From Lepidodermella squamata (taxonomy: Eukaryota > Animalia > Gastrotricha): DNA of 64,000 bases. The notes below the pieces were generated by a model. That model was not told the DNA's origin. It made no database searches and saw only the letters and a program-made list of their open reading frames with translations. Position 1 is the stretch's first letter, and each line of letters begins with the position of its first letter. Made by a program: the position numbers and the translations under genes. The stretch is from contig JBLDXI010000032.1 of NCBI GenBank assembly GCA_047495785.1, positions 248,001 to 312,000 on the forward strand, given 5' to 3'. Of the stretch, positions 1-64,000 are shown one piece after another.

Positions 1-1972
1 TCGCGAGTTCGTGGTAAAATTAAAACCTTCGAGAAGCAACTGGTGGAGGTGGATAGCGGCTGGCGAGACGCGTCTTACGTTGAGACAAGCGCCGTGCGTT
101 TGAATAGATGTTGCAATATGTTGAACTGGACGTCGATAATCGACAGTTTTGCTAAAAATGTCGGCTATAACGAGATGCGAATTCAGATTTTCTACACTAC
201 ATCTACGTTTTGTTCGTATTTGACGAGGCTGTGCAAATTTATGGAAAATCAAATGAGCACAAAACAGGTGAGTGGAAAAACAATAATAATTAAATTAAAT
301 TAACTATTATTTTTTTTATTTTTTAACTTCTTAAACTTTTTAAAATTTGAACCGAAATACCAAGATCAACCGTATCAAGACAATTTTGAGAAAAAGTTTG
401 AAATTAAAATTGAAATTCTAATTTCATGATAAAGGAATGATTTTTGGTTTCTATTTCAAAGTTCTCAAAAGAAAATCTAGCACCAATTTTGGCTGGATGG
501 GTCTAAAATTTCAATATTCCTACTTCAAAATTGATGCACCCAATTACCCTTGGATTTTGTATTACCTAGTATGCCCTCAATTATGTAGGTAGGCACAATT
601 TCAATGTTAATTTCTATAAGTCGGGTGACATCGAAAAAATCACTGATTTTTGGAATCGATACTCGATACGGTAAATCGATATCGGCTCAGCCATCAATCG
701 GTTGGGCAAGATACCCAATAAAAAGTTTAGATTCCAAAGTTAACTTCAACGTTCAGCTCGGGAAACCATTTATTTGGGGAAATTGAGTGCTGGAACCCCA
801 TTGGAACCCCGAATTTAGCGCGCCCAACTTAGGTTATTAGGCGCCATAATATTATGATGATATTTTTTATTTTTTTTCCCCAGGGACGTGATATTCTTGA
901 AGACTACCTCATCACAAAAGCTTTCCTACCTTACGTCGATATAATCAACCAAACCGATGCCCCGAATATCACAGCTGAGCTGCAACAAGCCTGTCTCACC
1001 GAAACCGCTACCTCCCTCCCATTCGCAGTAGCCTCAATCTACCGAAAACACCTATTCGACGGCTGGCAAAATATAGACGAACTGCGGCAAATCGCGTCAG
1101 AAATCATCACAAGCTATTCGACAGCAGTATCCGACTCGCCGCTATTGTCGCCTGGGTCAAAGTCTGAAATTAGGTCAATTTTGGACAAAACCGCATTTCG
1201 CGTCGGTCCGCCTAATTGGGCGCTCAATCAAACGCAACTAAACCAATTTTACCAACCGTTTAATTTCGTTACTAATGCTAGTTATTTTACTAACAAACTT
1301 CAAGTTCGAGCATTTAATTTTCGCCAACATTTACGGGCCGTTTTCTCGGGCAGTCGGAACTTCGAACTAGGCACCATGTGCCCGTTAGACGTTGCCGTTG
1401 CGATGTTTAACCCGACTAATACGGTGGTCTTTCAATACCCGGCAGCTCAGAGGCCGAATTTCGACCCTGAATATCTGGACGCTGTTAGGTTCGGCAATGT
1501 CGCGACAGCTATTGCGCACGAACTTGGCCACATTTTAGCGCGATTTCTCGACCGAAATTCGCCGTTCTACATCCGCGACGACCCTCGATTACTCTACCAG
1601 CACAAGTCTTGCATAGTCGATTTCTACTCATCCCTCGCAGGGTCGTATAAAATCGATAGAAATTTCGCGCAGGGGACATATCTGCAGGACATTGCCGATG
1701 TTGTAGGCCTCCAGGTGGCCTATCGTTGGTACCAGCGGCGGCGGAATCGGGATAACCAGTTTGATAGGTTGTTTTTCATTGCCCAGGCGCAGGGCTATTG
1801 TTCGGCTATGGCGCCTGGTATAACCTGGGCGGATTTAGCGGCTTCAGAACCGACTTACAGCCCAGCTCCACTTCGAGTTAGAGGAGCGGTTATGAATAAT
1901 AAAGACTTTGCGGCGGCTTTCGAGTGCCGGCCAACGAGAAAATTTTGTTCGATTTTAAACAATTACCAATAA
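1..1972 (+). CDS. Neprilysin/M13 family peptidase-like protein, 5'-partial (exons <1-267, 884-1972)
   Basis: Frame 1 is open from base 1 (KTFEKQLVEV..) to a GTGAGT donor at 268; TTTCCCCAG acceptor ends at 883, phase 0. HELGH (HExxH), FG..ATAIAHE, QDIADVVGL, LFFIAQAQ.YC and SP..LRV.G..N.KDFA.AF.C are M13 C-terminal motifs. AATAAA overlaps the stop codon. Confidence 0.9.
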
Positions 1973-2283
1973 AAGGTGTCATTTTTACTATTTTTGTCCG
2001 ATTTTTTTCAATATTGATTATTTTTTTTCATTTTTGAATTCTGATTAGACCCTGGCCAAGATTCTGATCTTGTCTGATGTTGTTCTGCCTATTTCGCTGT
2101 TTGATAATTCCCATGTCTATGCGTGGGCGAGACTCAGAAAAACATGGCCGCGTACCTTTACATTTTAGTCAACTCATTAGGGCAATTTTCGTTAATTCCA
2201 TAGCGAAATAATTAGCAGCGTGCAACAAGAGGATTTTAGACAATATTTTCCTTCATTCCACAGTTTTCGTGTTGGAAAATAAC

Positions 2284-3997
2284 ATGGCTATAATAACCGA
2301 GTTTTGCCGATTTTTAGCTGTTTTTGCCCTGCTGACATGTATCATCGAGGGGCAATTAAAAAAGGTGCGCACCCTGAAATAAAATTGCCATAATTTTATC
2401 ATTTAATTATAGACTAGCGATGGAGGGTTTCAGTGTTCGGACGGGATGATACTTCAGCCGAGCGACCTTTGCGATCGCTACAAAGACTGCCCCGACGGCG
2501 CTGATGAGCTTAATTGCTCAAATGCAGGTCAGTGCGATGAGAGGTCACAGCAATAAAACAGCGTTTAACCTACTTTTTTTGTAACCAACATTAGCGTGCA
2601 CGCCTTATGAATTTTTGTGCAATAAAGACGGCTCCTGTATCTACAAGGAATCCGTTTGCGATGGAGAAGTCGATTGCGAGGATGGATCGGACGAGCTTAA
2701 CTGCTGTGATACTGCTACACGGTTCAAGTGCTCTGACGGCAAATGTCTCGACGCGAGCCAGCGATGCGATGGGATGAAGCAGTGCTCGGATGACGAAGAG
2801 AACTGCCCGTGTCTCACGTTCAAATGTGTCAGCAGTGGAAAATGCCTGGCTGATTGGGGTCTAACTTGTAATGGCGAGAAAGACTGTGACGATGGGTCGG
2901 ACGAAAGCAACTGTTCGGTAAAATTAATTAAAATATTACTCTGTTAACAAAAATAATTACGCTTTTTCAGAAATGTCCAGAGGACCGGTCATTCCTATGC
3001 AAAGGCTCGTCGAAATGCATCAGCGCAAGGTTCGTTTTCTCTTAAAAATAAATTCGAATTCAAAATTTAAATTTAAAGTTTTATCATTTAAATAGCAGTA
3101 TAATTGAATTCAAATTTCAAAGTTCAAAAAATAGCGTAAAATAAATTGCTGACCAACAAATCTAATAAGTGAGTCTTTAATTCAGTAAACAGTGCGATGG
3201 ATCAGAAGATTGCCCATCAGGACAAGACGAAGTAGGCTGCCTGACTTGCAGCGGCCTTGATGATAGAACTTTCAATTGCCCGAATACAACGATATGCATT
3301 AGCGCTACTGACCATCGATGTGACGGCTCCGAAGACTGCGAGGATGGTGCCGATGAGAAGAACTGCCTGGACGTAACCTGCGAGGAAGGTCATTTCCGCT
3401 GCAGTGACGGTGTTTACCTTCCGAAGAACTGGGTTTGCGACGGTGAGCAAGATTGTTCTGACGATGAATTTCAAGACTGCCCGTGCGGTTCCGGTGGAGT
3501 TAAATGCCCTGACGGGGCGTGTATCAGTTCCCCTATGGTATGCGACGGTGAGAAGGACTGCGATGATGGCTGGGATGAGTCGACCTGCTCGAAATGCCCC
3601 GCCGATCGAGCTTTCAAGTGCTCGAACAGTACAAAATGCATTCCAGAAACGTGATTTAATTGAAGATTTTCAATTAACTATACTAATTATTAAGTAATCA
3701 AATAGATACACATGCGATGGGTATTTCGTAAGTTGAAAGATATGTAATTAACCAATTTTCTGTTTTTTTAATTTAAAGGATTGCGGTGAAGATGATAAAT
3801 CCGATGAAATTTGCCGGCCTTGTACTGCTTTTGAATATAAATGTCTTGCCGGGAATTGCATCCCGACTGAGAAGGTGTGTGATGGCAGCGAAGACTGTCG
3901 ACATGGAGATGAGGAACAAAATTGCACCGCTTGCAAAAGACAGGCCAAATTCTGCCCGAGGTTGCAGCAATGCGTTACGTCCGACGCCATGTGTTAA
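2284..3997 (+). CDS. Secreted LDL-receptor class A repeat protein, copy 1 (~10 LDLa repeats; exons 2284-2364, 2413-2527, 2595-2917, 2971-3029, 3186-3650, 3706-3727, 3779-3997)
   Basis: Signal peptide [23 protein letters not shown]; repeated C..F.C..G.C....CDG..DC.DGSDE.NC units; splice phases compatible; no TM segment before TAA at 3995-3997. Confidence 0.88.
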
Positions 3998-4292
3998 CAA
4001 AATGAAAAACTTCATTTATCAATTTAATTACTGTGAATTTTTGGGATAAACCTTTTCCGCGTTACTCGCCGAAAATAAAATAAAATTTTGTTTGAAGCGT
4101 TATTAAAGCGTGGGCGAGACTCAGAAAAACATGGTTGCAAAAAACTGATTATTACGTGCCTTTACATTTTTAGACAACTCATTTTTTGACTAATTTCGTG
4201 CAAATTCCACAACGAAATAATTGGCAACGTGCAACGAGAGGCTTTTAGATAATATTTTCCTTCATTCCACATTTTTCGTGTTGGAAAATAAC

Positions 4293-6593
4293 ATGGCTGT
4301 AATGACCGAGTTTTGCCGCTTGTTAGCTGCTGTTGCCCTGCTATCAAGTATCGTCGAGGGGCAATTGAAAAAGGTGCGCACCCTGAAATAAAATTGCTAT
4401 TTTATCATTTAATTACAGACCAGCGATGGCGGGTTTCAGTGTTCGGACGGGAAGAAAATTCAGCCGAGTGACCGTTGCGATGGTTACAACGACTGCCCGG
4501 ACTCAGCTGACGAGATGAACTGCGAATGCAGGGATGACTCTTTCAAATGCGCAAATACCATCTGCAAAAGCAAAGAGTTCGATTGATTCGGGATAATAGA
4601 TCCGTTAAATTTGTTTGTCTATATTAGTTTCCGCTGTGACGGTAAAGATGATTGCGGGGATAATAGCGACGAGTTGAATTGCCCGCCCTGCCGCGTTGAC
4701 CAGATGCGTTGCTCGAATACGAAGTGTGTCAATTTGACCCAGCGCTGTAACGGAAATGACGACTGCCCCGACGGCGCTGATGAGTTTAATTGCCCTAAAG
4801 CAGGTCAGTGCGATGATAGGTCACAGCAATAAAATGGCTTCTAACCTACTTTTTTCGTAACCAACAGCATGCACGTCCGATGAATTTTTGTGTAAAGACG
4901 GCTCCTGTATTAACAAGGATTACGTTTGCGATGCAGATGACGATTGCGATGATGGATCGGACGAACAGAACTGCTCGAATACGCCCTGTGATAGTGCTAC
5001 ACGGTTCAAGTGCTCGGACGGCAAATGTCTCGACGAGAGCCGGCGATGCGATGGAATGAAGCATTGCTCGGATGACGAAGAAAACTGCCCCTGCCTCACG
5101 TTCAAATGTGTCAGCAGTGGAATATGCCTGGGGGATTCGAGTCAAATTTGTAACGGCGAGAAAGACTGCGAAGACGGGTCAGACGAAAGCAACTGTTCGG
5201 TAAAATTAGTTGTCCATTAAGAACAAGTGAAAAGTGGGGTTTAGCGAGTTTTCCAGCGCAAATCTCAAACGTAATTTTTTGACTTGAAGAAGGAGGATTC
5301 TTGAGGATTCCAAGATATTCTCTTTTAAGGATTTTGAATTTTTAAATTTAATTATCCTTAAAAGTGTCGCTGAGAAGTCTTATCGATTTAAGATTACACA
5401 TAGAGACACTAGCCTGACTCCGCTTGACACTCTGTGGCGGATTAACAAGTGATGCAATACAAATTTAAAATTTAAAAATGAATAATAATATATAGGCCCG
5501 CTTTTTCAAAACTTGAAAGCCCATTTTCGTTCGACTTCTCGCTCATTGATCTTGAAACCGGCATCAGAATCTTACTATTATGTCAAAATTGTGCCGAACC
5601 CCACTTTGGTCAGATTTTTTCAACCGTCAGACAAAATATTCCTCTTATGATTTCGACATTTTCAGAATTGCCCGGAAGACCGTTCTTTCCAATGCAAAGG
5701 ATCATCGAAATGTATCAGTGAAGAGTTTGTCTTCAATTGCTGACCAAAAAATCGATCAAATGAGTCTTATTTTCATTCAGTTACCGTTGCGACGGAGAAA
5801 ATGATTGTCCATTAGGACAAGACGAAATAGGCTGTCTGACTTGCAGCGGCCTTGATGATAGAACTTTCAATTGCCCGAATACAACGCAATGCATTTATGC
5901 TGCTGATCGATGTGACGGCTCCGAAGACTGCGAGGATGGTGCCGATGAGAAGAACTGCCTGGAAGTAACCTGCCAGGAAGGTAATTTCCGCTGCAGTAAC
6001 GGTGTTTGCCTGCCAATGAACCGAGTTTGCGACGGCGAGAAAGATTGTCCGAACGATGAACTTCAAGACTGCTCGTGCGGTTCCGGTGAAGTTAAATGCC
6101 CTGCTGACGGGGTGTGTATTAGTTCCTCTACGATATGCGACGGTGACAAAGACTGCGATGATGGCTGGGATGAGTCAACCTGCTCGAAATGCCCCGCCGA
6201 TCGAGCTTTCAAGTGCTCGAACAGTACAAAATGCATTCCAGAAAGGTGAGTTTTTAAAGACTTCATGTTGATTAAACTATATTCGATTGATCGAATAGAT
6301 ACAAATGCGACGGTGATTTCGTAAGTTGAAAACAACAGTAATTTTCCCTTTTGTTATTTTTTAATTTAAAGGATTGCGGAGAAGATGATAAATCCGATGA
6401 AATTTGCCGGCCTTGCACTGCTTTTGAATATAAATGTCTTGCCGGGAATTGCATCCCGACTGAGAAGGTGTGTGATGGCAGCGAAGACTGTCGACATGGA
6501 GATGAGGAACAAAATTGCACCGCTTGCAAAGGACAAGCCAAATACTGCCCAAGATTTCAGCAATGCGTTTCGTCCGACTCGGCATTGTGTTGA
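4293..6593 (+). CDS. Secreted LDL-receptor class A repeat protein, copy 2 (~12 LDLa repeats; exons 4293-4373, 4419-4576, 4628-4803, 4868-5199, 5666-5724, 5781-6245, 6299-6320, 6372-6593)
   Basis: Signal peptide [23 protein letters not shown]; LDLa repeats in ORFs 4611, 4888, 6016 and 6351; exon structure matches copy 1, including the 22-nt microexon. Confidence 0.88.
5210..5635. mobile_element. ~420-bp insertion in an intron of LDLa copy 2 (probable non-autonomous DNA element)
   Basis: Absent from the homologous 53-nt intron of copy 1; ends TTGTC...GACAA; subterminal inverted match AAAGTGGGGTT / AACCCCACTTT. Confidence 0.55.
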
Positions 6594-6639
6594 ATCAATT
6601 TATGACCATTTTTTATTGATTTAATTAATGTATATTTTA

Positions 6640-6824
6640 GTTCTATACTTATACCAATTGAGAAAATGAAAATTGAGCGACGAAATAAGAGCAAACGAAT
6701 TTAGAGCAAAACGACACAAGAGCAAATTTAATAACTAATTTTACTATAATTAATTAGTTATGCTCTAAATTCGTTTGCTCTATGTTCGTTGCTTAATTTT
6801 ACGTTTGCTCAATTAGCATAGAAC
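6640..6824. mobile_element. Small MITE-like inverted repeat with AGAGCAAA subrepeats
   Basis: Left arm GTTCTAT..CAATTGAG..AGAGCAAACGAATTTAGAGCA is mirrored by TGCTCTAAATTCGTTTGCTCT..CTCAATT..ATAGAAC. Confidence 0.7.
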
Positions 6825-7155
6825 CACTTTTTTGGGATAGGCCTTTAAATAAAATTGGAAAATAAATTAAAATTAAAATAAAATTAAAATAATGCATAAT
6901 TAAAATAAGAAAAATAAAATTTAATTTGATTTTTTAATGAAAAACGCATTTTTAGCGAACCACTTTCATACAACAGTAAATCTGAGATTTTTCAGTACAT
7001 ATTATCTCTATTCATTCATGGTTGCTAAAGGAGACAATATCTGCCCATTCACACAGGCGGGTGGTTTTCACATAACGAAGCGTGAAAAGCAGACCTCAGT
7101 CGAAATGTGCTAATTTTCAATTATTTTCTACATTCCTTTGTCGATTTTTTTTGAA

Positions 7156-10100
7156 ATGGCGCCCAAAGTTGCGCGACGCAATTTGGAGGGAAAATTGACC
7201 AATAAGGAGACAACGCCGCGGCAGAGGAATAACAAGGAACAAAACGCGCCGAAGCAACAGAAAAATCGGAAGCAAAGTACTGATCCGAAGCAGGAGAAGC
7301 CGGTCAAAGATCAGAAGAAGAATAAAGTCTCCCCGGAGAAGAAAGGAAAGCCACAACCTCTTACCAAACCTGCTGGGAAAGAGGCACCTCAAACGGGTCG
7401 AATTTCTAAAAAACAAGCTAAATCTAATTCAAAGGAAGCAACCCCTAAAGGAACAGTAAGAATTGTTTCCTGAATTTTATTTTTTATTTTTTATCTATTT
7501 TTAGCCTAGAGGCGAAGCGAAAAATATCAAAGAATGGGATATCGGCAAAATCAAGCCCAACGCCGTCGTATTTATGAGCTACGCCCGTAATTTAGGTCCA
7601 TTTTTAACAGACGAACTGCGAAAACTTGCCGAATTTCTCCGCCAATACCCGTTTAGAACGGTTTGGTTTACTACCGATGACCACGAGAGAAATTCCGATG
7701 AGCACTTAGAGGCCCTTACCGAGGCTGATTTATTCGTAGCCTGCCTAACGCAAGCGTATGCTTCCGATCGAAGTTGCATGCGCGAGTTTAAGCTGGCGAT
7801 CGAGAAGCAGAAACACGTGTTCCCGCTGAATTTAGAGGGCGAGCATTTTGTGCTGCCCAAGGCGGTTAAAGCTAGGCTCAACGAGCAGAATAGTTGGCCG
7901 TCTTTCGACTATTCGGCTGGCTTTGACGCGGCACATGCGGCGGCGATTTATGAGGTCATTTGCAAGCAAATTGCCGAGGTCACCCTATCGCAGTCGAAAA
8001 AATTGAAAAGCCAAGGAGGCTTGTACGAGTAAGTTGCGTTTTAGAAAAGCTGGAAAAAATTGGGGAGCTAGAATTTGAATACCCCATATTTTTACTACTT
8101 ACGGTTACCGAGAAATACCAGTGTCAAGTTGGTCACGTGACCTTACCTGGTGTCACACTGGTGTCACCTGGGCGGTTATCTCGAGAACGGTGATAGCTAG
8201 GAAGCCGCTCTCAAAGAAAAAGGTCATAGGTGATACTTCGTGCAAAATCGATTTTGATGACACTTCAGTGTAGTTTGGTGACAGTCCCAAAAAGGGTTCC
8301 TAGCTTACGCCATGCCGACGAGACACTGGTCATTTATCCGTTTCACAAAATTTATACGATTTCCCAGGGCGGAGAAATGCCTTTTAGGCACCCTGGGGTT
8401 GAATTCGCCCTAGAGGATTTTTTAAATTGGTCGAAAAAGCTACCATTGGGCTCTTTTTAATCATTTTTAATCCAATTTTTTCATTTTATTATTCAATTTT
8501 AAATTTTGATTAATATTGGCTAATTTTTTTTTATATTTTACAGGTTAGCATCATCTAGCGTTCCTATGTTCGCCGTAAAATACTACGAAAGGTCCGAAGC
8601 TCAAACCGCCCTGTTGAATCTACTCCGAAAAGTTGCTCAACGCCCCTCCCTCGACGGCGTCATGCTCGTGTACGGCGAGGCCGGCGTCGGCAAATCAACC
8701 ACCGTCGGCCATTTATTCGACGACGAAGACTCGCGGCGCACGCTCGTCGACGAATTCCGAATCCACGTGGTGCTCTACGTCAACTGCATCGCCTGGCCGG
8801 GCGAGATGACGTCACACTTCGACGACGCCGCTAAAATTACCTTCACCGAAAAAATCACGCAAATCGCTCGAATCGAGGCGCAACAAACTTTCGACTCAAT
8901 CAGTCAAGTCGTCGCTCATTTCGAGAAGACAAAAAAGCGAATTTTATTCGTACTCGATGATTTGTACAACCCGAATGTCGTTAGTTACGTGAAAAGTCAG
9001 GCGAAATCATCGATTTGTCTCGTTATAACTCGAGACCCTATTCCATTCGTTCAATCTAAGGTCGCGAGGAGTCAGCGGTTATTTAAATTGAAAGAAATGC
9101 CTCATCGAAGTTTAGTTGGCTTGTTAGAGGAAACTTACGGCCTACGTCGCAAAATCAGCCAGGAAACAATTCTCGAAATTGCGGAAAATTCTAGTAATTT
9201 ACCGATTTTAGCCGAAATTCTCGCAAATCACCACGAAGAGGAAAATTTCGATATGGAAAAAATGCTCGACACCAGTCTCTCGACATCTGGCGTCGAACCT
9301 GAAAAGGACCTTGTCATTAAATCATTGGCCGAATCGCTAGATTTAAGTTTAAATCAGTTGCTAAGCACAACTGATTGCTTAAATTATTTCGCGTTTCTAT
9401 TTTTCGACGCTGAAGAGGCGATTGAACTGCCTGAATTGGGCGTGTTATGGGGCGTCGATAATCAAAAGGCCGATGAAATGTGTTCGATCTACGAGAGGAA
9501 AGGCCTCCTGAGAAAAATCGAAAGTCTAGTCGAGGACACATCCGCCTTCCTGCCTCGTCTTATCGGCCGAAATGACACTGTCCCTCGCAAAAAATGGATT
9601 TATTTCGTCCACCGGGCGTTATGGGCTGTTGCCTACCGAAACGCGGCGTTGAAGGTTGGTCCGTTCCAGACCCAGATTCAGCACAGTAGCAGTGCGATAG
9701 CGTTGATTCAGTGCGGGTTAATGCCACGCACTGATGAACACGTTCGCGCGTTTTGCGTCAAGTGCCTGCGCGGTCACGCTTGGGCGCTTCTTGACCGGAC
9801 GCTCGCGAAACTGCAGCCGGATCTGCTCGGCGCGGTTCGCGAGGCGTTTCACAACGATGTCGAGGCGATTCGGAAGGTTTTTGCGAAGCAGACCGCCCTA
9901 TCTTGGGCGGCTAGTCACGGTCACGCTGAGACGGTGGTTTGGCTATCGAATAAGTGCCCGGATGCTGTTCGGCAGCCGGATGCTCAGGGCCGCACGCCGT
10001 TATTAGTCGCGGCGCAGAATGGCCATTATGAGGTTGTCAAGTTTCTGGCTGGGAAGTGGAGTGATGCGATTAAAACGAGGGATCGATTGGGGGAGACGCC

Positions 10101-12148
10101 GATTTTCGCAGCTGCGTCGAATGGCCATTTGCTAATTGTTAGGTATTTGGACTTCAAAATGCCGGAACTTGTCGAGGTACAGGATTGGCAGGGTCGAACT
10201 CCGCTTCATCAAGGTACCCGCATAATTTTATTCATCTTTACCCATTAAAAATGTTGAAAATCAAAATTAACTCAGCGAGATGCTTAATGCGTGAACCGAT
10301 ATCTTGAACTTGAAAAAATGGCTCTGAAATGTAAAAAAATAATTGAAATTTTAAATACTTGAAAAATTATTCTAAAATTGAATTTTGAAAATCAAAAAGT
10401 GAACGAATTAGTTATATTTCAAAAAAAATGGAAAAATTCATTATTTTTGAAATTTTTAGAAATTTGAATTTAATTGAAAATTAAAATTAATTAAAACTAA
10501 TTAATTAAAAAAATTTATCTGTGATAATTTTGTTGATAATAATTTTTTATTGCCTGTAACTTTACTTTTTGTCTCAATTTTTTAATGATTTTTTATGATA
10601 TTTCTCCTTTTTCAGCTTCCGCTAATGGGCAGTTGTCAACGGTCGAATTTCTATCTGAGCGAAGCCCGGATTGTTTACTCACCCGTGACCGGGCCGACCT
10701 AACCCCGCTGTCATGCGCCGTTCGTCACGGTCAAATCGACGTGGTGCGATATCTCATCAAAACCAGCCCCGGGGCTGTTCGAATGTCCGACAAATCGAAC
10801 CGAACCCCGTTATCATTCGCCGCAGAGACTGGTTCAATCGACCTGGTCAAACTCATCGACGAACACTGGCCTGAGGCGGTTAAAATCGAGGGTAAAGACG
10901 GCCAATCGCCGCTATCATGGGCTGCGGCGAATGGCCATCTCGAGGTTGTTAAACACCTTGCGAAAATGTGGCCGGATGCGTTGACTCGAACAGACAGATT
11001 CCGCCGGACACCTTTAGCCCACGCCTCAGTTCGCGAGTCTAGCCTAGATTTGGTTAAATACCTCTACGAAGCGTGGCCTGAGGCCGCCCGCATGCCGGAT
11101 AACCGCGGCGAGACGCCGATTTCACGCGCGGCTGCACACGGCCGGTTGACTGTCGTCAAATTCCTGGCCGAGCGTTGCCCCGAGTCGTACAAAATCGTCG
11201 ACGTTCACGGTCGAATAGCCCTGCACCACGCGTGTCGACACGGCAAGTTGGAGACGGCGAAATTTTTAGCCAGAAAATGGCCGGGTGCTCTGATTTTCGG
11301 CGACATTGACGGCAAAAATCCGATCGCCTGGGCGGCGCAGTACGGCCGGGCTGAGATTTTGAAGTTCTTCTCCGCGAAATGGCCGGAATTGGTGAAGGCC
11401 GGCCAGGTGGCGGATGTGAAGGGGCGAACACCGCTGTCACACGCGGCGGCTAATGGGCATTTCGATGCGGTTAAATGGCTCGGGGATAAGCTTACTTCAG
11501 AGGCGTTTGAGGCCGTTGACAGCGAAGGATTGACGGCTCTAGCGATTGCGGCTTATAATGGGTTCGTTTTTCTATAAAATTTATCTCGGTTTTAAAAATC
11601 GGTTGTAGTTCAATTTTTCAAAAATTAAACTTATTACGAAGGGCATTTCCAACCTTGATCACGATTTCACTGGAAAAAAATTGAAATTTACCGCAGAGAA
11701 CCCGGAAAAACCCGATGGTAACTGGTTTGGTAATTTTCGGTATTTTACCCGGTTTGACGAAATTTCTCCGAATTTTTTTATTCATGTTGTCAAGTTCCAT
11801 TCCGATGGTATTTAAATTTTTCTGGTCATGATCGGCTTTCATTTTAGACTTCCTAATTTTTTATCCGTGTGTTTCCGTTGGTGCGTTACTTATGGGACAT
11901 ACTTATGGCTTTAATTATTCAGGAATTATTCAGGAAAGAGGAAAGGGGGTTCTCATTCATAATTTTTCAAATTGAATTTTTTTTATTTCAGACACCTTGA
12001 TGTCGTACGATACCTGGCGAGGCGGTGCCCTTTGACTGTCGAACTTTCAGACTCAAAAGGTCGGACTCCTCTCGCGTGGGCAATCAAGCGTGACCAAACA
12101 GCCGTCGCTAACTTCCTTCGAGATCACTATCCACCTAAACGGCATTGA
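7156..12148 (+). CDS. TIR - NB-ARC/STAND NTPase - ankyrin repeat (14x) NLR-like protein, ~1198 aa (exons 7156-7455, 7505-8028, 8544-10213, 10616-11561, 11992-12148)
   Basis: Lys-rich N-terminus; TIR box VFMSYA and AYASDRSCMREF; Walker A GEAGVGKST, Walker B ILFVLDD, CLVITRD, GLPL-like NLPILA; 14 TPL..AA..GH ankyrin units. All four introns are GT-AG and phase-compatible (3597 nt total). AATAAA at ~12179. Confidence 0.9.
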
Positions 12149-12627
12149 TTTTAACTATATTTTTCTATGTCATTGCATAATAAAGCTGAAATATCCGGAA
12201 CAATTCAGATTTTCTATTAAAAAATGGAATCCTTCTTAATATTTAATACTCTTAAATATAATATACCTATTTATTCATATACCTATTAATCGCGCCAAAG
12301 GTACATTCATCATTCATCTGCATGTTAGGTATTCGAAAGTCTATACGAACGAGCAAGTCTGGTGAAGCGTCGTTAAATTTATTACGCATAGATTATTCCT
12401 ATTTACGACCCACTTTTTCGACGAAAAAATGCAAATGCACCATCATAAAAACGACGAGGGAGACATGACCCAAATTAAGCTGGATGAGCCGGAAATAATA
12501 ATAATTATATAAAAATATGAGGTAACATCTGTTGCGACGCGATTTTTCCTGGTAAAACCTGCGCCCGCGTTTTGCATTATTTTTTCCTTTCCTCGTGCTG
12601 TGAAACCTGAGCAAAATAGCAAAAAAT

Positions 12628-14640
12628 ATGGCGATGACTCTGGCGCAAGATGGCGAGATGGTGTTGTCGCGGCGGCTTGAAGCAGATCAAAGCAAGCAGG
12701 CAACGGCTGTCACCGTTCAACCTGTTGCCGCGGCGAGTGGAAGTAAGCATAATAATAATCACACGCCGGCAGATGCCGGGCCGCGCGATGACCAGCGCCA
12801 GCCGTTATTGCTGGCATCATCACAGCCGCCGCCGCCGGCATCGGCAACAGTTGCTGCATCAGTTCCTGCTCCACCCGCTGAAACATCACCTGCTCTAGAA
12901 ACAAGTTTGCCAAATGCGGGCGCATGCGAAAAAATCGGTGAGCTGATTGCTGAATTTATAAATATCTCAATATCTTTTATATAAAAATCGGTTTTACATA
13001 GGGAGGGACAAAAATAAGTTTTCTATTCACACGTCATATTCCGGATTTCATAAATAAAATTTAAAAATTCTACGAATTTGATTTTTTGCGCTATTATAAA
13101 AAATGCATTAATTTTAATTTTCAAATATAAAAAATTTGTCAATTTTTGTCACTTTCTTAGTTTGAATTTGGTTTCGCTGAAATCACACATTTATTAGTCT
13201 ATCTTTGGCAACTTTGAAGTCGAATTTTTCCTTTTTTTATTTTAATTGTAATTTTCCTAAATTTAGCCAGCGATAATGAAACCAGCGAGGACTCTGAGGA
13301 TGAAGATGAGTCGGAGGACGAAGCCTTACCGCCGCAGTTGTCCCACATCGGGCTAACTCACCGCCCATTACCTGGCAATATCGCCCTTCCTCAAACTCTG
13401 CATGCATCAGCATCAAGCTCAGCACCCGCCTTGATGCCGCCTCCGCCGCCACCGAACGATCAAAGTTACTATCAATACTACTACAATTACTACTACAACC
13501 AACAGGTGCAGTCGGCGAATTTAGCTACGCCGCACGTGGCGCCGTCGCCCCTCTCGCCGCTTGGCTTCACGTTCGACCAGGCGCCTAATGCTTATAGTGG
13601 CTATCAACAGCCTTATTCTGGGTATAATAACGGCAATTACCCGGCACCGGGCGACATGCAGCCGACTAATTACTACTACGACCAATATCAATACCCGAGC
13701 TATCAATATCCAAACTTCTCAGGCGCAACGAATTTCTATCAGGTAATTTTTAGAATAAAAATAAATAAATTAAATTTCACGAGATTTTTCTTAGGGTTCA
13801 ACTGCGGATACAACAAGTGGTAACGCGATGGGTGTGAGGTCGGATCTTTCTGCAACGAAAGCGAAGGGAGTTGTAAAAAACCAGCCAACCGTGACGGCGG
13901 CCACCCGAAAGAGGAGGGGAGGGGGTGTCGTTTCATCTCGAGCTGCCAGGTCAAAATCAGCAAAGACCAGCCCTCCGGATTCGAAGCCTAAACCAGCCCA
14001 ATCTGTTACAACTGGTGCGGAGAATTCGGAGCTGGCTGAAAGCGATCAGTCGGAGAGTAGTGATAGAAACAGCTCGAAGCCTCAATCGCAACACCGGCGG
14101 CGCATAGCTACCATGGAACAGCGCCGAGCTGCTAATGTAAGGGAGAGGAAGCGAATGATGAACCTGAATGAATCATTCAACATCTTGCGGTCTCGAGTCC
14201 CAACTTTTGCCTATGAACGTGAGTTTCAGCAAATTAAAAAAAATAGTTAAAATATTTACAATTTAAAATCGTGAATTTGATGAAAGGCATGGGTTTCTAA
14301 AATCCAAAAATATTTACCTGATTTTGAAAAAAATTGATTAAATTTAGAAAATTAACTTAAATAGCTTTTTAGAAAATGATTCGTTTTTTCAGGAAAATTG
14401 TCACGCATCGAAACTCTTCGCCTTGCGATCATGTACATTCGCTTCATGACCGATATCGTAGTTAATGGCAAGCAGCCGAATGAGATTCAACTAGCCGTGA
14501 CTACACCCTCCCAACACAACCGCCAACACATTCCGAAAGGCTCGATGTCAAGCCGATTAAATGACGATGACTCATCAATGTCCTATTCTTCCTCGTGCCA
14601 ATCAACTCCGATGAAAAAATCTTCTCAAAATTACCGATGA
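12628..14640 (+). CDS. ferd3l: bHLH transcription factor, Fer3/NATO3 (FERD3L) type, ~485 aa (exons 12628-12937, 13267-13742, 13795-14218, 14393-14640)
   Basis: [41 protein letters not shown]|[19 protein letters not shown] matches the FERD3L/Fer3 bHLH ([22 protein letters not shown]); phases consistent; AATAAA at 14678. Confidence 0.88.
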
Positions 14641-14741
14641 AATTGCGGCGCAGCTTTCTCTAAGTTATATTACTAGCAATAAATAAACAAGGCTGAAAGA
14701 TGATTACTGAAAATATTTCAAAAGTTTAATTGCACTTCTTA

Positions 14742-16310
14742 TCAGACAAAAATCACTTCGAGGTACAGGCAGGTTTTTGATTGAAATAATTTCACAACTT
14801 TTTCGTCCGAATCAATAGCGCCGTTGCCGTATAAAGCGGCGCGTTGTGTTGTTCCCACTTCGTAGAGACGATAAATTTTCAGCGCGGGAGGATTCTGGCG
14901 GTAATAGGCGTGGTAGCTAGGTCGCCGGCCGATTTCATCCCGCTCTCTCGTCCATATTGGCCAATAGCCGTCCGGGGTCGATGATTTGAAAGATTCAATT
15001 ATGAGTTCAAAAAGTATATTAAGACTATTCAGAGGTTTTGAAGAGTAAATTTCCAAGTAATGAAATAATCCTCGCTCACGAACGTGAAATTTCACAAGTT
15101 CACAAGGCGAAGTTGGATTTTTCTCAAGGCCCACGGCCTCTTTGTCAATTGAGCAATAGCATATATCATTTCGCAATTCCTGGCTTCGAATCCGATCAGC
15201 AACGTGGATACAAAGCCGGCAACTTGAGTGGACAATCGCAAGATCGATTAGGGCGAGAAATTTTTTAGACGGCCCTTTTTCCTTCCATAGTAACATGTTC
15301 GAATATGCCTCGTCATTTTCAGCTAAATCTCGCATAATTTGAGCGACCTGATCCACCTCGTCCAGCGATTTGAGGTGAATTATCGAATTTTCACTCGGTT
15401 CATAGTCGCGAATATTTGGGGCGCCTATCACTATTGGGACCGTGCCTTCAACCAGGCTTTGATAGAATTTTTCCGTAACGTAATCTAACTCATTCGAATT
15501 TTCAAAGGCGAAATGGAATTTGTATCGGCCTATTATTTCCTCCTTCGAGCCGTTATTCGGGTAGATTTTCGGTTCTGAGAAACACGAGCCGTAAAAATCA
15601 GCGAGATTTGCGTCGATTCTACGAAAATCAAGAGCCGCCTCCAGGCGGAAATTCTGCGCGTGGCAATTTGAAATGAAAGCCGTCGCGAGTGGGTACAGCG
15701 TCTCGTATTTAGGCCGGACAGGTTTCATAAAATCGTGTAAAACCCATGAATAATACGGCACTGGTACGTCGCTGTCGAGGCGAGTTGTCATGACAATATC
15801 AACCAGTGATTTCGCGTAATTCAGCTCAGTGTTCGGGAAGTAGGCCGGCGATTCCATAGATCGAATGACGGAGAATCCTCTGATCTGCCGGTCATGGTTG
15901 AATTTCTCCGACAGTAAGTGAAGTTCGACAAATGAAGCGTCGAATTTAGTGACGAAAAAATGCGAAAAATTCGCTGAAGCGTGACGCCTCCGCTGGGGTG
16001 AAGTTAGGGCGCTCGACGGGTAGTGGAAACACCCGACAGCACAGTCGATCTCCTTGACGTCATCTACATCAGCGCCTCCGATGAGAACGGGTGATTTCAA
16101 AAAATCACGACCTCGCGACGATTGCGCGCCATAATTAAGGTGGACGCATTTTTCGAACGCGTCACGCGCTGTTGGCTTTGGCCGGTGTGATAAGTAGCGA
16201 TTTCTGATTTCAGTATCGGTTCGATTCGAGTATTGAACGTAGATGAACAGCTGGAGTGAAATTGCTGTTGCGAAAATTGCAAAGTAAAACACCCGTCTTC
16301 GCCTGGCCAT
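14742..16310 (-). CDS. GT10 alpha-1,3-fucosyltransferase resembling plant core N-glycan FucT, intronless, 522 aa
   Basis: Type II membrane start MARRRRVFYFAIFATAISLQLFIYV; MES, AFISNC, YKFHFAFENSNELDYVTEKFYQSL and VPIVIGAPN motifs; C-terminal VHSSCRLC..HVRERG..TQR.ALY..C..LEV.FV extension. Confidence 0.93.
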   Translation of the reverse strand: MARRRRVFYFAIFATAISLQLFIYVQYSNRTDTEIRNRYLSHRPKPTARDAFEKCVHLNYGAQSSRGRDFLKSPVLIGGADVDDVKEIDCAVGCFHYPSSALTSPQRRRHASANFSHFFVTKFDASFVELHLLSEKFNHDRQIRGFSVIRSMESPAYFPNTELNYAKSLVDIVMTTRLDSDVPVPYYSWVLHDFMKPVRPKYETLYPLATAFISNCHAQNFRLEAALDFRRIDANLADFYGSCFSEPKIYPNNGSKEEIIGRYKFHFAFENSNELDYVTEKFYQSLVEGTVPIVIGAPNIRDYEPSENSIIHLKSLDEVDQVAQIMRDLAENDEAYSNMLLWKEKGPSKKFLALIDLAIVHSSCRLCIHVADRIRSQELRNDICYCSIDKEAVGLEKNPTSPCELVKFHVRERGLFHYLEIYSSKPLNSLNILFELIIESFKSSTPDGYWPIWTRERDEIGRRPSYHAYYRQNPPALKIYRLYEVGTTQRAALYGNGAIDSDEKVVKLFQSKTCLYLEVIFV

Positions 16311-17153
16311 ACAAAAAATCAGTTTTTCCGGGATGATGTCAAGCAACCATGCCGTAAATAAATTCGAATAATTAGTCGTTATAGCTAAAAATTGAACACC
16401 TGCGAGCCTCAATTTCGGCGGATAATCCGCATCATAATAACGCAGAGCCGCAAAATCACCCCGAGCGCGGATTTTCTAGAGCGTGGCTGATTAAATCGAT
16501 GAATATAACTGGGAAAAATACTGTTTTTGCTAATATAGCGCGTTCCAAGATTTTTGCACTTGTCGATGAATGTTTAGCACGCTGTCCAACTTTCGATACA
16601 GCTAATAGAGAGCCAATCCTACCAATTATTTTTTGCTGGCTCAATCTTCACTGGGGTATGACGGGTAGTAAATATTCCTTCGATTGCTCTTGAATAATTA
16701 TTAGCCAACAAAATATTTAACCCCGATGGATACAAATCAAATAAGGGAGCAGACATTTACATAGCTCTGGATTTCGTTATTGACTGCGACATATCGTCAA
16801 GGTATTAGCAGGCATGCTCGGGCTCGGCATTACAATGGATTTTATCACACGCGCATGTAATATGGTACATATCAAATGTTGGGTAAATATTGATATACGG
16901 TATATTTAGCTGTTTTATTAACTGCGCGGCTTCTCTTTTTCGGCGGCATAAATCGGCTCCAAATACTTGAGTTGGCTAAACAAACAACCCGAAATAAAGG
17001 AGATGGAGAATCTGATACCGCTTAAACCCGGTTAACAAGTGTTTTTGCCAAAAATAGAAAATCGAAAAAACAGGCCAACATTGCACAGATTTTATTACAA
17101 CTCAATGTTTCGAACCCCAAATTCTTAAATATATGAAAAATCCATTTTTGAGT

Positions 17154-18770
17154 TCAAATTTTGTATTTGATGAACAATTTCTGATCGATGGTTTCCGGCT
17201 TTCCAGTGACATGTCGTTCGATACACTCGTTGACGAAAAGACCAAGCGGGTCCACTTTCGATCGAATCGCCAGAAATTTGTCCCAATGCGGGTAAAGGCT
17301 TCGAAGCTCATCCGGAGTCAGTTTGAAATACTGGAAAAAAATTGAAAAATTAATTTAATTTAATTTAAATTTTTTTAATTACTTTAGCCCAATGAGGCCG
17401 TCCGCCCAGTGAGTACATCATAGATTCGTATTTTTGCCAATATTCCTCTCGTAAGGGAGGTTCAATGCCGTAGGGTCGAAACATCAAAATGTTGATGTAG
17501 CAGACTTCTTGGTAGCCAGAAGCGGGAGACAGATAGACAGGACCATCAGGCCCGATAAATCGAATCTCGACTGGAAAATGAGCCCGAACACCTGGGCTCG
17601 AGCAAATTTTCTCCAGCTCAGTCAAAGCAATGGCAGCTTTAGACCTAAAATAATTTAATTTTGAAAATATTTCTATTATTTTTTTTTAATTTTACCTAGG
17701 TATCGCCCATTCGGATACATGCTGCTTGAATAAGCAATCGTAGTTGAATACTTTGTAGGAAATATCCTCCTTAACTTTCCTTTTGCTGAACAACAACGTG
17801 AAAAACAGCTGATTCACGTAAGGGACAATAAATGGGAAGTAGACCGCAAAAAGCAGTACAAACTCGAGAAGATAAAAGCCAATTAGCCTATCCCAGAAAT
17901 AGTTGTTCAGTCGAGATAACAAATCAGGGTCAGCTTTCTCACTCGGCGCTGTGATCGATTTGACCCGGTAATTTCGGATGATTGACACGTTATCCGTATT
18001 AGGGAACCAACACAGCCGGACATGGTCGGCTGAATCGATGATTTGGTCGAGATTTTTAATGGTTTCCCGCATCGACCCAGGCTCTTCGATGTAGGCGAGT
18101 CGGAACAGGGGTTCGACTTTAAGGGTGACTTGGGTAATCACGCCGAGACAGCCGAGGGAACAAACCGCGGCGAGGAATAGCTCCTGGTTATGGTCCATTG
18201 AACACCGATGAATTTGCACATTTTCCGGGCTATCGTGAGGGCAAATAATTTCTAGTTCCTCAATCTGAAATTTTAGCAAATTTCGAAATTTTCGAGGTAA
18301 AAAAATAACAATAAAAACCATGGAGGAAAAAGATCCGAAATTTTTGCCAGTTCCATGTGTTGCTGTGGCTATTGCGCCGCCTATTGTCTGCTCTGAAATT
18401 GATCCAAGCGACGAAATTGCTAGGTTGTATTTTTCTGATAGGATCGTGTTCAAATCCTCGATAGTTATGCCGGCTTCCATTGTCACCAACCAGCGGTCCT
18501 GATCTACGCTTAGCACTCTGTTCAGTTTGTTGAGGCTGACCATGACGCTATCGGTGCAGTACAGGTCGGAGGGCGAATGGCCAGATCCGACAACTCTGAG
18601 CTTTTTCTTTGCTTGGCACACGTCTTGGACAATCTTGAAAAAATGCGGAACATTCTTCATAAAAAAATTTAAAATAAAAAATCCACCTTAACGACTTGAT
18701 CTTTGCTTTCCGGCTGCAAGTACTGCGAGGGAGAGCAGGCGAATGTCTTTGACCAGTTTGTTTTCAACAT
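17154..18770 (-). CDS. gulo: L-gulono-gamma-lactone oxidase / ALO family FAD oxidase, 468 aa (exons 18770-18687, 18633-18319, 18264-17696, 17644-17383, 17330-17154)
   Basis: NWSKTFACSP start, VVGSGHSPSD (covalent-FAD His), TIGGAIATATHGTG, SLGCLGVIT, HFPVEIRF, GGRPHWAK, DP.GLF.N; four 51-54-nt GT-AG introns, total 1407 nt in frame. Confidence 0.93.
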
Positions 18771-18799
18771 TATTGTGAAATTATTAGCTTAAAAAACTA

Positions 18800-19739
18800 G
18801 GGTAAAGTGACCTAATGTGTCATAATTTCGCTTACTTTTTTTCGCGGCCCGATATCTACTCACCTGATGGGTCCCGGTCCGATTTTTTTTGACAGGGACC
18901 TCACTTCAGGTCTTGGCTTCAATAATCCGTCGACAAAATTTGACCCGAATGCGTATTGTGTGCGTGGCAGCAGGTGGTGTTGCGCAAGAGACCGGTTTTT
19001 AAAAATGGGCAGGGGCTCCTATTGTGTCATAATTTCTCGACGAACGGTCCTAACTGTCATAATGGGGTCTAGAATTATTTTTTTTGCCTGCCTTTATAGG
19101 AGTAGGTAAATCAAGGTCGGCGGATTCGATTATCGTGGTCAGGAGGCCCGAATGTTGCTCGTATGGGCGGCTGCCTCAAGCCGAAAAAGTGCCAAATTTT
19201 GAGTTTTTCCAAAATTTCACTTTCGTTTTATCATCATAAAATCGTCGTAGAGCCATCTAAAATAGATCTGTACATTCAACCGTCGCTAAATAAACACCAA
19301 TGAGTCGCAAAAACGAAAGTGAAATTTTGGAAAAACTCAAAATTTGGCACTTTTTCGGCTTGAGGCAGCCGCCCATACGAGCAACATTCGGGCCTCCTGA
19401 CCACGATAATCGAATCCGCCGACCTTGATTTACCTACTCCTATAAAGGCAGGCAAAAAAAATAATTCTAGACCCCATTATGACAGTTAGGACCGTTCGTC
19501 GAGAAATTATGACACAATAGGAGCCCCTGCCCATTTTTAAAAACCGGTCTCTTGCGCAACACCACCTGCTGCCACGCACACAATACGCATTCGGGTCAAA
19601 TTTTGTCGACGGATTATTGAAGCCAAGACCTGAAGTGAGGTCCCTGTCAAAAAAAATCGGACCGGGACCCATCAGGTGAGTAGATATCGGGCCGCGAAAA
19701 AAAGTAAGCGAAATTATGACACATTAGGTCACTTTACCC
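18800..19739. mobile_element. Foldback/MITE-type DNA element: 430-bp inverted arms (18800-19229, 19310-19739), 80-bp spacer, TA target duplication
   Basis: TA|GGGTAAAGTGACC...GGTCACTTTACCC|TA; identical 80-aa ORFs called on opposite strands (18867+, 19672-) confirm arm identity. Confidence 0.95.
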
Positions 19740-20169
19740 TATGATATTGTGCGTTATGATGGATGTGTGCGTGAAAAAAACCGGAATGATTCACTAAAAC
19801 AAAGCTGCATCGCGTGAACGCATTTTTATCTCACTGTACTTTGCACCTTATTTGATAAGACAATGGTTCGATCACCACAAGGGCGGGGTGCCAGAAAAGT
19901 GACCGCGTTACCAGAACACGTTTTTAACCTAGATATTAAACAGCGGCGATAATCAAATCGGCCAACTTCAGTTCACTTATAATGATCAACAAATGAATAA
20001 AAAAGTTGAATGTCAAAAGGTCAAAAGGGCAGTGAAAAACGCGGAGGCCAAAAGTATTTATGCGGAATTGTTGGTTTATTCGAACGCACTTAGACCCTTC
20101 ACCGAAGCAATATTCTTAATTTGCTGGCATTTCTCTCCTTTTCCTCTCCTCAGCAGAACCAATCTAGCT

Positions 20170-20778
20170 TCACTCTGTTAGGAGGACCCACCGGTAGGTC
20201 GGCAGGGTAGCAGGTCCGGCACTTGCCCCGCAGCTCTTGTACAAGTAACAGGTTTTTTTAGCTTCGTCGTACGCGAAGCCATAATATTTTTCGTCTTGAG
20301 CGCGACCCTTACAATAGGCAATCGGTATATAGTCCCAGACAATTGGCGGTCCAGAGCTTCTGCACTTAAAGTCGATTAGTGTGTAAGGCGCAAATCTATT
20401 CCCAAATAAACCCCCGCTTTTATATGCTAGCATCCATCTGTATGTCGGAATGGTAGCAGTTCTGCTCTTCTCTAAGCAGTCCCTGTAAGCGTAACAGATT
20501 TTTGTAGCTTGGTCGTACGCGAAGCTCGCATACGAGTAGAGATGGGCGCGCTCCTTGCAAGCGTCAATAGATGTATTGGTCCAGACACTTGGCGATTCAG
20601 GGCTAAATCAGGTGTAGTTGATTTGTATGTAAGGCGAGAATCTGTCATCGGTTTCCCCTGTTATAGTAGAGAGATAAGTCAAATCCTTATGATCAGAGGC
20701 TTAACACTAACCCGAAGCAACAACAGTAGCAGCAGCAGACGCAACGAAGGCTATCACGAAAAAGAGCTTGCTAGCCAT
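20170..20778 (-). pseudogene. Small secreted two-domain PAN/Apple-like Cys protein with an in-frame TGA (exons 20778-20712, 20657-20170)
   Basis: Signal peptide MASKLFFVIAFVASAAATVVAS; two C..C..F.YD.A.K.CY.Y..C units; TGA at 20608-20610 falls at the first conserved Cys (INYT*FS vs IDFKCRS, IDYPCRS, IPFACKG). Confidence 0.75.
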
Positions 20779-20827
20779 TTGTTGAGAAAAAAAACAAAAA
20801 TATTCAACTGAATGAAGATATAATAAA

Positions 20828-21300
20828 GGGTGTTGCTATTGGCACATAATTATGTGCCTCTTATTGGCTATTGGCACATACATTATGTGCCCCTTAATGG
20901 CTATTGGCACATAACGCTAATTTCAATTTTCGATGTTTCAGAAATTCATGCATCAAATTGTTCCACGAGTATTGCTATTAGGGTTTTTGTCAACGGGGAA
21001 TCGAATGGCGATATCGAAACTGCAGTCATGGGCCCGCGAATCGGGGTTTCCGTCATCTAATGGGTAGCCCAAGTAGAGTATCTGAGGTCTATCGCACAGT
21101 TACCTGAAATCCGACGATTCCAGTGAATTCGCCGCCTCTAGATTGCTAATGCAAGGTTGAAATGCTGGTATCTGAGAATTAAACTCCCGAAAAAAGCAGT
21201 TGAATGAAAAATGTTATGTGCCAATAGCCATTAAGGGGCACATAATGTATGTGCCAATAGCCAATAAGAGGCACATAATTATGTGCCAATAGCCACACCG
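20828..21300. mobile_element. MITE with ~87-bp subrepeated TIRs and 9-bp TSD (Mutator-like)
   Basis: TIRs built of GCTATTGGCACATA units (20828-20914, 21213-21300); TATAATAAA duplicated at 20819-20827 and 21301-21309; absent at the homologous site upstream of the 24792 paralog. Confidence 0.9.
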
Positions 21301-22404
21301 TATAATAAAAATGAAATGAACTCACGAAGTCGGCGTTCAGTTTCTTCCTATTTTCTATCAGCTGCTTGCGCGCGGCGCGAGTCAAAAGTTTGCTCAAGTT
21401 ATACCGCAGACTGGTCTTATTTCGGACGGAGTAATTTCGGACACTATTTAACTGGTCTTATAGTTTGCTCAAGTAATATTCCCGCGAAGAATGTCGATAC
21501 TTTTAATTGACGCATATTAGCAGGAATTTTCTACTGTGAAAGTAAATACAATAGCCTATCAAACCTCGAAACCCTCAGTGCTTTGATCATACCGCGGAAA
21601 GCAGCTGACAGAGAATAAACATTCCTTAATAGTAAAATTTTGTCCTATACTGTAACAGTTTTATTTCGGACAAAAACGTGCTTTCCGGCTTCGTTTATTA
21701 AGGTGAGAGCGAATTATTTTGACGCGCTTTGCGCCAAAAGATGCGCATTGAAAACTGCATATCCTAGTGTTAATCACCGTAAAAATATACGTTATCCTGC
21801 ACAGGTTTCCACTGGTAACTGACTCGGCTAATTTCGGAAAAACTGGGGTAATTTCGGACAGCTCGGTGTGAATATTCAGATTGGGGTCAAAGTTCATAGT
21901 AAAGCGAGATAACATTTGTGAGCAGATTTAACTCTCCAAGGCCAAGGAACGTATATACTCAAACTGCGACTTTTCTCCTTAAATTCTCATACTTTCCGAA
22001 TTTTCCGGACTAAAAGTTTGGCAGTTTTAGATAGCCCTCCGAGCTCCTCAATTGCGAAAACGGCCGCGTTAATTACGTAACACAGGTGAGCGCGCAAATC
22101 ACGCGGTCGGATGCTTTATGTGTATACTCAATCAGGAATTTAAGCCATTCGACTCGATGGGTGCCAGCAAGATGCACTCAGTTTGGTTTAAAATGTTCAA
22201 ACTAGTGCCAATACAGGTTTCTATTGACGTCGCTCATAGGCAATTGGGCGAAAAATATCATGAGACGTACCAGGACGCAGCGGCTTCGAAGCTCCCGTTA
22301 TCCGAGTTTGCGTGGCGTGTTTAGCATAAATGTGCTTAATAATTACTTTCGACTTTCGATGACAAATTTTTTATTTTATTAAAATTTCTAATTGAAACGA
22401 AATA

Positions 22405-22863
22405 GGGTGCCAACTTTCATACATAAATATGTATGAAATTTTTAACATTCATACATATTTATGTATGACAAGATTAACTTTCATATATATTTTTTTTCAT
22501 TACATTCAAGCTGAAAACAATAGGGAAATTCCAGATGACAAGTTCTCGATTTATGTATAAGAAAAACGGTGTTCCGAAAGCGTAGTCAATTTTTTCCGCA
22601 TGAAAATGGTTATTGGGGAAGCGCAAGGGCCCAAAAATCGAGTTTCGGAAAAACCCGAAACTCGAACTACCTTAACCCTAACCTTAACCCTGAACCCTAA
22701 CCAAACCCTAAACCTAATCCTAACCCGAACCCGAACCCTGGCACCTAAACCTAACCCCTAACCCCAATTCCTAATCACAGTTTGGCTAAAAAACACGATT
22801 TAATGAAAAAGAATATGTATGAAAGTTAAAAATGTCATACATATTTATGTATGAAAGTGCACT
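22405..22863. mobile_element. MITE-like element with ~55-bp TIRs carrying degenerate (CCCTAA)n repeats at ~22670-22775
   Basis: GTGCCAACTTTCATACATAAATATGTATGAAATTTTTAAC mirrored by GTTAAAAATGTCATACATATTTATGTATGAAAGTGCAC; internal CCTTAACCCTAACCTTAACCCTGAACCCTAA... Confidence 0.8.
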
Positions 22864-23302
22864 TCGAACAAAGTATCCGATCTTTTCGCGACCCCGCCGT
22901 TTTCTTCAAGATCAAGATCTTCAGGCCACTGCAAAAAACCGATCTTTGCGTGATTTTCGTGATTTTCATGAATGAGGTTTTTTGCTGGTCGCAGAAGAAA
23001 AATAACGATCGCTGCTAATGAGGTTATTTTTAGCCACAACAACCTTTGGACCTTATTAAAAATCGAGGCGCCGCGTCCTGGTACGTTTCATGTATTCAAC
23101 AGCGGCGAATCCAATAGGTCAACCTTAGTTAAATTTTATTTATTATTACTCATGAAAAAAAAGTTGCAGCAAAAACACACGAGACCGTCAAAATAGTATT
23201 TATTCGAACGATTTTCAGTCACCCTTCTAGTATTATTCTCAACTTGCTGGCATCTCCTCTTCTCCTTTTCCTCTCCTCAGCAGAACCAATGTAGCTTCGC
23301 GA

Positions 23303-23775
23303 TTATGCCCTCGCGATTAAGTAGGTCGGCATGGTAGCAGGTCCAGAAATCCTCGTGCAATCAAAGTATGCATAGCAGATTTTGTCGGTTTGGTCGTACG
23401 CGAAGGCAGTATACTCTTGAGTCTGAGCGTGCATCTTACAAGTATCTATCGACGGAGTATCGAACCAGTGTTTTGCGGGTATCCTACTTCTGCAGGGGTA
23501 GTCGATTTTTTTGTAAGGCAAGAATCTGCTCTCACCCTGGGCTGCAGGCGATTGTATCAGTCTGTAAGTCGGAAGGAGAGCACGTTCGTCATTCCCTGCG
23601 CAGTCCGGGTAAGCGTAGCAGGTTTTTTTAGCTTGGTCGTACGAGAAGCCCATAAACAGGAAGGCTTTAGCGCGCGCGAAACAACTGTCAAACGATGGAG
23701 TATCGGCCAAGACAGCCGCTGGTACAGAGCCTTTACAGGCGAAGATGATTTTCTCGTATGGATAGAGTGCTGGGT
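23303..23775 (-). CDS. Intact two-domain PAN/Apple-like exon (paralog of the 20170 gene) with no adjacent signal-peptide exon
   Basis: ORF 23303-23791; CTACTATAACAG acceptor at 23776 as in the 20657 paralog; phase 1; 3' UTR homologous to that of the 20170 copy. Confidence 0.7.
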
Positions 23776-23849
23776 CTGTTATAGTAGACAAATAAAAATA
23801 AACATTAGCAGAAAACTATGCGATATGCAGCCTGTTTCGAGGTAATCAC

Positions 23850-24095
23850 GGTTCGCACGAGTTGAGCCTAATTGTGTTACCCTACAAATTAGATCTGAAT
23901 CTTGACCAATTCGAAGAAGTATACCCCGAATAACACGGTCCAAAACGTTGAAGCTGACGATGAAAATGATTCTAGTGACGGGCTTTGAATAATATAGAAA
24001 ATTTGAGCCGAAAATTGATTTTTTTTATCGAATATTGCGAGCGCAAAAGGCTAAAGCTACCTAACTCTTGAGCACAAGTTAATACGGCCTTGTTC
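23850..24095. repeat. Dispersed repeat, second copy at ~29981-30497
   Basis: GGTTCGCACGAG.TGAGCC..TACAAATTAGATCTGAATCT.GACCAATTCGA and GAAGAAGT.TACCCCGAATAACA..GGCTTTGAATAAT..GAGCACAAGTTAATA are shared. Confidence 0.85.
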
Positions 24096-24404
24096 GTGCT
24101 ACGACCCAAGTCAGAAAGCGACCACATCCAAGGGACGGGCCTGCAATCTTTCTTATCAAATACCTTTGTCGGGCTTCGGCCCATTAGGTGTCGACCTAGG
24201 TACAGTGGGTTCCAAATCGAGAACAATGGACGCGCGCGTAAGACGGAAATGCTGACATTACGTTTAAAATGGGTACGATTAATGCTACTTCTCTTGACAA
24301 GAAGAAGAAGAAACCACTTTTGAACTTCGTCAATACGACGCAGTTGCTCTGAAAAAATTAAGGCCAAGGCGACATAAATCTTAGGTGTAGTCGATTTTAT
24401 TGTA

Positions 24405-24792
24405 TTAAGGCAAGAATCTACTCTCACCCCGAGTTGCAGTCGATTGTATCATTCTGTAAGTCGGAAGGGTAGTGGGTCCGCCAATCCCTCCGCAGTCCGG
24501 GTAACCGTAGCAGGTTTTTTTAGCTTGGTCGTACGAGAAGCCCATATGTTCGGAACCTTTAGCGCGTATGTAACAAATTTCAAGCATTGGAATATCGGCC
24601 CAGACAACCGCTGGCACAGCGCCTTTGCAGGCGAAGGGGATTTTCTCGTATGGAAAGAATTGACTGATTTGGCCTGTTAAATATAGTAGAGAAATAAGTA
24701 AAGTCATTTTGTTCAGAGGGTTCACGCTAACCTGAAGCAATAGTAGCAGCAGAGGCAACGAAGGCTACCACGAAGAAGAGCTTGCTAGCCAT
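24405..24792 (-). CDS. PAN/Apple-like secreted protein, single domain, second domain truncated (exons 24792-24732, 24673-24405)
   Basis: Signal MASKLFFVVAFVASAATIAS; one complete Cys domain, then RFLP* YNKIDYT* where the paralog reads RFLPYKKIDYPC; homology ends at ~24380. Confidence 0.7.
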
Positions 24793-25127
24793 TTTTTGAG
24801 AAAAAAAGAAAAATATTCAACTGAATGGAGATGAAATAAAAATAAAATGAACACTTGGGGAGACTGACGAACTCGACGGCAAGTTTCTTCCTTTGTTCTA
24901 TCAGCTGCTTGCGCGCGGGGCGAGTCTAGACAACATAATTTTCTTTAACTTAAATAAGACTAGCCATATTGATTTCTTTTACCACGGGTTTCTCACCCTT
25001 GCTTATCTCTCAGCTGGGAATCCTCGAGCGATTCGAGGCCAGGCTGCATACTGACTTCTTCAATTGGCTCATGCGTGTCACGTATTTCGAATATCACTTT
25101 CGAATAACTTCGAATAAGTACTTTATA

Positions 25128-26301
25128 CCGTCAAACGGGGCGACTTTGCCACGAAAAAATGGGGCGAATTTCGCATAGCCATATCTCAGAGGTATCGAGA
25201 TAAAGACCCCTTGAGGGGGGTACCGTTGGAAAGCCCAAGAAAAGACCAGCTGGAATGCGTTGAACATACTTCCGCCTTCAGCCCTTTACAATATCTGATG
25301 ATTAAACACAGGTAAAGTTGAGCGTAAAAATTGAGTTTTCGGCAGAACTTAGATGACTCTAAAGTCGACCAGGCGTGATCAAAATGAAAAATTCTTTTCA
25401 TTATCGAGCAATCTCCGACACAAGCTATCCAGCGGGACCCCACTTGAGAGGTATCCGCCTTTCCACCTGCGGTTTGAGTTAGGGCAAAGCCCCCTATCTG
25501 CATATAAACCGTACACAAGGTCGCTTTGCCACAATTCCACGTCAGTTATCAAGTTAAATACGGCTCAAACAGTTCCACAGCGTATATAATTGAATTCTCC
25601 ATCATCAGGGCTTTCAATTGACATCCTACTTGATATGTATTGTGGCGGTGACGCCACCTGGGCCGTGACACGCGCCCTTGCGGCACGCGTCCGCTTCTCC
25701 CGCCACGGCGCCCACGGGCCCACCTAAGCACGCTCCTATCATTCATCAATCTGTCATTTCATATTTCATTACGCTTTACCAGTGCCTTGGCATAGTCCTT
25801 CCACCCTATCGTCCGCCTTTGCTACATCAGCCGATTCCATCTTTAATTCGTAATCCTATTGTCATCTAGAACACATTTTATCTATTTTATTTGTTACATC
25901 GGTACGCGGTATCGCGATCCGCCACATTCACTCCGCCTGCCTAACGCGAGATCGGTAATTTATTGCTAGCTTAAACAACCTCGTTCTCAACTCACCTTTA
26001 TTCGTACAGTCCTACCTCCGTACCGTTGTTGCCATTTCCGCCCGGCTGACCGCTTCGTTCCTCATCGAACCCGGTATGCAACCTCGCCCCTTTATACATT
26101 TCTTTCTTACGTGATGCTTTTACACAGGGCCTTGATTTTACCTTAATAAAAGACCTGATTGCCAACAACCAGTTGTGCTCCTATTGGTCTCACTGTTACA
26201 TGTATCATGCCTGAGAAAATGGCATCGTGCGTGATCTAAAACTCGATCGCAAAAACCTATGGCAATGTCACCCCATTGGCTAAAGTCGCCCCGTTTCACG
26301 G
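25128..26301. mobile_element. Non-autonomous Tc1/mariner-pogo-like DNA transposon, TA TSD
   Basis: TA|CCGTCAAACGGGGCGACTTTGCC ... GGCTAAAGTCGCCCCGTTTCACGG|TA; no transposase ORF. Confidence 0.85.
25641..26200 (+). mobile_element. Solo LTR (560 bp) nested in the DNA transposon
   Basis: TG...CA termini (TGTGGCGGTG / CACTGTTACA), 5-bp TSD TGTAT at 25636-25640 and 26201-26205, AATAAA at 26145. Confidence 0.85.
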
Positions 26302-26522
26302 TATTTAAGTTTGAATATCCACTCCGATGATTTTATTACTGATGATATAACAATATCTGAAGATTGATTATCTGATTATCTGAAAAAGCCAGGTGAAAAA
26401 GACAGGCCATACAATTCTGAGATTTTATTGAACCATGAACGAAAAAACTTCAAAAAATTGGAAACAATTCATGATATATCGAATTTTTCCAAATTAAAAA
26501 ATTGTCAAAATATATGAGTTAA

Positions 26523-28793
26523 TCAATCACTGCAGTTTCTCAGCATTTGCTTGTAAATATTGTCCACTCGCGGCAGGTGAATTTTATGAGACCTAACAAC
26601 CATCGGAGTGATACGCTCCCAGTCCACTTTCATGAGAGCAGCCAGCGCCATGCCGCACGCCAACACGTCGTACAGCACCGTTTGCTCGGGCATGCTCGAC
26701 AACTCTCGCTCGGTCAAAACTCGCGTCGACTCGCGAAAATTCTGAATCGCATACACGCAGTTGAAAATGAACAGCCGAACGTAGTCTTCATCGTCATCGA
26801 CCCCCTTAACAACAGTTCGAGCCGCAATCTTCTCACACTGGTCACCGCCTCCGTTCAACAGGTGGTGAATGATCAAGCACGTATTGGCTAGCTCGTCGTG
26901 ATTTTGCGTGTTGAACCCTTCGAATAACACTCGAGCCGTTAAATCTTCCAATTTTTTAGGATCGGACGCCAGAAATTGGCGAACCTTCGATTTTTCAACT
27001 TGAATCACCGATGCGAGTAGGAAAATCGAATTTCGATACGACGCTTTCACTGAGCAGTAATCTTTCGCGTCGAGAATTCGCCACGAAATTTGAGGCAGTA
27101 GAAAATCGAATTTTGCTAAATTTTCCGCAAAATCTCGAGACATCAACACGTGCCAGCCAATGCATCTCAAAGCGGCACAATGCGACTTTTCACTGGCTGA
27201 TTTTATCGGAAATTTCGCGATTTTCACCAAATTTTCGCTTAAAACCACCGAATTATCAGTCCCGTTCCACTCTCTGATATTTTTATCCGGACGACGATGG
27301 CCCATATAGCTATGAATCATCGGGTCTAGAATTTTAATCAAATGATATAGCCCGTCACTTTTTCGAAATTTCGCATTCCTTTCGGCGAGATCGGTGTAGT
27401 ATTGAAGTTTTTTTGTTAGATAAAACCAGAATTCAGGCCGTTCGTAACTCGCCTGGAAAACAGACTCATAGACCGCCCGCCAGAAATACACGCAATTACC
27501 AGCCGGTTCACGCTCGGTCGGGTCGAAATTCTCGCGAAAATCGAATTGGCTCGCAATCGCGAGGTGAGCGACTGATTTCACCCTCGCGTCGTTCGGCTTG
27601 ATTTTCGTCAACGTATCAATCAGCGAGAACTCGCGGTCCGCAAATTCTGACTCGCGTAGATAGGCCGAAATCAGAACGAGATCGAAGGGGAGCTTAGAAA
27701 TCGGCCCAAAAGGCATGACGCAAAATCCATTGACAATAAACGAAGCCATCCAGTTGAAATCATTACAGGGCTCGAATTTTCGAATGAAATGATTTCGAGT
27801 CAATTCGTGTTGATACAAATTCGCCAGATTTTTCGCGAGGTAGTAATAGATCGACTGGCCTAGACCAGGTCGGGTGACTACAGCCTTCGCGCCTTTACTG
27901 GTCGCTAGATAACAGGCGAGTTTATTGAGAAAATTGCGAAAATTCGAATTTTGAAGGAATGAATTCAGATAAGCAGCTATGCAATTATCGAATAAATAGC
28001 TGTAGCACATCAAAATTTCTCGAATTAAACGAAGATCGGCCAATTCCAGCGAGTCGAAATCGAAAGAAGACATTGAAGCCAATCGCAAAATTTGCGGATT
28101 TTTCGAAATCAAATTCATGAACATTTCGTTGAATCGAAACATTCCATCCTCATCGTAAGAAACCATTCGACGTGAAATGTAGCACAGTTCGTCGATAACT
28201 TCATCGGCTGTTAAATTTCTGGATTCAAGCAAATTTGTCAACACATTTCTCAAGTCGCGGAAAATGCTAGGAATAGCGTTGAATTCGCCGATTGTTCGAT
28301 CGAGTTCATCACCCGGAAATGAGCTGCCCTTATTGCATAAAATCAACGAAGCCAGGTCGACATGGCCCAATTTCGCATAGGAATTCGCGAAAATGTAGTG
28401 GCCTTTTATCCAATCGTCGTTCAAAATCGTGCTGAAATATGCGTTTGAAGCCGCCTCCTTGAATTGGCCCAATTTTTCGTGGCAAAGAGCGATATTCGAG
28501 TATAAACGGTAGTTGTAAGGCCGTAGTTTAGCTGCTTTGCGGTATTTTTCCAGCGCCTCAGCGATTTTTCCTTCTTTGAATAGCGCATTGCCGTCTTCGT
28601 GGGGTTTCGTTACATCGGCCGGTTCGTCGCTGTGGCCAAGGCTTTTTCGAATTTCGGCGTGAATTTGAGCGGCTGATTCTGGGCTGGTGATACGATTCAT
28701 AACTTCAAGGATAGCCTTGCTATCGGCGATTTTTGCGGATTTTCCATCGATTTTTTGCTCGAAAGCCAAGTCGCCAAATAGCAATTCATACAT
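26523..28793 (-). CDS. TPR + helical/ARM-like protein, paralog A (756 aa, intronless)
   Basis: Three TPR motifs (HEDGNALFKEGK..YSNIALC..WIKGH); family motifs PCNDF and ERPEFW; AATAAA on the coding strand at 26424-26429. Confidence 0.88.
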   Translation of the reverse strand: MYELLFGDLAFEQKIDGKSAKIADSKAILEVMNRITSPESAAQIHAEIRKSLGHSDEPADVTKPHEDGNALFKEGKIAEALEKYRKAAKLRPYNYRLYSNIALCHEKLGQFKEAASNAYFSTILNDDWIKGHYIFANSYAKLGHVDLASLILCNKGSSFPGDELDRTIGEFNAIPSIFRDLRNVLTNLLESRNLTADEVIDELCYISRRMVSYDEDGMFRFNEMFMNLISKNPQILRLASMSSFDFDSLELADLRLIREILMCYSYLFDNCIAAYLNSFLQNSNFRNFLNKLACYLATSKGAKAVVTRPGLGQSIYYYLAKNLANLYQHELTRNHFIRKFEPCNDFNWMASFIVNGFCVMPFGPISKLPFDLVLISAYLRESEFADREFSLIDTLTKIKPNDARVKSVAHLAIASQFDFRENFDPTEREPAGNCVYFWRAVYESVFQASYERPEFWFYLTKKLQYYTDLAERNAKFRKSDGLYHLIKILDPMIHSYMGHRRPDKNIREWNGTDNSVVLSENLVKIAKFPIKSASEKSHCAALRCIGWHVLMSRDFAENLAKFDFLLPQISWRILDAKDYCSVKASYRNSIFLLASVIQVEKSKVRQFLASDPKKLEDLTARVLFEGFNTQNHDELANTCLIIHHLLNGGGDQCEKIAARTVVKGVDDDEDYVRLFIFNCVYAIQNFRESTRVLTERELSSMPEQTVLYDVLACGMALAALMKVDWERITPMVVRSHKIHLPRVDNIYKQMLRNCSD

Positions 28794-29559
28794 TTGTAAA
28801 ATAAATCTAAGATGAATTTAAAAAGAATGGAAACATTTCGTAACAGCGTTAAAAAATGAAATTTTTTTTTTTGAAAACAAAACTTTGAATCAAGGATCCA
28901 ATGTTTTCTTTCAACGTGATTTTAAATGAAACTTTGACGAACTGGGTAAAATTGAAATTAAAATTCTGTTAATTAACAAAATAACAAAACTAGTTTTTCC
29001 GGGTCGCTCCAATTCTAATCAAATTGCCAATGCTTTACCATTCCTTCAAAATTTGCATGAAATATGGCATAGGAATTCATCCTTTTAACCGACATCATTC
29101 AAAGTCGCCTCATCTACCGCTTCAGCTGGCTCGACAACAAATGCTCAATCGGCCGAGTTAGGTACAGATAAATAAGAAAATGGATGTGTAAAAGCGATCT
29201 GACCAGTCTTGGCCCTCCTGGGAGGCATCAGCCAACGTATGCGATACATCAACAAACATACTTATGCGTGCTTAAAAGTTTTCCTCGTGTCCAAGCCGCC
29301 AGCGCTTCTCATCGGCCTGTCGCTAACCTCTACTGCCCTGCTACGCATTGCGACTTGTGAACTGTCAACAAATTCTACGACTTTGTGGTATTATCTCACT
29401 ATTCACTATGTAAGAGCCGCGCAAAATCCTCAGCTTCAACACATCCTCGAAATTTTACGCCAGCCCAGTTTGAATGACACGCAGCGTAACGAGGTGTCCC
29501 AAACGATCTACGTTTCACGAAAGTACCAACCATCGTGACATGTCTCGAACGATTCATCA

Positions 29560-29850
29560 GCCATTTTGAACTGCGGCGCGCGGCCCGAAAGTGGATTCCT
29601 TCGCGGTCCGAGACTTTTGCGACAGCTTCGGCTTCCAGAAGCTCCGAACTAGTCGGTACAACAGCCGCGGCAACGCCCTGGTCGCGCGCAGCCGCAGGGT
29701 CCTTGTGGATATCATCGCAACCGGCAACCCGCGCTCGTGGCACATTCAAGTGCTGCGTGCCCTCCGAGCCTGTAAGACGGCAGTTCTGACGTCTCGCCGC
29801 AAAAGCTGGTGTACGCTACCCGGCCTGCACGGCTATCAAGCCCGCAGTTG
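29560..29850 (+). mobile_element. Degenerate LTR-retrotransposon integrase core fragment
   Basis: GPKVDSFAVRDFCDSFGFQKLRTSRYNSRGNALVARSRR resembles the rve segment DNGPQF.S..F..FC...GI....S.Y.P.GNG..ER. Confidence 0.65.
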
Positions 29851-29980
29851 ACCACAAGGCGCGCCCACGGGGACGCCCGTTCAACAGGTTGGCATCAAGC
29901 GAGACCACAACCAAGGTTCAAAATAGGTTTCAAAAATTAACAGAAAACCAAGGGAAAGGCAGCCAGTTTTGAGGTCATCA

Positions 29981-30497
29981 GGGTTCGCACGAGCTGAGCC
30001 CGATTGATTAAGTTTACAAATTAGATCTGAATCTCGACCAATTCGACCAATTAAACCCGAATTGGTTCGGGGTAAACTTCGAACCATGGCATTGGAAATT
30101 ACTTGTGTGTTTGTCGTTTCTGAAATTACATACGCCTTCCTCAGAGCCGTTTGTTACGTCACGTTGTACATTGGTTGCACATGGTTTAATATTTAATACC
30201 TATTATCTAGAGGCTACAGGCGGCATTCGTTGCGTTTTTAGTGCAGCAAGAGTTTACCCCGAGTTTTGCAACGGAAACGTGTTCATCAACGCAGACGATC
30301 CAAGAAAATCGGCCCAAACAAGTGGCGCCGACGAAGAAGTTTACCCCGAATAACATGGCGCAAAGAGTCAAAACTGATGGTGGAAATGATTCTAATGACA
30401 GGCTTTGAATAATTTAAAATATTAATTTTCGAATATTGCGTGCGCAAACGGCTTGAGCTAACTACACTCTGAGCACAAGTTAATATGGGCATGTTCC
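29981..30497. repeat. Second copy of the 23850-24095 repeat, interrupted by an ~285-bp insert (~30046-30332)
   Basis: The two halves are contiguous in the 23.9-kb copy but separated here. Confidence 0.8.
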
Positions 30498-30832
30498 GAT
30501 AATTTGCTCAAAGTTTCGAAATTCGGTGAATATTCTGATTTTCAAGTCATAAAAAAAGTAGAAAGTCGTCTTTATTCCGCACAAAGCTTGCTGAATTTTC
30601 CTGATTCATCTCCGAAATAAAGATCATATTAACGAAAGACTGGAAAAAATGGAAATGGATTTCATGCGAAATAGGAATTTCAATTTTTTAATTCAAAATT
30701 CAATTACTGCAATTCACAAACTTGAGAACATTATTCCATTTTGGTTAAACTGATCTCTAAAATCGGAGAGTTGTAGAAAGATCGCTCATAAACTACAATC
30801 GGAACGTCATACAGTCAGTCGCAAACACAAAA

Positions 30833-33800
30833 TCACCGGGCATCTTTGAGAACTTGTTCATAAACATTAGTCAAATGCGCATCCTTCGTAACGCGAATCT
30901 TCTCCTCGACGTCAACAAGCCGCGCGTCCAACTTGACCAAAACAGCCAACAACTGCCCGGCAGCAACAGATAACAGCCGCCCGTAAAACGGGTCACTTTT
31001 CTGCGGTTTTCGTATAAACGCCACCAAATTACGCACTAAATCATCTTCCTCCGCATCGTCCAAATATTGAAACGCCGAATTTCTACACCGGTCATTAGCG
31101 CTGAGAATGTGGTATAACATAAGCACGGCATTAGTTCTAATTTTCACATCCAAATCGCCCTTTGTAACTAAAACAACGCTTTGATGGATGAAATCTCGAA
31201 AACCGCTATATAACAACAGCCGATTACGAAATAACGTATTATTAGGCACGTCAGTCGCTGTGGCCAGGTAGAACAAAGCGCCGGGTAACAAGCTAGTCTG
31301 TCTAGCGTACGAATGAACAACTTCAACCGCCGATGGAATCGCGAAATCGTGCTTAGTGAAGGCGTGGAAAAACTGCGGCGATCTCGCGATGAAATGCGAT
31401 GAAATGTAGTAACATTTCGCCGCGATTTGCTTCATTTCATCTTCGAGGAGGTGATCGAACCGCGACGGCAAATCGTCGCCTAACAACGTTGCAATCGACC
31501 TGGCCAGCATTAGAGCGTTGATTTGTTGATTCCAATTTTTCAACTCGATAACAGAATTTTCGTCCTGATTTTCGGCGATAAAATTTTCTATCAAATCTGA
31601 AATAACGTTCAAATTTGTGACAAAATCTGCGCAACTCGGCTCGTCGTTGAATTTAGACTCTGTAAGGCGGTATAGTCGTTGAATTGCATACGTCCAAACT
31701 CCAGGACGATCCAAGCAAATTGAGGCGGATTTTTTATTTTTCGTAAAAAGCGACCAGGCTGTAATCGAAGATAACGGGTCGTCCATCGTGTGAAATTCGA
31801 ATGAGGAAACTAGGCTTAGAATCGAAAAAGCTTTGGCGAACTGAACCAATCGAGCTGCGTCGTTGAATTGCAGGAAAAAATCGTCCTCTTGAACGAAAAG
31901 CGTCAACAGATAAGCTGGGCAGTCGAAGTTAACATTTTCCTGGCGATTAACCGGCTGGTAGGGGGATGTTATGCAGAATGAGGCTAGTGACAGATTCGCG
32001 TGCCATTCCAGCGTTTTGAAGGGTTCTGTTTTTAGTAGATAAGTCTTGAGGATGGACGAATTGCCAGCGAGTGACACCAGCAGCTTGATGAAATTGCAGA
32101 ATGCAACCTGAAAATTGAACACATCACTAGATCAGAAGTTGAATTTCAAAATAAGTTTAGGCACCGCCCTAGAATTCTACCCAGTTGGGAACGAGAACTA
32201 ACTGCTAAATTTCCTAGCTGACGCGGCAGCAGTTTTCAGGAGGTGGGGTCCTTTCATGTGTCATAATCACTTTTTGAGGCGAATCTAAAACTGTCGGCGT
32301 TTTACGATTATAATTTGTTTGCAATTGCTCGCTCTCGCAGAGCCGATGGAGCAAAAGCAGGACGAGCTGCGGGAAAGGTTGCACGAAACCGAGCTGTCTA
32401 TGATACTGCTGGAATTCCACCCGGTCGAAAAATGGGGCGGTATTTTCGGGCCTCGATCGCTTGACGCTGTCGCGAAGAAACTTGAATGTCTTTTTGCGCT
32501 ATTTCTGCGAAGCTGAAAAAATCTTGCTTTTTCAGCCCGAAGCTAAAAGCCAACTCCTTAAATGTATTGAATATTGGAACGCGTAAATGCATAGACAAAC
32601 ACATATACAAAACGGCCCCTGCTCGCCCCACTGGGAGGAGTCGCCATCGATAGTCAAAGGTTATGGATTACTATTATTATCACCAATTGTATTTTTTCAT
32701 TTTCTAGAGCGAATTGTTAGCCCTGATCAGCCTAATGGAACAAAAGCAAGGCGAGCTCAGGGATAATAAGATGTCAGAAAGCGATCTATCACTGATCGTT
32801 CGAGAATTCTTCCCAGCTGATGCATGGAGCGATGTTTTTAGCCCGCGGTCCCTGGGAGCCGTGGCGAAGGAACTCAATTTATGGAGTCTTCATCTGTTAT
32901 ATTTATGGAAAGGGACAGTGAAAATTGCCAGCTCTTTCTGGTATTAATTTCTTATTCATTAACTGGTCATGTTTTATTCTGGCCCGGATTGGCTCAAGAA
33001 AACAAAGTACTTAGCATGTTTCAATGAAGTTTCTTCGACCTTGAAAAACTTGAGAACCCAAGCATAGGAGGTTTTTCCACTAAAAATGCAATTCGCTTCG
33101 ATCAAACGTTGTTTCCTTGATAATAGGTTTCCTGCTTCTCGAATAATTTAATTCTACTGATCGGACACGTTCCCCACCTCTTAGTTACGATGCATGTACG
33201 AAGTATAAATTTCCTGATGTTTTTTTTTCACGAACCCTTGATATATTTTTTCTAAAGCAGTGAATCGGTGTTATTATAATTATTTCAAATAAAAAATTTA
33301 TACATATTTACAATTATTTATACACTTTATAAAGGTTCAATTTCGATCAAACACATTTTATAAGCCTAGTGCTTGAGTGCTTAAATTTGCTGCTACAACC
33401 TCAATTTTTTGTGCTAATGTATAGAACCTATAAATATTTTCCAACTTACCGGTCCGAAAGGAACAGCTTTCAATGTGCCACTCATGCCGCTGCGGCTCGT
33501 AAAAAACAGCGCCAATTTATTCAAGAAAGTCCGAAAAACCGGTCGTATAACCAACGCCTCAGCAAACCGCCGCGACAACTTCGCATAATCACCCGCGAAA
33601 ATGAGATACAACGCCAAAATATGCAGTTTCTCGATTGACAGTGACGAGATTTCAAACGAATTCCCACGCGTAAAACTGCTCAACGTATCGACTTTTTCCA
33701 GAATTTCCACCGGGCTCTGAATTTCTTCAGAATAATCACCGTCCCCAAAATGGTAAATGCAATGGTTGAGTAGATACAACAGCTTTTCATCGCTCAAATC

Positions 33801-34391
33801 AGGAGATAACATTCGAGCGATTGTCGCATCCAAATCACTGCTATCAGCTACTTTGAACGAACTCCGGCTCAGGGTGGCCTTAGCACCGGCAATATGCTCT
33901 TCCAACAAATCGCAGTCACTTCTCGCAAAATTTTCCTGGATCAAATCGATGTAAGATAGGGCTAGTTGAGCATAGCCCATAAGCGTGTAACTTTCAACAA
34001 GTTTAACCTGCGATTTCAGCCATTTTTTATCGAGAAATCGCGTCACAACCGACGAATAAACAACAGCTTCTTCATAGCGGCCGAGTTTGAAGTTGCACAA
34101 CGCAATGTTCGAGTACAGCTTATAATCACCAGGCGCTTCACCAATAATACTTTTGTAAATCGCTATAGCCTCAGTGTATTTACCCTCGCCGAATAGCATG
34201 TTAGCTTTGGCGTGAAGCGTCGGATTAGCCGGTCGAGCTACGTTGTTATCACCTCGGCATTCGATAGCCATTCTTTCTTGAATTCGTTTCGCCTCAGCCG
34301 GAGTGCTGATTTGTTCGATGATTCTTAAGGTGGACGGACTTTCTGGGCTGTTGAAAAACGCGTCCAAATATTGAGTAGCAAGAGCGGCCAT
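30833..34391 (-). CDS. TPR + helical/ARM-like protein, paralog B (738 aa; exons 34391-33450, 32107-30833)
   Basis: TPRs in ORF 33414-34391; GTAAGT donor at 33449 and TTTTCAG acceptor at 32108, phase 0; RPGVW motif in the second exon. Confidence 0.87.
32319..32947 (+). other. Two diverged ~55-codon coding-like repeats antisense inside the intron of paralog B
   Basis: LLALAEPMEQKQDELR..ELSMI..EFHP...W..IFGPRSLDAVAKKL vs LLALISLMEQKQGELR..DLSLI..EFFP...W..VFSPRSLGAVAKEL. Confidence 0.6.
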
Positions 34392-34469
34392 TATATAAAT
34401 CTAATACAGACTTCTAAACTGATAAAAAGATGAAGTGAGAAAATCGTATTATAAGATTTTTAAGGTGGA

Positions 34470-37400
34470 TTATGCACTCAAAGTAGCAATAACGCGTTCC
34501 AGTAGGCTTTTGTCATATTTTGATTCAGTTTTTTCAACAATTTCTTTCGCTGCGATCAGGGTTCCACACGCCAGTTCCTCGCCGATGGAGTGGCAAGCGT
34601 CTGCAAATTCCCCGCCCTTTTCAATTAGAGCGCCGAGCAAAATTAGGCAATTTTCGACATTTTCGGTCTTCTCGCCATCATTTTCCAGCGATTTTTGAAT
34701 TAGACGGCAGAGTATTTCAATGAGTTTTTCGCCACCAGATGTCGCCAGCAAATTTAAGGTGGATTTTTCTTCATTTTCATAACTCAGTAGAACTCGAATA
34801 ATCTTGATAGCATTGTGCTTTTCTTCATTTTTATCAGCGTACAAAAGTTTATTCAGCTCTTTAATCAGCGAATTGAAATGAGGCGATTCCTTGATTTTTT
34901 TCACTCTGGTCATCGAAGGCTTTCGAATCAGCATAGCAATGCAAGAAATTGCGGCTGAGACAGCGTCCGAATCTTCAGCATTCACAATCATGGCTTCAAT
35001 ATCGGTTAAAATCGTCGGTCGTATATTTTCAAGCTCATCAGCAAAATCGGGAGCGACTTTGAAAAATCGTTGTAAAATTTGCAGGAAAAACTTCTGAGCG
35101 ATCTTGATGAAAGATTCGTGTTTACGGCTAGTTTTCTCGGCCAGTGAAAATAAAATGACAAAATTTTCGAGAAAACGACTTTTGACAATAACGTCTTCGG
35201 TGAAAATCGGAGATTCAAGGTGTTGACTCAGGTTTCGCGTGATCAGAAGGGTTTCTTCCAGGTGATCACGATGGTGAACTTTCGTCATGTATCGGGCGAG
35301 ATCAGTGCCGATTGAGTACTGGATTCGGGTCGCCAGATGGAACCAGACGCCAGGTCGGCGAGCGAGGGCTTGAGCAATTTTAGGGCGCTGGGAAATTTTC
35401 AGCCAGAAAGGTAGGAACGATGCGAATGGAATTTTCTCGTAACGGCATTGCTGTGGTCTAAAAATTGTTTAAAAAAATCGAAATTATAATACGATTTTAA
35501 CCCGAATATGCTTTTCGATAACTTTGCAGTATGTCCAAGGAGTATAGAATATATAGATCGAGGCTAATCCCAGCTATATATATTTTGTGCTCGCAAGCAG
35601 CTTGGGAGCATCCATAAATGACGTCCGACGGGGGGAGGGGCTTGCATGACTACTTTGCATGAGTAGTTGCAAAATTTTCAGCGCAAGGCTGTAATATTTT
35701 TTCTATAGTTGCCCAAATGCAGCCGCTCCAGCCGAAACAACTTATTATCATGACATGGTTGCGTATTGCTTATCGATTCCCGGCGTCTTCATTATCACCA
35801 AATCAACGGTGTTGAACTACGTCTCGTTCATAAATTCTGCATTTATGGATGGGTTTCCCGGGAAGAATGAGCGGGTGATTGCTCGAGTCGGCAATGATAT
35901 AGCATGTGAAATAAAACGGGAAGGGGCAAAAATGATGTGCGAACGGGATCGAGCGCGACGCAAATACGACATCGACTCAACAACGACCCGAATTGAGGCG
36001 GATTCCGGCTCGTCAATTGAAATCCCGATTATTCATTTTACGTGATTATTCATTATCTATTCGGTATTCAATGCTGCCACGCACCATGAAATAAAATGAA
36101 ACGCACCATTTCTCAGAAGTTGCAATTCAACTTTTCCATTTCAAAAATTGGGCGTTTTTTCAGGATTCAGAAAGACAGATTTTCGATCCGAGATATGTAA
36201 CTTTAGATTCCCATGTGGATCCAAAATGAAGACGATTTTGGAGATCTCTTCCCATTTTAGGTGTTGTAGCGGATGGAATCGGAAAATCTGTTATTCAATT
36301 TTATTGAAATTATAGCTTCACACATACTTGGTTTCGATAGCTTTACTTGTTGCATTATTGGATTATCATAGGTTATTATATGTGAAGGTCGAACGCCATG
36401 CGTTCAAGTAGCGTGCCTGCCTAGCACGCCGCCTTCCTAACTTATAAACCTCTCAATCTTCTACCCCTCTAACACAATTCAAGATTGCGAAATAACGTTG
36501 TATATTTCAACTATAGATTGCTAACTGATTACTTCTGTTTACCCGATGGTAAGCAAAGATTCCGTGGGCGGATATATTATGATACTATACCAGCGTAACT
36601 CATTCAACTGTCGATTACCAAATCAAATGACAGTTGATTCCAAAAAGTCTTTGTTTTTTACAGAACAAGAGGCTTCGACCATTGATGCATAGATTTCAGA
36701 TAACCAGGAACGCCGACACGGTATCTGAGGCCGGCCAATCAACCAATCACGCCACGTCCTCCACCCCGCCTTATCGAACTCACCCAAGGCTATCACGCTG
36801 TTGACATGACGGTAGCTCTTATATGGAACGTCGTACAACACAACCTCTCCGTTGAGACCAAAGAGCAAACGGACATTCTGCTGAACTTGACTAACCTTCG
36901 CAAAAACCGCTCGTCGGAGCCCGGCAGTTAACTGAGCGAATCGGCGCTACGAGCGGCGCTTTCTTTGCGTGCTAACGAATACGACGCCCACGGCGGCAGG
37001 ACAACCACGACAACAACAGGACGCCGTTATGGCTGTCAATTATTATTGGTATTGCCGGTTTATATTTTTATTGGCAACTTTTGCTCACTTGTTTTAAAGA
37101 TGCCGGAAATGATCTGAAGTGATTGAATGTGGTTTTGAAGGCGAATAAGTAAAATGAAGCAGGATTTACTTTTATTAGTCATTACTTCAGCGAGAACACA
37201 GTTCGGGATAATACGTCTTGAAATGTAAGATTTGTTTAAAAAGCTGACAACATTCAAGGCTCCCGGTCATGATGAAATACCGAACATTGTGATTTAAAAT
37301 GGTGGTCCAAGCCTAGCCTCTCACCTAGATGCTTGCAAGAATTAATTAGCAACAATTTCTAGCCAACTTTGGAATTTTGCCAATTTATGGCGTGAAAACC

Positions 37401-40400
37401 GAATCGATTGACCGCTATACACGGTTGTCTCCAACGAGACAAGGTAAACGCTTCAAGTTGAACAAAAAGACATTTTCATCGACGTTATATCTAACAAAAA
37501 TGCTTCCTCTTCAACGCCTTTTCAAGAGATTGAATTCTGGACTGGTAATGGCTTGTTCACGCGCTGCATTTGCGCAGCAAATACCGATGCTGTCAGCCTT
37601 GACACCGGGAAAAACCTACGAAGTTGCCTTTTCCGCGCGACTAATGTAAGACATTTGATCAAGACCAAGGACCATACAGCTCACCTACGAGACTACAAAC
37701 AGGCATGTTCCCCACAGGAAGACCTGGAGATGTGGTTCACCATCGCCACTCGCTGAGAAATTGTCCCGGAACCAGTGCGTCCCACGCTACGTCCAGCCAA
37801 CTTCTAAGAGAAGTGCCGATCATTTGGGACGTGACGGCAGCGGAGCGTTGGGCGGAATTGATAAACAACACATCAGCACCGCTAGGGTTCTATTGTCTAG
37901 TGGTATTGGTGGACCAAAACGAAATACTACATAAAATATCAGCTCATCTCAAAGACTGTGTAATAGATCGTTTAGCCATTTCATTTCGTTACACCTCTCT
38001 CACTTCATCTGCGCTGTTATTTCATCATCCGTGTCTCATTATCAAAAAGGAGGGATGTGGCCGGTTAGTGAATTAATCAAATTTTATCAGATTTTTCTAC
38101 TTTTCTTTGCAAAGTAAAAGTAATGAGAAAAGCAACTTACTCAGAACGGCTCAGGAGATAGACTGTGCTGATAGTCGCGAAGAGCGAAAACACATAGTCG
38201 AACCGCTCAGATGGCAGCTGTTGATCGAGCCGATCGATAAACCACGGATCGCACATAACACCGGTGAACGCATCGACGAACATATTTGTATCAGGCGACT
38301 CAAGCGGGTCGCAAATCGCCGGGTAAACTGACATGAGGTGGACGTAAAATGCGAAATCGCCAAACGGCGACGAGTTTTTGAACACCTTCGCCCGCATTGC
38401 CGGGTTCTTCGCCAGCATACACAGCATGTAAACCCCGGCGGCGAAGTAACTGCTGAATGTATAACCCGGCCCCAGGGTTGTCGTCACCTTTTTTAAGGCG
38501 GACTCTTTCAAAACTGCTCGAAACGCATTTGCAAGAAATGGTAGGAAAGGCGGCTGTTCGACGAGTTTTTCAGCCCCCTTAAAGTGCCGTTGCTCACACA
38601 TGAGCTGTAACTGAACCATATAGCTGCCCATCAGACGAAATTCGCCGGCCGATAATTCGTTGAATTTTTTGACAGGGTCCTTGATAAACGGGGCGATGAA
38701 CACATTTTCGGTCATGCATTTCAGCAGTGGGGGTAGGGTATGCTCGTAGATCTTAGCGATATCATCAAATGACTCCAAAAGATGGAAAAGCAGATACGAA
38801 TGAATGTTCGGGTTCGGGTCTGAATCAGGCGATAACAGGCGTGAAATCGTCAACTCAACCTCGGCCTTATCGATAACACGTCGCTTTGATGCCGGAATTT
38901 CGCGAATCAATTTCTCGCATTCAGCAGCGAATGGGCCCCACTCGCGCGGGTCCATCTTCTCCAGGCTATCCTGCATATATTTTCGAGCCGCGTCAGCAAA
39001 TCCCAAGTGGCAATAAGCTTTGATGGCCAGCAAATGAGTTTTGCCGTAACTAGGCGCGACGTCGTTGCCAATGCTGCACATGGTGATGGCTTCCTCGAAA
39101 CGGTTAAGGTGGATGAGGCAGATGGCGGCGTTAGTGAACGAGCGGACCTCCATCGGGTTGACAACCATGGCTTCGTTGTAGATTTTCAGCGCTTCTTCGA
39201 ACTTGCCCTGCTTGTAGACAGCATTGCCGCGCTCTCGAATCTTATCGGCAGCATCGAAGCGTGACATGACATCTCGGCCACACATTTCGTCACCTAAGAA
39301 AGAAAATGACAGTTAATACGAATGCACCCAACGCAAAAATTTCAACTCGCTAATATAATATTTCTGTAATTTAGCCATATGGCGGAAAAACGATAAATTA
39401 CACCCGCTATAAATTACACAATGCAAGTGCTTCTCCACTTTTTCATAATTCTGGTAAGTCATTGCAATACACTAGCATTGACTTCAGTGTTACAATCAAT
39501 TCCAACAATCAAATGCGCACAAATTTATAAGTCGCAGGACGTTATCAACAAATTTTGCTCATCGGACACGGCGAATCAGCCGAATATCACCGTGTGTAAA
39601 TTGGGACCTCATCAAAAAGCTGATAAAGGTCAATAGCATAAACATAATTCTGCGATTACACCCTCGAATGCATCATGTTGGCTTTCCACGCGCCCTGTCT
39701 CAAAAACACGAATAAATTGCTGCCTAGGTCCCCGCGATCCCATCGCTGCAAGCCCTCGACGCTAATCGTGGCGCTACAGAATTGCTAAATTTGTGATCAG
39801 GATAAAAATACCATCAAAATGTTTTCGGCCGAAAACCTCATGGCGATGATTCTGAATGTTCCGAACAGCCCTATTTTCGCTCGCATGCGGTTCCAAACCC
39901 ACCCTACAGGCCAAGTTCTTTCAGGGTGACATGGAGGATTCGATCCAAAAGCTTGCCTCTTGGGCATGTGGCCCTGATTCTGGAACTTATTTACCGGCCG
40001 AATTCAATCACTATCACAATTGACGTCGCACCAACGGATCTTTCCTCTGTGATACTTTACACAACGAGCAAACGGACATTCTGCTCAACTCGACTAACCT
40101 TCGCAAAAACCGCTCGTCTGAGCTGTTTGTCGCCGGTGTAACAATTCTTGCTCTGCAACATGTCATTATCGATGTTTCGGTTACCAGAACCATTACTGCA
40201 CGCTGTTCCACGCTGACTACGGCGATCTGGCTGCCCGTCTCGCCTTGGGTGGATCACCTTCGCAAAATCATGAGGCAAATTTGATATGGCAAGGATGTTT
40301 CGTTTGAATGACGAATTTCACTGACAATTCTTGATTCTGATCAAAGATTAATGGTGGCTTTACTGAAGGCGTTTATCACGACAATGCCTTGGTCAACCTC

Positions 40401-43400
40401 GATCGCAGGCCATTCTGAATTCCGGACGGGTGAATGGCTTGTCCGCGTGGTGGCTTTCGGTTAGCGAATTCCCACCGACCAAGTCACCGACGCTACGGCT
40501 GCTGATAAGTAGCTTAGTGTCCAAAACTTCTCGAAAGAATATGTGAAGTGGCTGAAATGGGGAATAGTCAATGTTGCCTCATTTACCGACCCCAAACATG
40601 TCTGGTATAAGGTATTTAAACAATCCACTGGTGTTTGCCAATTTTTCGCATGTGTTTTCTTTACGTTGTCAACGTTGTCGATAAAACTTGTCAATGATAA
40701 CGCAGCGGTAATGGCGTTGTCTGCAAGCATGTGCGCCACCTTGAAAAGGTAGGTGGGCAGAATGTTGCGGAGAAGCAGCAACAACTCGCTGCACGTATCA
40801 TCGTTGAAAACCTAGCCGTGCTGTCATCCACTGTTGAGCGACGGGTGCTCCAGGTCACTTCGCCTGTCTCTAATACGATAGGAAACGTTGATCTAGCAAC
40901 ATTCCGCTGCTCTTGTTTTGCTGCAAGCTACAAGCTACTAGCTACAAGCGTCACGAATGCGTTTGCGTCTCCGTCGCCCGGCTGTTATAACCTGAAACCG
41001 CCCCCCCCCAGAGAGACATGTCGATTTCGTGTCAAATCGTGCGCCATGCCATGACAGCGTTATCAAACAGCTCAAACAGTTTCAATATTTACAGCTAAAG
41101 AATTCGGGGGAGACAAAAATTGGGTCGGTGACGAGGCCGTCTGGATTTTCGCCACAAGGCGATTTGTATCCTGCAACCTGACGGCTGGTGGGAGTGCCCG
41201 GGGGATACGAAATGCCGCAAAATCGGATTTATTGCCCTACACGCAGGCGCTGACCACTACTATTACGACTTGACCGAAGGCAAATTGGATGTTGAAGTCA
41301 TGAAGCGAAAGTTAAAGTCTCGCTACGACGAGTACTGCTAGTATTAGCCCACGCAGTTTCCATCGAGTTTATGACATTATTATACATTACAAATAGCTTG
41401 AAACATTTCTCTGTTGTTAAATAAATAAAATGACGTGTTTTTGTAAACATTTTACATCTTCCGACTTTTTGCCAAAAATTGGCCTTAATTATCGGAAGCA
41501 AATACCGATGCTGGCAGCTTTGACACCGGGAAAAACATACGAAGTTCGCCTTTTCCGCACGATTAATACTTATAAGACATTTAATCAAGACTAAGGATCA
41601 TATAGCCTACCCACCAGTAGACATGTCCCCTGCAGGAAGACCTGGAGATGTGGTTCACCAGCGCCAATCGCTGGGAAATCGTCCCTGAAACGATACGTCC
41701 TCGCCCTACGCTCACTAATCTACTGCCAATCAGTTGGGATCAACACAACAACACCGCGGCTTCCCCGCAACGAACTCCGCCAACCGTAAGGCAACAAGAC
41801 ACGATCAGCCTTCCACTAGCCAAATGGAGGTTTTACGCTAGGAATTGAGTTCGATTTCAATCAAATCGCCACCTCGATCGAAATATAGTGTGGCTTTTAG
41901 CGAAAGCTTTTGCACCTACATTTTCTACTTTCTTCACCAGTTGAATAATCTAGATCGGTCCCCATCATTTGTTATAGTTTCAGTACAGCGAAGTTGAAGT
42001 CGAAGATTTAATCAGCGCTAAATAGTCTAAATTTCTAAAAATTCGCGATAATGCAGGAGTCATTCGAGGTTGGCCCGGGCATATTCGTTCACACAAAGCT
42101 GCCATCGCCGTCGCCATCCGAGAGTAGGCTACCCGAGGTCGACGCGAATTAATACTACCGATGTTATCGCACCCTGAAATGGGACCATACCTGCTTGGGA
42201 TGCGAGCTGAGCATCTCAATCGAAGGCGAGCACGGCCGATCTGTCACGCATTCGGCTCAAAAACTCAAGCATTAGGCGGCGCCGATCCACTTGATGCGTC
42301 ATTTTCTTTTCTCTCTTTTCCTTGCAAAATATTAAATAAGCGAATAATTTTCATTTAGCGTAGAAAATAGTTTCTAGAAATTGAAAGCAATCAGGAGAGC
42401 ATTCACAGGAGTATTCACCGTCTCTACACTGGATTGTGTGTCGTCTATGACAAGATTCTGTATAATTTGTAGCCTGTATGGAAAAACTAGAACAAACTAA
42501 CCTAAGTTTGCCTACCTAGACACCATGCACACTCTTATCTTTTTCAACTTTCAACTAACGAAAAAGTAAATTACTGTCGAAAAAGGATTACTCATTTCCA
42601 AAAATGATCGGTAAGCATCGAGTGCACAGAATACAGAAGCAGCCTAAAGAAACGCTGCATACATCAATTGAGTGTGAAAAATATCAACAGCGATTAGCAA
42701 AATAATCGGCAATTTTTTGAGCACCAATTATTCGCATTAAAAACAAAGTTCGCTCAATGATCGAGGCGATCTTCACACGTATGGGACGAGAAAACTGAGA
42801 AACCTGAGAGTAAACAAAGCGTTTCCCAGCAATGACGGAGCAGTGTAACAAAGGGCCGCTCAAATTTTCTTAAAGATCCAAATATCGCATGGGGGAAGAA
42901 GCAATTATTTTCACCGCAAGAATGATCCTTCAATTGTTGGCTATCTTTACAGGGTTCTTAGGCCTAAATGATGGCGAGATGCTATTTCGCGGTACTTGCT
43001 CGCGATTTTTGCAGCATCAAGAGGTGCCTATCGTCGTCGATCTCAACGACTTAGCGTTCAATCTACAGATCATCAGGCCGATAATCAACACACGAACTGT
43101 TGAAACCTGCGCCGGGCGGTGTCTCGCGTTATTCGGCGATCCGAGTTGCCGCACAGCGGTCTACCAAATTTCAACTGGGACTTGCATCCTACTGCGCGCG
43201 ACAAAGAAAACCGCTCTCGAATTCGACGCTTTCAGCTCAAATTCGACAACAGTTATCAGTGGGATTTTGATATCGCCCCAGACTCTTGTTGACGGTATCA
43301 ACGATCGGAGGGGTAATGTGGACGATTGCGACTCTTTCTGCCCGGCCCCTGGTGTCATATCGGCTGATTCAATCACCCCCGTTTGCATAAAGGACTGTCC

Positions 43401-45910
43401 TACTTCGCAATCTATGTGTGCAGGTAAATTTTATGCCAATAATCCCATGCTTTGAGATTCAAGGGTATTTAAAGTTTTTGAATTTGTCGATCAAAAATAT
43501 ACAGTGCCGAAATTGAGCCCAAGAGCTTGGAAACTAGGAAAAAATGAAAAATCGAAATTATTGTAGAATATTGAAATCAAGAGCTCGAAATTCAACCAAT
43601 CTAATGGAATCGGAACGCGATATTTCGGTAAAATGGGGAAGCTAAAATATTTTTGATTATTATTCGAGGCGAAGAATCCGGTTGTTTTGACTATCCAAGG
43701 CGAGTGCTACCAGCATTCTACCAAGCCGGAGGCTTCAGCTATCCTTCGGCTGTCGTGGCTGCATTTCAAGTAGGTTTTTTTAAATTATCAGGCGCTATAA
43801 ATTTTTCAACTTTAATGACAGTCGTTCTCGTTCACAAAACGGCACGACTTCACGCACATAAAAGTGACCATGGACTTTTCGTTTGTCATGAAAGACGCAG
43901 CATCTAACATCAATTCGGAGGATAGGTTCATTTTTTTCGTTCGCATAAATGGATATGATTGCGCAGGTGAGCAAGGAATTCGTCATATCATGTAAGTAAA
44001 TACTTAATAAAGATGCAATCCGAAGTTCAAATTTTCATTCAGGGGTCGAGATGTAAGGCATGGATTCGCAACATCCTACATAAACGAAAACTATCATGGT
44101 AAATTTATTAGCTGAATTGTCGCCACCCTAAAAATGTGATTTTGCTGCAGATGAGCACACATGCACATCTATGGAGTTTCCAAGCGGTACGGTTAATATC
44201 GAAATTGTCCTAGCAACGACTCTGTATTGGACCCGTACAATACTCATCAACGACTTCACTTCAGTCGGGGCTCCTTGGAACGTAATTTCTTACCAATTCG
44301 AAGAATTTGTTTCGGCTGACTACCTTATGAAATTAGGTAAAAAAATACACTAACAAAATATTTAGTAATGAATCAATTTTTAAAACAGACGATTCAGTTC
44401 GATGCCAAGCTCTGACCGTTTATAACACTGTTTCAACACAATCTAACACAATTTCGGAGTTGGCCTATGGAATGACACGCTTTGCAAGTTTTTCCCAGTT
44501 CAATTGCCGGAAATAAATAATTGTTTAACGTTTTTCAAGAAAACAACGCGCTACAAAAAGAGGAGTGATACATCAACACTGCGAATCTACTGGTCCGGCA
44601 TGGTTTATTATGATTTCAACGACCATTGTCTGCGATTCTACTTTACGATCAACGATCAAATATGCCGCGATCCGGCCCCCATTGAAGCCAGTTTTCATGT
44701 GGCTTATTACTACACTGGTAACGATCGCCCAGATCCCGGAGCGAGATCGGTTCCAGGTGAAATCTTCAACATTAAATCTTTCAAATTCGAAATAATTAAA
44801 ATTTTAACTGAACAAGAATTTTGGAAAATTCCAAAAATATTATTCAAAAAAGGAAAATTAAAATGTCCTAATTCAAAATTTATAAAAATGATTTTTTTAT
44901 ACAGTCGATGGCATTTGTAGAAATATACCAGCTGGTAAATACGACATCGTGCTGTGGTTCGATTGCCAATGTGGGGGTGGCATTGGCTGCCCGAATAATA
45001 TGGCATCTTGGAAATACGACATTGGCCGCTTGAAAGAGGCCCACATGATTGTTGAAGAAATTCACGAAAGCTTACCTATAAGTTCGCTACTTATGCCCGA
45101 CGGCCAGTTGGTCCGCTTGCCGAATTATAACAGGCAATACGCTGTTTTCACGAGTGGTTGCATGTCAGCCGGCACGACATGCTTTAAAGCTATTCACGTA
45201 TAACCCCCAAAAATTAACTGAAATTTGATAAATTAGTTCGATAATTTAGACTATGACCTACAACAAACTTCAAACTGCTTCAAGTTTACACGTTAAATGG
45301 TACGGAACTACGAATTTCAAAAATCTGAACGTTGGCGCTCAGGCTGAATGTGAAAGATGGTAATTGAATTAAAAAATAAATTTCGAAAAAATAATATTTA
45401 TTTCTTCTTGAAGGTTTATTACGTTCAACGGAGTTGAGTGTGCGAGCAATCGAATTCAAGCTATGGTTTTGCAGTGGCGAACTTCGGCCGGTTACTGGTA
45501 TGATATCCCTCGAGTGGTCGAAGGCACATGTACTACTCAATTTGCGGCCGGCCCGATAACGGTCGCCTTAAATCTCGGAATGTGCCCGGGTACAAACATG
45601 GTCAACATCGCAACTACAGGCGCTGGTGTTGGCTCGACCTCATATTTAATGGTCGAGGAGCAATATACCGGCAATATATAAAAACTGACCCCAAACCCCA
45701 AAAACTTGAAAAATTGATTTGACGAATAAAACGAAATTGCATACCCATTTTGACGTGAATCATGGAGATATCTTCGACCTCGGGATTGTTGAACTTGGTG
45801 CATAGCAACCGGAAATTTTCGTGAGTATCAACCGGGTTGGGACATTCAGCTCCATTTTCCCACGCCTCGAAATCAAGCCCAGTACCAAAAAGTGCGTTAA
45901 AATAACGCAT
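34470..45910 (-). CDS. TPR + helical/ARM-like protein, paralog C (768 aa; exons 45910-45745, 39293-38141, 35457-34470)
   Basis: Exon 1 MRYFNALFGTGLDFEAW.. is 166 nt, phase 1, like paralogs D and F, with a GTATGC donor; exon 2 carries the TPRs; GTAAGT phase-2 donor at 38140 joins the TTTTTAG acceptor at 35458 (PFASFLPFW, RRPGVW, HLEETL). Total 2307 nt in frame. Confidence 0.83.
37170..37330 (+). mobile_element. Non-LTR retrotransposon (LINE) RT N-terminal fragment
   Basis: KAPGHDEIPNIVI*NGGPSLASHL matches the KAPG.D.I motif preceding LINE RT. Confidence 0.65.
37579..37760. repeat. Dispersed repeat, second copy ~41499-41680 (another shared piece at 36863-36915 / 40066-40118)
   Basis: CAAATACCGATGCTG.CAGC.TTGACACCGGGAAAAAC.TACGAAGTT..CAGGAAGACCTGGAGATGTGGTTCACCA and GAGCAAACGGACATTCTGCT.AACT.GACTAACCTTCGCAAAAACCGCTCGTC each occur twice. 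Confidence 0.85.
40731..41054 (+). mobile_element. Possible SWIM zinc-finger fragment of a MULE-like transposase
   Basis: VLQVTS....GNVDLATFRCSC resembles the V.L....CSC start of SWIM; the CxH half is not seen in frame. Confidence 0.35.
42922..45681 (+). CDS. Secreted PAN/Apple + three CTHRC1 C-terminal-like domains, multi-exon, nested antisense in intron 1 of paralog C
   Basis: Signal MILQLLAIFTGFLGLNDG; PAN TVETCAGRCL...CRTAVY....TCILL; three units FTKRHDFTHIKVT..RINGYDC..EHTC..GTVNI..QFEE, YKKRSDTSTLRIYW..FTINDQIC..PIEA..DGIC..AGKYDI..IVEE and YNKLQTASSLHVKW..ITFNGVEC..EGTC..AGPITV..MVEE; AATAAA at 45725. Confidence 0.82.
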
Positions 45911-46041
45911 TTCACTAAAAATTCTAAAAAATTAAAATATTGAGCGATTAATATTGATTATTAGGTATCAAGCAAGATATTACATGAAAACGTCAACCAA
46001 CAATTAATCATATACGAAACATTGATAAGAAATAGCACTTG

Positions 46042-48442
46042 TTAAGCTTTCAGAACTTTGATAAGGTTGTTCAAATTGCGATTCTCCTCAGTGCGATAAG
46101 CCGACATGCCTTGAGACGTAGCCAAAACTTCTTTCTTGAAATCACGCTCCATATTACGACACGCATCGCTGAAAACTTCCGGAAATTTGGCGACCAGGTC
46201 AGCTAAAGCCCGGGTCGGAATATGATAGCAAAGCCCCTTGTCGTGATCTTCTTTCGCATGGGCCTTTTTAATAAATCGACCAATTGCGTTGACAAGATCC
46301 GAAATTCCAAGCGATTTCAGGGCTGGAATTAGCGGACTTGTTCGATTTTTACCGCATTTCAGCTCGGAAAGAGTATAAATAATGCAAATTGAATCAATTT
46401 GGCAGCTCGACAAATTTTCACTCTCGCCGAAATCTGACTCGTCAAACAGCGATGTCGTAGCAACTTTCAAGTAATCCGCCAGTTTCGGATCATTCAGCAA
46501 TTTTTCGTTCTTCTCCTCCCACCGATAGCGAAGAAGATTCGATAGGCATGCCAAAATTGCTTCATGCGTTTCAATGTCTTCCTTAGGCAATGGTAGCATT
46601 TGGCACAGTTTTTGCAGCATCGGATCAGCGTCATCGCACATGAAAAGGCTGCCGAAATCCGACGATCGGAGGAATAGCTTTGCCAGAATTTGAAAAAGCA
46701 ACCGCCACATTTTTTTCTCGAACGGTTTCGAGCCGAAATCATTTTCAACGAACAGCAAATTTCCGGCGTAGACAGCTAGATTTTCGCGGGTTTCAAAATT
46801 TTCGAAGAAAAAATGCTCCTCTTGATCTTCGCTAGGTTCAACATCGACGATTCGCTTCAAAACGGTCAAAACTTGAAGGAACAAGTCGCGCTGGGTGTCC
46901 GGCGAGTTCGAAAACAAATATCGAGCCGCGTTTTTGAACATTATTCCGAAATGATGCCAAACGCCCGGTCGATTAGCCATTATAGCAATCAATTTCGGCC
47001 TGGCTGAAGCGGCGAGCCAAAATGGCATGAAAGACGGGAAGGGAGGTTTTTGAATATCAGCCATCGTTTTGCGGCACAGTGAAAAAATTGTAGAAACATT
47101 GGCGAGGAGAGATAGTGAAAAATGAGCCATAGGTCGGTGACCTTTTTCAATTTTCGCCAAAAACCAGTCTTCGCAAAATAGTAGGGTGAACGATTGTGCA
47201 ACAAGTATCGCGTATTGAGATTCAAAGGGTGGAAATACTGCCAAGTGCATAGCTAACAAATGGCAATAGAACGTGAAATCGTTGAAAGGCGCAATTTCCT
47301 TCATGAACTTGTTTCGAATAGACGGGATTTTGATCAAGCCGGTAAGAATTTTCTCGAAATTCCCGAAAAAACTCCTGGAAACGTAAAGCTCCCCCAATCG
47401 CTCGGCATAGTCACCCATAACCGATCGGTTCGTGCAAATCATGCCCAAATTGATGAGAAAATCGGTGAAAATCGGCTCGTCGATAAAAGCCTGAGCCTTA
47501 TCGGGATGGTCGGTGATATACGCTCCAACATGACACGTGAAAGTCGCGACGAAAAGCCCTTCATCCGGCGTCATCTTCTTAATCGAACTGAGCGGATCGG
47601 CGATGAACTGACGAATATACGGCGTGTGCTTCATGATTTTCAAGAAATATGTCACATAATTGCGAATTCCATCTGGAACATGGTCATCAATCAATGTCGT
47701 GTGTATTTGCAGGTCGAAATGATACTTAGCAGGCGGCAATGTCCCGGCATCATCCAGCAGTTCCTCCTCAATAGCTTGAATGAGCTGAGCTCCAAACCGC
47801 TTGCTTTCATCTTTGACAGCATTCTTCAACAATTCGCTGGCTTCCTTCACAAATTCAGCCCTCTTTTCGATGGGCACCGTTTCCATAAGAGCAGCCATGT
47901 AAACTTTAGCGTAATCAGAATAGCCGAGATTGCAAGCGGCTCGAACGAAAAGCAAGTGCATTTTGATATTATCGCCATGAGATTCGCTCACAGCTTCTAG
48001 CAGAGCCATGGTTTCATAGTAACGCTCCAAGGCGTTGAGACAAATTGCAGCATTAGTGAAATGGCGGCTATCCCTTGGATCGAGCTTGATTGCTTTGTTA
48101 TAACATTCCAGGGCTTCTTCGATTTTTCCGGCTTTGAACAAAGCATTTCCATCCTCGCGATAACGATTCGCTTCCATTTTCTTCTGCGCTGAAGATACAC
48201 CGCCTCCAAGATCGTCCCCTGAAATAAACATTTTGACCATGAAAAATGCCACCTTAAAATTTGCAATTGAACTCACTCAGTTTTTCGCATAAATTAATCA
48301 TTGATTGAGGCAATTCTTTCGGCGAGATTTTCTTCAGAATATTCAATGGCTCCTTATTATCGAGCAAGGTTGGCTGAACTCGGCCTGAGATGAGTCCTTC
48401 ATAATCGAAAGGGTTACCGAACAACTTCGCAAAATTATCCAT
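46042..48442 (-). CDS. TPR + helical/ARM-like protein, paralog D (780 aa; exons 48442-48277, 48218-46042)
   Basis: MDNFAKLFGNPFDYEG exon 1 (166 nt, GTGAGT donor), TTTCAG acceptor; REDGNALFK TPRs; PFNDFTFY.HL, CEDWF, PF.SF.PFW, RPGVW. Confidence 0.9.
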
Positions 48443-48563
48443 TTTCCGGATAAAAAACCTAGTATGGAAAATTAACGTGAATATTACAAATCGAGTTTTT
48501 AGATTCAAATTTCAAATTTGACCATGATCACAAAAGAAAAATGTTCTTTGAGCAAAGTTAATC

Positions 48564-51500
48564 TCATGCGGTATTAGAAACATTGCTAATACACTCGCAG
48601 AGTTTCCGATCCATCTCAGATTCGCACAATTTCTTCACATCATTCGCGATTTCGACGAGGCTGGATGACAAATCGTGACTTAAGCGGCGACTTGCCTCCG
48701 AAAATTCATCGCGAGCCGAAATCAGGTGAGCAATCAGCAGGATTGCCGACTTTTTCTCGTTGATAAGCGGGTCACTTCGGATGAAACGGACGAGGCCTTC
48801 CACCAGAACTTTAGCCTTCAAAACAGACAGGCTATCGAGGAGTCGGCCCAGTTCGTCGCCAGTTTCAGATTTTGAGGCGATTCGAATAAGGTTGAGCAGA
48901 ACTTCAATAGCAACACCCTCGATTTTTTCAGCATTTTTCCCTGAGTTGTCGCCAGTCAAAAACGAGCCAAGGCGTTTAGCAAATGACGGAAATTTATCAG
49001 ATTTCATTGCTAAAATTATTTTCTTCGAATCGCATTGAGCAGTCAAATTTGCGAAACAACAAGTCGCTAGACTAGCAATATCGCTACGATCAATACCACC
49101 GGCGATAGCGACCAAATTTTGCAGCACTTTTTTGTCTTTTTCGAGCAAAATATCCGAAAATTTCGAACTGAGCTTAGAAAGACCTTTCAGAGCAGTTAAA
49201 GCGCCGATGAGAACTGGGTCAGGGAAAAATTCTGACCCGCCGCGGAATTTACCAAGAAGTGGGATCAAACCGGATCTGAAGCGCTTCAGCGTTTTGTCGT
49301 ATTCTTCGAAGATCGGCTGCTCAATAGGACCGTTGAACAGATTTTTCAGGACAACCAGAGTTTCTTCAAGGTGTTTACGGTGCAGGCCACGGTTGTCGCA
49401 GTGGGCGAAATTGACTGCCGCAAATTTGAGTCGGGTTGCGAAGTGCAGCCAAATGCCAGGTCGGCGGATCATGATTAGGCGCAATTTCTCGATGCCTAAT
49501 AAAATAAAAATAAAACATTTGAAAAAGTTGAGAATATCAATTTGGATGTCTTCAAATGATAAGATACAATCAAATCGTAATGTAGATTAGTCTAAAAATT
49601 ACTTTTATGTGGCCATTATCCACGCTAACAAACAAAACCTCCCTTTGCCCTCAATTCAGCCAAAAATTCATCAGTTTTCATCATTCTACATGCTAGCCGA
49701 CTTGATTTTTACGTACTCGACGGCAATAGTGCGTTTTGTAATACCCCGAACAACAAATTTCCGAATTTTTTTGTCAACTGATTTTCAAAAATGAAAAATA
49801 AGAAAATGTCCCTTCAACTCGAAAAGTTCTCCCACTGCTGACCATGAGGCTGGCGGGAATGGTGGTGCCGGCATAAATGACGGAGGCGGGCAGGTGCGGG
49901 CAGCTTATGGGCTCAGCAAGCGAAGAATTCAAGGTGATACTGAATGCTGAATGACTAACCTGGCCTTAAACTGCGCCGACGATGACAATGCCCCTGTCAG
50001 TCGGTTTCCGGCGAAGTTGGTCGCTGTTTCGGTTTTTTCATTTTCAACGGAAATGTCTGTGTCGCACTTCGCGAGTATGAATGCGAGCCGTTCAAGCAAA
50101 ACCAAACGCAAAAAGTTTCTTTTGGAAAAATGTCATCATACTGTATTGTATTATGTATTGTTTAGTCTCAATGGTTGTGCTGGTTATGCTAGCCGCCATC
50201 TCCTTAGCGTCTGGATACACTCAGCGCTTAAAATCGCACGAAAAGCCTACACGGGGAATATACTGCACGCTACACCATATGATCGTTTCGTAAAAAGAAA
50301 TGATAACAATCGTGATTTTTTGGGGTGTCCCTCAAAATAAAAAAATTCAAAAAGAACCCGCCCTATCGAATCTGACGAAGAAGATTCCTCTAGAGCAGAG
50401 TATGACGACGACGCCCAGTGGTGGCGCGGTGTCAATGGCGAAATTCGATTCGCGATCGCCAGAACTTTGGGTAACCACTTCCAATTTCTCATTGAGAAGG
50501 AATTCAGCGCGCCCATGTCATTATGTGACCACTTTTTAAGCGGGAAACAACGCCTTCTCCTATTGGTTAATTCAAATACTACGCGATACCATCGAGGACA
50601 CAGCGCCTGGCTTTCTTCACTGTATCTGCCTTGGTGACGTGGGACTGTTTCAAGATATAATCCGCGACGAAGACAGTGTTTTCTATCTCGGAGGTGAACT
50701 CACCATAAAAAGACTGGGATTACCTTTAATTTAGGTTTGGCCCGTTAAAATGCGGCGACGATGACAATGCCAACGTTGTTCAGTTGGTTTCCGGCGCAGT
50801 TCGTCGCTGTTTCGGTTTCTTCATTTTCAACGGAAATGTCTGTGTCGCACTTCGCGAGTATGAATGCGAGCCGTTGAAGCAAAACCAGTCAGAAGTCAGA
50901 GAATTTAAAATTTAAAGCGATTGAGAGATTCTAAAGCCAAGCGATTTTTCGTTCCGAAGGCGATTTTTGCGTGTTGTTTGCGTTTTTACTAACTGTATTC
51001 CTTTTCATGTTACGCACATCCGCTATTCGCTCGGGCTACGGATACCATAGCCCGGGTTCGAAATGCTGATGTCGGCCTTGGTGCTACTGCAGCTCTGCAT
51101 CATCTTGGTAATTACAATGGTGAAATTCGATTCGCGGTCGCCAGAACTTTGGGTAACCACTTCCAATTTCTTATTGAGAAAGAATTCAGCGCGGCCACGT
51201 GCCACGTGTTATTAAGTTGTAATTTCAATGTCCGGCAAGCCGGATTCGCTTAGTCAAATTTTAGCTATCTCGAATTTCAAGCGTATGCCAGAATTCACCG
51301 CCGGCGATTCTCCTGACGCGCACATCGACGCCTTCAAAGACATTTTAGAGGACTTGAGAGGCAGCGACTTCCCATGCGAGTTGGCTAGCCCAGGCTATGA
51401 GCTTAATTGCCGATGAAGCGATGACGCGTCTGACTTTGGTTCTGATGAAGAAGCCGAGCAAGCGGCAGTCACTGGTTCAAGCGCAGGAACTGACGAGATG

Positions 51501-54500
51501 AAGCTCAAAATGATGAAAGTCGGCACTCAGGTAGTGTAATACCACTCGTTGAAGCGGGCAATCTTGGAACTCACCACTAACGCCGTCGACATAACAGATG
51601 GCCACGAGTTTCCCTTCGCTACGTCGCATTTCGCTGCGATGCTCAAAGCCGCTAAGCAAGATATTTACTTAATCTACGTAACCTATCTCATTGGTCAACG
51701 TTTCTACGTTTAACTAACGTTTCGCATTACGTCCTATGCCCAACAGGGGCAAGGTTCCGAAACGCCTGGAGCAAGGCGCATACAAAGACGGTAGAGTTCC
51801 ATGCAGGAAGTGCGCGGATGCTGGAACGATTAGATTCAATTGTTATTTTCAACGGCGTCAGTCGGTGACTTGCTACAATTGCAATCAATCGGGCCATTAC
51901 TCCGAATGCCCGACGCGTCAACCAAGCGTGTCAGGAAAGGCGGGTAACCCAAACCCCTCGAAAAAGGGTAAGAGACAACAGGCGGCTCCGAGCCGCGGTG
52001 GCAAACAGCAGGGGCATGTTCGCCTTCTGGAGGGAACTGCCAATGCTGACCCTGCTGAGAGGCCCTCGACCTCAGGTACTACGCCGAGTCAAGGTGCTCA
52101 TGGTCAAAGCGTTGTTCAACCTGCTCAAGTACGGTATTTCCTGTTCCCTGAAGCCGACAATTCTCATTCTCATTACAGCAAAGACCTATACTCTAAAATA
52201 ATCTGAAATTGGAAGCTATATAAGGAGACCTAAAATTTCTTCTCATTTAGATGAATACCGGCTTCAAAAATCTCATTTTCTTCATACAAGAGGCTAATTG
52301 CCATAATTTGTATTCCTGTTTTAACAATGAAAAACCCATAAGAAAACGCCGTAGACTTAAGGTTTTCGAAGATTAGTTTTGAAATAGCAAGCAAGTCCGC
52401 CATACGTTTTCAAAATTTTTAGCTAGAAAAATTCTTGGAGCTGAGCTTAGACGGACCACTGACCATTCTCTGAGGACAATAACAACCAGCAAAGCTCGCG
52501 CGCCAGCTCGAAGTTGTTGAAAAAATGCACATTTCTTGCCACTTAATTGTAACATGACTTGATAATCAATCAAAAAAATTTTACACTGTGAATCAACAAT
52601 TAATTTGTAATTTCTCAGCAAGTTATTGTCAATTTTTTCAAATTGAATTAGGGCAGTAAAACGGTATCTCTCTCGCATTTTCGTGGAGTGATATCACACA
52701 CAATATCAAAATTTACCTGATATTTTCACCCAAAATGGCAGAAACGAAGCGTATGGTGGCTGGATGCAGACATTCATGTCACCGCGACTGAACATCAGCA
52801 GCGTACTCGTCGTAGCCAACATCGAAATCGGATGCTCCAACTCTTCGTCCGGGGTCGCTTTCAACTTATCGATAAACCACGACTCGCAAAATAAGTTCGC
52901 CAGAGATTCAGCAATCATGTAATTATCAGGCGAATCTCGAGTGCTGTAAATCGCTCCTTGCATCGCCAGCAGATGCGTGTAGAACGAAAAGTCATTGAAA
53001 GGCGCCTTGGTCTTGAAAACCGAATTCCTCACAACTGAACTTTGACTCGCCTTGCCGATACAGTAAGTAAAAGGCCCGAAAAACCCGCCGCCAGGAATTC
53101 GCCAGCCAAAACGCAGGTAATTATTCTGAATATTCGCTCGTTTCGTCGCGGCGTAACCAATGCGGGAGAAGAAATCGGCGAAACCAGGCAGTTGGATGAA
53201 AAGAACTTCGGCGACTTCAACCTGGTTGTGAATCAGCATCTGGAGATGAGTCATCATGAGGCCGATGAACAAGCACTGACCAGCGTCTTGTTCCAGAATG
53301 AATTTTTCGGGATTTTCGAAAAACTCACGAGTATGCGGGGTTCGCTTGAATGAGTTAATCGCAACTGACATAGTTTCATCGTAATCGTAATTGAGTGACA
53401 TATGTTCGTTTAGGAATCGGTAAACCTCGGCAGATCGTTCGTCGGACGAGAAGAAACGACGTTCGCATTCTTTGTAGTCTTTCTTGTCGAGTTTCTTGAT
53501 TTTATCCTTCGGAACCGCCTTAATCAAAGCTTCGGCCTCTTTGCGGAACTCGGCTCGCTCAGCTGGGTGAATGGCGTCAATTCGCATTTGAACATGCTTA
53601 CGAGCCGCCTCAATATAGCCCATGTTGCATAGATTTCGGACGACCAGGAGGTTTCCTTTCAGAGAGCCTGGTTGGTTATCACCCGCCACGTTCAGGTACG
53701 ACAGGGCCTCCTCGTTAAGACCCATTGCCGTGTAGCAAATAGCGGTGTTTGTGTAGTTTCGAAGGTCCATAGCGGATTCGGCCATGGCTTTCTTGTAGAA
53801 TTCAATAGCCTCGGCGTGCTTGCCTTCGTTGTAGAGATCGTTGCCTTTATTGCGCAACTCTTCCGATTTTTTAGCCCGCTCTGATGGAGATCCACCGCCA
53901 GTCAAATCCAAAGCTAAAACGAAAAATAAACAATCAAGAGAAATATTTTACAGTAGTCGAAGAAATACGCTATTTTACACTCAATTTCATACTCATGAGA
54001 AAAGTTCCAGTAAAGTTAGCCGCAGATATCCTCCCTCTTTGCAAGTTGCTAAATTGGAACGACAGATTTTTCCTGAATATGGCTTTTTGTCACGGCTATA
54101 GCGATCCTGATTACAACGTAATTCGAAATCGACAAGTCTCGCGTTTCTCTCCGACCATAAAAACGGTACTTGTGGAACTATTTTCAACACAATCTATAAC
54201 CGAGATTCCTTTTTACATGTCATTTATCAAACGAAATTTCATCTCTATTCAAATTGACTGAAGATCAACATAGAGCTTTTGCGCTTATTGCCAAGGCCAA
54301 ACTGTTGGCCATAAAATCGATTTAGTGTTCATTTTGCGTCGCGTGTCTATCATCGCTATGACTCGTGCCAAGGTCATTGGCACTCTTCGCCGTGTGCCTA
54401 AACCATTAACACTATCTAATGCAAAAGTTGTTCGTGTATCGGCTTCATCTCCTGCGGGGGAGCTCGAGCATGCTACTCAAGTTGCGAATTTCGCCGCCTT

Positions 54501-56758
54501 GATAACCTGGCAAAAATCGAAATTGAGTTGGCCTCGAAATCTAATAGCATTGGCTTGCCACCAGCTACCGGTGCCTTCATTCGTTTAACCAGCCTTTCAA
54601 ACGATCGTATTTGACCAGTCTCGATCTCGGCCGTATTTGATCACCCATCCACCTCAACTGCGTTCGATCACCCGAGCGCCTCGTCAAACTTAAGCATAGT
54701 CGATTGACACTATCTACCGTCCAATTTTTCGAAAGCTATGAGCAAATTTACGATACAAATCAGTTCGAATGCGACACGCTCGAACTACTCGAGCTCGATT
54801 CTCAAGCGATTCCCCGACTGACAACGATATGCTCACTGTGAGATTTGCGAGTCTGCTTGCCGGTATTCACAGTTTCTGTCGCGAAGTTCTCGAGCGAATA
54901 AGGGTTGACAAGAACATCTGGTGTGAATGTCACTTTCAATATGATCCTGATATAAGAACTCAACTTGAACTGAGAAAGCCTTTTCACAACCCTGCCGCTG
55001 CTGCATCCCGATACGTAGAAGCAAGTTGTAGCAAAATGAACGGCTCAAACGATCAACGTGATGCTTATCTGATGGGCGTAAAATCGATTATTCCATTTTA
55101 CGGAGTACCCTCGTTATTCTTCACCTCTTCAACAAATCAAGCCGAAGAAGTTTCAACTTCGCAAATGATCTGGGCTTCTCTTAGCGAATTGAAAATGAAA
55201 GTCCAACAGACGGGATGACTACATTTATGATCTGGAATTGAGGAACCTTCTTTCTACTTTTTTTATTTTACTTTCACTCTGTATTTTAATATTCGGTTTC
55301 GTGCCTTCAGCTTGGAAATTAGCTGTTATAACCTCACTCCCTAAACCAGGAAAATATCATCAAGGTCACAGGCCTATGTCTCTTCTTCCAAGCTCTTCGA
55401 CAAAACGATGAATCGGCTAATAATGACAACACAAGAACGGAAATAAAGGTTTACCAACTGGCAATGTGGTTTCCATTATCTAAATATAGGTCAGCCAAAA
55501 CCAAGAAATTCTTTATCAGCCAATTGGGGGCAGTTGGCTACTGTCTAGTAGGTCATGCGTCTGTGAGAATTCTCCGTATTTAAAAGATACCTTCGATTGA
55601 ATATAAAACTTGCTGAGATGCATTGCTAGTGGTCGACGTTTTCCTTCGAAATATACATCAGTACGGAAATGAGCAAACGACGCCTCCTAATTCAGCGACT
55701 AACCAAACGATCTCTTTGCATGCCAGCAAACTCATCCGACATCACTCCACCTGAGCAGTGGCTGTGTTACTGGCCATTCTTTACAAATTCAAAAAATTGC
55801 TGTTATTAAAAATCCTTACAAAAATGACCGCACACATTAGCTACGGAATTAAGGCAGATTTTTTAACTAGTAACTTTTAACTAGTTTATTTAATTCAAAT
55901 TAAATTTTCAATTTTTCAATTTTAGTCACACCTTCCCGCGGAATTAAGGGCTTCGGCATTTGAAACCACGTCGGTATAAGAAATCAGAATTTTAGATAAA
56001 AATTCGTCTATACAGCGTCATCACCTGTATTACAACACGTAGCGCGTGTCGAAGCCGAGGCCGAGGCAAAGCGAAAAGCCACTTGGGACGTAGGCGCCAG
56101 TGATATCAGTTACCAACCCGGTGACAAGGCTCAGCGTCGAATAATTCCTGGCCTATCTGGAAAGTTCGAAGACCGCTTCGACGGCCCCTATTCTATCGTT
56201 CGATGCTATTCTATCGGTCAAAATCTGTACTGGATCAGGAGAGAAGGGACTGAAGGCGAATTCGTCGAGAACGCGTGCAAGTTCAAAACATGGAAGAAAG
56301 CAATTTTTCTATGGCCCCAAAATGAACGCTCCAGAAATCGACAAATGAGCCAACGCAACTCCCCGACCTCGAGGAAGTGCCTTCTCAGAAAGGCAGCCAG
56401 GGTTCAATCCCCGGGTACGACATTTTTCAAGTACTCGAGTAGCGCGTTACAAAACTAATGAAGTTCTCTTGGCTCAGGAGAATAGCCAGACAGGCTCAAA
56501 ATTCTGATATATTTTAAAATCTCATATTTAAAGAGTACAACCTTAGTGATCAAGAGAGGAATCGCAAAACATCGGAAAAATTATAAGAAATGGCAACTCA
56601 CATGTATGGGTGTTGAAATCATTGACTTCATTCGCACAGTCGACTTTGGAAATCAGCTTCAAATTATCAGCGGTATCAACCGGCGGACGGACGATTTTCT
56701 CCTTCACAATAGCCTCATAGTCAAAAACTGGTCCGTACAACGTAGCCAAATAATCCAT
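48564..56758 (-). CDS. TPR + helical/ARM-like protein, paralog E (761 aa; exons 56758-56602, 53913-52717, 49495-48564)
   Basis: MDYLATLYGPVFDYEA exon 1; GTGAGT and GTAAAT donors with TTTTAG and ATTAG acceptors, all phase 1; total 2286 nt in frame; same family motifs. Confidence 0.86.
49960..51195. repeat. Local imperfect duplication of two segments in intron 2 of paralog E (~49965-50105 = ~50746-50887; ~50434-50510 = ~51115-51192)
   Basis: TCATTTTCAACGGAAATGTCTGTGTCGCACTTCGCGAGTATGAATGCGAGCCGTT and GAAATTCGATTCGCG.TCGCCAGAACTTTGGGTAACCACTTCCAATTTCT each occur twice. Confidence 0.85.
51228..52140 (+). mobile_element. Degenerate LTR-retrotransposon gag remnant with zinc knuckle
   Basis: MPEFTAGDSPDAHIDAF gag-like start; VTCYNCNQSGHYSECP CCHC-like knuckle; interrupted by stop codons. 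Confidence 0.65.
54325..55218 (+). mobile_element. Helitron/Helentron Rep N-terminal fragment
   Basis: KMNGSNDQRDAYLMGVKSIIPFYGVPSLFFTSS matches the GS......L.AM...G.P..F.T.S motif of Helitron Rep; truncated. Confidence 0.65.
56040..56290 (+). mobile_element. LTR-retrotransposon integrase C-terminal (GPY/F) fragment
   Basis: KRKATWD....SYQPGD followed by GKFEDRFDGPYSIV...NLYWI. Confidence 0.65.
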
Positions 56759-56837
56759 TCCGAATAAAAAATCTCTAAAATCTATCGTGAAAAAATAGAA
56801 TTGATAAATAGAGCCGAAAAATATTGTCTGCAAAAAT

Positions 56838-58608
56838 TTAAACAGCTCCAGCTGACGATTCAAATAAACGAGATTTCAACTCAGTCGCAAGTTTAACAAT
56901 ATTGTCAAAATAAATTTTCACTTCCGTATTGGCACATTTGAAATTGAGCAGAACAGTCAGGGATTCTTCCAAGCTATCACGGGCATCAGGCGCATCGTCA
57001 ATAGCAATAATTTCCGGCTGAGAAATATTTTTCAAAACCAACAGGGTGTCTTCAAGGTGGCTGCGGTGATGCGAAACCGTGTTGTATAGCGATATATGCT
57101 TAGCCGAATAACCAAGGCGAGAAATGAGGTGAAGCCAAACGCCGGGACGACCAGCCATCTCGACGCGAATTTTCGCGTTTTCAGATAATTTCATCCAAAC
57201 CCGGTGGAAAGACGCAAAAGGCGCTTTTTGAAGTCGATTCACCTCAATTCGGCTCTGCAGAAGAAGCGAACTAACGCAGGATAGCATAGATAAAGCGTGA
57301 TTAATATTGCCTCGGCCCGAATTTTCGAATTTTTCAATAAACCAAGGTTCACACATCAATTGCGTAAAAGCCTGAGTAAATTCTTCACAAGGCGACGATT
57401 CTTTCGTGTCATAAATCGCGAAATACATCGCCATCAAATGAGCATAGAATGAAAATTCATTGAAAGGCGCAGTAGACTTGATGAAACCACCTCGAACCTT
57501 TTCGTTTTTGATTAAGGTGGACAGCATGCTGACAAAAGGGCCGAAAAAACCGCCGACGACATACGAAGCGCCCAACCGCGTGAAATGGTCTTGAATATTC
57601 GTTTTATCCGTCACGGCATAGGCTAAATTTACCATCATTTTTCGAATAAATTCCGGCTCTACGAAGGTCTCAGCAATTGATTTGTTAAACTCGATCGGCA
57701 TTTGAAATTGCTGGAAATAGGTAGTGACAAGGAGTACTTCCGCCCCAGACATTTTTTTGAAATGGCCCTTCGGATCGGTCAAAAACTGCTTCAAATACGG
57801 CGTATTACCCATGCATTTACAAATCACCTCCAAATAATGCGAAAACCCGTGATTTTTCAAGCGATATAGGGTAATACCGAAAAAGACATGCAGTAGGAAG
57901 AAATAAACCTCGGCGGACCTTTCGCCTTCTTTCAACAAACGCTGCTCGATTTCAGTTAGAAACGCCTCATCAAATTTTCTCCGGTTATATTCTGGTACCG
58001 CTTTAATCATTTTCTCGATTTCCTTTCGATAAATATCGCGTTCTTGCATTGAAGCGGCTTCGTTATCTAATTCACGAGGAACGATGCCAGCGAGTCCAAG
58101 GTTACATTTGGCCTGGGCTAGGAGCAGGGGTAGCTTGGGCGATTGAAGATCGACTTCCAGGGCTTGTTGGCAGATGGCGAATGCTTCTTCGTCCAGGCCG
58201 AGATGAATGTAGCAAATGGCCATGTTGTTGTAGATTCGAACGTCGTAAGGATCTGATGCGAGAGCTTTCTTGTAAATTTCGATGGCTTCGACGTGTTTTT
58301 CCGCCTTGAATAGTTCGTTGCCTTCTTCTCTCAGTTTCGCGCCATCAATTTGCCTCTCGTACTTGGACCTTCCTCCAGCCAAATCGAGACCTTGAAAATT
58401 AAACCCGTTTAAATTACAAAAACTAAAGAAATATTTACAAACCTATCCGAATGTTCAAATCGCTGACTGCCGAGGAAGACGTAATCGTTGATATGAAGTT
58501 CAAGTGTTCAGGCCCATCCACGGGTACAGTTGAATTTTCACCATTTGCAGTAGTCTCGTAAACAAAACATTCGCCAAAGAGCGTATTGAAAACATTCATT
58601 TCAGCCAT
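56838..58608 (-). CDS. TPR + helical/ARM-like protein, paralog F (572 aa, C-terminally short; exons 58608-58443, 58390-56838)
   Basis: MAEMNVFNTLFGECFVYE exon 1 (166 nt, phase 1); REEGNELFK TPRs; PFNEFSFY.HLMA, CEPWF, RPGVW, HLEDTL. Confidence 0.86.
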
Positions 58609-58799
58609 TTCTCTTTAAAAAGTAACCTGAGTAAACATGTTTGATAATTAGACATGTTGATTGAATTTCAATATTAGGAATATTATTTTTCAAATTATTA
58701 CGAGTTGGATAACAACTTCACGAATTATCGATATCTGTATCGCAAATCGTATATTCAAAAATGAAACGCAAATTAAAATCCTTAACAACCATTATTCCA

Positions 58800-61048
58800 T
58801 CAAAAATTGGCACAAAAATTGAGCAAATTTGTCTTGGCAGCGTTTTCAGAATCAGCTCGGATTTCCTTGGCCAAGTTGAGGAAAGAGCCATGATTGGCGA
58901 TCGATCGACATTTATCGATTATGCTGGCATCAATATTCGAGGCTTCGGCCAACATTTCCAATGCTGAGGTGAGAATATCACTTTTGATTGCCGATTGTGT
59001 GAACAAATGAGCGACCAGATTCACGAAAATCACAGAATTCGATTGGATTCGATTTTTCGCCTCATCGTCGGATACCTCCAAAGCCGACGAAATAAGCTTC
59101 TTGAAGACGATTATTACTGATTCGATATCAAGGCTCGAATTAATCTCCGTAGAACGCGCTGATAAGTTTTCAATGAAATCTTTAGATTTTGCCAACTTCA
59201 GAAATTTCACAATTTTTTTCGAAGACGCGCACTTAGCCAAAACCACAAAACAAGGAAACGCGACATTTTCAAACTCCTTGTTCAAACACAAAGTAGAAAT
59301 TCTCGATAATATCGGCTCATCAACAGCCAAAAAGATTTTCGGGAAAATCGAATTCATCTCACTCAGATTTTTGGCAATCACCAATGCATTTTTAGTATTC
59401 GGCTTCAACCTCAGATCTTTGTTACACAAAACAGCCGCCAAACCCTTTCGCAATCGCTCCAATGACGTCGTATTCGCCACAATTTCGTTAAGATCGACCT
59501 TTTCCATCGTCAAATTCGTGAGTAGAGTCAAAGTTTCCTTCAAATGTTCCTTACTGAATGGCGAATATTCTGAGAAATTAGTCGTGGCGTAGGCCAATCT
59601 AGTGGCAACATGATGCCAAACACCAGGACGAGCCGCTAAAAGCAGTCTCAAACTCGGCCGTTCGGACATTGCGATCCAGAAAGGTAGGTAAGAAGAAAAA
59701 GGTGGCTGTTGCGATCTCAACATTTCGTGTCTCGAATTCATAAAAATCGTGCTGATTGTAGCCAAAAGTGACAGGGCATGGTCCAATTTATCACGCGGCA
59801 TCGATTCCAATTTTTCAAGAAACCACGGCTCGCATAGTAAACTCGTAATATTTCGGTTGAATTTTTCGGTATCAGGCGAATTTCTAGTATCATACGCCGC
59901 GATGTAATTCGCCATTAAATGGACGTAGAATGACAAATCGTTGAAAGGTGGGGTGTTTTTCAAGAACCCATTCCTGACTTCATTCGCAGTTAGAAGGGAA
60001 GACAAAATCGGGACAAAACTTCCGACAAAAACAGAACCACTAAGGCTGAATCCAATTTTTGGATAGCATTTCTCGTAGGTTTCAAATTTAGTCGAGCAAT
60101 ACGCTATTTTGAACAGAGCTTTACCGAGCGGCGCTTCTTCGGCCAGAAATTGCTTAGTCCCATCATCACGAGTGAAAAACGAGTCGACTAGCGTGAAATA
60201 CGTGGAGATGAACCGAGCCGCGCCTGGGGTCATTTCAGCGCCTCGAGTCTCGGGGTCTCGCAGAAAATCGCTGATATACGGCGCTCTATGCATCATTTTC
60301 ACGAGGCATACGCACCAACGATCAAAGGCGTTGAATTTTTCGTCCATTGCCATGGTTAGATAGGAAGACATCAGGGCCAGGTAAACTTCGGCCGACCTTT
60401 CGCCGGGAGATAGGAGACGCTTTTCAATTTCGTCCAACTCAGCAGTACTACCTTCTTTTTTCTTGTCATTCGGAACTGATTTGATGAATTTTTCAGCCTC
60501 TTGGCGATAGAAAGACCTCTCACCCTTTGGAATATCTTCCAAGCTGTTTTTTAACTGGAAAACGGCTTCATCGACTCGACCTAGTTCACAATGAGCTCGG
60601 ATGATGAGAAGGTTCATCTTGACAGAGCCGGTCATGTCGATATCTGAACCGCAGCTTAGATAGCAGAGCGCTTCCTCGAATAGACCCTGGTTGATGTAGG
60701 CGATGCCGATGTTTGTGTAATTTTTCAGTTCGACAGGGTTCAGAACAATAGCTTTTTGATAGCATTCGATCGCTTCTTTGTAGTTTTTATTGCGGAAGTG
60801 TTCGTTGCCGGATTCGCGCAGAGATTCGCTTTCAGCAATTCGACTTGCTTTGGTTTGACCTCCGTAAATTTCATCGCCTAAAAATAAACATAATTTTATA
60901 GAGAAATATGGAATAAATTTAAAATATGAAGGACAAAAACTGAATTTCTGCTGCCTATAAATCGGTTCCACCGTAAATACTCGGGTTGAGAACTCGACCC
61001 GCTGAAGCGAGCGATCATCGCCTCGCTAGAGGGTGAACGAGTTTTCAT
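58800..61048 (-). CDS. TPR + helical/ARM-like protein, paralog G (main exon 60877-58800; tentative exon 1 61048-60955 via GC-AG intron)
   Basis: TTTTTAG acceptor at 60878 at the family intron position; RESGNEHFR TPRs; PFNDLSFY.HLMA, CEPWF, PFW, RPGVW, HLKETL. The 5' end is uncertain. Confidence 0.82.
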
Positions 61049-61209
61049 ACCCAGCGCTGTCGCGCAATTAATGAACCATTCTCTTCCATCCTTAATATTA
61101 TTGATGAATCACCGCTTTACAATAATGAAATTACGAGTCTGTTTTTTGAAATTTCCGATTTAGTTCGCCGCACGGTGCTTAACTAATTTCGTGTGTTCTC
61201 CACTGCTAT

Positions 61210-62580
61210 TTGGCTGCTGGCCTTGACCTCTCGCCACGTGCATGTCTTCAATCAAGCGCGGCCATCGCGTTCTCAAGCGCGTCCGCGAGGCGATGTCGAT
61301 GTAGCAAACTGGCGTTGTTACTGCGTTCGACGTTATGAAGTTCGAAAATAGGCGCCTATGCGCGTTTAGTCATTATGAAGAATTCCATAAAATTATTCAC
61401 GAAGGTACCACGGGTAGAATAATTGAGCTGCAAAACCACTGATTAGTCTCTCTTTGTGGGTCTTTGTGGGTCAATCGAGTTGTAACCGAACTGCGACTGC
61501 GATGGTTTTTTGACGGGTTTACTCCCTACGGCCGCAACACATGGCTGCCGATTTGCCGGTTTCCTGGGGTGTCGATACCATTTCTGGCGATGGCATGGGT
61601 TGGAATCACGCACCCCTTCTTGGGTAATGAGACCCTTCGTTCACGACATGACTAGGCTCTGGAACGTTAGGCGTCCGTCTTGCAAACGGGGCCGTTGTCA
61701 AAGTTCGACATGGCGTTGGGATTTTTGACAGCCCTGCTCGTGATATGATTTTCGAACAGAAGAGTCATGGTGGCTACTGGCCATGCCCATTTCGCCTAAT
61801 TCCCGGCGTAAGATGCGGCGGAAAAACTGTTTATCCGAACGGCAATTATGAAGCCAGGACGGACGATAGTTGGCGCCAGTCTGCCAGGCGGTGGTGGACC
61901 ACGGCGTTAAAGCCTGGGCTTGCCTTCTTGATATGCCAAATCTCGATCCAACTGAAAATGCGCCGGTTGCAAAACCTGTACTTGCGAATAGTTCGTTATA
62001 TTCTCATGCCCTTCTGGCTGTTAAAAAATGCTTAAAACCAATGTTCATTACTCGTGATCATGGCTTAGTTAAAAATTCGTTTTTATCTCATTTTAGAGAA
62101 CATTGAGATGACGACTTCCACCGCAAAAACTTGCTCGTATACCGTGATAACGAAAATTGATCTGATTGAAAAATTGAAAATAACGAAATTCATCTTGAAT
62201 CACGTGATGAAATCATCGCTCTCGGAAAACTACTCGCTATCTCTCACAATTTTGTAATTTATACTTTGCAAATGATGGTCTCCCACGTTAACTGCCATCT
62301 GGCTGCTGGCCTCGACCTCCCACATTTTGGGCTTGTCTTCAATCGAGGGCAGCATTGAAGAGTTTCTCATTAGAACAGTTGCTTTCCAGCGACATGTTCG
62401 CGAGGTGGTTGAAAACCTTGGCGCATTGAGCACTTCTTTAATCGAGCGCGGACATCGCGTGATTAACACAGCAACATAGCAAATTGGTGTTGTGTCATAC
62501 GAAAATAGACGCCTATGAGCATTTATCTATGATAAGAAGTTCCATACAATTATTCACGAAAATACCACGGGTAAAATAAA
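61210..62580. repeat. Two diverged copies of an unclassified repeat (~61210-61423 and ~62299-62579)
   Basis: TGGCTGCTGGCCT.GACCTC..GTCTTCAATC..GCGCGG.CATCGCGT..CGAAAATAG.CGCCTATG..TTCCATA.AATTATTCACGAA..TACCACGGGTA are shared. Confidence 0.8.
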
Positions 62581-64000
62581 CCCGCTCTGATGAACGACTG
62601 CGTGGTCTGCGAGCTTGGTTCGAGCTTTTCAGAACATGTTCGCAATGATGGAGCAAGTCATTAATTTCGTAATGGGATCAGCTGCAAGACTTGAAATTGT
62701 CAAGGCGGAGGTATAGCGACTTAAAACAGCTAGTGGTGTTGATCGACTGATCAACTTTGGTGAAAATCGATTCATAGAGCGGCATAATGCCGTTCTGCGT
62801 TTTGCCAATGTGTTCGACGTAGTCTCATCGGTCTCAATCGGTCACATGCAATTTATTATTTTAGATACCTCAGCAAATGTCGTGAAACAAAACCGTGAAG
62901 TTCTTCATTTTCGGCGATGAAAATTATCGAGGATGCTGAAAATCCGCTATTTCTTTTAAAATCAAAGGTTTAAAGCCGAATGGCCTTGAAAGATTCATTC
63001 CCTTTCACCCGCCGCGTTGAAGAAGGTTCCCTCTGGAGCTCCACCCAGATAGAGAAATTCGCCCATTCCTCTATCCTACGCTTTAATGGCCAATCTTCTG
63101 GAAATGCTGAAAAATGAAATAATTTTTCCTAAAAGCTAAGGAAAGTGTTTGGAGGCGTTGCCTATCAACATCACGAGGTGCCTCAAGCACCGATAATTGC
63201 AATTTTGGTGATGTCCATTCTAATTCTACATCGAATTTTCGTTATTACTGTTGTTTTAGCCGTTCTAATCACCACAACTGTTTGCCTCATTTGTAAGATG
63301 GCACCTTGCATTCAAGGAAGAATGGCCAAGGTATCTGAGCGGCGAAATCCTGTTTACCGAAATATAAATGCCGAAAGCGAATCTGCTATTTATTTAAAGT
63401 GTTCAACACTGCACGATTTTCTATGCTCATTTGCGCTATTTCAATAATTAATGAAAAGATTGTGTATTGTATTTCCTCTTCTTAGAATTTAGAGGACTAA
63501 TACGGTTACTTGACAAATGGCTACAGTTCTGGTCGCTCAGAATACCCTTGAAAACGGTACTGTCATCAGTTCCCAAAGAAACAACTGACGAGGAAGGAGT
63601 TTGTTCAAGAAAAAGTTTGACCGCCATAAATAGTTTACCGAAAGCGCGTGACGGGCGAAAAATACGTTTACCGCGATGCCAAGTTGATAAAAGCCAAAAT
63701 TGTCGTTCGTCTGGTTGGCTGTTGTCAAAAGCTCAAATGCTACTTGAAATTCGAAGACGCGAGTATTACACAGCTCTGTGACGATTATGGAAAAACCGCA
63801 AGTCTGGATGACCAGCGCGGATGGATCGACCGTTACGTATCTGTTGAGCCTAAATCCAAGAGATGGACAATCACTTATTCACTTCCAGCTAAGTACGATA
63901 TTGAATCTAAGCGGCCAACAAGGGCTGTTAGTCTCGCCGTTATTCCTGTTTGTAAGGAATTCATCGAAAAGGCGCTATCGGTTAGAATGAAATTTTTGTA

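What the first reader, a model, noticed from the sequence alone, without database searches (positions are those of the whole stretch)
14742..16310. Intronless plant-type core alpha-1,3-fucosyltransferase: horizontal transfer candidate
Seen: a 522-aa single-exon gene among intron-rich neighbours. From recall of Arabidopsis FucTA/B, it is collinear with them through RSMES, DIVMTT.L.SDVPV.Y.SW, AFISNC...NFRL.A and GPS..F.ALID.A.VHSSCRLCI.VA.RIR.QE. It also has the extra C-terminal subdomain (VRERG.F, PIW..ER, TQR.ALY, C...EV.FV) that typical animal GT10 enzymes lack, ending soon after C..C. Inference: acquisition from a plant, alga or protist, giving plant-like N-glycan core fucosylation. It sits between bona fide animal genes, which argues against contamination.
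Basis: partly seen in the sequence, partly recalled or inferred. Interest (0 to 1): 0.75.

Follow-up and report, generated by a model that had tools for sequence, protein, structure and literature searches.

The report
Plant-type fucosyltransferase gene in an invertebrate
A small invertebrate genome carries an intact, expressed, intron-free gene for a fucose-adding enzyme built like the plant enzyme AtFUT11; it was not taken from land plants, and whether it was inherited or came from another eukaryote stays open.

Summary
Window 14742-16310 (minus strand) is one uninterrupted 522-codon gene for a type-II GT10 fucosyltransferase. It is collinear to its last residue with Arabidopsis FUT11 (PDB 9s6a, E 5e-79; model TM 0.84), including the N-terminal acceptor subdomain and the ~155-residue subdomain behind CxxC. 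The catalytic Glu and 8 of 9 GDP-fucose contacts are kept; three N-glycan contacts are changed.

The gene belongs to the host. Divergent DNA contigs of another run join it to both flanks, composition and codon use match the neighbours, and a cDNA-like run covers it unspliced while the GULO neighbour is spliced.

In about 15 billion proteins its only close kin are four proteins on environmental contigs, one contig with animal-type genes. These five form a 99/99 clade of their own. The wider family also holds plants, green algae, diatoms, a raphidophyte, Rozella and an aphelid.

- Nesting in land plants: rejected (AU p 0.0003).
- Sister to land plants: not rejected (p 0.16).
- Grouping with early fungi: not rejected (p 0.37).

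No named animal appeared among the best hits. An old transfer from a non-plant eukaryote and vertical retention with wide loss both remain open. The scan reached the same conclusion earlier for paralogues on other DNA of this genome.

The parts
14742..16310 (-). Complete single-exon coding sequence of the GT10 fucosyltransferase (522 codons plus stop at 14742-14744)
   Evidence: ORF list; Pfam PF00852 E 2.4e-28; 9s6a E 4.6e-79; cDNA-like run X2 covers 14730-16326, has zero depth at 16356-16928, and shows no listed skip joint in the ORF
16230..16292 (-). Signal-anchor (type-II membrane) helix, residues 7-27, behind a short MARRRR cytosolic tail
   Evidence: Read from the sequence; the AF2 model has a helix at 2-41. 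The topology is inferred by analogy with Golgi glycosyltransferases
15729..16157 (-). N-terminal acceptor subdomain (residues about 52-194) with Cys55, Cys90, Cys94 and the catalytic base Glu153 (codon 15852-15854) in RSMES
   Evidence: Residue map against AtFUT11, with domain limits and the role of Glu158 taken from PMC12929593
15270..15728 (-). GDP-fucose (donor) Rossmann domain, residues about 195-347, with F212 S214 N215 R222 K256 N271 E280 K281
   Evidence: Pfam PF00852 covers 208-379; 8 of 9 AtFUT11 donor contacts are conserved and R248 is Ser245 here
14745..15269 (-). C-terminal subdomain, residues 348-522: A358/H361/S362 acceptor contacts, CxxC 364-367, Cys386, VRERG, PIWxxER, TQRxALY, C-x3-EVxFV end
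   Evidence: Aligned to the end of 9s6a; Foldseek 9s6a TM 0.84 by target; found in 45 of 151 representatives scanned, that is the best 150 plus P0004
13828..14640 (+). Convergent neighbour: bHLH gene in two exons (about 13828-14218 and about 14390-14640); its stop lies 101 nt from the FucT stop
   Evidence: Pfam HLH E 5e-8 on exon 1; exon 2 ORF reads [14 protein letters not shown]; X1 contig 14385-15206 bridges it to the FucT. The splice sites are inferred
17113..18700 (-). Upstream neighbour on the same strand: L-gulonolactone oxidase-like gene with four mini-introns of 51-54 nt
   Evidence: Pfam FAD_binding_4 and ALO; spliced 1324-nt contig of run X2 with GT..AG ends, read on the minus strand

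Best explanation
This is a functional host gene for a Golgi-type (type-II anchored) GT10 fucosyltransferase of the AtFUT11/FucTA architecture.

How it most likely works. The donor Rossmann domain binds GDP-fucose. Glu153 in RSMES acts as the catalytic base. The acceptor is held between the N-terminal subdomain and the C-terminal subdomain, and these are tied together by conserved cysteines. The most likely reaction is transfer of fucose in alpha1,3 linkage to a GlcNAc, probably the innermost GlcNAc of N-glycans that carry a GlcNAc on the alpha1,3 arm. The contacts for the mannose core are altered, so acceptor preference may differ from the plant enzyme.

Origin. The gene belongs to a small, old, intron-poor clade known so far only from this genome and four proteins on environmental contigs, one of which carries animal-type genes. 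That clade is one deep branch of a pan-eukaryotic family. It does not derive from land plants. I lean slightly towards an old transfer from a non-plant eukaryote into this animal lineage, followed by duplication. Vertical retention from the opisthokont ancestor with wide loss is nearly as likely.

Shown: the sequence, the fold, the conserved residues, integration in the host, transcription, and the shape of the tree. Inferred: the linkage, the acceptor, the Golgi location and the origin.
For: - Gene and family: intact ORF; GT10 Pfam hit above cut-off; full-length alignment to AtFUT11 at E 4.6e-79.
- Fold: AF2 model pLDDT 80, and Foldseek's best hit is 9s6a with TM 0.84 by target.
- Residues kept (roles from PMC12929593): E153, M152, Y186, H361, S362, A358; 8 of 9 donor contacts; Cys55/90/94/367/386.
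- Motif: a near match to the 'Fuc-T C3' motif shared by insect and plant core enzymes (PMC4675719): TAFISNCHAQNFRLE.
- Integration: X1 DNA contigs, 1-4% divergent, span 14385-15206 and 16015-16676. X2 covers the ORF, shows nothing in the upstream spacer, and carries a spliced GULO.
- Constraint: 14 synonymous against 8 non-synonymous among 22 listed differences, 15 of them at third codon positions (P 0.0009).
- Composition: GC3 and codon use match the neighbours.
- Tree: clade of window + P0001-P0004 at 99/99; land plants apart at 100/99; AU tests.
- Family range: Stephanodiscus, Heterosigma, Rozella, Amoeboaphelidium, Chara, Closterium, Mesotaenium, Coccomyxa.
- Animal context of clade mates: P0003/P0004 lie beside INTS15 and CCSMST1 genes.
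Against: - No enzyme assay or glycan data exist for this protein or its clade.
- Three AtFUT11 acceptor contacts differ: Y163 is F158, E197 is L191 and D120 is K86. The loss of E197 is shared by the whole clade. The donor contact R248 is Ser.
- The RNA evidence rests on contigs of a run whose RNA nature is only guessed, so transcript ends and strand are not shown.
- Named animal GT10 sequences (insect FucTA, nematode FUT-1, FUT10/11) could not be fetched, so their position relative to this clade was not tested.
- The host phylum is not established here. The GULO neighbour hits Naegleria, fungi, mites and mammals about equally at ~40%.
Confidence: 0.7

Rival explanations
1. Old horizontal transfer from a non-plant eukaryote (green or other alga, protist, or early-diverging fungus) into the ancestor of this animal lineage, followed by duplications and, in some copies, intron gain.
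For:
- The named relatives are all plants, algae, stramenopiles, early fungi or amoebae.
- All five clade members are single ORFs, whereas the neighbours carry about one mini-intron per 400 nt.
- Other notes of this scan report further protist- or plant-type genes in this genome (unchecked).
Against: - No donor clade is identified: the backbone is a polytomy.
- The family is present in Holomycota, so an opisthokont origin needs no transfer, and that grouping is not rejected (p 0.37).
- Composition is fully host-like.
- Only 30 of 150 representatives could be looked up for names.
Confidence: 0.45
2. Vertical inheritance: a FucTA-type gene of the opisthokont (or last eukaryotic) ancestor was kept in this little-sampled animal lineage and lost, or diverged beyond recognition, in most other animals.
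For: - The family spans Archaeplastida, stramenopiles and Holomycota, with more distant kin in Naegleria, Pelomyxa and Leptophrys.
- The quick tree put the clade, weakly (82), with Rozella and the aphelid group.
- The AU test does not reject opisthokont monophyly, and the likelihood cost (6.3) is smaller than for a sister position to land plants (12.9).
- The clade is internally deep, at 40-46% identity.
Against: - It needs many independent losses across well-sampled animal phyla.
- No holozoan protist or named animal member was seen.
- All known clade members lack introns.
Confidence: 0.37
3. Acquisition from a land plant or other streptophyte.
For: Land plants dominate the hit lists at 38-44% identity. 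A sister position to the land-plant clade is not rejected (AU p 0.155).
Against: - Land plants form a 100/99 clade without it, and nesting inside them is rejected (p 0.0003).
- Similarity to plants is no higher than to Coccomyxa or to unnamed protist-like proteins such as P0005.
- The clade carries its own derived features: E197 lost, VPVPY, and a GRR insert after PIWxxER.
Confidence: 0.07
4. The enzyme is active but uses a different acceptor from the N-glycan core (for example antennal GlcNAc/LacdiNAc, another glycan, or a protein domain as in FUT10/FUT11).
For: - E197 (which contacts the beta-mannose) and D120 (alpha1,3-mannose) are not conserved in any clade member, and Y163 is Phe here.
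- AtFUT11 itself has side activity on LacNAc (PMC12929593).
- Animal FUT10/11, long annotated as alpha1,3-FUTs, turned out to be protein O-fucosyltransferases (PMC11949838).
- The genome holds several paralogues, which allows specialisation.
Against: The catalytic Glu, Tyr186 (chitobiose contact) and His361/Ser362/Ala358 (GlcNAc on the alpha1,3 arm) are all kept. The overall architecture is that of the only solved core alpha1,3-FucT.
Confidence: 0.3
5. Contamination or misassembly: the gene belongs to an alga, plant or protist in the sample.
For: The best named hits are plants.
Against: - The stop codon lies 101 nt from the stop of a bHLH gene.
- A divergent DNA assembly (X1) joins the gene to both flanks, and X2 holds it together with the spliced host GULO.
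- GC, GC3 and codon use match the neighbours.
- The best plant identity is only about 40-44%.
Confidence: 0.02

Closest known systems
Arabidopsis thaliana FUT11 (FucTA), core alpha1,3-fucosyltransferase, PDB 9s6a (PMC12929593)
   Same: Full-length collinearity over 141-522 plus the Cys-rich N-terminal part. Same three-part architecture: N-terminal subdomain, donor Rossmann domain, C-terminal subdomain. Catalytic Glu in RSMES; 8 of 9 donor contacts; His361/Ser362/Ala358 and Tyr192 equivalents; five disulfide cysteines; TM 0.84.
   Different: About 37-42% identity. Y163F, E197L, D120K and R248S. A 10-residue insert after PIWxxER and a longer loop at residues 95-125. It lies outside the land-plant clade.
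Environmental proteins P0001-P0004 (ENA metagenome contigs; P0003 and P0004 are a tandem pair beside INTS15 and CCSMST1 genes)
   Same: Same 99/99 clade. All are single ORFs. They share the loss of E197, the VPVPY motif and the GRR/GRQ insert. Contig L002 has a GT..AG mini-intron of about 60 nt, like the window's genome.
   Different: Only 40-46% identical, so they are old paralogues or distant orthologues. The organisms are unknown. P0003/P0004 carry long inserts in two loops.
Insect core alpha1,3-fucosyltransferases (Drosophila, Apis, Bombyx FucTA / Fuc-T C3)
   Same: GT10, type-II anchor, the motifs YKFxLAFENS, DY(I/V)TEK and CxxC, and the core-FucT motif AxF(I/V)SNCxARNxRLQ, which is nearly matched here (PMC4675719).
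   Different: The insect enzymes end about 40-50 residues after CxxC (Bombyx: Cys408 of 450), are multi-exonic, and are 33% identical to the plant enzyme in the catalytic region. This protein has 155 residues after CxxC. No insect sequence could be fetched for a direct alignment.
Vertebrate FUT10/FUT11 (POFUT3/POFUT4)
   Same: GT10 members with a C-terminal extension tied by an extra disulfide (PMC11949838).
   Different: They are ER protein O-fucosyltransferases for EMI domains and are multi-exonic. They did not appear among the best hits here. Whether their extension is homologous to this subdomain was not testable.
FucTA-type proteins of Rozella allomycis and Amoeboaphelidium occidentale (early Holomycota)
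   Same: They carry the same C-terminal subdomain and catalytic residues. A grouping with the window's clade is not rejected.
   Different: They keep E197. No supported sister relation was found.

Membership tests
CAZy GT10 / Pfam PF00852 alpha1,3/4-fucosyltransferases | Match to the GT10 catalytic (donor) domain above the curated cut-off | tested here: met
   PF00852: 99.5 bits against a cut-off of 23.9, residues 208-379
CAZy GT10 / Pfam PF00852 alpha1,3/4-fucosyltransferases | Donor motifs YKFxLAFENS and DY(I/V)TEK, and a CxxC | tested here: met
   YKFHFAFENS 263-272, DYVTEK 276-281, CRLC 364-367
AtFUT11/FucTA-type core alpha1,3-fucosyltransferases | N-terminal acceptor subdomain that supplies the catalytic base (Glu158 in RSMES) | tested here: met
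   E153 in RSMES, invariant in the alignment; Cys55/90/94 conserved
AtFUT11/FucTA-type core alpha1,3-fucosyltransferases | C-terminal subdomain after CxxC (AtFUT11 residues 348-501), linked to the N-terminal part by disulfides | tested here: met
   Aligned to the last residue of 9s6a; TM 0.84; C367 and C386 conserved
AtFUT11/FucTA-type core alpha1,3-fucosyltransferases | Conserved N-glycan contacts (Y163, Y192, E197, D120, M157, H361, S362, A358) | tested here: inconclusive
   5 of 8 kept (M152, Y186, A358, H361, S362). Y163F, E197L and D120K differ, and the E197 loss is clade-wide
AtFUT11/FucTA-type core alpha1,3-fucosyltransferases | Transfers fucose in alpha1,3 linkage to the Asn-linked GlcNAc | not testable with these tools
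   Needs an enzyme assay or glycomics
Horizontally acquired gene (plant donor) | Nested with support inside the donor clade | tested here: not met
   Land plants 100/99 without it; AU p 0.0003 for nesting
Horizontally acquired gene (any eukaryotic donor) | Absent from the recipient's relatives (other Metazoa and Holozoa) | tested here: inconclusive
   No named animal among the best hits of three searches, but only 30 of 150 representatives could be looked up for names, the host phylum is unknown, and Holomycota do have the family
Horizontally acquired gene (any eukaryotic donor) | Physically integrated in the host genome and expressed | tested here: met
   Bridging DNA contigs of X1; coverage in the cDNA-like run X2

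The most novel reading that the evidence does not exclude
An old eukaryote-to-animal transfer, from an alga, protist or early fungus, founded a multi-copy family of AtFUT11-type fucosyltransferases in a lineage of micro-invertebrates. This gave these animals a route to core alpha1,3-fucosylated (HRP-epitope-like) or related glycans that is independent of the insect and nematode FucTA enzymes.
Probability: 0.4. Interest if true: 0.55.

Novelty: new member of a known kind. Interest (0 to 1): 0.4.

Why it matters
Core alpha1,3-fucose is the cross-reactive 'plant/insect' glycan epitope. Animals known to make it use shorter enzymes, such as the insect Fuc-T C3 compared here. This gene shows that the full plant-type architecture, with both extra subdomains, also exists in an animal lineage as an old, expressed and constrained gene family.

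- It offers a natural variant of the AtFUT11 acceptor site (E197, D120 and Y163 changed) for structure-function work.
- It adds a data point to the question of whether such patchy genes in micro-invertebrates come from transfer or from differential loss.
- It does not overturn anything. The family is known, a plant donor is ruled out, and the same conclusion was already reached for paralogues in this genome.

Tried and rejected
- Language-model Atlas search and Atlas fold search: both only confirmed GT10 and a Streptophyta cluster. Neither said anything about FUT10/11.
- Scan of JGI metagenome contigs with the clade profile: 80 loci. By blastx the 41 best (L004-L044) were all plant, diatom or protist types and none was a clade member; the other 39 were not classed.
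- Third word search, spent on the GULO neighbour to place the host: best hits are ~40% to Naegleria, zygomycetes, mites and mammals alike, so it is not diagnostic.
- Atlas search with bHLH exon 1: only generic animal HLH clusters at 0.90.
- Context look-ups of unnamed C-subdomain-bearing proteins P0176, P0168, P0172, P0201, P0290 and P0222: compact microbial-eukaryote contigs with no sign of animals.
- Named animal GT10 sequences (insect FucTA, FUT-1, FUT10/11) could not be fetched, because the tools list only the best hits and these lie beyond the 150 best. The tree therefore lacks them.
- Mollicone 2009 and Rendic 2007 are not held.
- Papers on rotifer N-glycans or on rotifer fucosyltransferase transfer: nothing relevant.
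- The loose end at 14730 in X2 reads like a SMART cDNA primer (own knowledge). It does not fit a simple 3' end, so it was not used to define the transcript end.
Full report
**1. The observation**

The window holds one ORF on the minus strand, 14742-16412.

All eight quoted motifs are present at residues 150-154, 171-189, 211-225, 346-378, 410-416, 451-457, 488-494 and 514-522.

Pfam gives GT10 (PF00852) at 99.5 bits, far above its cut-off. It also gives a sub-threshold hit to the GT10 N-terminal family.

Against all PDB sequences the best match is Arabidopsis FUT11 (9s6a), E 4.6e-79, aligned from residue 141 to the last residue. Human FUT9 reaches only E 2.6e-16 over residues 151-344.

An AlphaFold2 model built on a 13-row alignment has mean pLDDT 80. 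Its best Foldseek match is 9s6a, with TM 0.84 by target over the whole chain. FUT9, mango FUT13 and H. pylori FucT cover only the core.

Only one copy lies in this window.

**2. Anatomy and likely mechanism**

Residues 7-27 form a hydrophobic helix behind a short MARRRR tail. This is the usual type-II signal anchor of Golgi glycosyltransferases (the topology is inferred).

I mapped the residues that the AtFUT11 crystal paper assigns (PMC12929593) through an Arabidopsis row. That row matches the paper's numbering at 23 of 24 sites with an offset of one.

| Role in AtFUT11 | AtFUT11 residue(s) | In the window protein |
|---|---|---|
| Catalytic base | Glu158 | Glu153, inside RSMES |
| Donor contacts | F216, S218, N219, R226, K256, N271, E280, K281 | all kept |
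| Donor contact | R248 | Ser245 (this site also varies among protists) |
| Acceptor contacts kept | M157, Y192, A358, H361, S362 | kept |
| Acceptor contacts changed | Y163, E197, D120 | Phe158, Leu191, Lys86 |
| Disulfide cysteines | C91, C124, C128, C367, C391 | conserved |

H361, S362 and A358 hold the GlcNAc on the alpha1,3 arm. Y192 holds the chitobiose.

The loss of E197, which binds the beta-mannose, is shared by the whole clade described in section 4.

The core-FucT motif AxF(I/V)SNCxARNxRLQ, shared by insect and plant enzymes (PMC4675719), reads TAFISNCHAQNFRLE here.

My reading is an active GDP-fucose-dependent inverting alpha1,3-fucosyltransferase that acts on a GlcNAc. N-glycan core fucosylation is the most likely reaction (about 0.55-0.6). 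A shifted acceptor preference is a real possibility (about 0.3).

**3. Host gene or contaminant**

- The stop codon lies 101 nt from the stop of a convergent two-exon bHLH gene.
- The start lies about 800 nt downstream of a GULO-like gene on the same strand.
- Run X1 (DNA-like contigs, 1-4% different from the window, so not the same assembled haplotype) has contigs spanning 14385-15206 and 16015-16676. These join the FucT to both flanks.
- Run X2 behaves as cDNA. A 1324-nt contig of GULO skips four stretches of 51-54 nt with GT..AG ends. Depth is zero over the spacer 16356-16928. The FucT ORF is covered from 14730 to about 16326 with no listed skip joint. This supports transcription of an unspliced mRNA with a short 5' UTR and the ATG at 16310. 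Because the data are contigs, strand, ends and expression level are not shown.
- Of 22 listed differences between the window and these runs inside the ORF, 15 fall at third codon positions (P 0.0009) and 14 are synonymous. The non-synonymous ones cluster in the loop at codons 380-404.
- GC, GC3 and codon use are like those of the neighbouring genes.

Contamination is therefore very unlikely.

**4. Relatives**

Two word-based searches of 5.8 billion clusters were run, one with the single protein and one with a clade profile. Both returned four or five unnamed environmental proteins first (38-43% identity), then land plants at about 40%. No named animal appeared in the best 120 of either search.

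The exhaustive HMMER search of 1.84 billion representatives gave 6850 hits, 116 of them at E 1e-30 or better. The top hits were the same ones.

Of the 151 representatives scanned (the best 150 plus P0004), 45 carry the C-terminal subdomain.

The 30 that I could look up by cluster gave these organism names (13 of the 30 carried none):

- Among those carrying the C-terminal subdomain: Stephanodiscus, Heterosigma, Rozella, Amoeboaphelidium, Chara, Closterium and Mesotaenium. Coccomyxa was already named.
- Among the remaining representatives: Naegleria, Pelomyxa and Leptophrys.
- None is an animal.

The contig of P0003/P0004, a tandem pair, also carries INTS15 and CCSMST1 genes above the Pfam cut-offs. 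As far as I know these are animal families. The contig also has a GT..AG intron of about 60 nt. The contig of P0001 carries an EGF-rich gene whose Pfam hit is below the cut-off.

A scan of JGI metagenome contigs kept 80 loci. By blastx the 41 best (L004-L044) were all plant, diatom or protist types; the other 39 were not classed.

Unnamed subdomain-bearing proteins on longer contigs sit in compact microbial-eukaryote contexts.

**5. Tree and tests**

I built a careful maximum-likelihood tree (LG+C20+F+G4 PMSF, 39 rows, 497 columns).

Rows left out: the long or degenerate rows P0245, P0215, P0222, P0201, P0224, P0230, P0290, P0192 and P0249; rows shorter than about 330 residues; and the remaining representatives without the C-terminal subdomain, apart from the seven kept as outgroup.

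- The window protein joins P0002, P0001 and the pair P0003/P0004 in a clade with 99/99 support.
- Land plants form their own 100/99 clade.
- All deeper branches of the subdomain-bearing family collapse into a polytomy.

| AU test | Likelihood cost | p | Outcome |
|---|---|---|---|
| Clade forced inside land plants | 58.6 | 0.0003 | rejected |
| Clade sister to land plants | 12.9 | 0.155 | not rejected |
| Clade grouped with Rozella and the aphelid group | 6.3 | 0.37 | not rejected |

The clade has derived features of its own: E197 lost, VPVPY in place of VPVGY, and a GRR-containing insert after PIWxxER.

**6. Interpretation**

So is the point that insect-type animal enzymes lack the long C-terminal part: in Bombyx the CxxC ends at residue 408 of 450.

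A plant donor is excluded. What remains is a choice between two scenarios:

- an old transfer from a non-plant eukaryote into this animal lineage (about 0.45);
- vertical retention of an ancestral opisthokont gene with wide loss in animals (about 0.37).

For transfer: the patchy distribution, the absence of named animal relatives in about 15 billion proteins, and the intron-free state of all five clade members in genomes that otherwise carry frequent mini-introns.

For descent: the family's presence in early Holomycota and across eukaryotic supergroups, and the lower likelihood cost of an opisthokont grouping.

I could not add insect FucTA, nematode FUT-1 or FUT10/11 to the tree, because the tools list only the best hits and these lie beyond them. 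That is the main gap.

**7. Earlier notes of this scan**

The scan had already flagged paralogues 2.5 kb and 16.7 kb before this window, and two more on another piece of the genome. Its follow-ups reached the same conclusion: an old branch of its own, not taken from plants, origin open. Other notes call the host 'probably a rotifer'.

I could test neither the paralogues, which lie outside the window, nor the host label. No close homologue from any named rotifer appeared in my searches, so the label remains a lead only.

**8. Verdict**

This is a real, intact, expressed host gene and a new member of a known enzyme type in an unusual host. It has a modestly altered acceptor site and an unresolved, possibly horizontal, ancient origin. 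Interest is moderate.

Noticed in passing
window 26523-28793, 33414-34391, 38137-39285, 46042-48276, 52706-53911, 56838-58382, 58800-60971 (all minus): Seven large ORFs share an N-terminal TPR block followed by a long part with no Pfam match. This looks like a tandem, lineage-specific gene family filling half the window.
   Followed up: no
window 17113-18700 (minus): The GULO-like gene has four GT..AG mini-introns of 51-54 nt, confirmed by a spliced contig. Its best protein hits are about 40% to Naegleria, zygomycete and chytrid fungi, mites and mammals alike. It is therefore not a diagnostic 'animal' gene and does not place the host.
   Followed up: partly
window 7156-12148 (plus): ORFs with TIR (7574-8032), AAA/NB-ARC/NACHT-like plus ankyrin (8566-10248) and ankyrin (10585-11577) domains together form an NLR-like gene.
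   Followed up: no
L002 435-4101 and 4161-7277: An environmental contig carries two tandem FucT paralogues (P0003, P0004) beside INTS15, CCSMST1 and a double HMG-box gene. It has an AT-rich GT..AG intron of about 60 nt near 4721-4780. It looks like an animal with mini-introns similar to the window's organism.
   Followed up: partly
window 14730 (run X2 loose end): A contig of run X2 continues into 23 letters that read like the SMART cDNA PCR primer (own knowledge). This supports X2 being a cDNA library. The orientation does not fit a simple transcript end.
   Followed up: no
P0192 (Chara) and P0249 (Mesotaenium): These streptophyte-alga paralogues of the family lack the catalytic Glu and most donor contacts. 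They are probably inactive pseudo-enzymes within the FucTA-type family.
   Followed up: no
window 51736-52206 (plus), 42889-43455 (plus), 854-1972 (plus): A zinc-knuckle (zf-CCHC) ORF that may be a retroelement gag remnant, a PAN-domain ORF, and a large exon of an M13 (neprilysin-like) peptidase.
   Followed up: no

Follow-up and report, generated by a model that had tools for sequence, protein, structure and literature searches.

Gene structure of the array

What kind of proteins does a run of seven neighbouring genes in this animal encode, and what might such a family do? Within the window, by which we mean the whole stretch of 64,000 nucleotides that was analysed, the seven paralogous genes (A to G) lie side by side on the minus strand between 26.5 and 61 kb. 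A preliminary description of this DNA had proposed seven same-strand paralogs of ~570–780 aa whose reading frames stay open despite their divergence. The rebuilt models bore this out: all genes are on the minus strand, the lengths agree, and all seven frames are open over 572–780 codons. Models of A–F are complete (572–780 aa), with canonical, phase-consistent GT..AG introns and one terminal stop per coding sequence. All coordinates below are those of the window, and every feature is on the minus strand.

Gene A is a single-exon open reading frame (26523–28793) of 756 aa with an LFG..AFE N-terminus, three tetratricopeptide repeats (TPRs) matched by Pfam and a diverged armadillo (ARM) body; its homology to B and D has E values of about 1e-16 to 1e-17. 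Gene B (738 aa) has two exons joined in phase 0. Exon 1 (33450–34391; donor CCG/GTAAGT) carries the N-terminus, three TPRs recognised by Pfam and the start of the ARM body, and exon 2 (30833–32107; acceptor TTTTCAG/GTT) carries the C-terminal part of that body.

In gene C, the three TPRs (again Pfam matches) and the first half of the ARM body are encoded by exon 2 (38141–39293; phase-1 acceptor CTTAG/GT, donor GA/GTAAGT), and PFxSFLPFW, RPGVWxH, HLEETL and the C-terminal ARM repeats by exon 3 (34470–35457; acceptor TTTTTAG/ACC, phase 2). A candidate exon 1 (LFG..LDFE, 45745–45910) is homologous to its counterparts in D, E and F. It is located 6.4 kb ahead of exon 2, and its phase-1 donor G/GTATGC fits the phase-1 acceptor of that exon. 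If it is used, gene C has three exons and encodes 768 aa. Gene D (780 aa, two exons) begins with LFGNPFDYE in exon 1 (48277–48442; donor A/GTGAGT, phase 1), followed by a 58-nt intron and by exon 2 (46042–48218), which encodes the three TPRs and the full ARM body; the product of this exon was modelled with AlphaFold.

Gene E (761 aa, three exons) consists of exon 1 (56602–56758; LYGPVFDYE), exon 2 (52717–53913; three TPRs and the first half of the ARM body) and exon 3 (48564–49495; predicted acceptor TTAG/GCATCG). Gene F (572 aa, two exons) consists of exon 1 (58443–58608; LFGECFVYE) and exon 2 (56838–58390), which holds three TPRs and an ARM body that ends soon after HLEDTL, without the variable C-terminal third. 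No further F-like exon was found ahead of the first exon of E. Exon 2 of gene G (58800–60877) provides 691 aa in frame, with three TPRs and a full ARM body behind a phase-1 acceptor (TTTTTAG/GC) like those of C–F, so that the protein, counted from this exon, has at least 691 aa. The preliminary description had the gene family end at 61048. This boundary could not be confirmed, since the ATG at that position has no good phase-1 donor and no LFG/FDYE first exon was found upstream of G.

Expression and splicing of E and F

Contigs of a transcriptome-like public run (X1) cover the exons only, and each of the three splice joints predicted for E and F recurs in them. For the first intron of E, the joint runs from 53913 to 56602 with CT..AC ends, exactly as predicted. 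For the second, a contig ending at 52716 continues as the reverse complement of the start of exon 3, which documents this splice in RNA-like data. In gene F, the joint skips 52 nt at 58390/58443. These contigs show that both genes are transcribed, with splicing as in the models. It had earlier been allowed that most copies might not be expressed; this does not apply to E and F, the two that were checked, both of which are expressed and correctly spliced.

Layout of the encoded proteins

By tblastn, similarity among the paralogues is far above chance (E values of 1e-45 to 1e-95 among C–G and about 1e-16 for A or B against the others), with pairwise identities of 16–35% across the family. Pfam searches with all seven proteins (E <= 0.1) returned TPR matches alone, and no UNC45, ARM or other family. 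These matches occur in all seven proteins and, together with the six TPR helices and cap in the model of D, agree with the three TPRs per protein proposed at the outset.

The alignments behind the two AlphaFold models of D were shallow (10 and 15 rows); the models reached pLDDT values of 80 and 82 and pTM values of 0.78–0.83. The TPR domain (47821–48192; model helices 9–132) forms six helices and a capping helix. Beyond it, where a long helical region had been predicted, the model places an armadillo solenoid of roughly 35 helices in about 11–12 repeats, which can be matched to solved ARM proteins. The post-TPR region is thus predicted to adopt the armadillo fold, a right-handed superhelix of three-helix repeats.

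Comparison with solved ARM proteins gave Z scores of 15–19 over 300–450 aligned residues and Atlas TM values of 0.5–0.55 to catenins. For beta-catenin, Z was 17.8 over 444 aligned residues out of 577, and for APC-ARM it was 16.9–19. Beta-catenin, APC-ARM, importin-alpha, SmgGDS and Vac8 share the fold along almost the entire post-TPR region. However, identity to these canonical proteins is 8–14%, the family has no Pfam Arm repeat, its PFxSFLPFW and RPGVWxH motifs fall outside the Arm consensus, and it adds a TPR head. The ARM fold is generic, and a ligand cannot be read from it.

The motifs listed in the preliminary description (PFNDFxFYxHL, CExWF, SLLAxxST, PFxSFLPFW, RPGVWxH and HLEETL) could all be aligned and are clear in C–G and degenerate in A and B. 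In D, the alignment places the most conserved ARM block (PFNDF..FY.HL, CE.WF, SLLA..ST, PF.SF.PFW, RPGVW.H) at 46945–47319; mean column identity in this conserved central block is 57% among C–G. The conservation profile marks the C-terminal third, missing in F, as highly variable. The short N-terminal LFG..F(D/V)YE segment is present, as described, in A, C, D, E and F, and in C–F it is a separate first exon. The family layout shown by these features is an LFG..FDYE peptide, a TPR head, an ARM solenoid and a variable C-terminal third, in proteins that look cytosolic.

Relation to known TPR-armadillo proteins

The UCS myosin chaperones, such as UNC-45 of C. elegans (PDB 6qdl, 4i2z), resemble the family in that three TPRs at the N-terminus precede an all-armadillo solenoid, and their TPR domain binds the tails of Hsp70 and Hsp90. 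TTC12, a conserved single-copy gene, also combines a TPR head with armadillo repeats and resembles the family in this layout. The seven genes might be extremely diverged and multiplied copies of one of these known TPR-ARM co-chaperones, which we regard as improbable.

The domain order is indeed the same, and Foldseek with the whole protein ranks UNC-45 (6qdl) first (E 4.8e-6), but the TM scores of that match are just 0.27/0.23, and it heads the list because the architecture is common to both, and for that reason alone. In an exhaustive VIA search with the ARM domain by itself, She4 reached Z 14.2 and Drosophila UNC-45 Z 13.2 at rank 43, both lower than the scores of beta-catenin, APC, SmgGDS and importin-alpha. 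For C. elegans UNC-45, 869–904 residues are modelled per chain, compared with 570–780 aa in the family. According to PMC9331494, worms, flies and fungi each have one UCS gene; the single gene stated there for worms and flies contrasts with seven family copies here. For TTC12, a role as a cytoplasmic assembly factor in dynein-arm biogenesis has been reported (PMC8836003).

Homology searches also speak against such an origin. With the post-TPR part as a HMMER profile (cut-off E <= 0.001, at which homology too remote for HMMER is possible), neither TTC12 nor any other non-family protein was matched among 1.84 billion protein representatives. The true matches were ORF fragments of three genes, all on environmental metagenome contigs. 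No homologue of the ARM part was found in Pfam, in PDB sequences (where the profile search was empty) or among these representatives. The earlier remark that no UCS motifs were recognised therefore stands, with no Pfam UNC45 match, no HMMER homologue and an ARM domain nearer to beta-catenin than to UNC-45 (Z 17.8 vs 13.2). Neither Pfam nor the HMMER profile search yielded full-length orthology to a characterised family. The idea of a lineage-restricted, expanded TPR-then-ARM family is supported. Judged by these searches, it is an undescribed protein family, an orphan in its armadillo part.

A separate observation on the same genome concerns its gulonolactone-oxidase-like gene, for which no public protein is more than 44% identical.

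Age of the duplicates and selection

The phylogenetic tree, whose branches are close to one change per site in length, shows the family duplicates to be old. Gene B groups with the gene of an environmental animal (metagenome contig L001) with 100/99 support and has an orthologue-like partner in another animal. The coding polymorphisms listed in E and F comprise 30 synonymous and 6 non-synonymous changes (pN/pS about 0.06), and both genes are under purifying selection. The suggestion of a currently expanding family under diversifying selection is not supported by these results.

They also bear on two other explanations of the array. One is that it represents decaying, non-functional duplicates, for which one could cite the loss of the C-terminal third in F, the lack of a recognisable first exon in G and the long introns full of transposon debris. 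Against this, all seven frames have remained open, transcripts of E and F are present and correctly spliced, and their polymorphism is strongly skewed to synonymous sites. We consider decay very improbable for the array, and for E and F it is already largely refuted.

The other is an intracellular sensor or decoy repertoire in which diverged paralogues recognise foreign ligands under diversifying selection, as in immune receptor families. A large tandem family with 16–35% identity and a hypervariable C-terminal third would suit such a role, and a TIR-NB-ARC-ankyrin gene lies 15 kb away. The low pN/pS in E and F, the ancient duplications, the partner of B in another animal and the absence of any signalling or effector domain in Pfam searches all argue in the opposite direction, as does operon-like spacing (see below), which is typical of constitutively expressed genes. 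We therefore find this explanation unlikely, if less so than decay.

Operon-like spacing

Five of the six intergenic gaps measure 78–191 nt; from G through F, E, D and C to B they are 191, 79, 121, 131 and 78 nt. A T-rich..AG site stands 4–30 nt ahead of each ATG. The array thus has the unpaired 3′ splice acceptor and the same-strand spacing of about 100 nt by which trans-spliced operons are recognised. Such tight head-to-tail spacing suggests operon-style co-transcription resolved by spliced-leader trans-splicing. Neither a spliced leader nor polycistronic RNA was seen in the contigs of the transcriptome-like run, where the sole hint is a contig fold-back at 58613, beside the predicted acceptor of F.

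Possible function of the family

In the TPR head, residues 4–112 of the modelled D protein match STIP1 (E 3e-17), RPAP3 (1.5e-12) and CHIP (1.4e-11) among PDB sequences, and the head superimposes on TPR2 of RPAP3 with its HSP90 peptide at Z 15.0 (rmsd 2.5 Å, 120 residues, 24% identity). This shows that the head, with three repeats and a capping helix, belongs to the peptide-clamp class represented by CHIP, Hop/STIP1, RPAP3 and SGTA.

The carboxylate clamp of Hop and CHIP is formed by Lys/Arg-x-x-x-Asn in TPR1, Asn in TPR2, and Lys and Arg in TPR3; in Hop, the fifth residue is the Arg four residues past the TPR3 Lys. Three of these residues are kept in all seven proteins, namely the GN Asn, the TNxAxC Asn and the TPR3 Lys; Asn and Lys align with YTNRALC and VKAHFF of CHIP. 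The first basic position is Arg in C–G and His in A and B. The Hop-type TPR3 Arg is not conserved in the family and is also absent from the aligned CHIP sequence. Likeness to CHIP, Hop, RPAP3 and SGTA thus extends to sequence (E 1e-8 to 3e-17), to the RPAP3 TPR2 structure and to the retained Asn/Asn/Lys, whereas the family differs in having no U-box, DP or RPAP3_C domain, in carrying Arg or His instead of Lys at the first clamp position and in lacking the Hop-type Arg.

The best explanation, just short of an even call and a guess as to function, is a family of chaperone-docking adaptors in an operon-style cluster. Through its TPR head, each protein would bind an acidic C-terminal tail, with the EEVD ends of Hsp70 or Hsp90 as the likeliest target. 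The central conserved ARM block may perform one job common to the whole family, and the divergent ARM surfaces would hold different partners or clients. The operon-style transcript of the cluster would be cut into individual mRNAs by spliced-leader trans-splicing. We infer an adaptor logic as in UNC-45 or TTC12, but realised in a sequence-unrelated protein that is multiplied many-fold. The co-chaperone idea fits the CHIP/Hop/RPAP3-like head; the non-conserved fifth clamp Arg of Hop and the His at the first clamp position in A and B speak against it.

The same incomplete clamp could point to generic TPR-ARM scaffolds that serve in structure or trafficking and not in protein folding. Their head would then have a ligand other than chaperone tails, for instance a different short peptide, acidic or C-terminal, or the LFG..FDYE peptide of the family itself. 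This alternative is possible but the less probable of the two. It gains from the ARM matches, which include axonemal, trafficking and adhesion proteins at Z scores equal to those of chaperone-related ones, and from a conserved N-terminal peptide that has no assigned role. It has to contend with the fact that the best natural matches of the TPR head (STIP1, RPAP3, CHIP, SGTA) all bind Hsp70/Hsp90 tails, and that three clamp positions are invariant over very old paralogues.

Implications

TPR-clamp co-chaperones are normally few, each of them single-copy, as with Hop, CHIP, UNC-45, TTC12 and RPAP3. It is a rather doubtful prospect that this animal lineage has evolved a large repertoire of client-specific Hsp70/Hsp90 adaptors, built from an unknown TPR-armadillo family and encoded in trans-spliced operons. 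If true, this repertoire would be a diversified co-chaperone system without counterpart in model animals. A many-membered, old and conserved family with the same head and an unrelated ARM body would represent either a novel means of partitioning chaperone clients or a TPR-ARM scaffold of a new class. The family also shows how much protein-family diversity poorly sampled small invertebrates hold. Should the function prove mundane, the array would still illustrate cleanly how an old tandem family has kept its operon-like spacing.

Gene models and layout of the cluster

The window, eukaryotic DNA with a GC content of about 43%, has sparse open reading frames (ORFs). A tblastn search with the three longest ORFs recovered seven related genes (A–G), all within 26.5–61 kb of the minus strand, in agreement with the seven same-strand paralogs of the preliminary description. 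The same search of the whole window found no further family genes outside this interval.

Gene models were assembled by hand from reading frames and splice sites. On the minus strand, gene A (28793..26523) encodes 756 aa, gene B (34391..33450 + 32107..30833) 738 aa, and gene C (45910..45745 + 39293..38141 + 35457..34470) 768 aa, its exon 1 (45910..45745) being a candidate. They are preceded by gene D (48442..48277 + 48218..46042; 780 aa), gene E (56758..56602 + 53913..52717 + 49495..48564; 761 aa), gene F (58608..58443 + 58390..56838; 572 aa) and gene G (from 60877..58800; at least 691 aa). The introns are GT..AG throughout, with T-rich acceptors and the phase kept at every junction, and the coding sequences contain a terminal stop only. 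In C–F, the short N-terminal peptide LFG..F(D/V)(Y/F)E forms its own first exon with a phase-1 donor, which the phase-1 acceptor of G exon 2 would fit. A relaxed tblastn search found no first exon of this type upstream of G exon 2, and the end at 61048 previously proposed for G is therefore unverified. By eye, two similar stretches can be seen upstream of G (61230–61320 and 62310–62400); they may represent a repeat, or an insertion by which its first exon was displaced or lost. Gene F lacks the C-terminal third, which relaxed tblastn did not recover.

The genes are arrayed in tandem with operon-like spacing. The distance from the stop codon of one gene to the ATG of the next is 191 nt from G to F, 79 nt from F to E, 121 nt from E to D, 131 nt from D to C, 78 nt from C to B and 2039 nt from B to A, and a T-rich stretch ending in AG sits 4–30 nt before each ATG. 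The spacing and these putative acceptors correspond to the layout of operons resolved by a spliced leader.

Repeats (families D2–D5) and transposon fragments occur in the long introns of genes C and E. In E (49997–51200, 51736–52206 and 54769–55218), two tandem repeat pairs with a spacing of about 700–780 nt and 93–95% identity, together with a zinc-knuckle (gag-like) ORF and a weak Helitron-like ORF, are transposon debris. Both introns of C carry the same repeat element (36859–37782 and 40062–41700; families D4 and D5, 84–94% identity). The putative 6.4-kb first intron of C also holds plus-strand ORFs with PAN and CTHRC1 C-terminal domains (42889–43455 and 44504–44920). Either these are nested genes or the first exon of C is an orphaned remnant. 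The other genes of the window are likewise of animal type (an M13 peptidase, a GT10 fucosyltransferase and a gulonolactone-oxidase-like ORF among them). They include an NLR-like gene on the plus strand (7574–11577), in which a TIR ORF precedes NACHT/NB-ARC and ankyrin-repeat ORFs, 15 kb from the cluster.

A co-chaperone-type TPR head on an armadillo body

The family joins a TPR head of the CHIP/Hop/RPAP3 type to an armadillo body. Pfam recognized TPR families only, at the N-terminus of A–G, and no domain in the remaining 450–600 residues. The head resembles the TPR domains of STIP1/Hop (E 3e-17), CHIP (E 1.4e-11, whole domain), RPAP3 and SGTA in sequence, and in structure it also matches RPAP3 TPR2 with a bound HSP90 peptide (Z 15.0, rmsd 2.5 Å, 24% identity). 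All seven proteins keep three clamp positions, namely the Asn in GN, the Asn in TNxAxC and the TPR3 Lys, of which the last two align with YTNRALC and VKAHFF of CHIP. Following established work on Hop and CHIP, we assign the Asn, Lys and first basic positions to a putative carboxylate clamp. The head would dock on C-terminal tails of the Hsp70/Hsp90 type. At the first basic position, C–G have Arg and A and B have His, and the Arg that follows the TPR3 Lys in Hop is absent from A–G. That the proteins are scaffolds whose TPR head binds something else is rather unlikely in our estimate.

Two AlphaFold2 models were built, one of D exon 2 with an alignment of ten paralogue pieces (pLDDT 80.2, pTM 0.78) and one of only the post-TPR part with an alignment of 15 rows (pLDDT 81.7, pTM 0.83). 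Both are all-helical; the order modelled is six TPR helices and a cap, then about 35 helices in a solenoid. As modelled, the post-TPR body is an armadillo (ARM) solenoid. Rescored Foldseek matches over residues 140–724 included APC-ARM (Z 18–19) and beta-catenin (Z 15–17), and Atlas catenin models reached a TM of 0.5–0.55. In an exhaustive structure search with the ARM domain alone, the matches included beta-catenin (Z 17.8, 444 residues aligned), axonemal ARM proteins (Z 16–17), APC (16.9), SmgGDS (16.5), importin-alpha (16.4) and She4 (14.2).

For the whole protein, the best Foldseek match was C. elegans UNC-45 (E 4.8e-6), with a TM of only 0.27. This reflects the common order of TPR followed by ARM rather than a specific relationship. 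Drosophila UNC-45 reached Z 13.2 at rank 43 with the ARM domain, below beta-catenin and APC, and we rejected UNC-45 membership on these grounds and on the lack of detectable sequence homology. A hyper-diverged UNC-45 or TTC12 is a very unlikely description of the family. Conservation peaks in TPR1–2, in a central motif block (residues 339–378 of full-length D) and at residues 446–484; the last third is barely alignable.

Expression and selection

A search of sequencing runs returned two that match the cluster. One of them (X2) covers the whole examined 6 kb, like DNA. In the other (X1), labelled only "RNA?", depth is zero from 54491 to 56480, inside E intron 1, and the exons are covered. One X1 joint connects 53913 to 56602, skipping 2688 nt with CT..AC ends; another, at 58390/58443, skips 52 nt; and a contig ending at 52716 continues with the first bases of E exon 3 in reverse complement. 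Since the three joints are exactly all three introns predicted beforehand for E and F, we read X1 as transcript-derived. Genes E and F, which this evidence covers, are expressed and correctly spliced. No spliced leader was seen in the X1 and X2 contigs over the E–F region, the sole hint of one being a fold-back at 58613 in an X1 contig, beside the predicted acceptor of F.

Both runs depart from the window sequence at many positions, and our coding comparison used the 40 differences listed out of 74, with the two samples mixed. Among those listed, 36 fall in the coding sequence of E or F, 31 of them at the third codon position, with 30 synonymous and 6 non-synonymous. Taking roughly 3.5 non-synonymous sites for each synonymous one gives a pN/pS of about 0.06, a rough figure for the listed differences and two samples. 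Its direction is clear: E and F are under purifying selection. We relied on polymorphism instead of paralogue dN/dS because synonymous sites are saturated at 16–35% protein identity. The preliminary description had suggested possible diversifying selection, which the polymorphism in E and F does not support; that the genes constitute a sensor repertoire seems improbable to us. A decaying array is hardly credible.

Over 288 bases in the 3′ part of F (56856–57143), a transcript-like contig shows 13 differences from the window, 10 of them synonymous, and a contig pair at 57222–57369 shows both forms. These variants point to high allelic or strain diversity.

Relatives and age of the family

A word-indexed search of 5.8 billion proteins, with the whole of D and then its post-TPR part, returned no relatives, only a TPR kinase. 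With the post-TPR alignment, a sequence-profile search of the PDB found only designed helical proteins (E > 0.2). The ESM Atlas feature search gave no score of 0.9 or above, none of 164 stretches matched in a JGI metagenome scan with the two best motifs was confirmed, and Rfam had no match in the window. Our literature searches turned up no account of a TPR-ARM family of this kind.

Searching 1.84 billion representatives with a HMMER profile built from the post-TPR alignment yielded six matches. We rejected one of them, the 725-aa repeat protein P0007 (E 3.4e-4), because its REGVWV repeats match the family motif RPGVW by chance. The remaining five are fragmentary ORFs that belong to three genes on ENA metagenome contigs. 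The B-like gene on contigs L001/L002 is complete; prokaryotic gene calling had cut it at two short introns, and a 574-aa ORF upstream of the L001 gene was judged by HMM not to be a family member. Another member, with the N-terminal peptide VFGEAF, lies on L004/L005. A second TPR start is found 1.8 kb downstream of it, and these contigs therefore have tandem copies too. On L004 (1–8784), the TPR-ARM gene adjoins about nine aldo-keto-reductase ORFs in a row, a neighbourhood different from that in the window. The third gene is a fragment 41% identical to G on a lake-metagenome contig (L003, 1–882), whose first 400 nt have 70–79% GC and a bacterial-type methyltransferase ORF, against 41–47% GC in the family-like part. 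The most likely explanation is that this contig was assembled as a chimera.

Maximum-likelihood analysis grouped B with the L001 gene (100/99 support) and divided the tree into two clades, one of A, B and both environmental genes and the other of C–G (100/99). Terminal branches measure about 0.8–1.9 changes per site. From this topology and these lengths, the duplications are old, and the B lineage, at least, is older than the split from another animal.

The best public matches of the gulonolactone/arabinonolactone-oxidase-like ORF of the window (17692–18660, minus strand) are 39–43% identical and come from Naegleria, early-diverging fungi, mites and mammals; among the matches listed, none exceeds 44%. 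The protein databases hold no proteome of a close relative of L. squamata. The label "lineage-specific" needs this caveat, though the family is still undetectable in all well-sampled animals.

A–G are an old orphan family, with E and F expressed and constrained. We tentatively regard its members as adaptors, a reading that, taken whole, we hold to be plausible but not quite an even call. Beside the docking head, divergent ARM surfaces would hold different partners, the conserved central ARM block would serve a function common to the family, and the N-terminal peptide may serve in docking or auto-inhibition.
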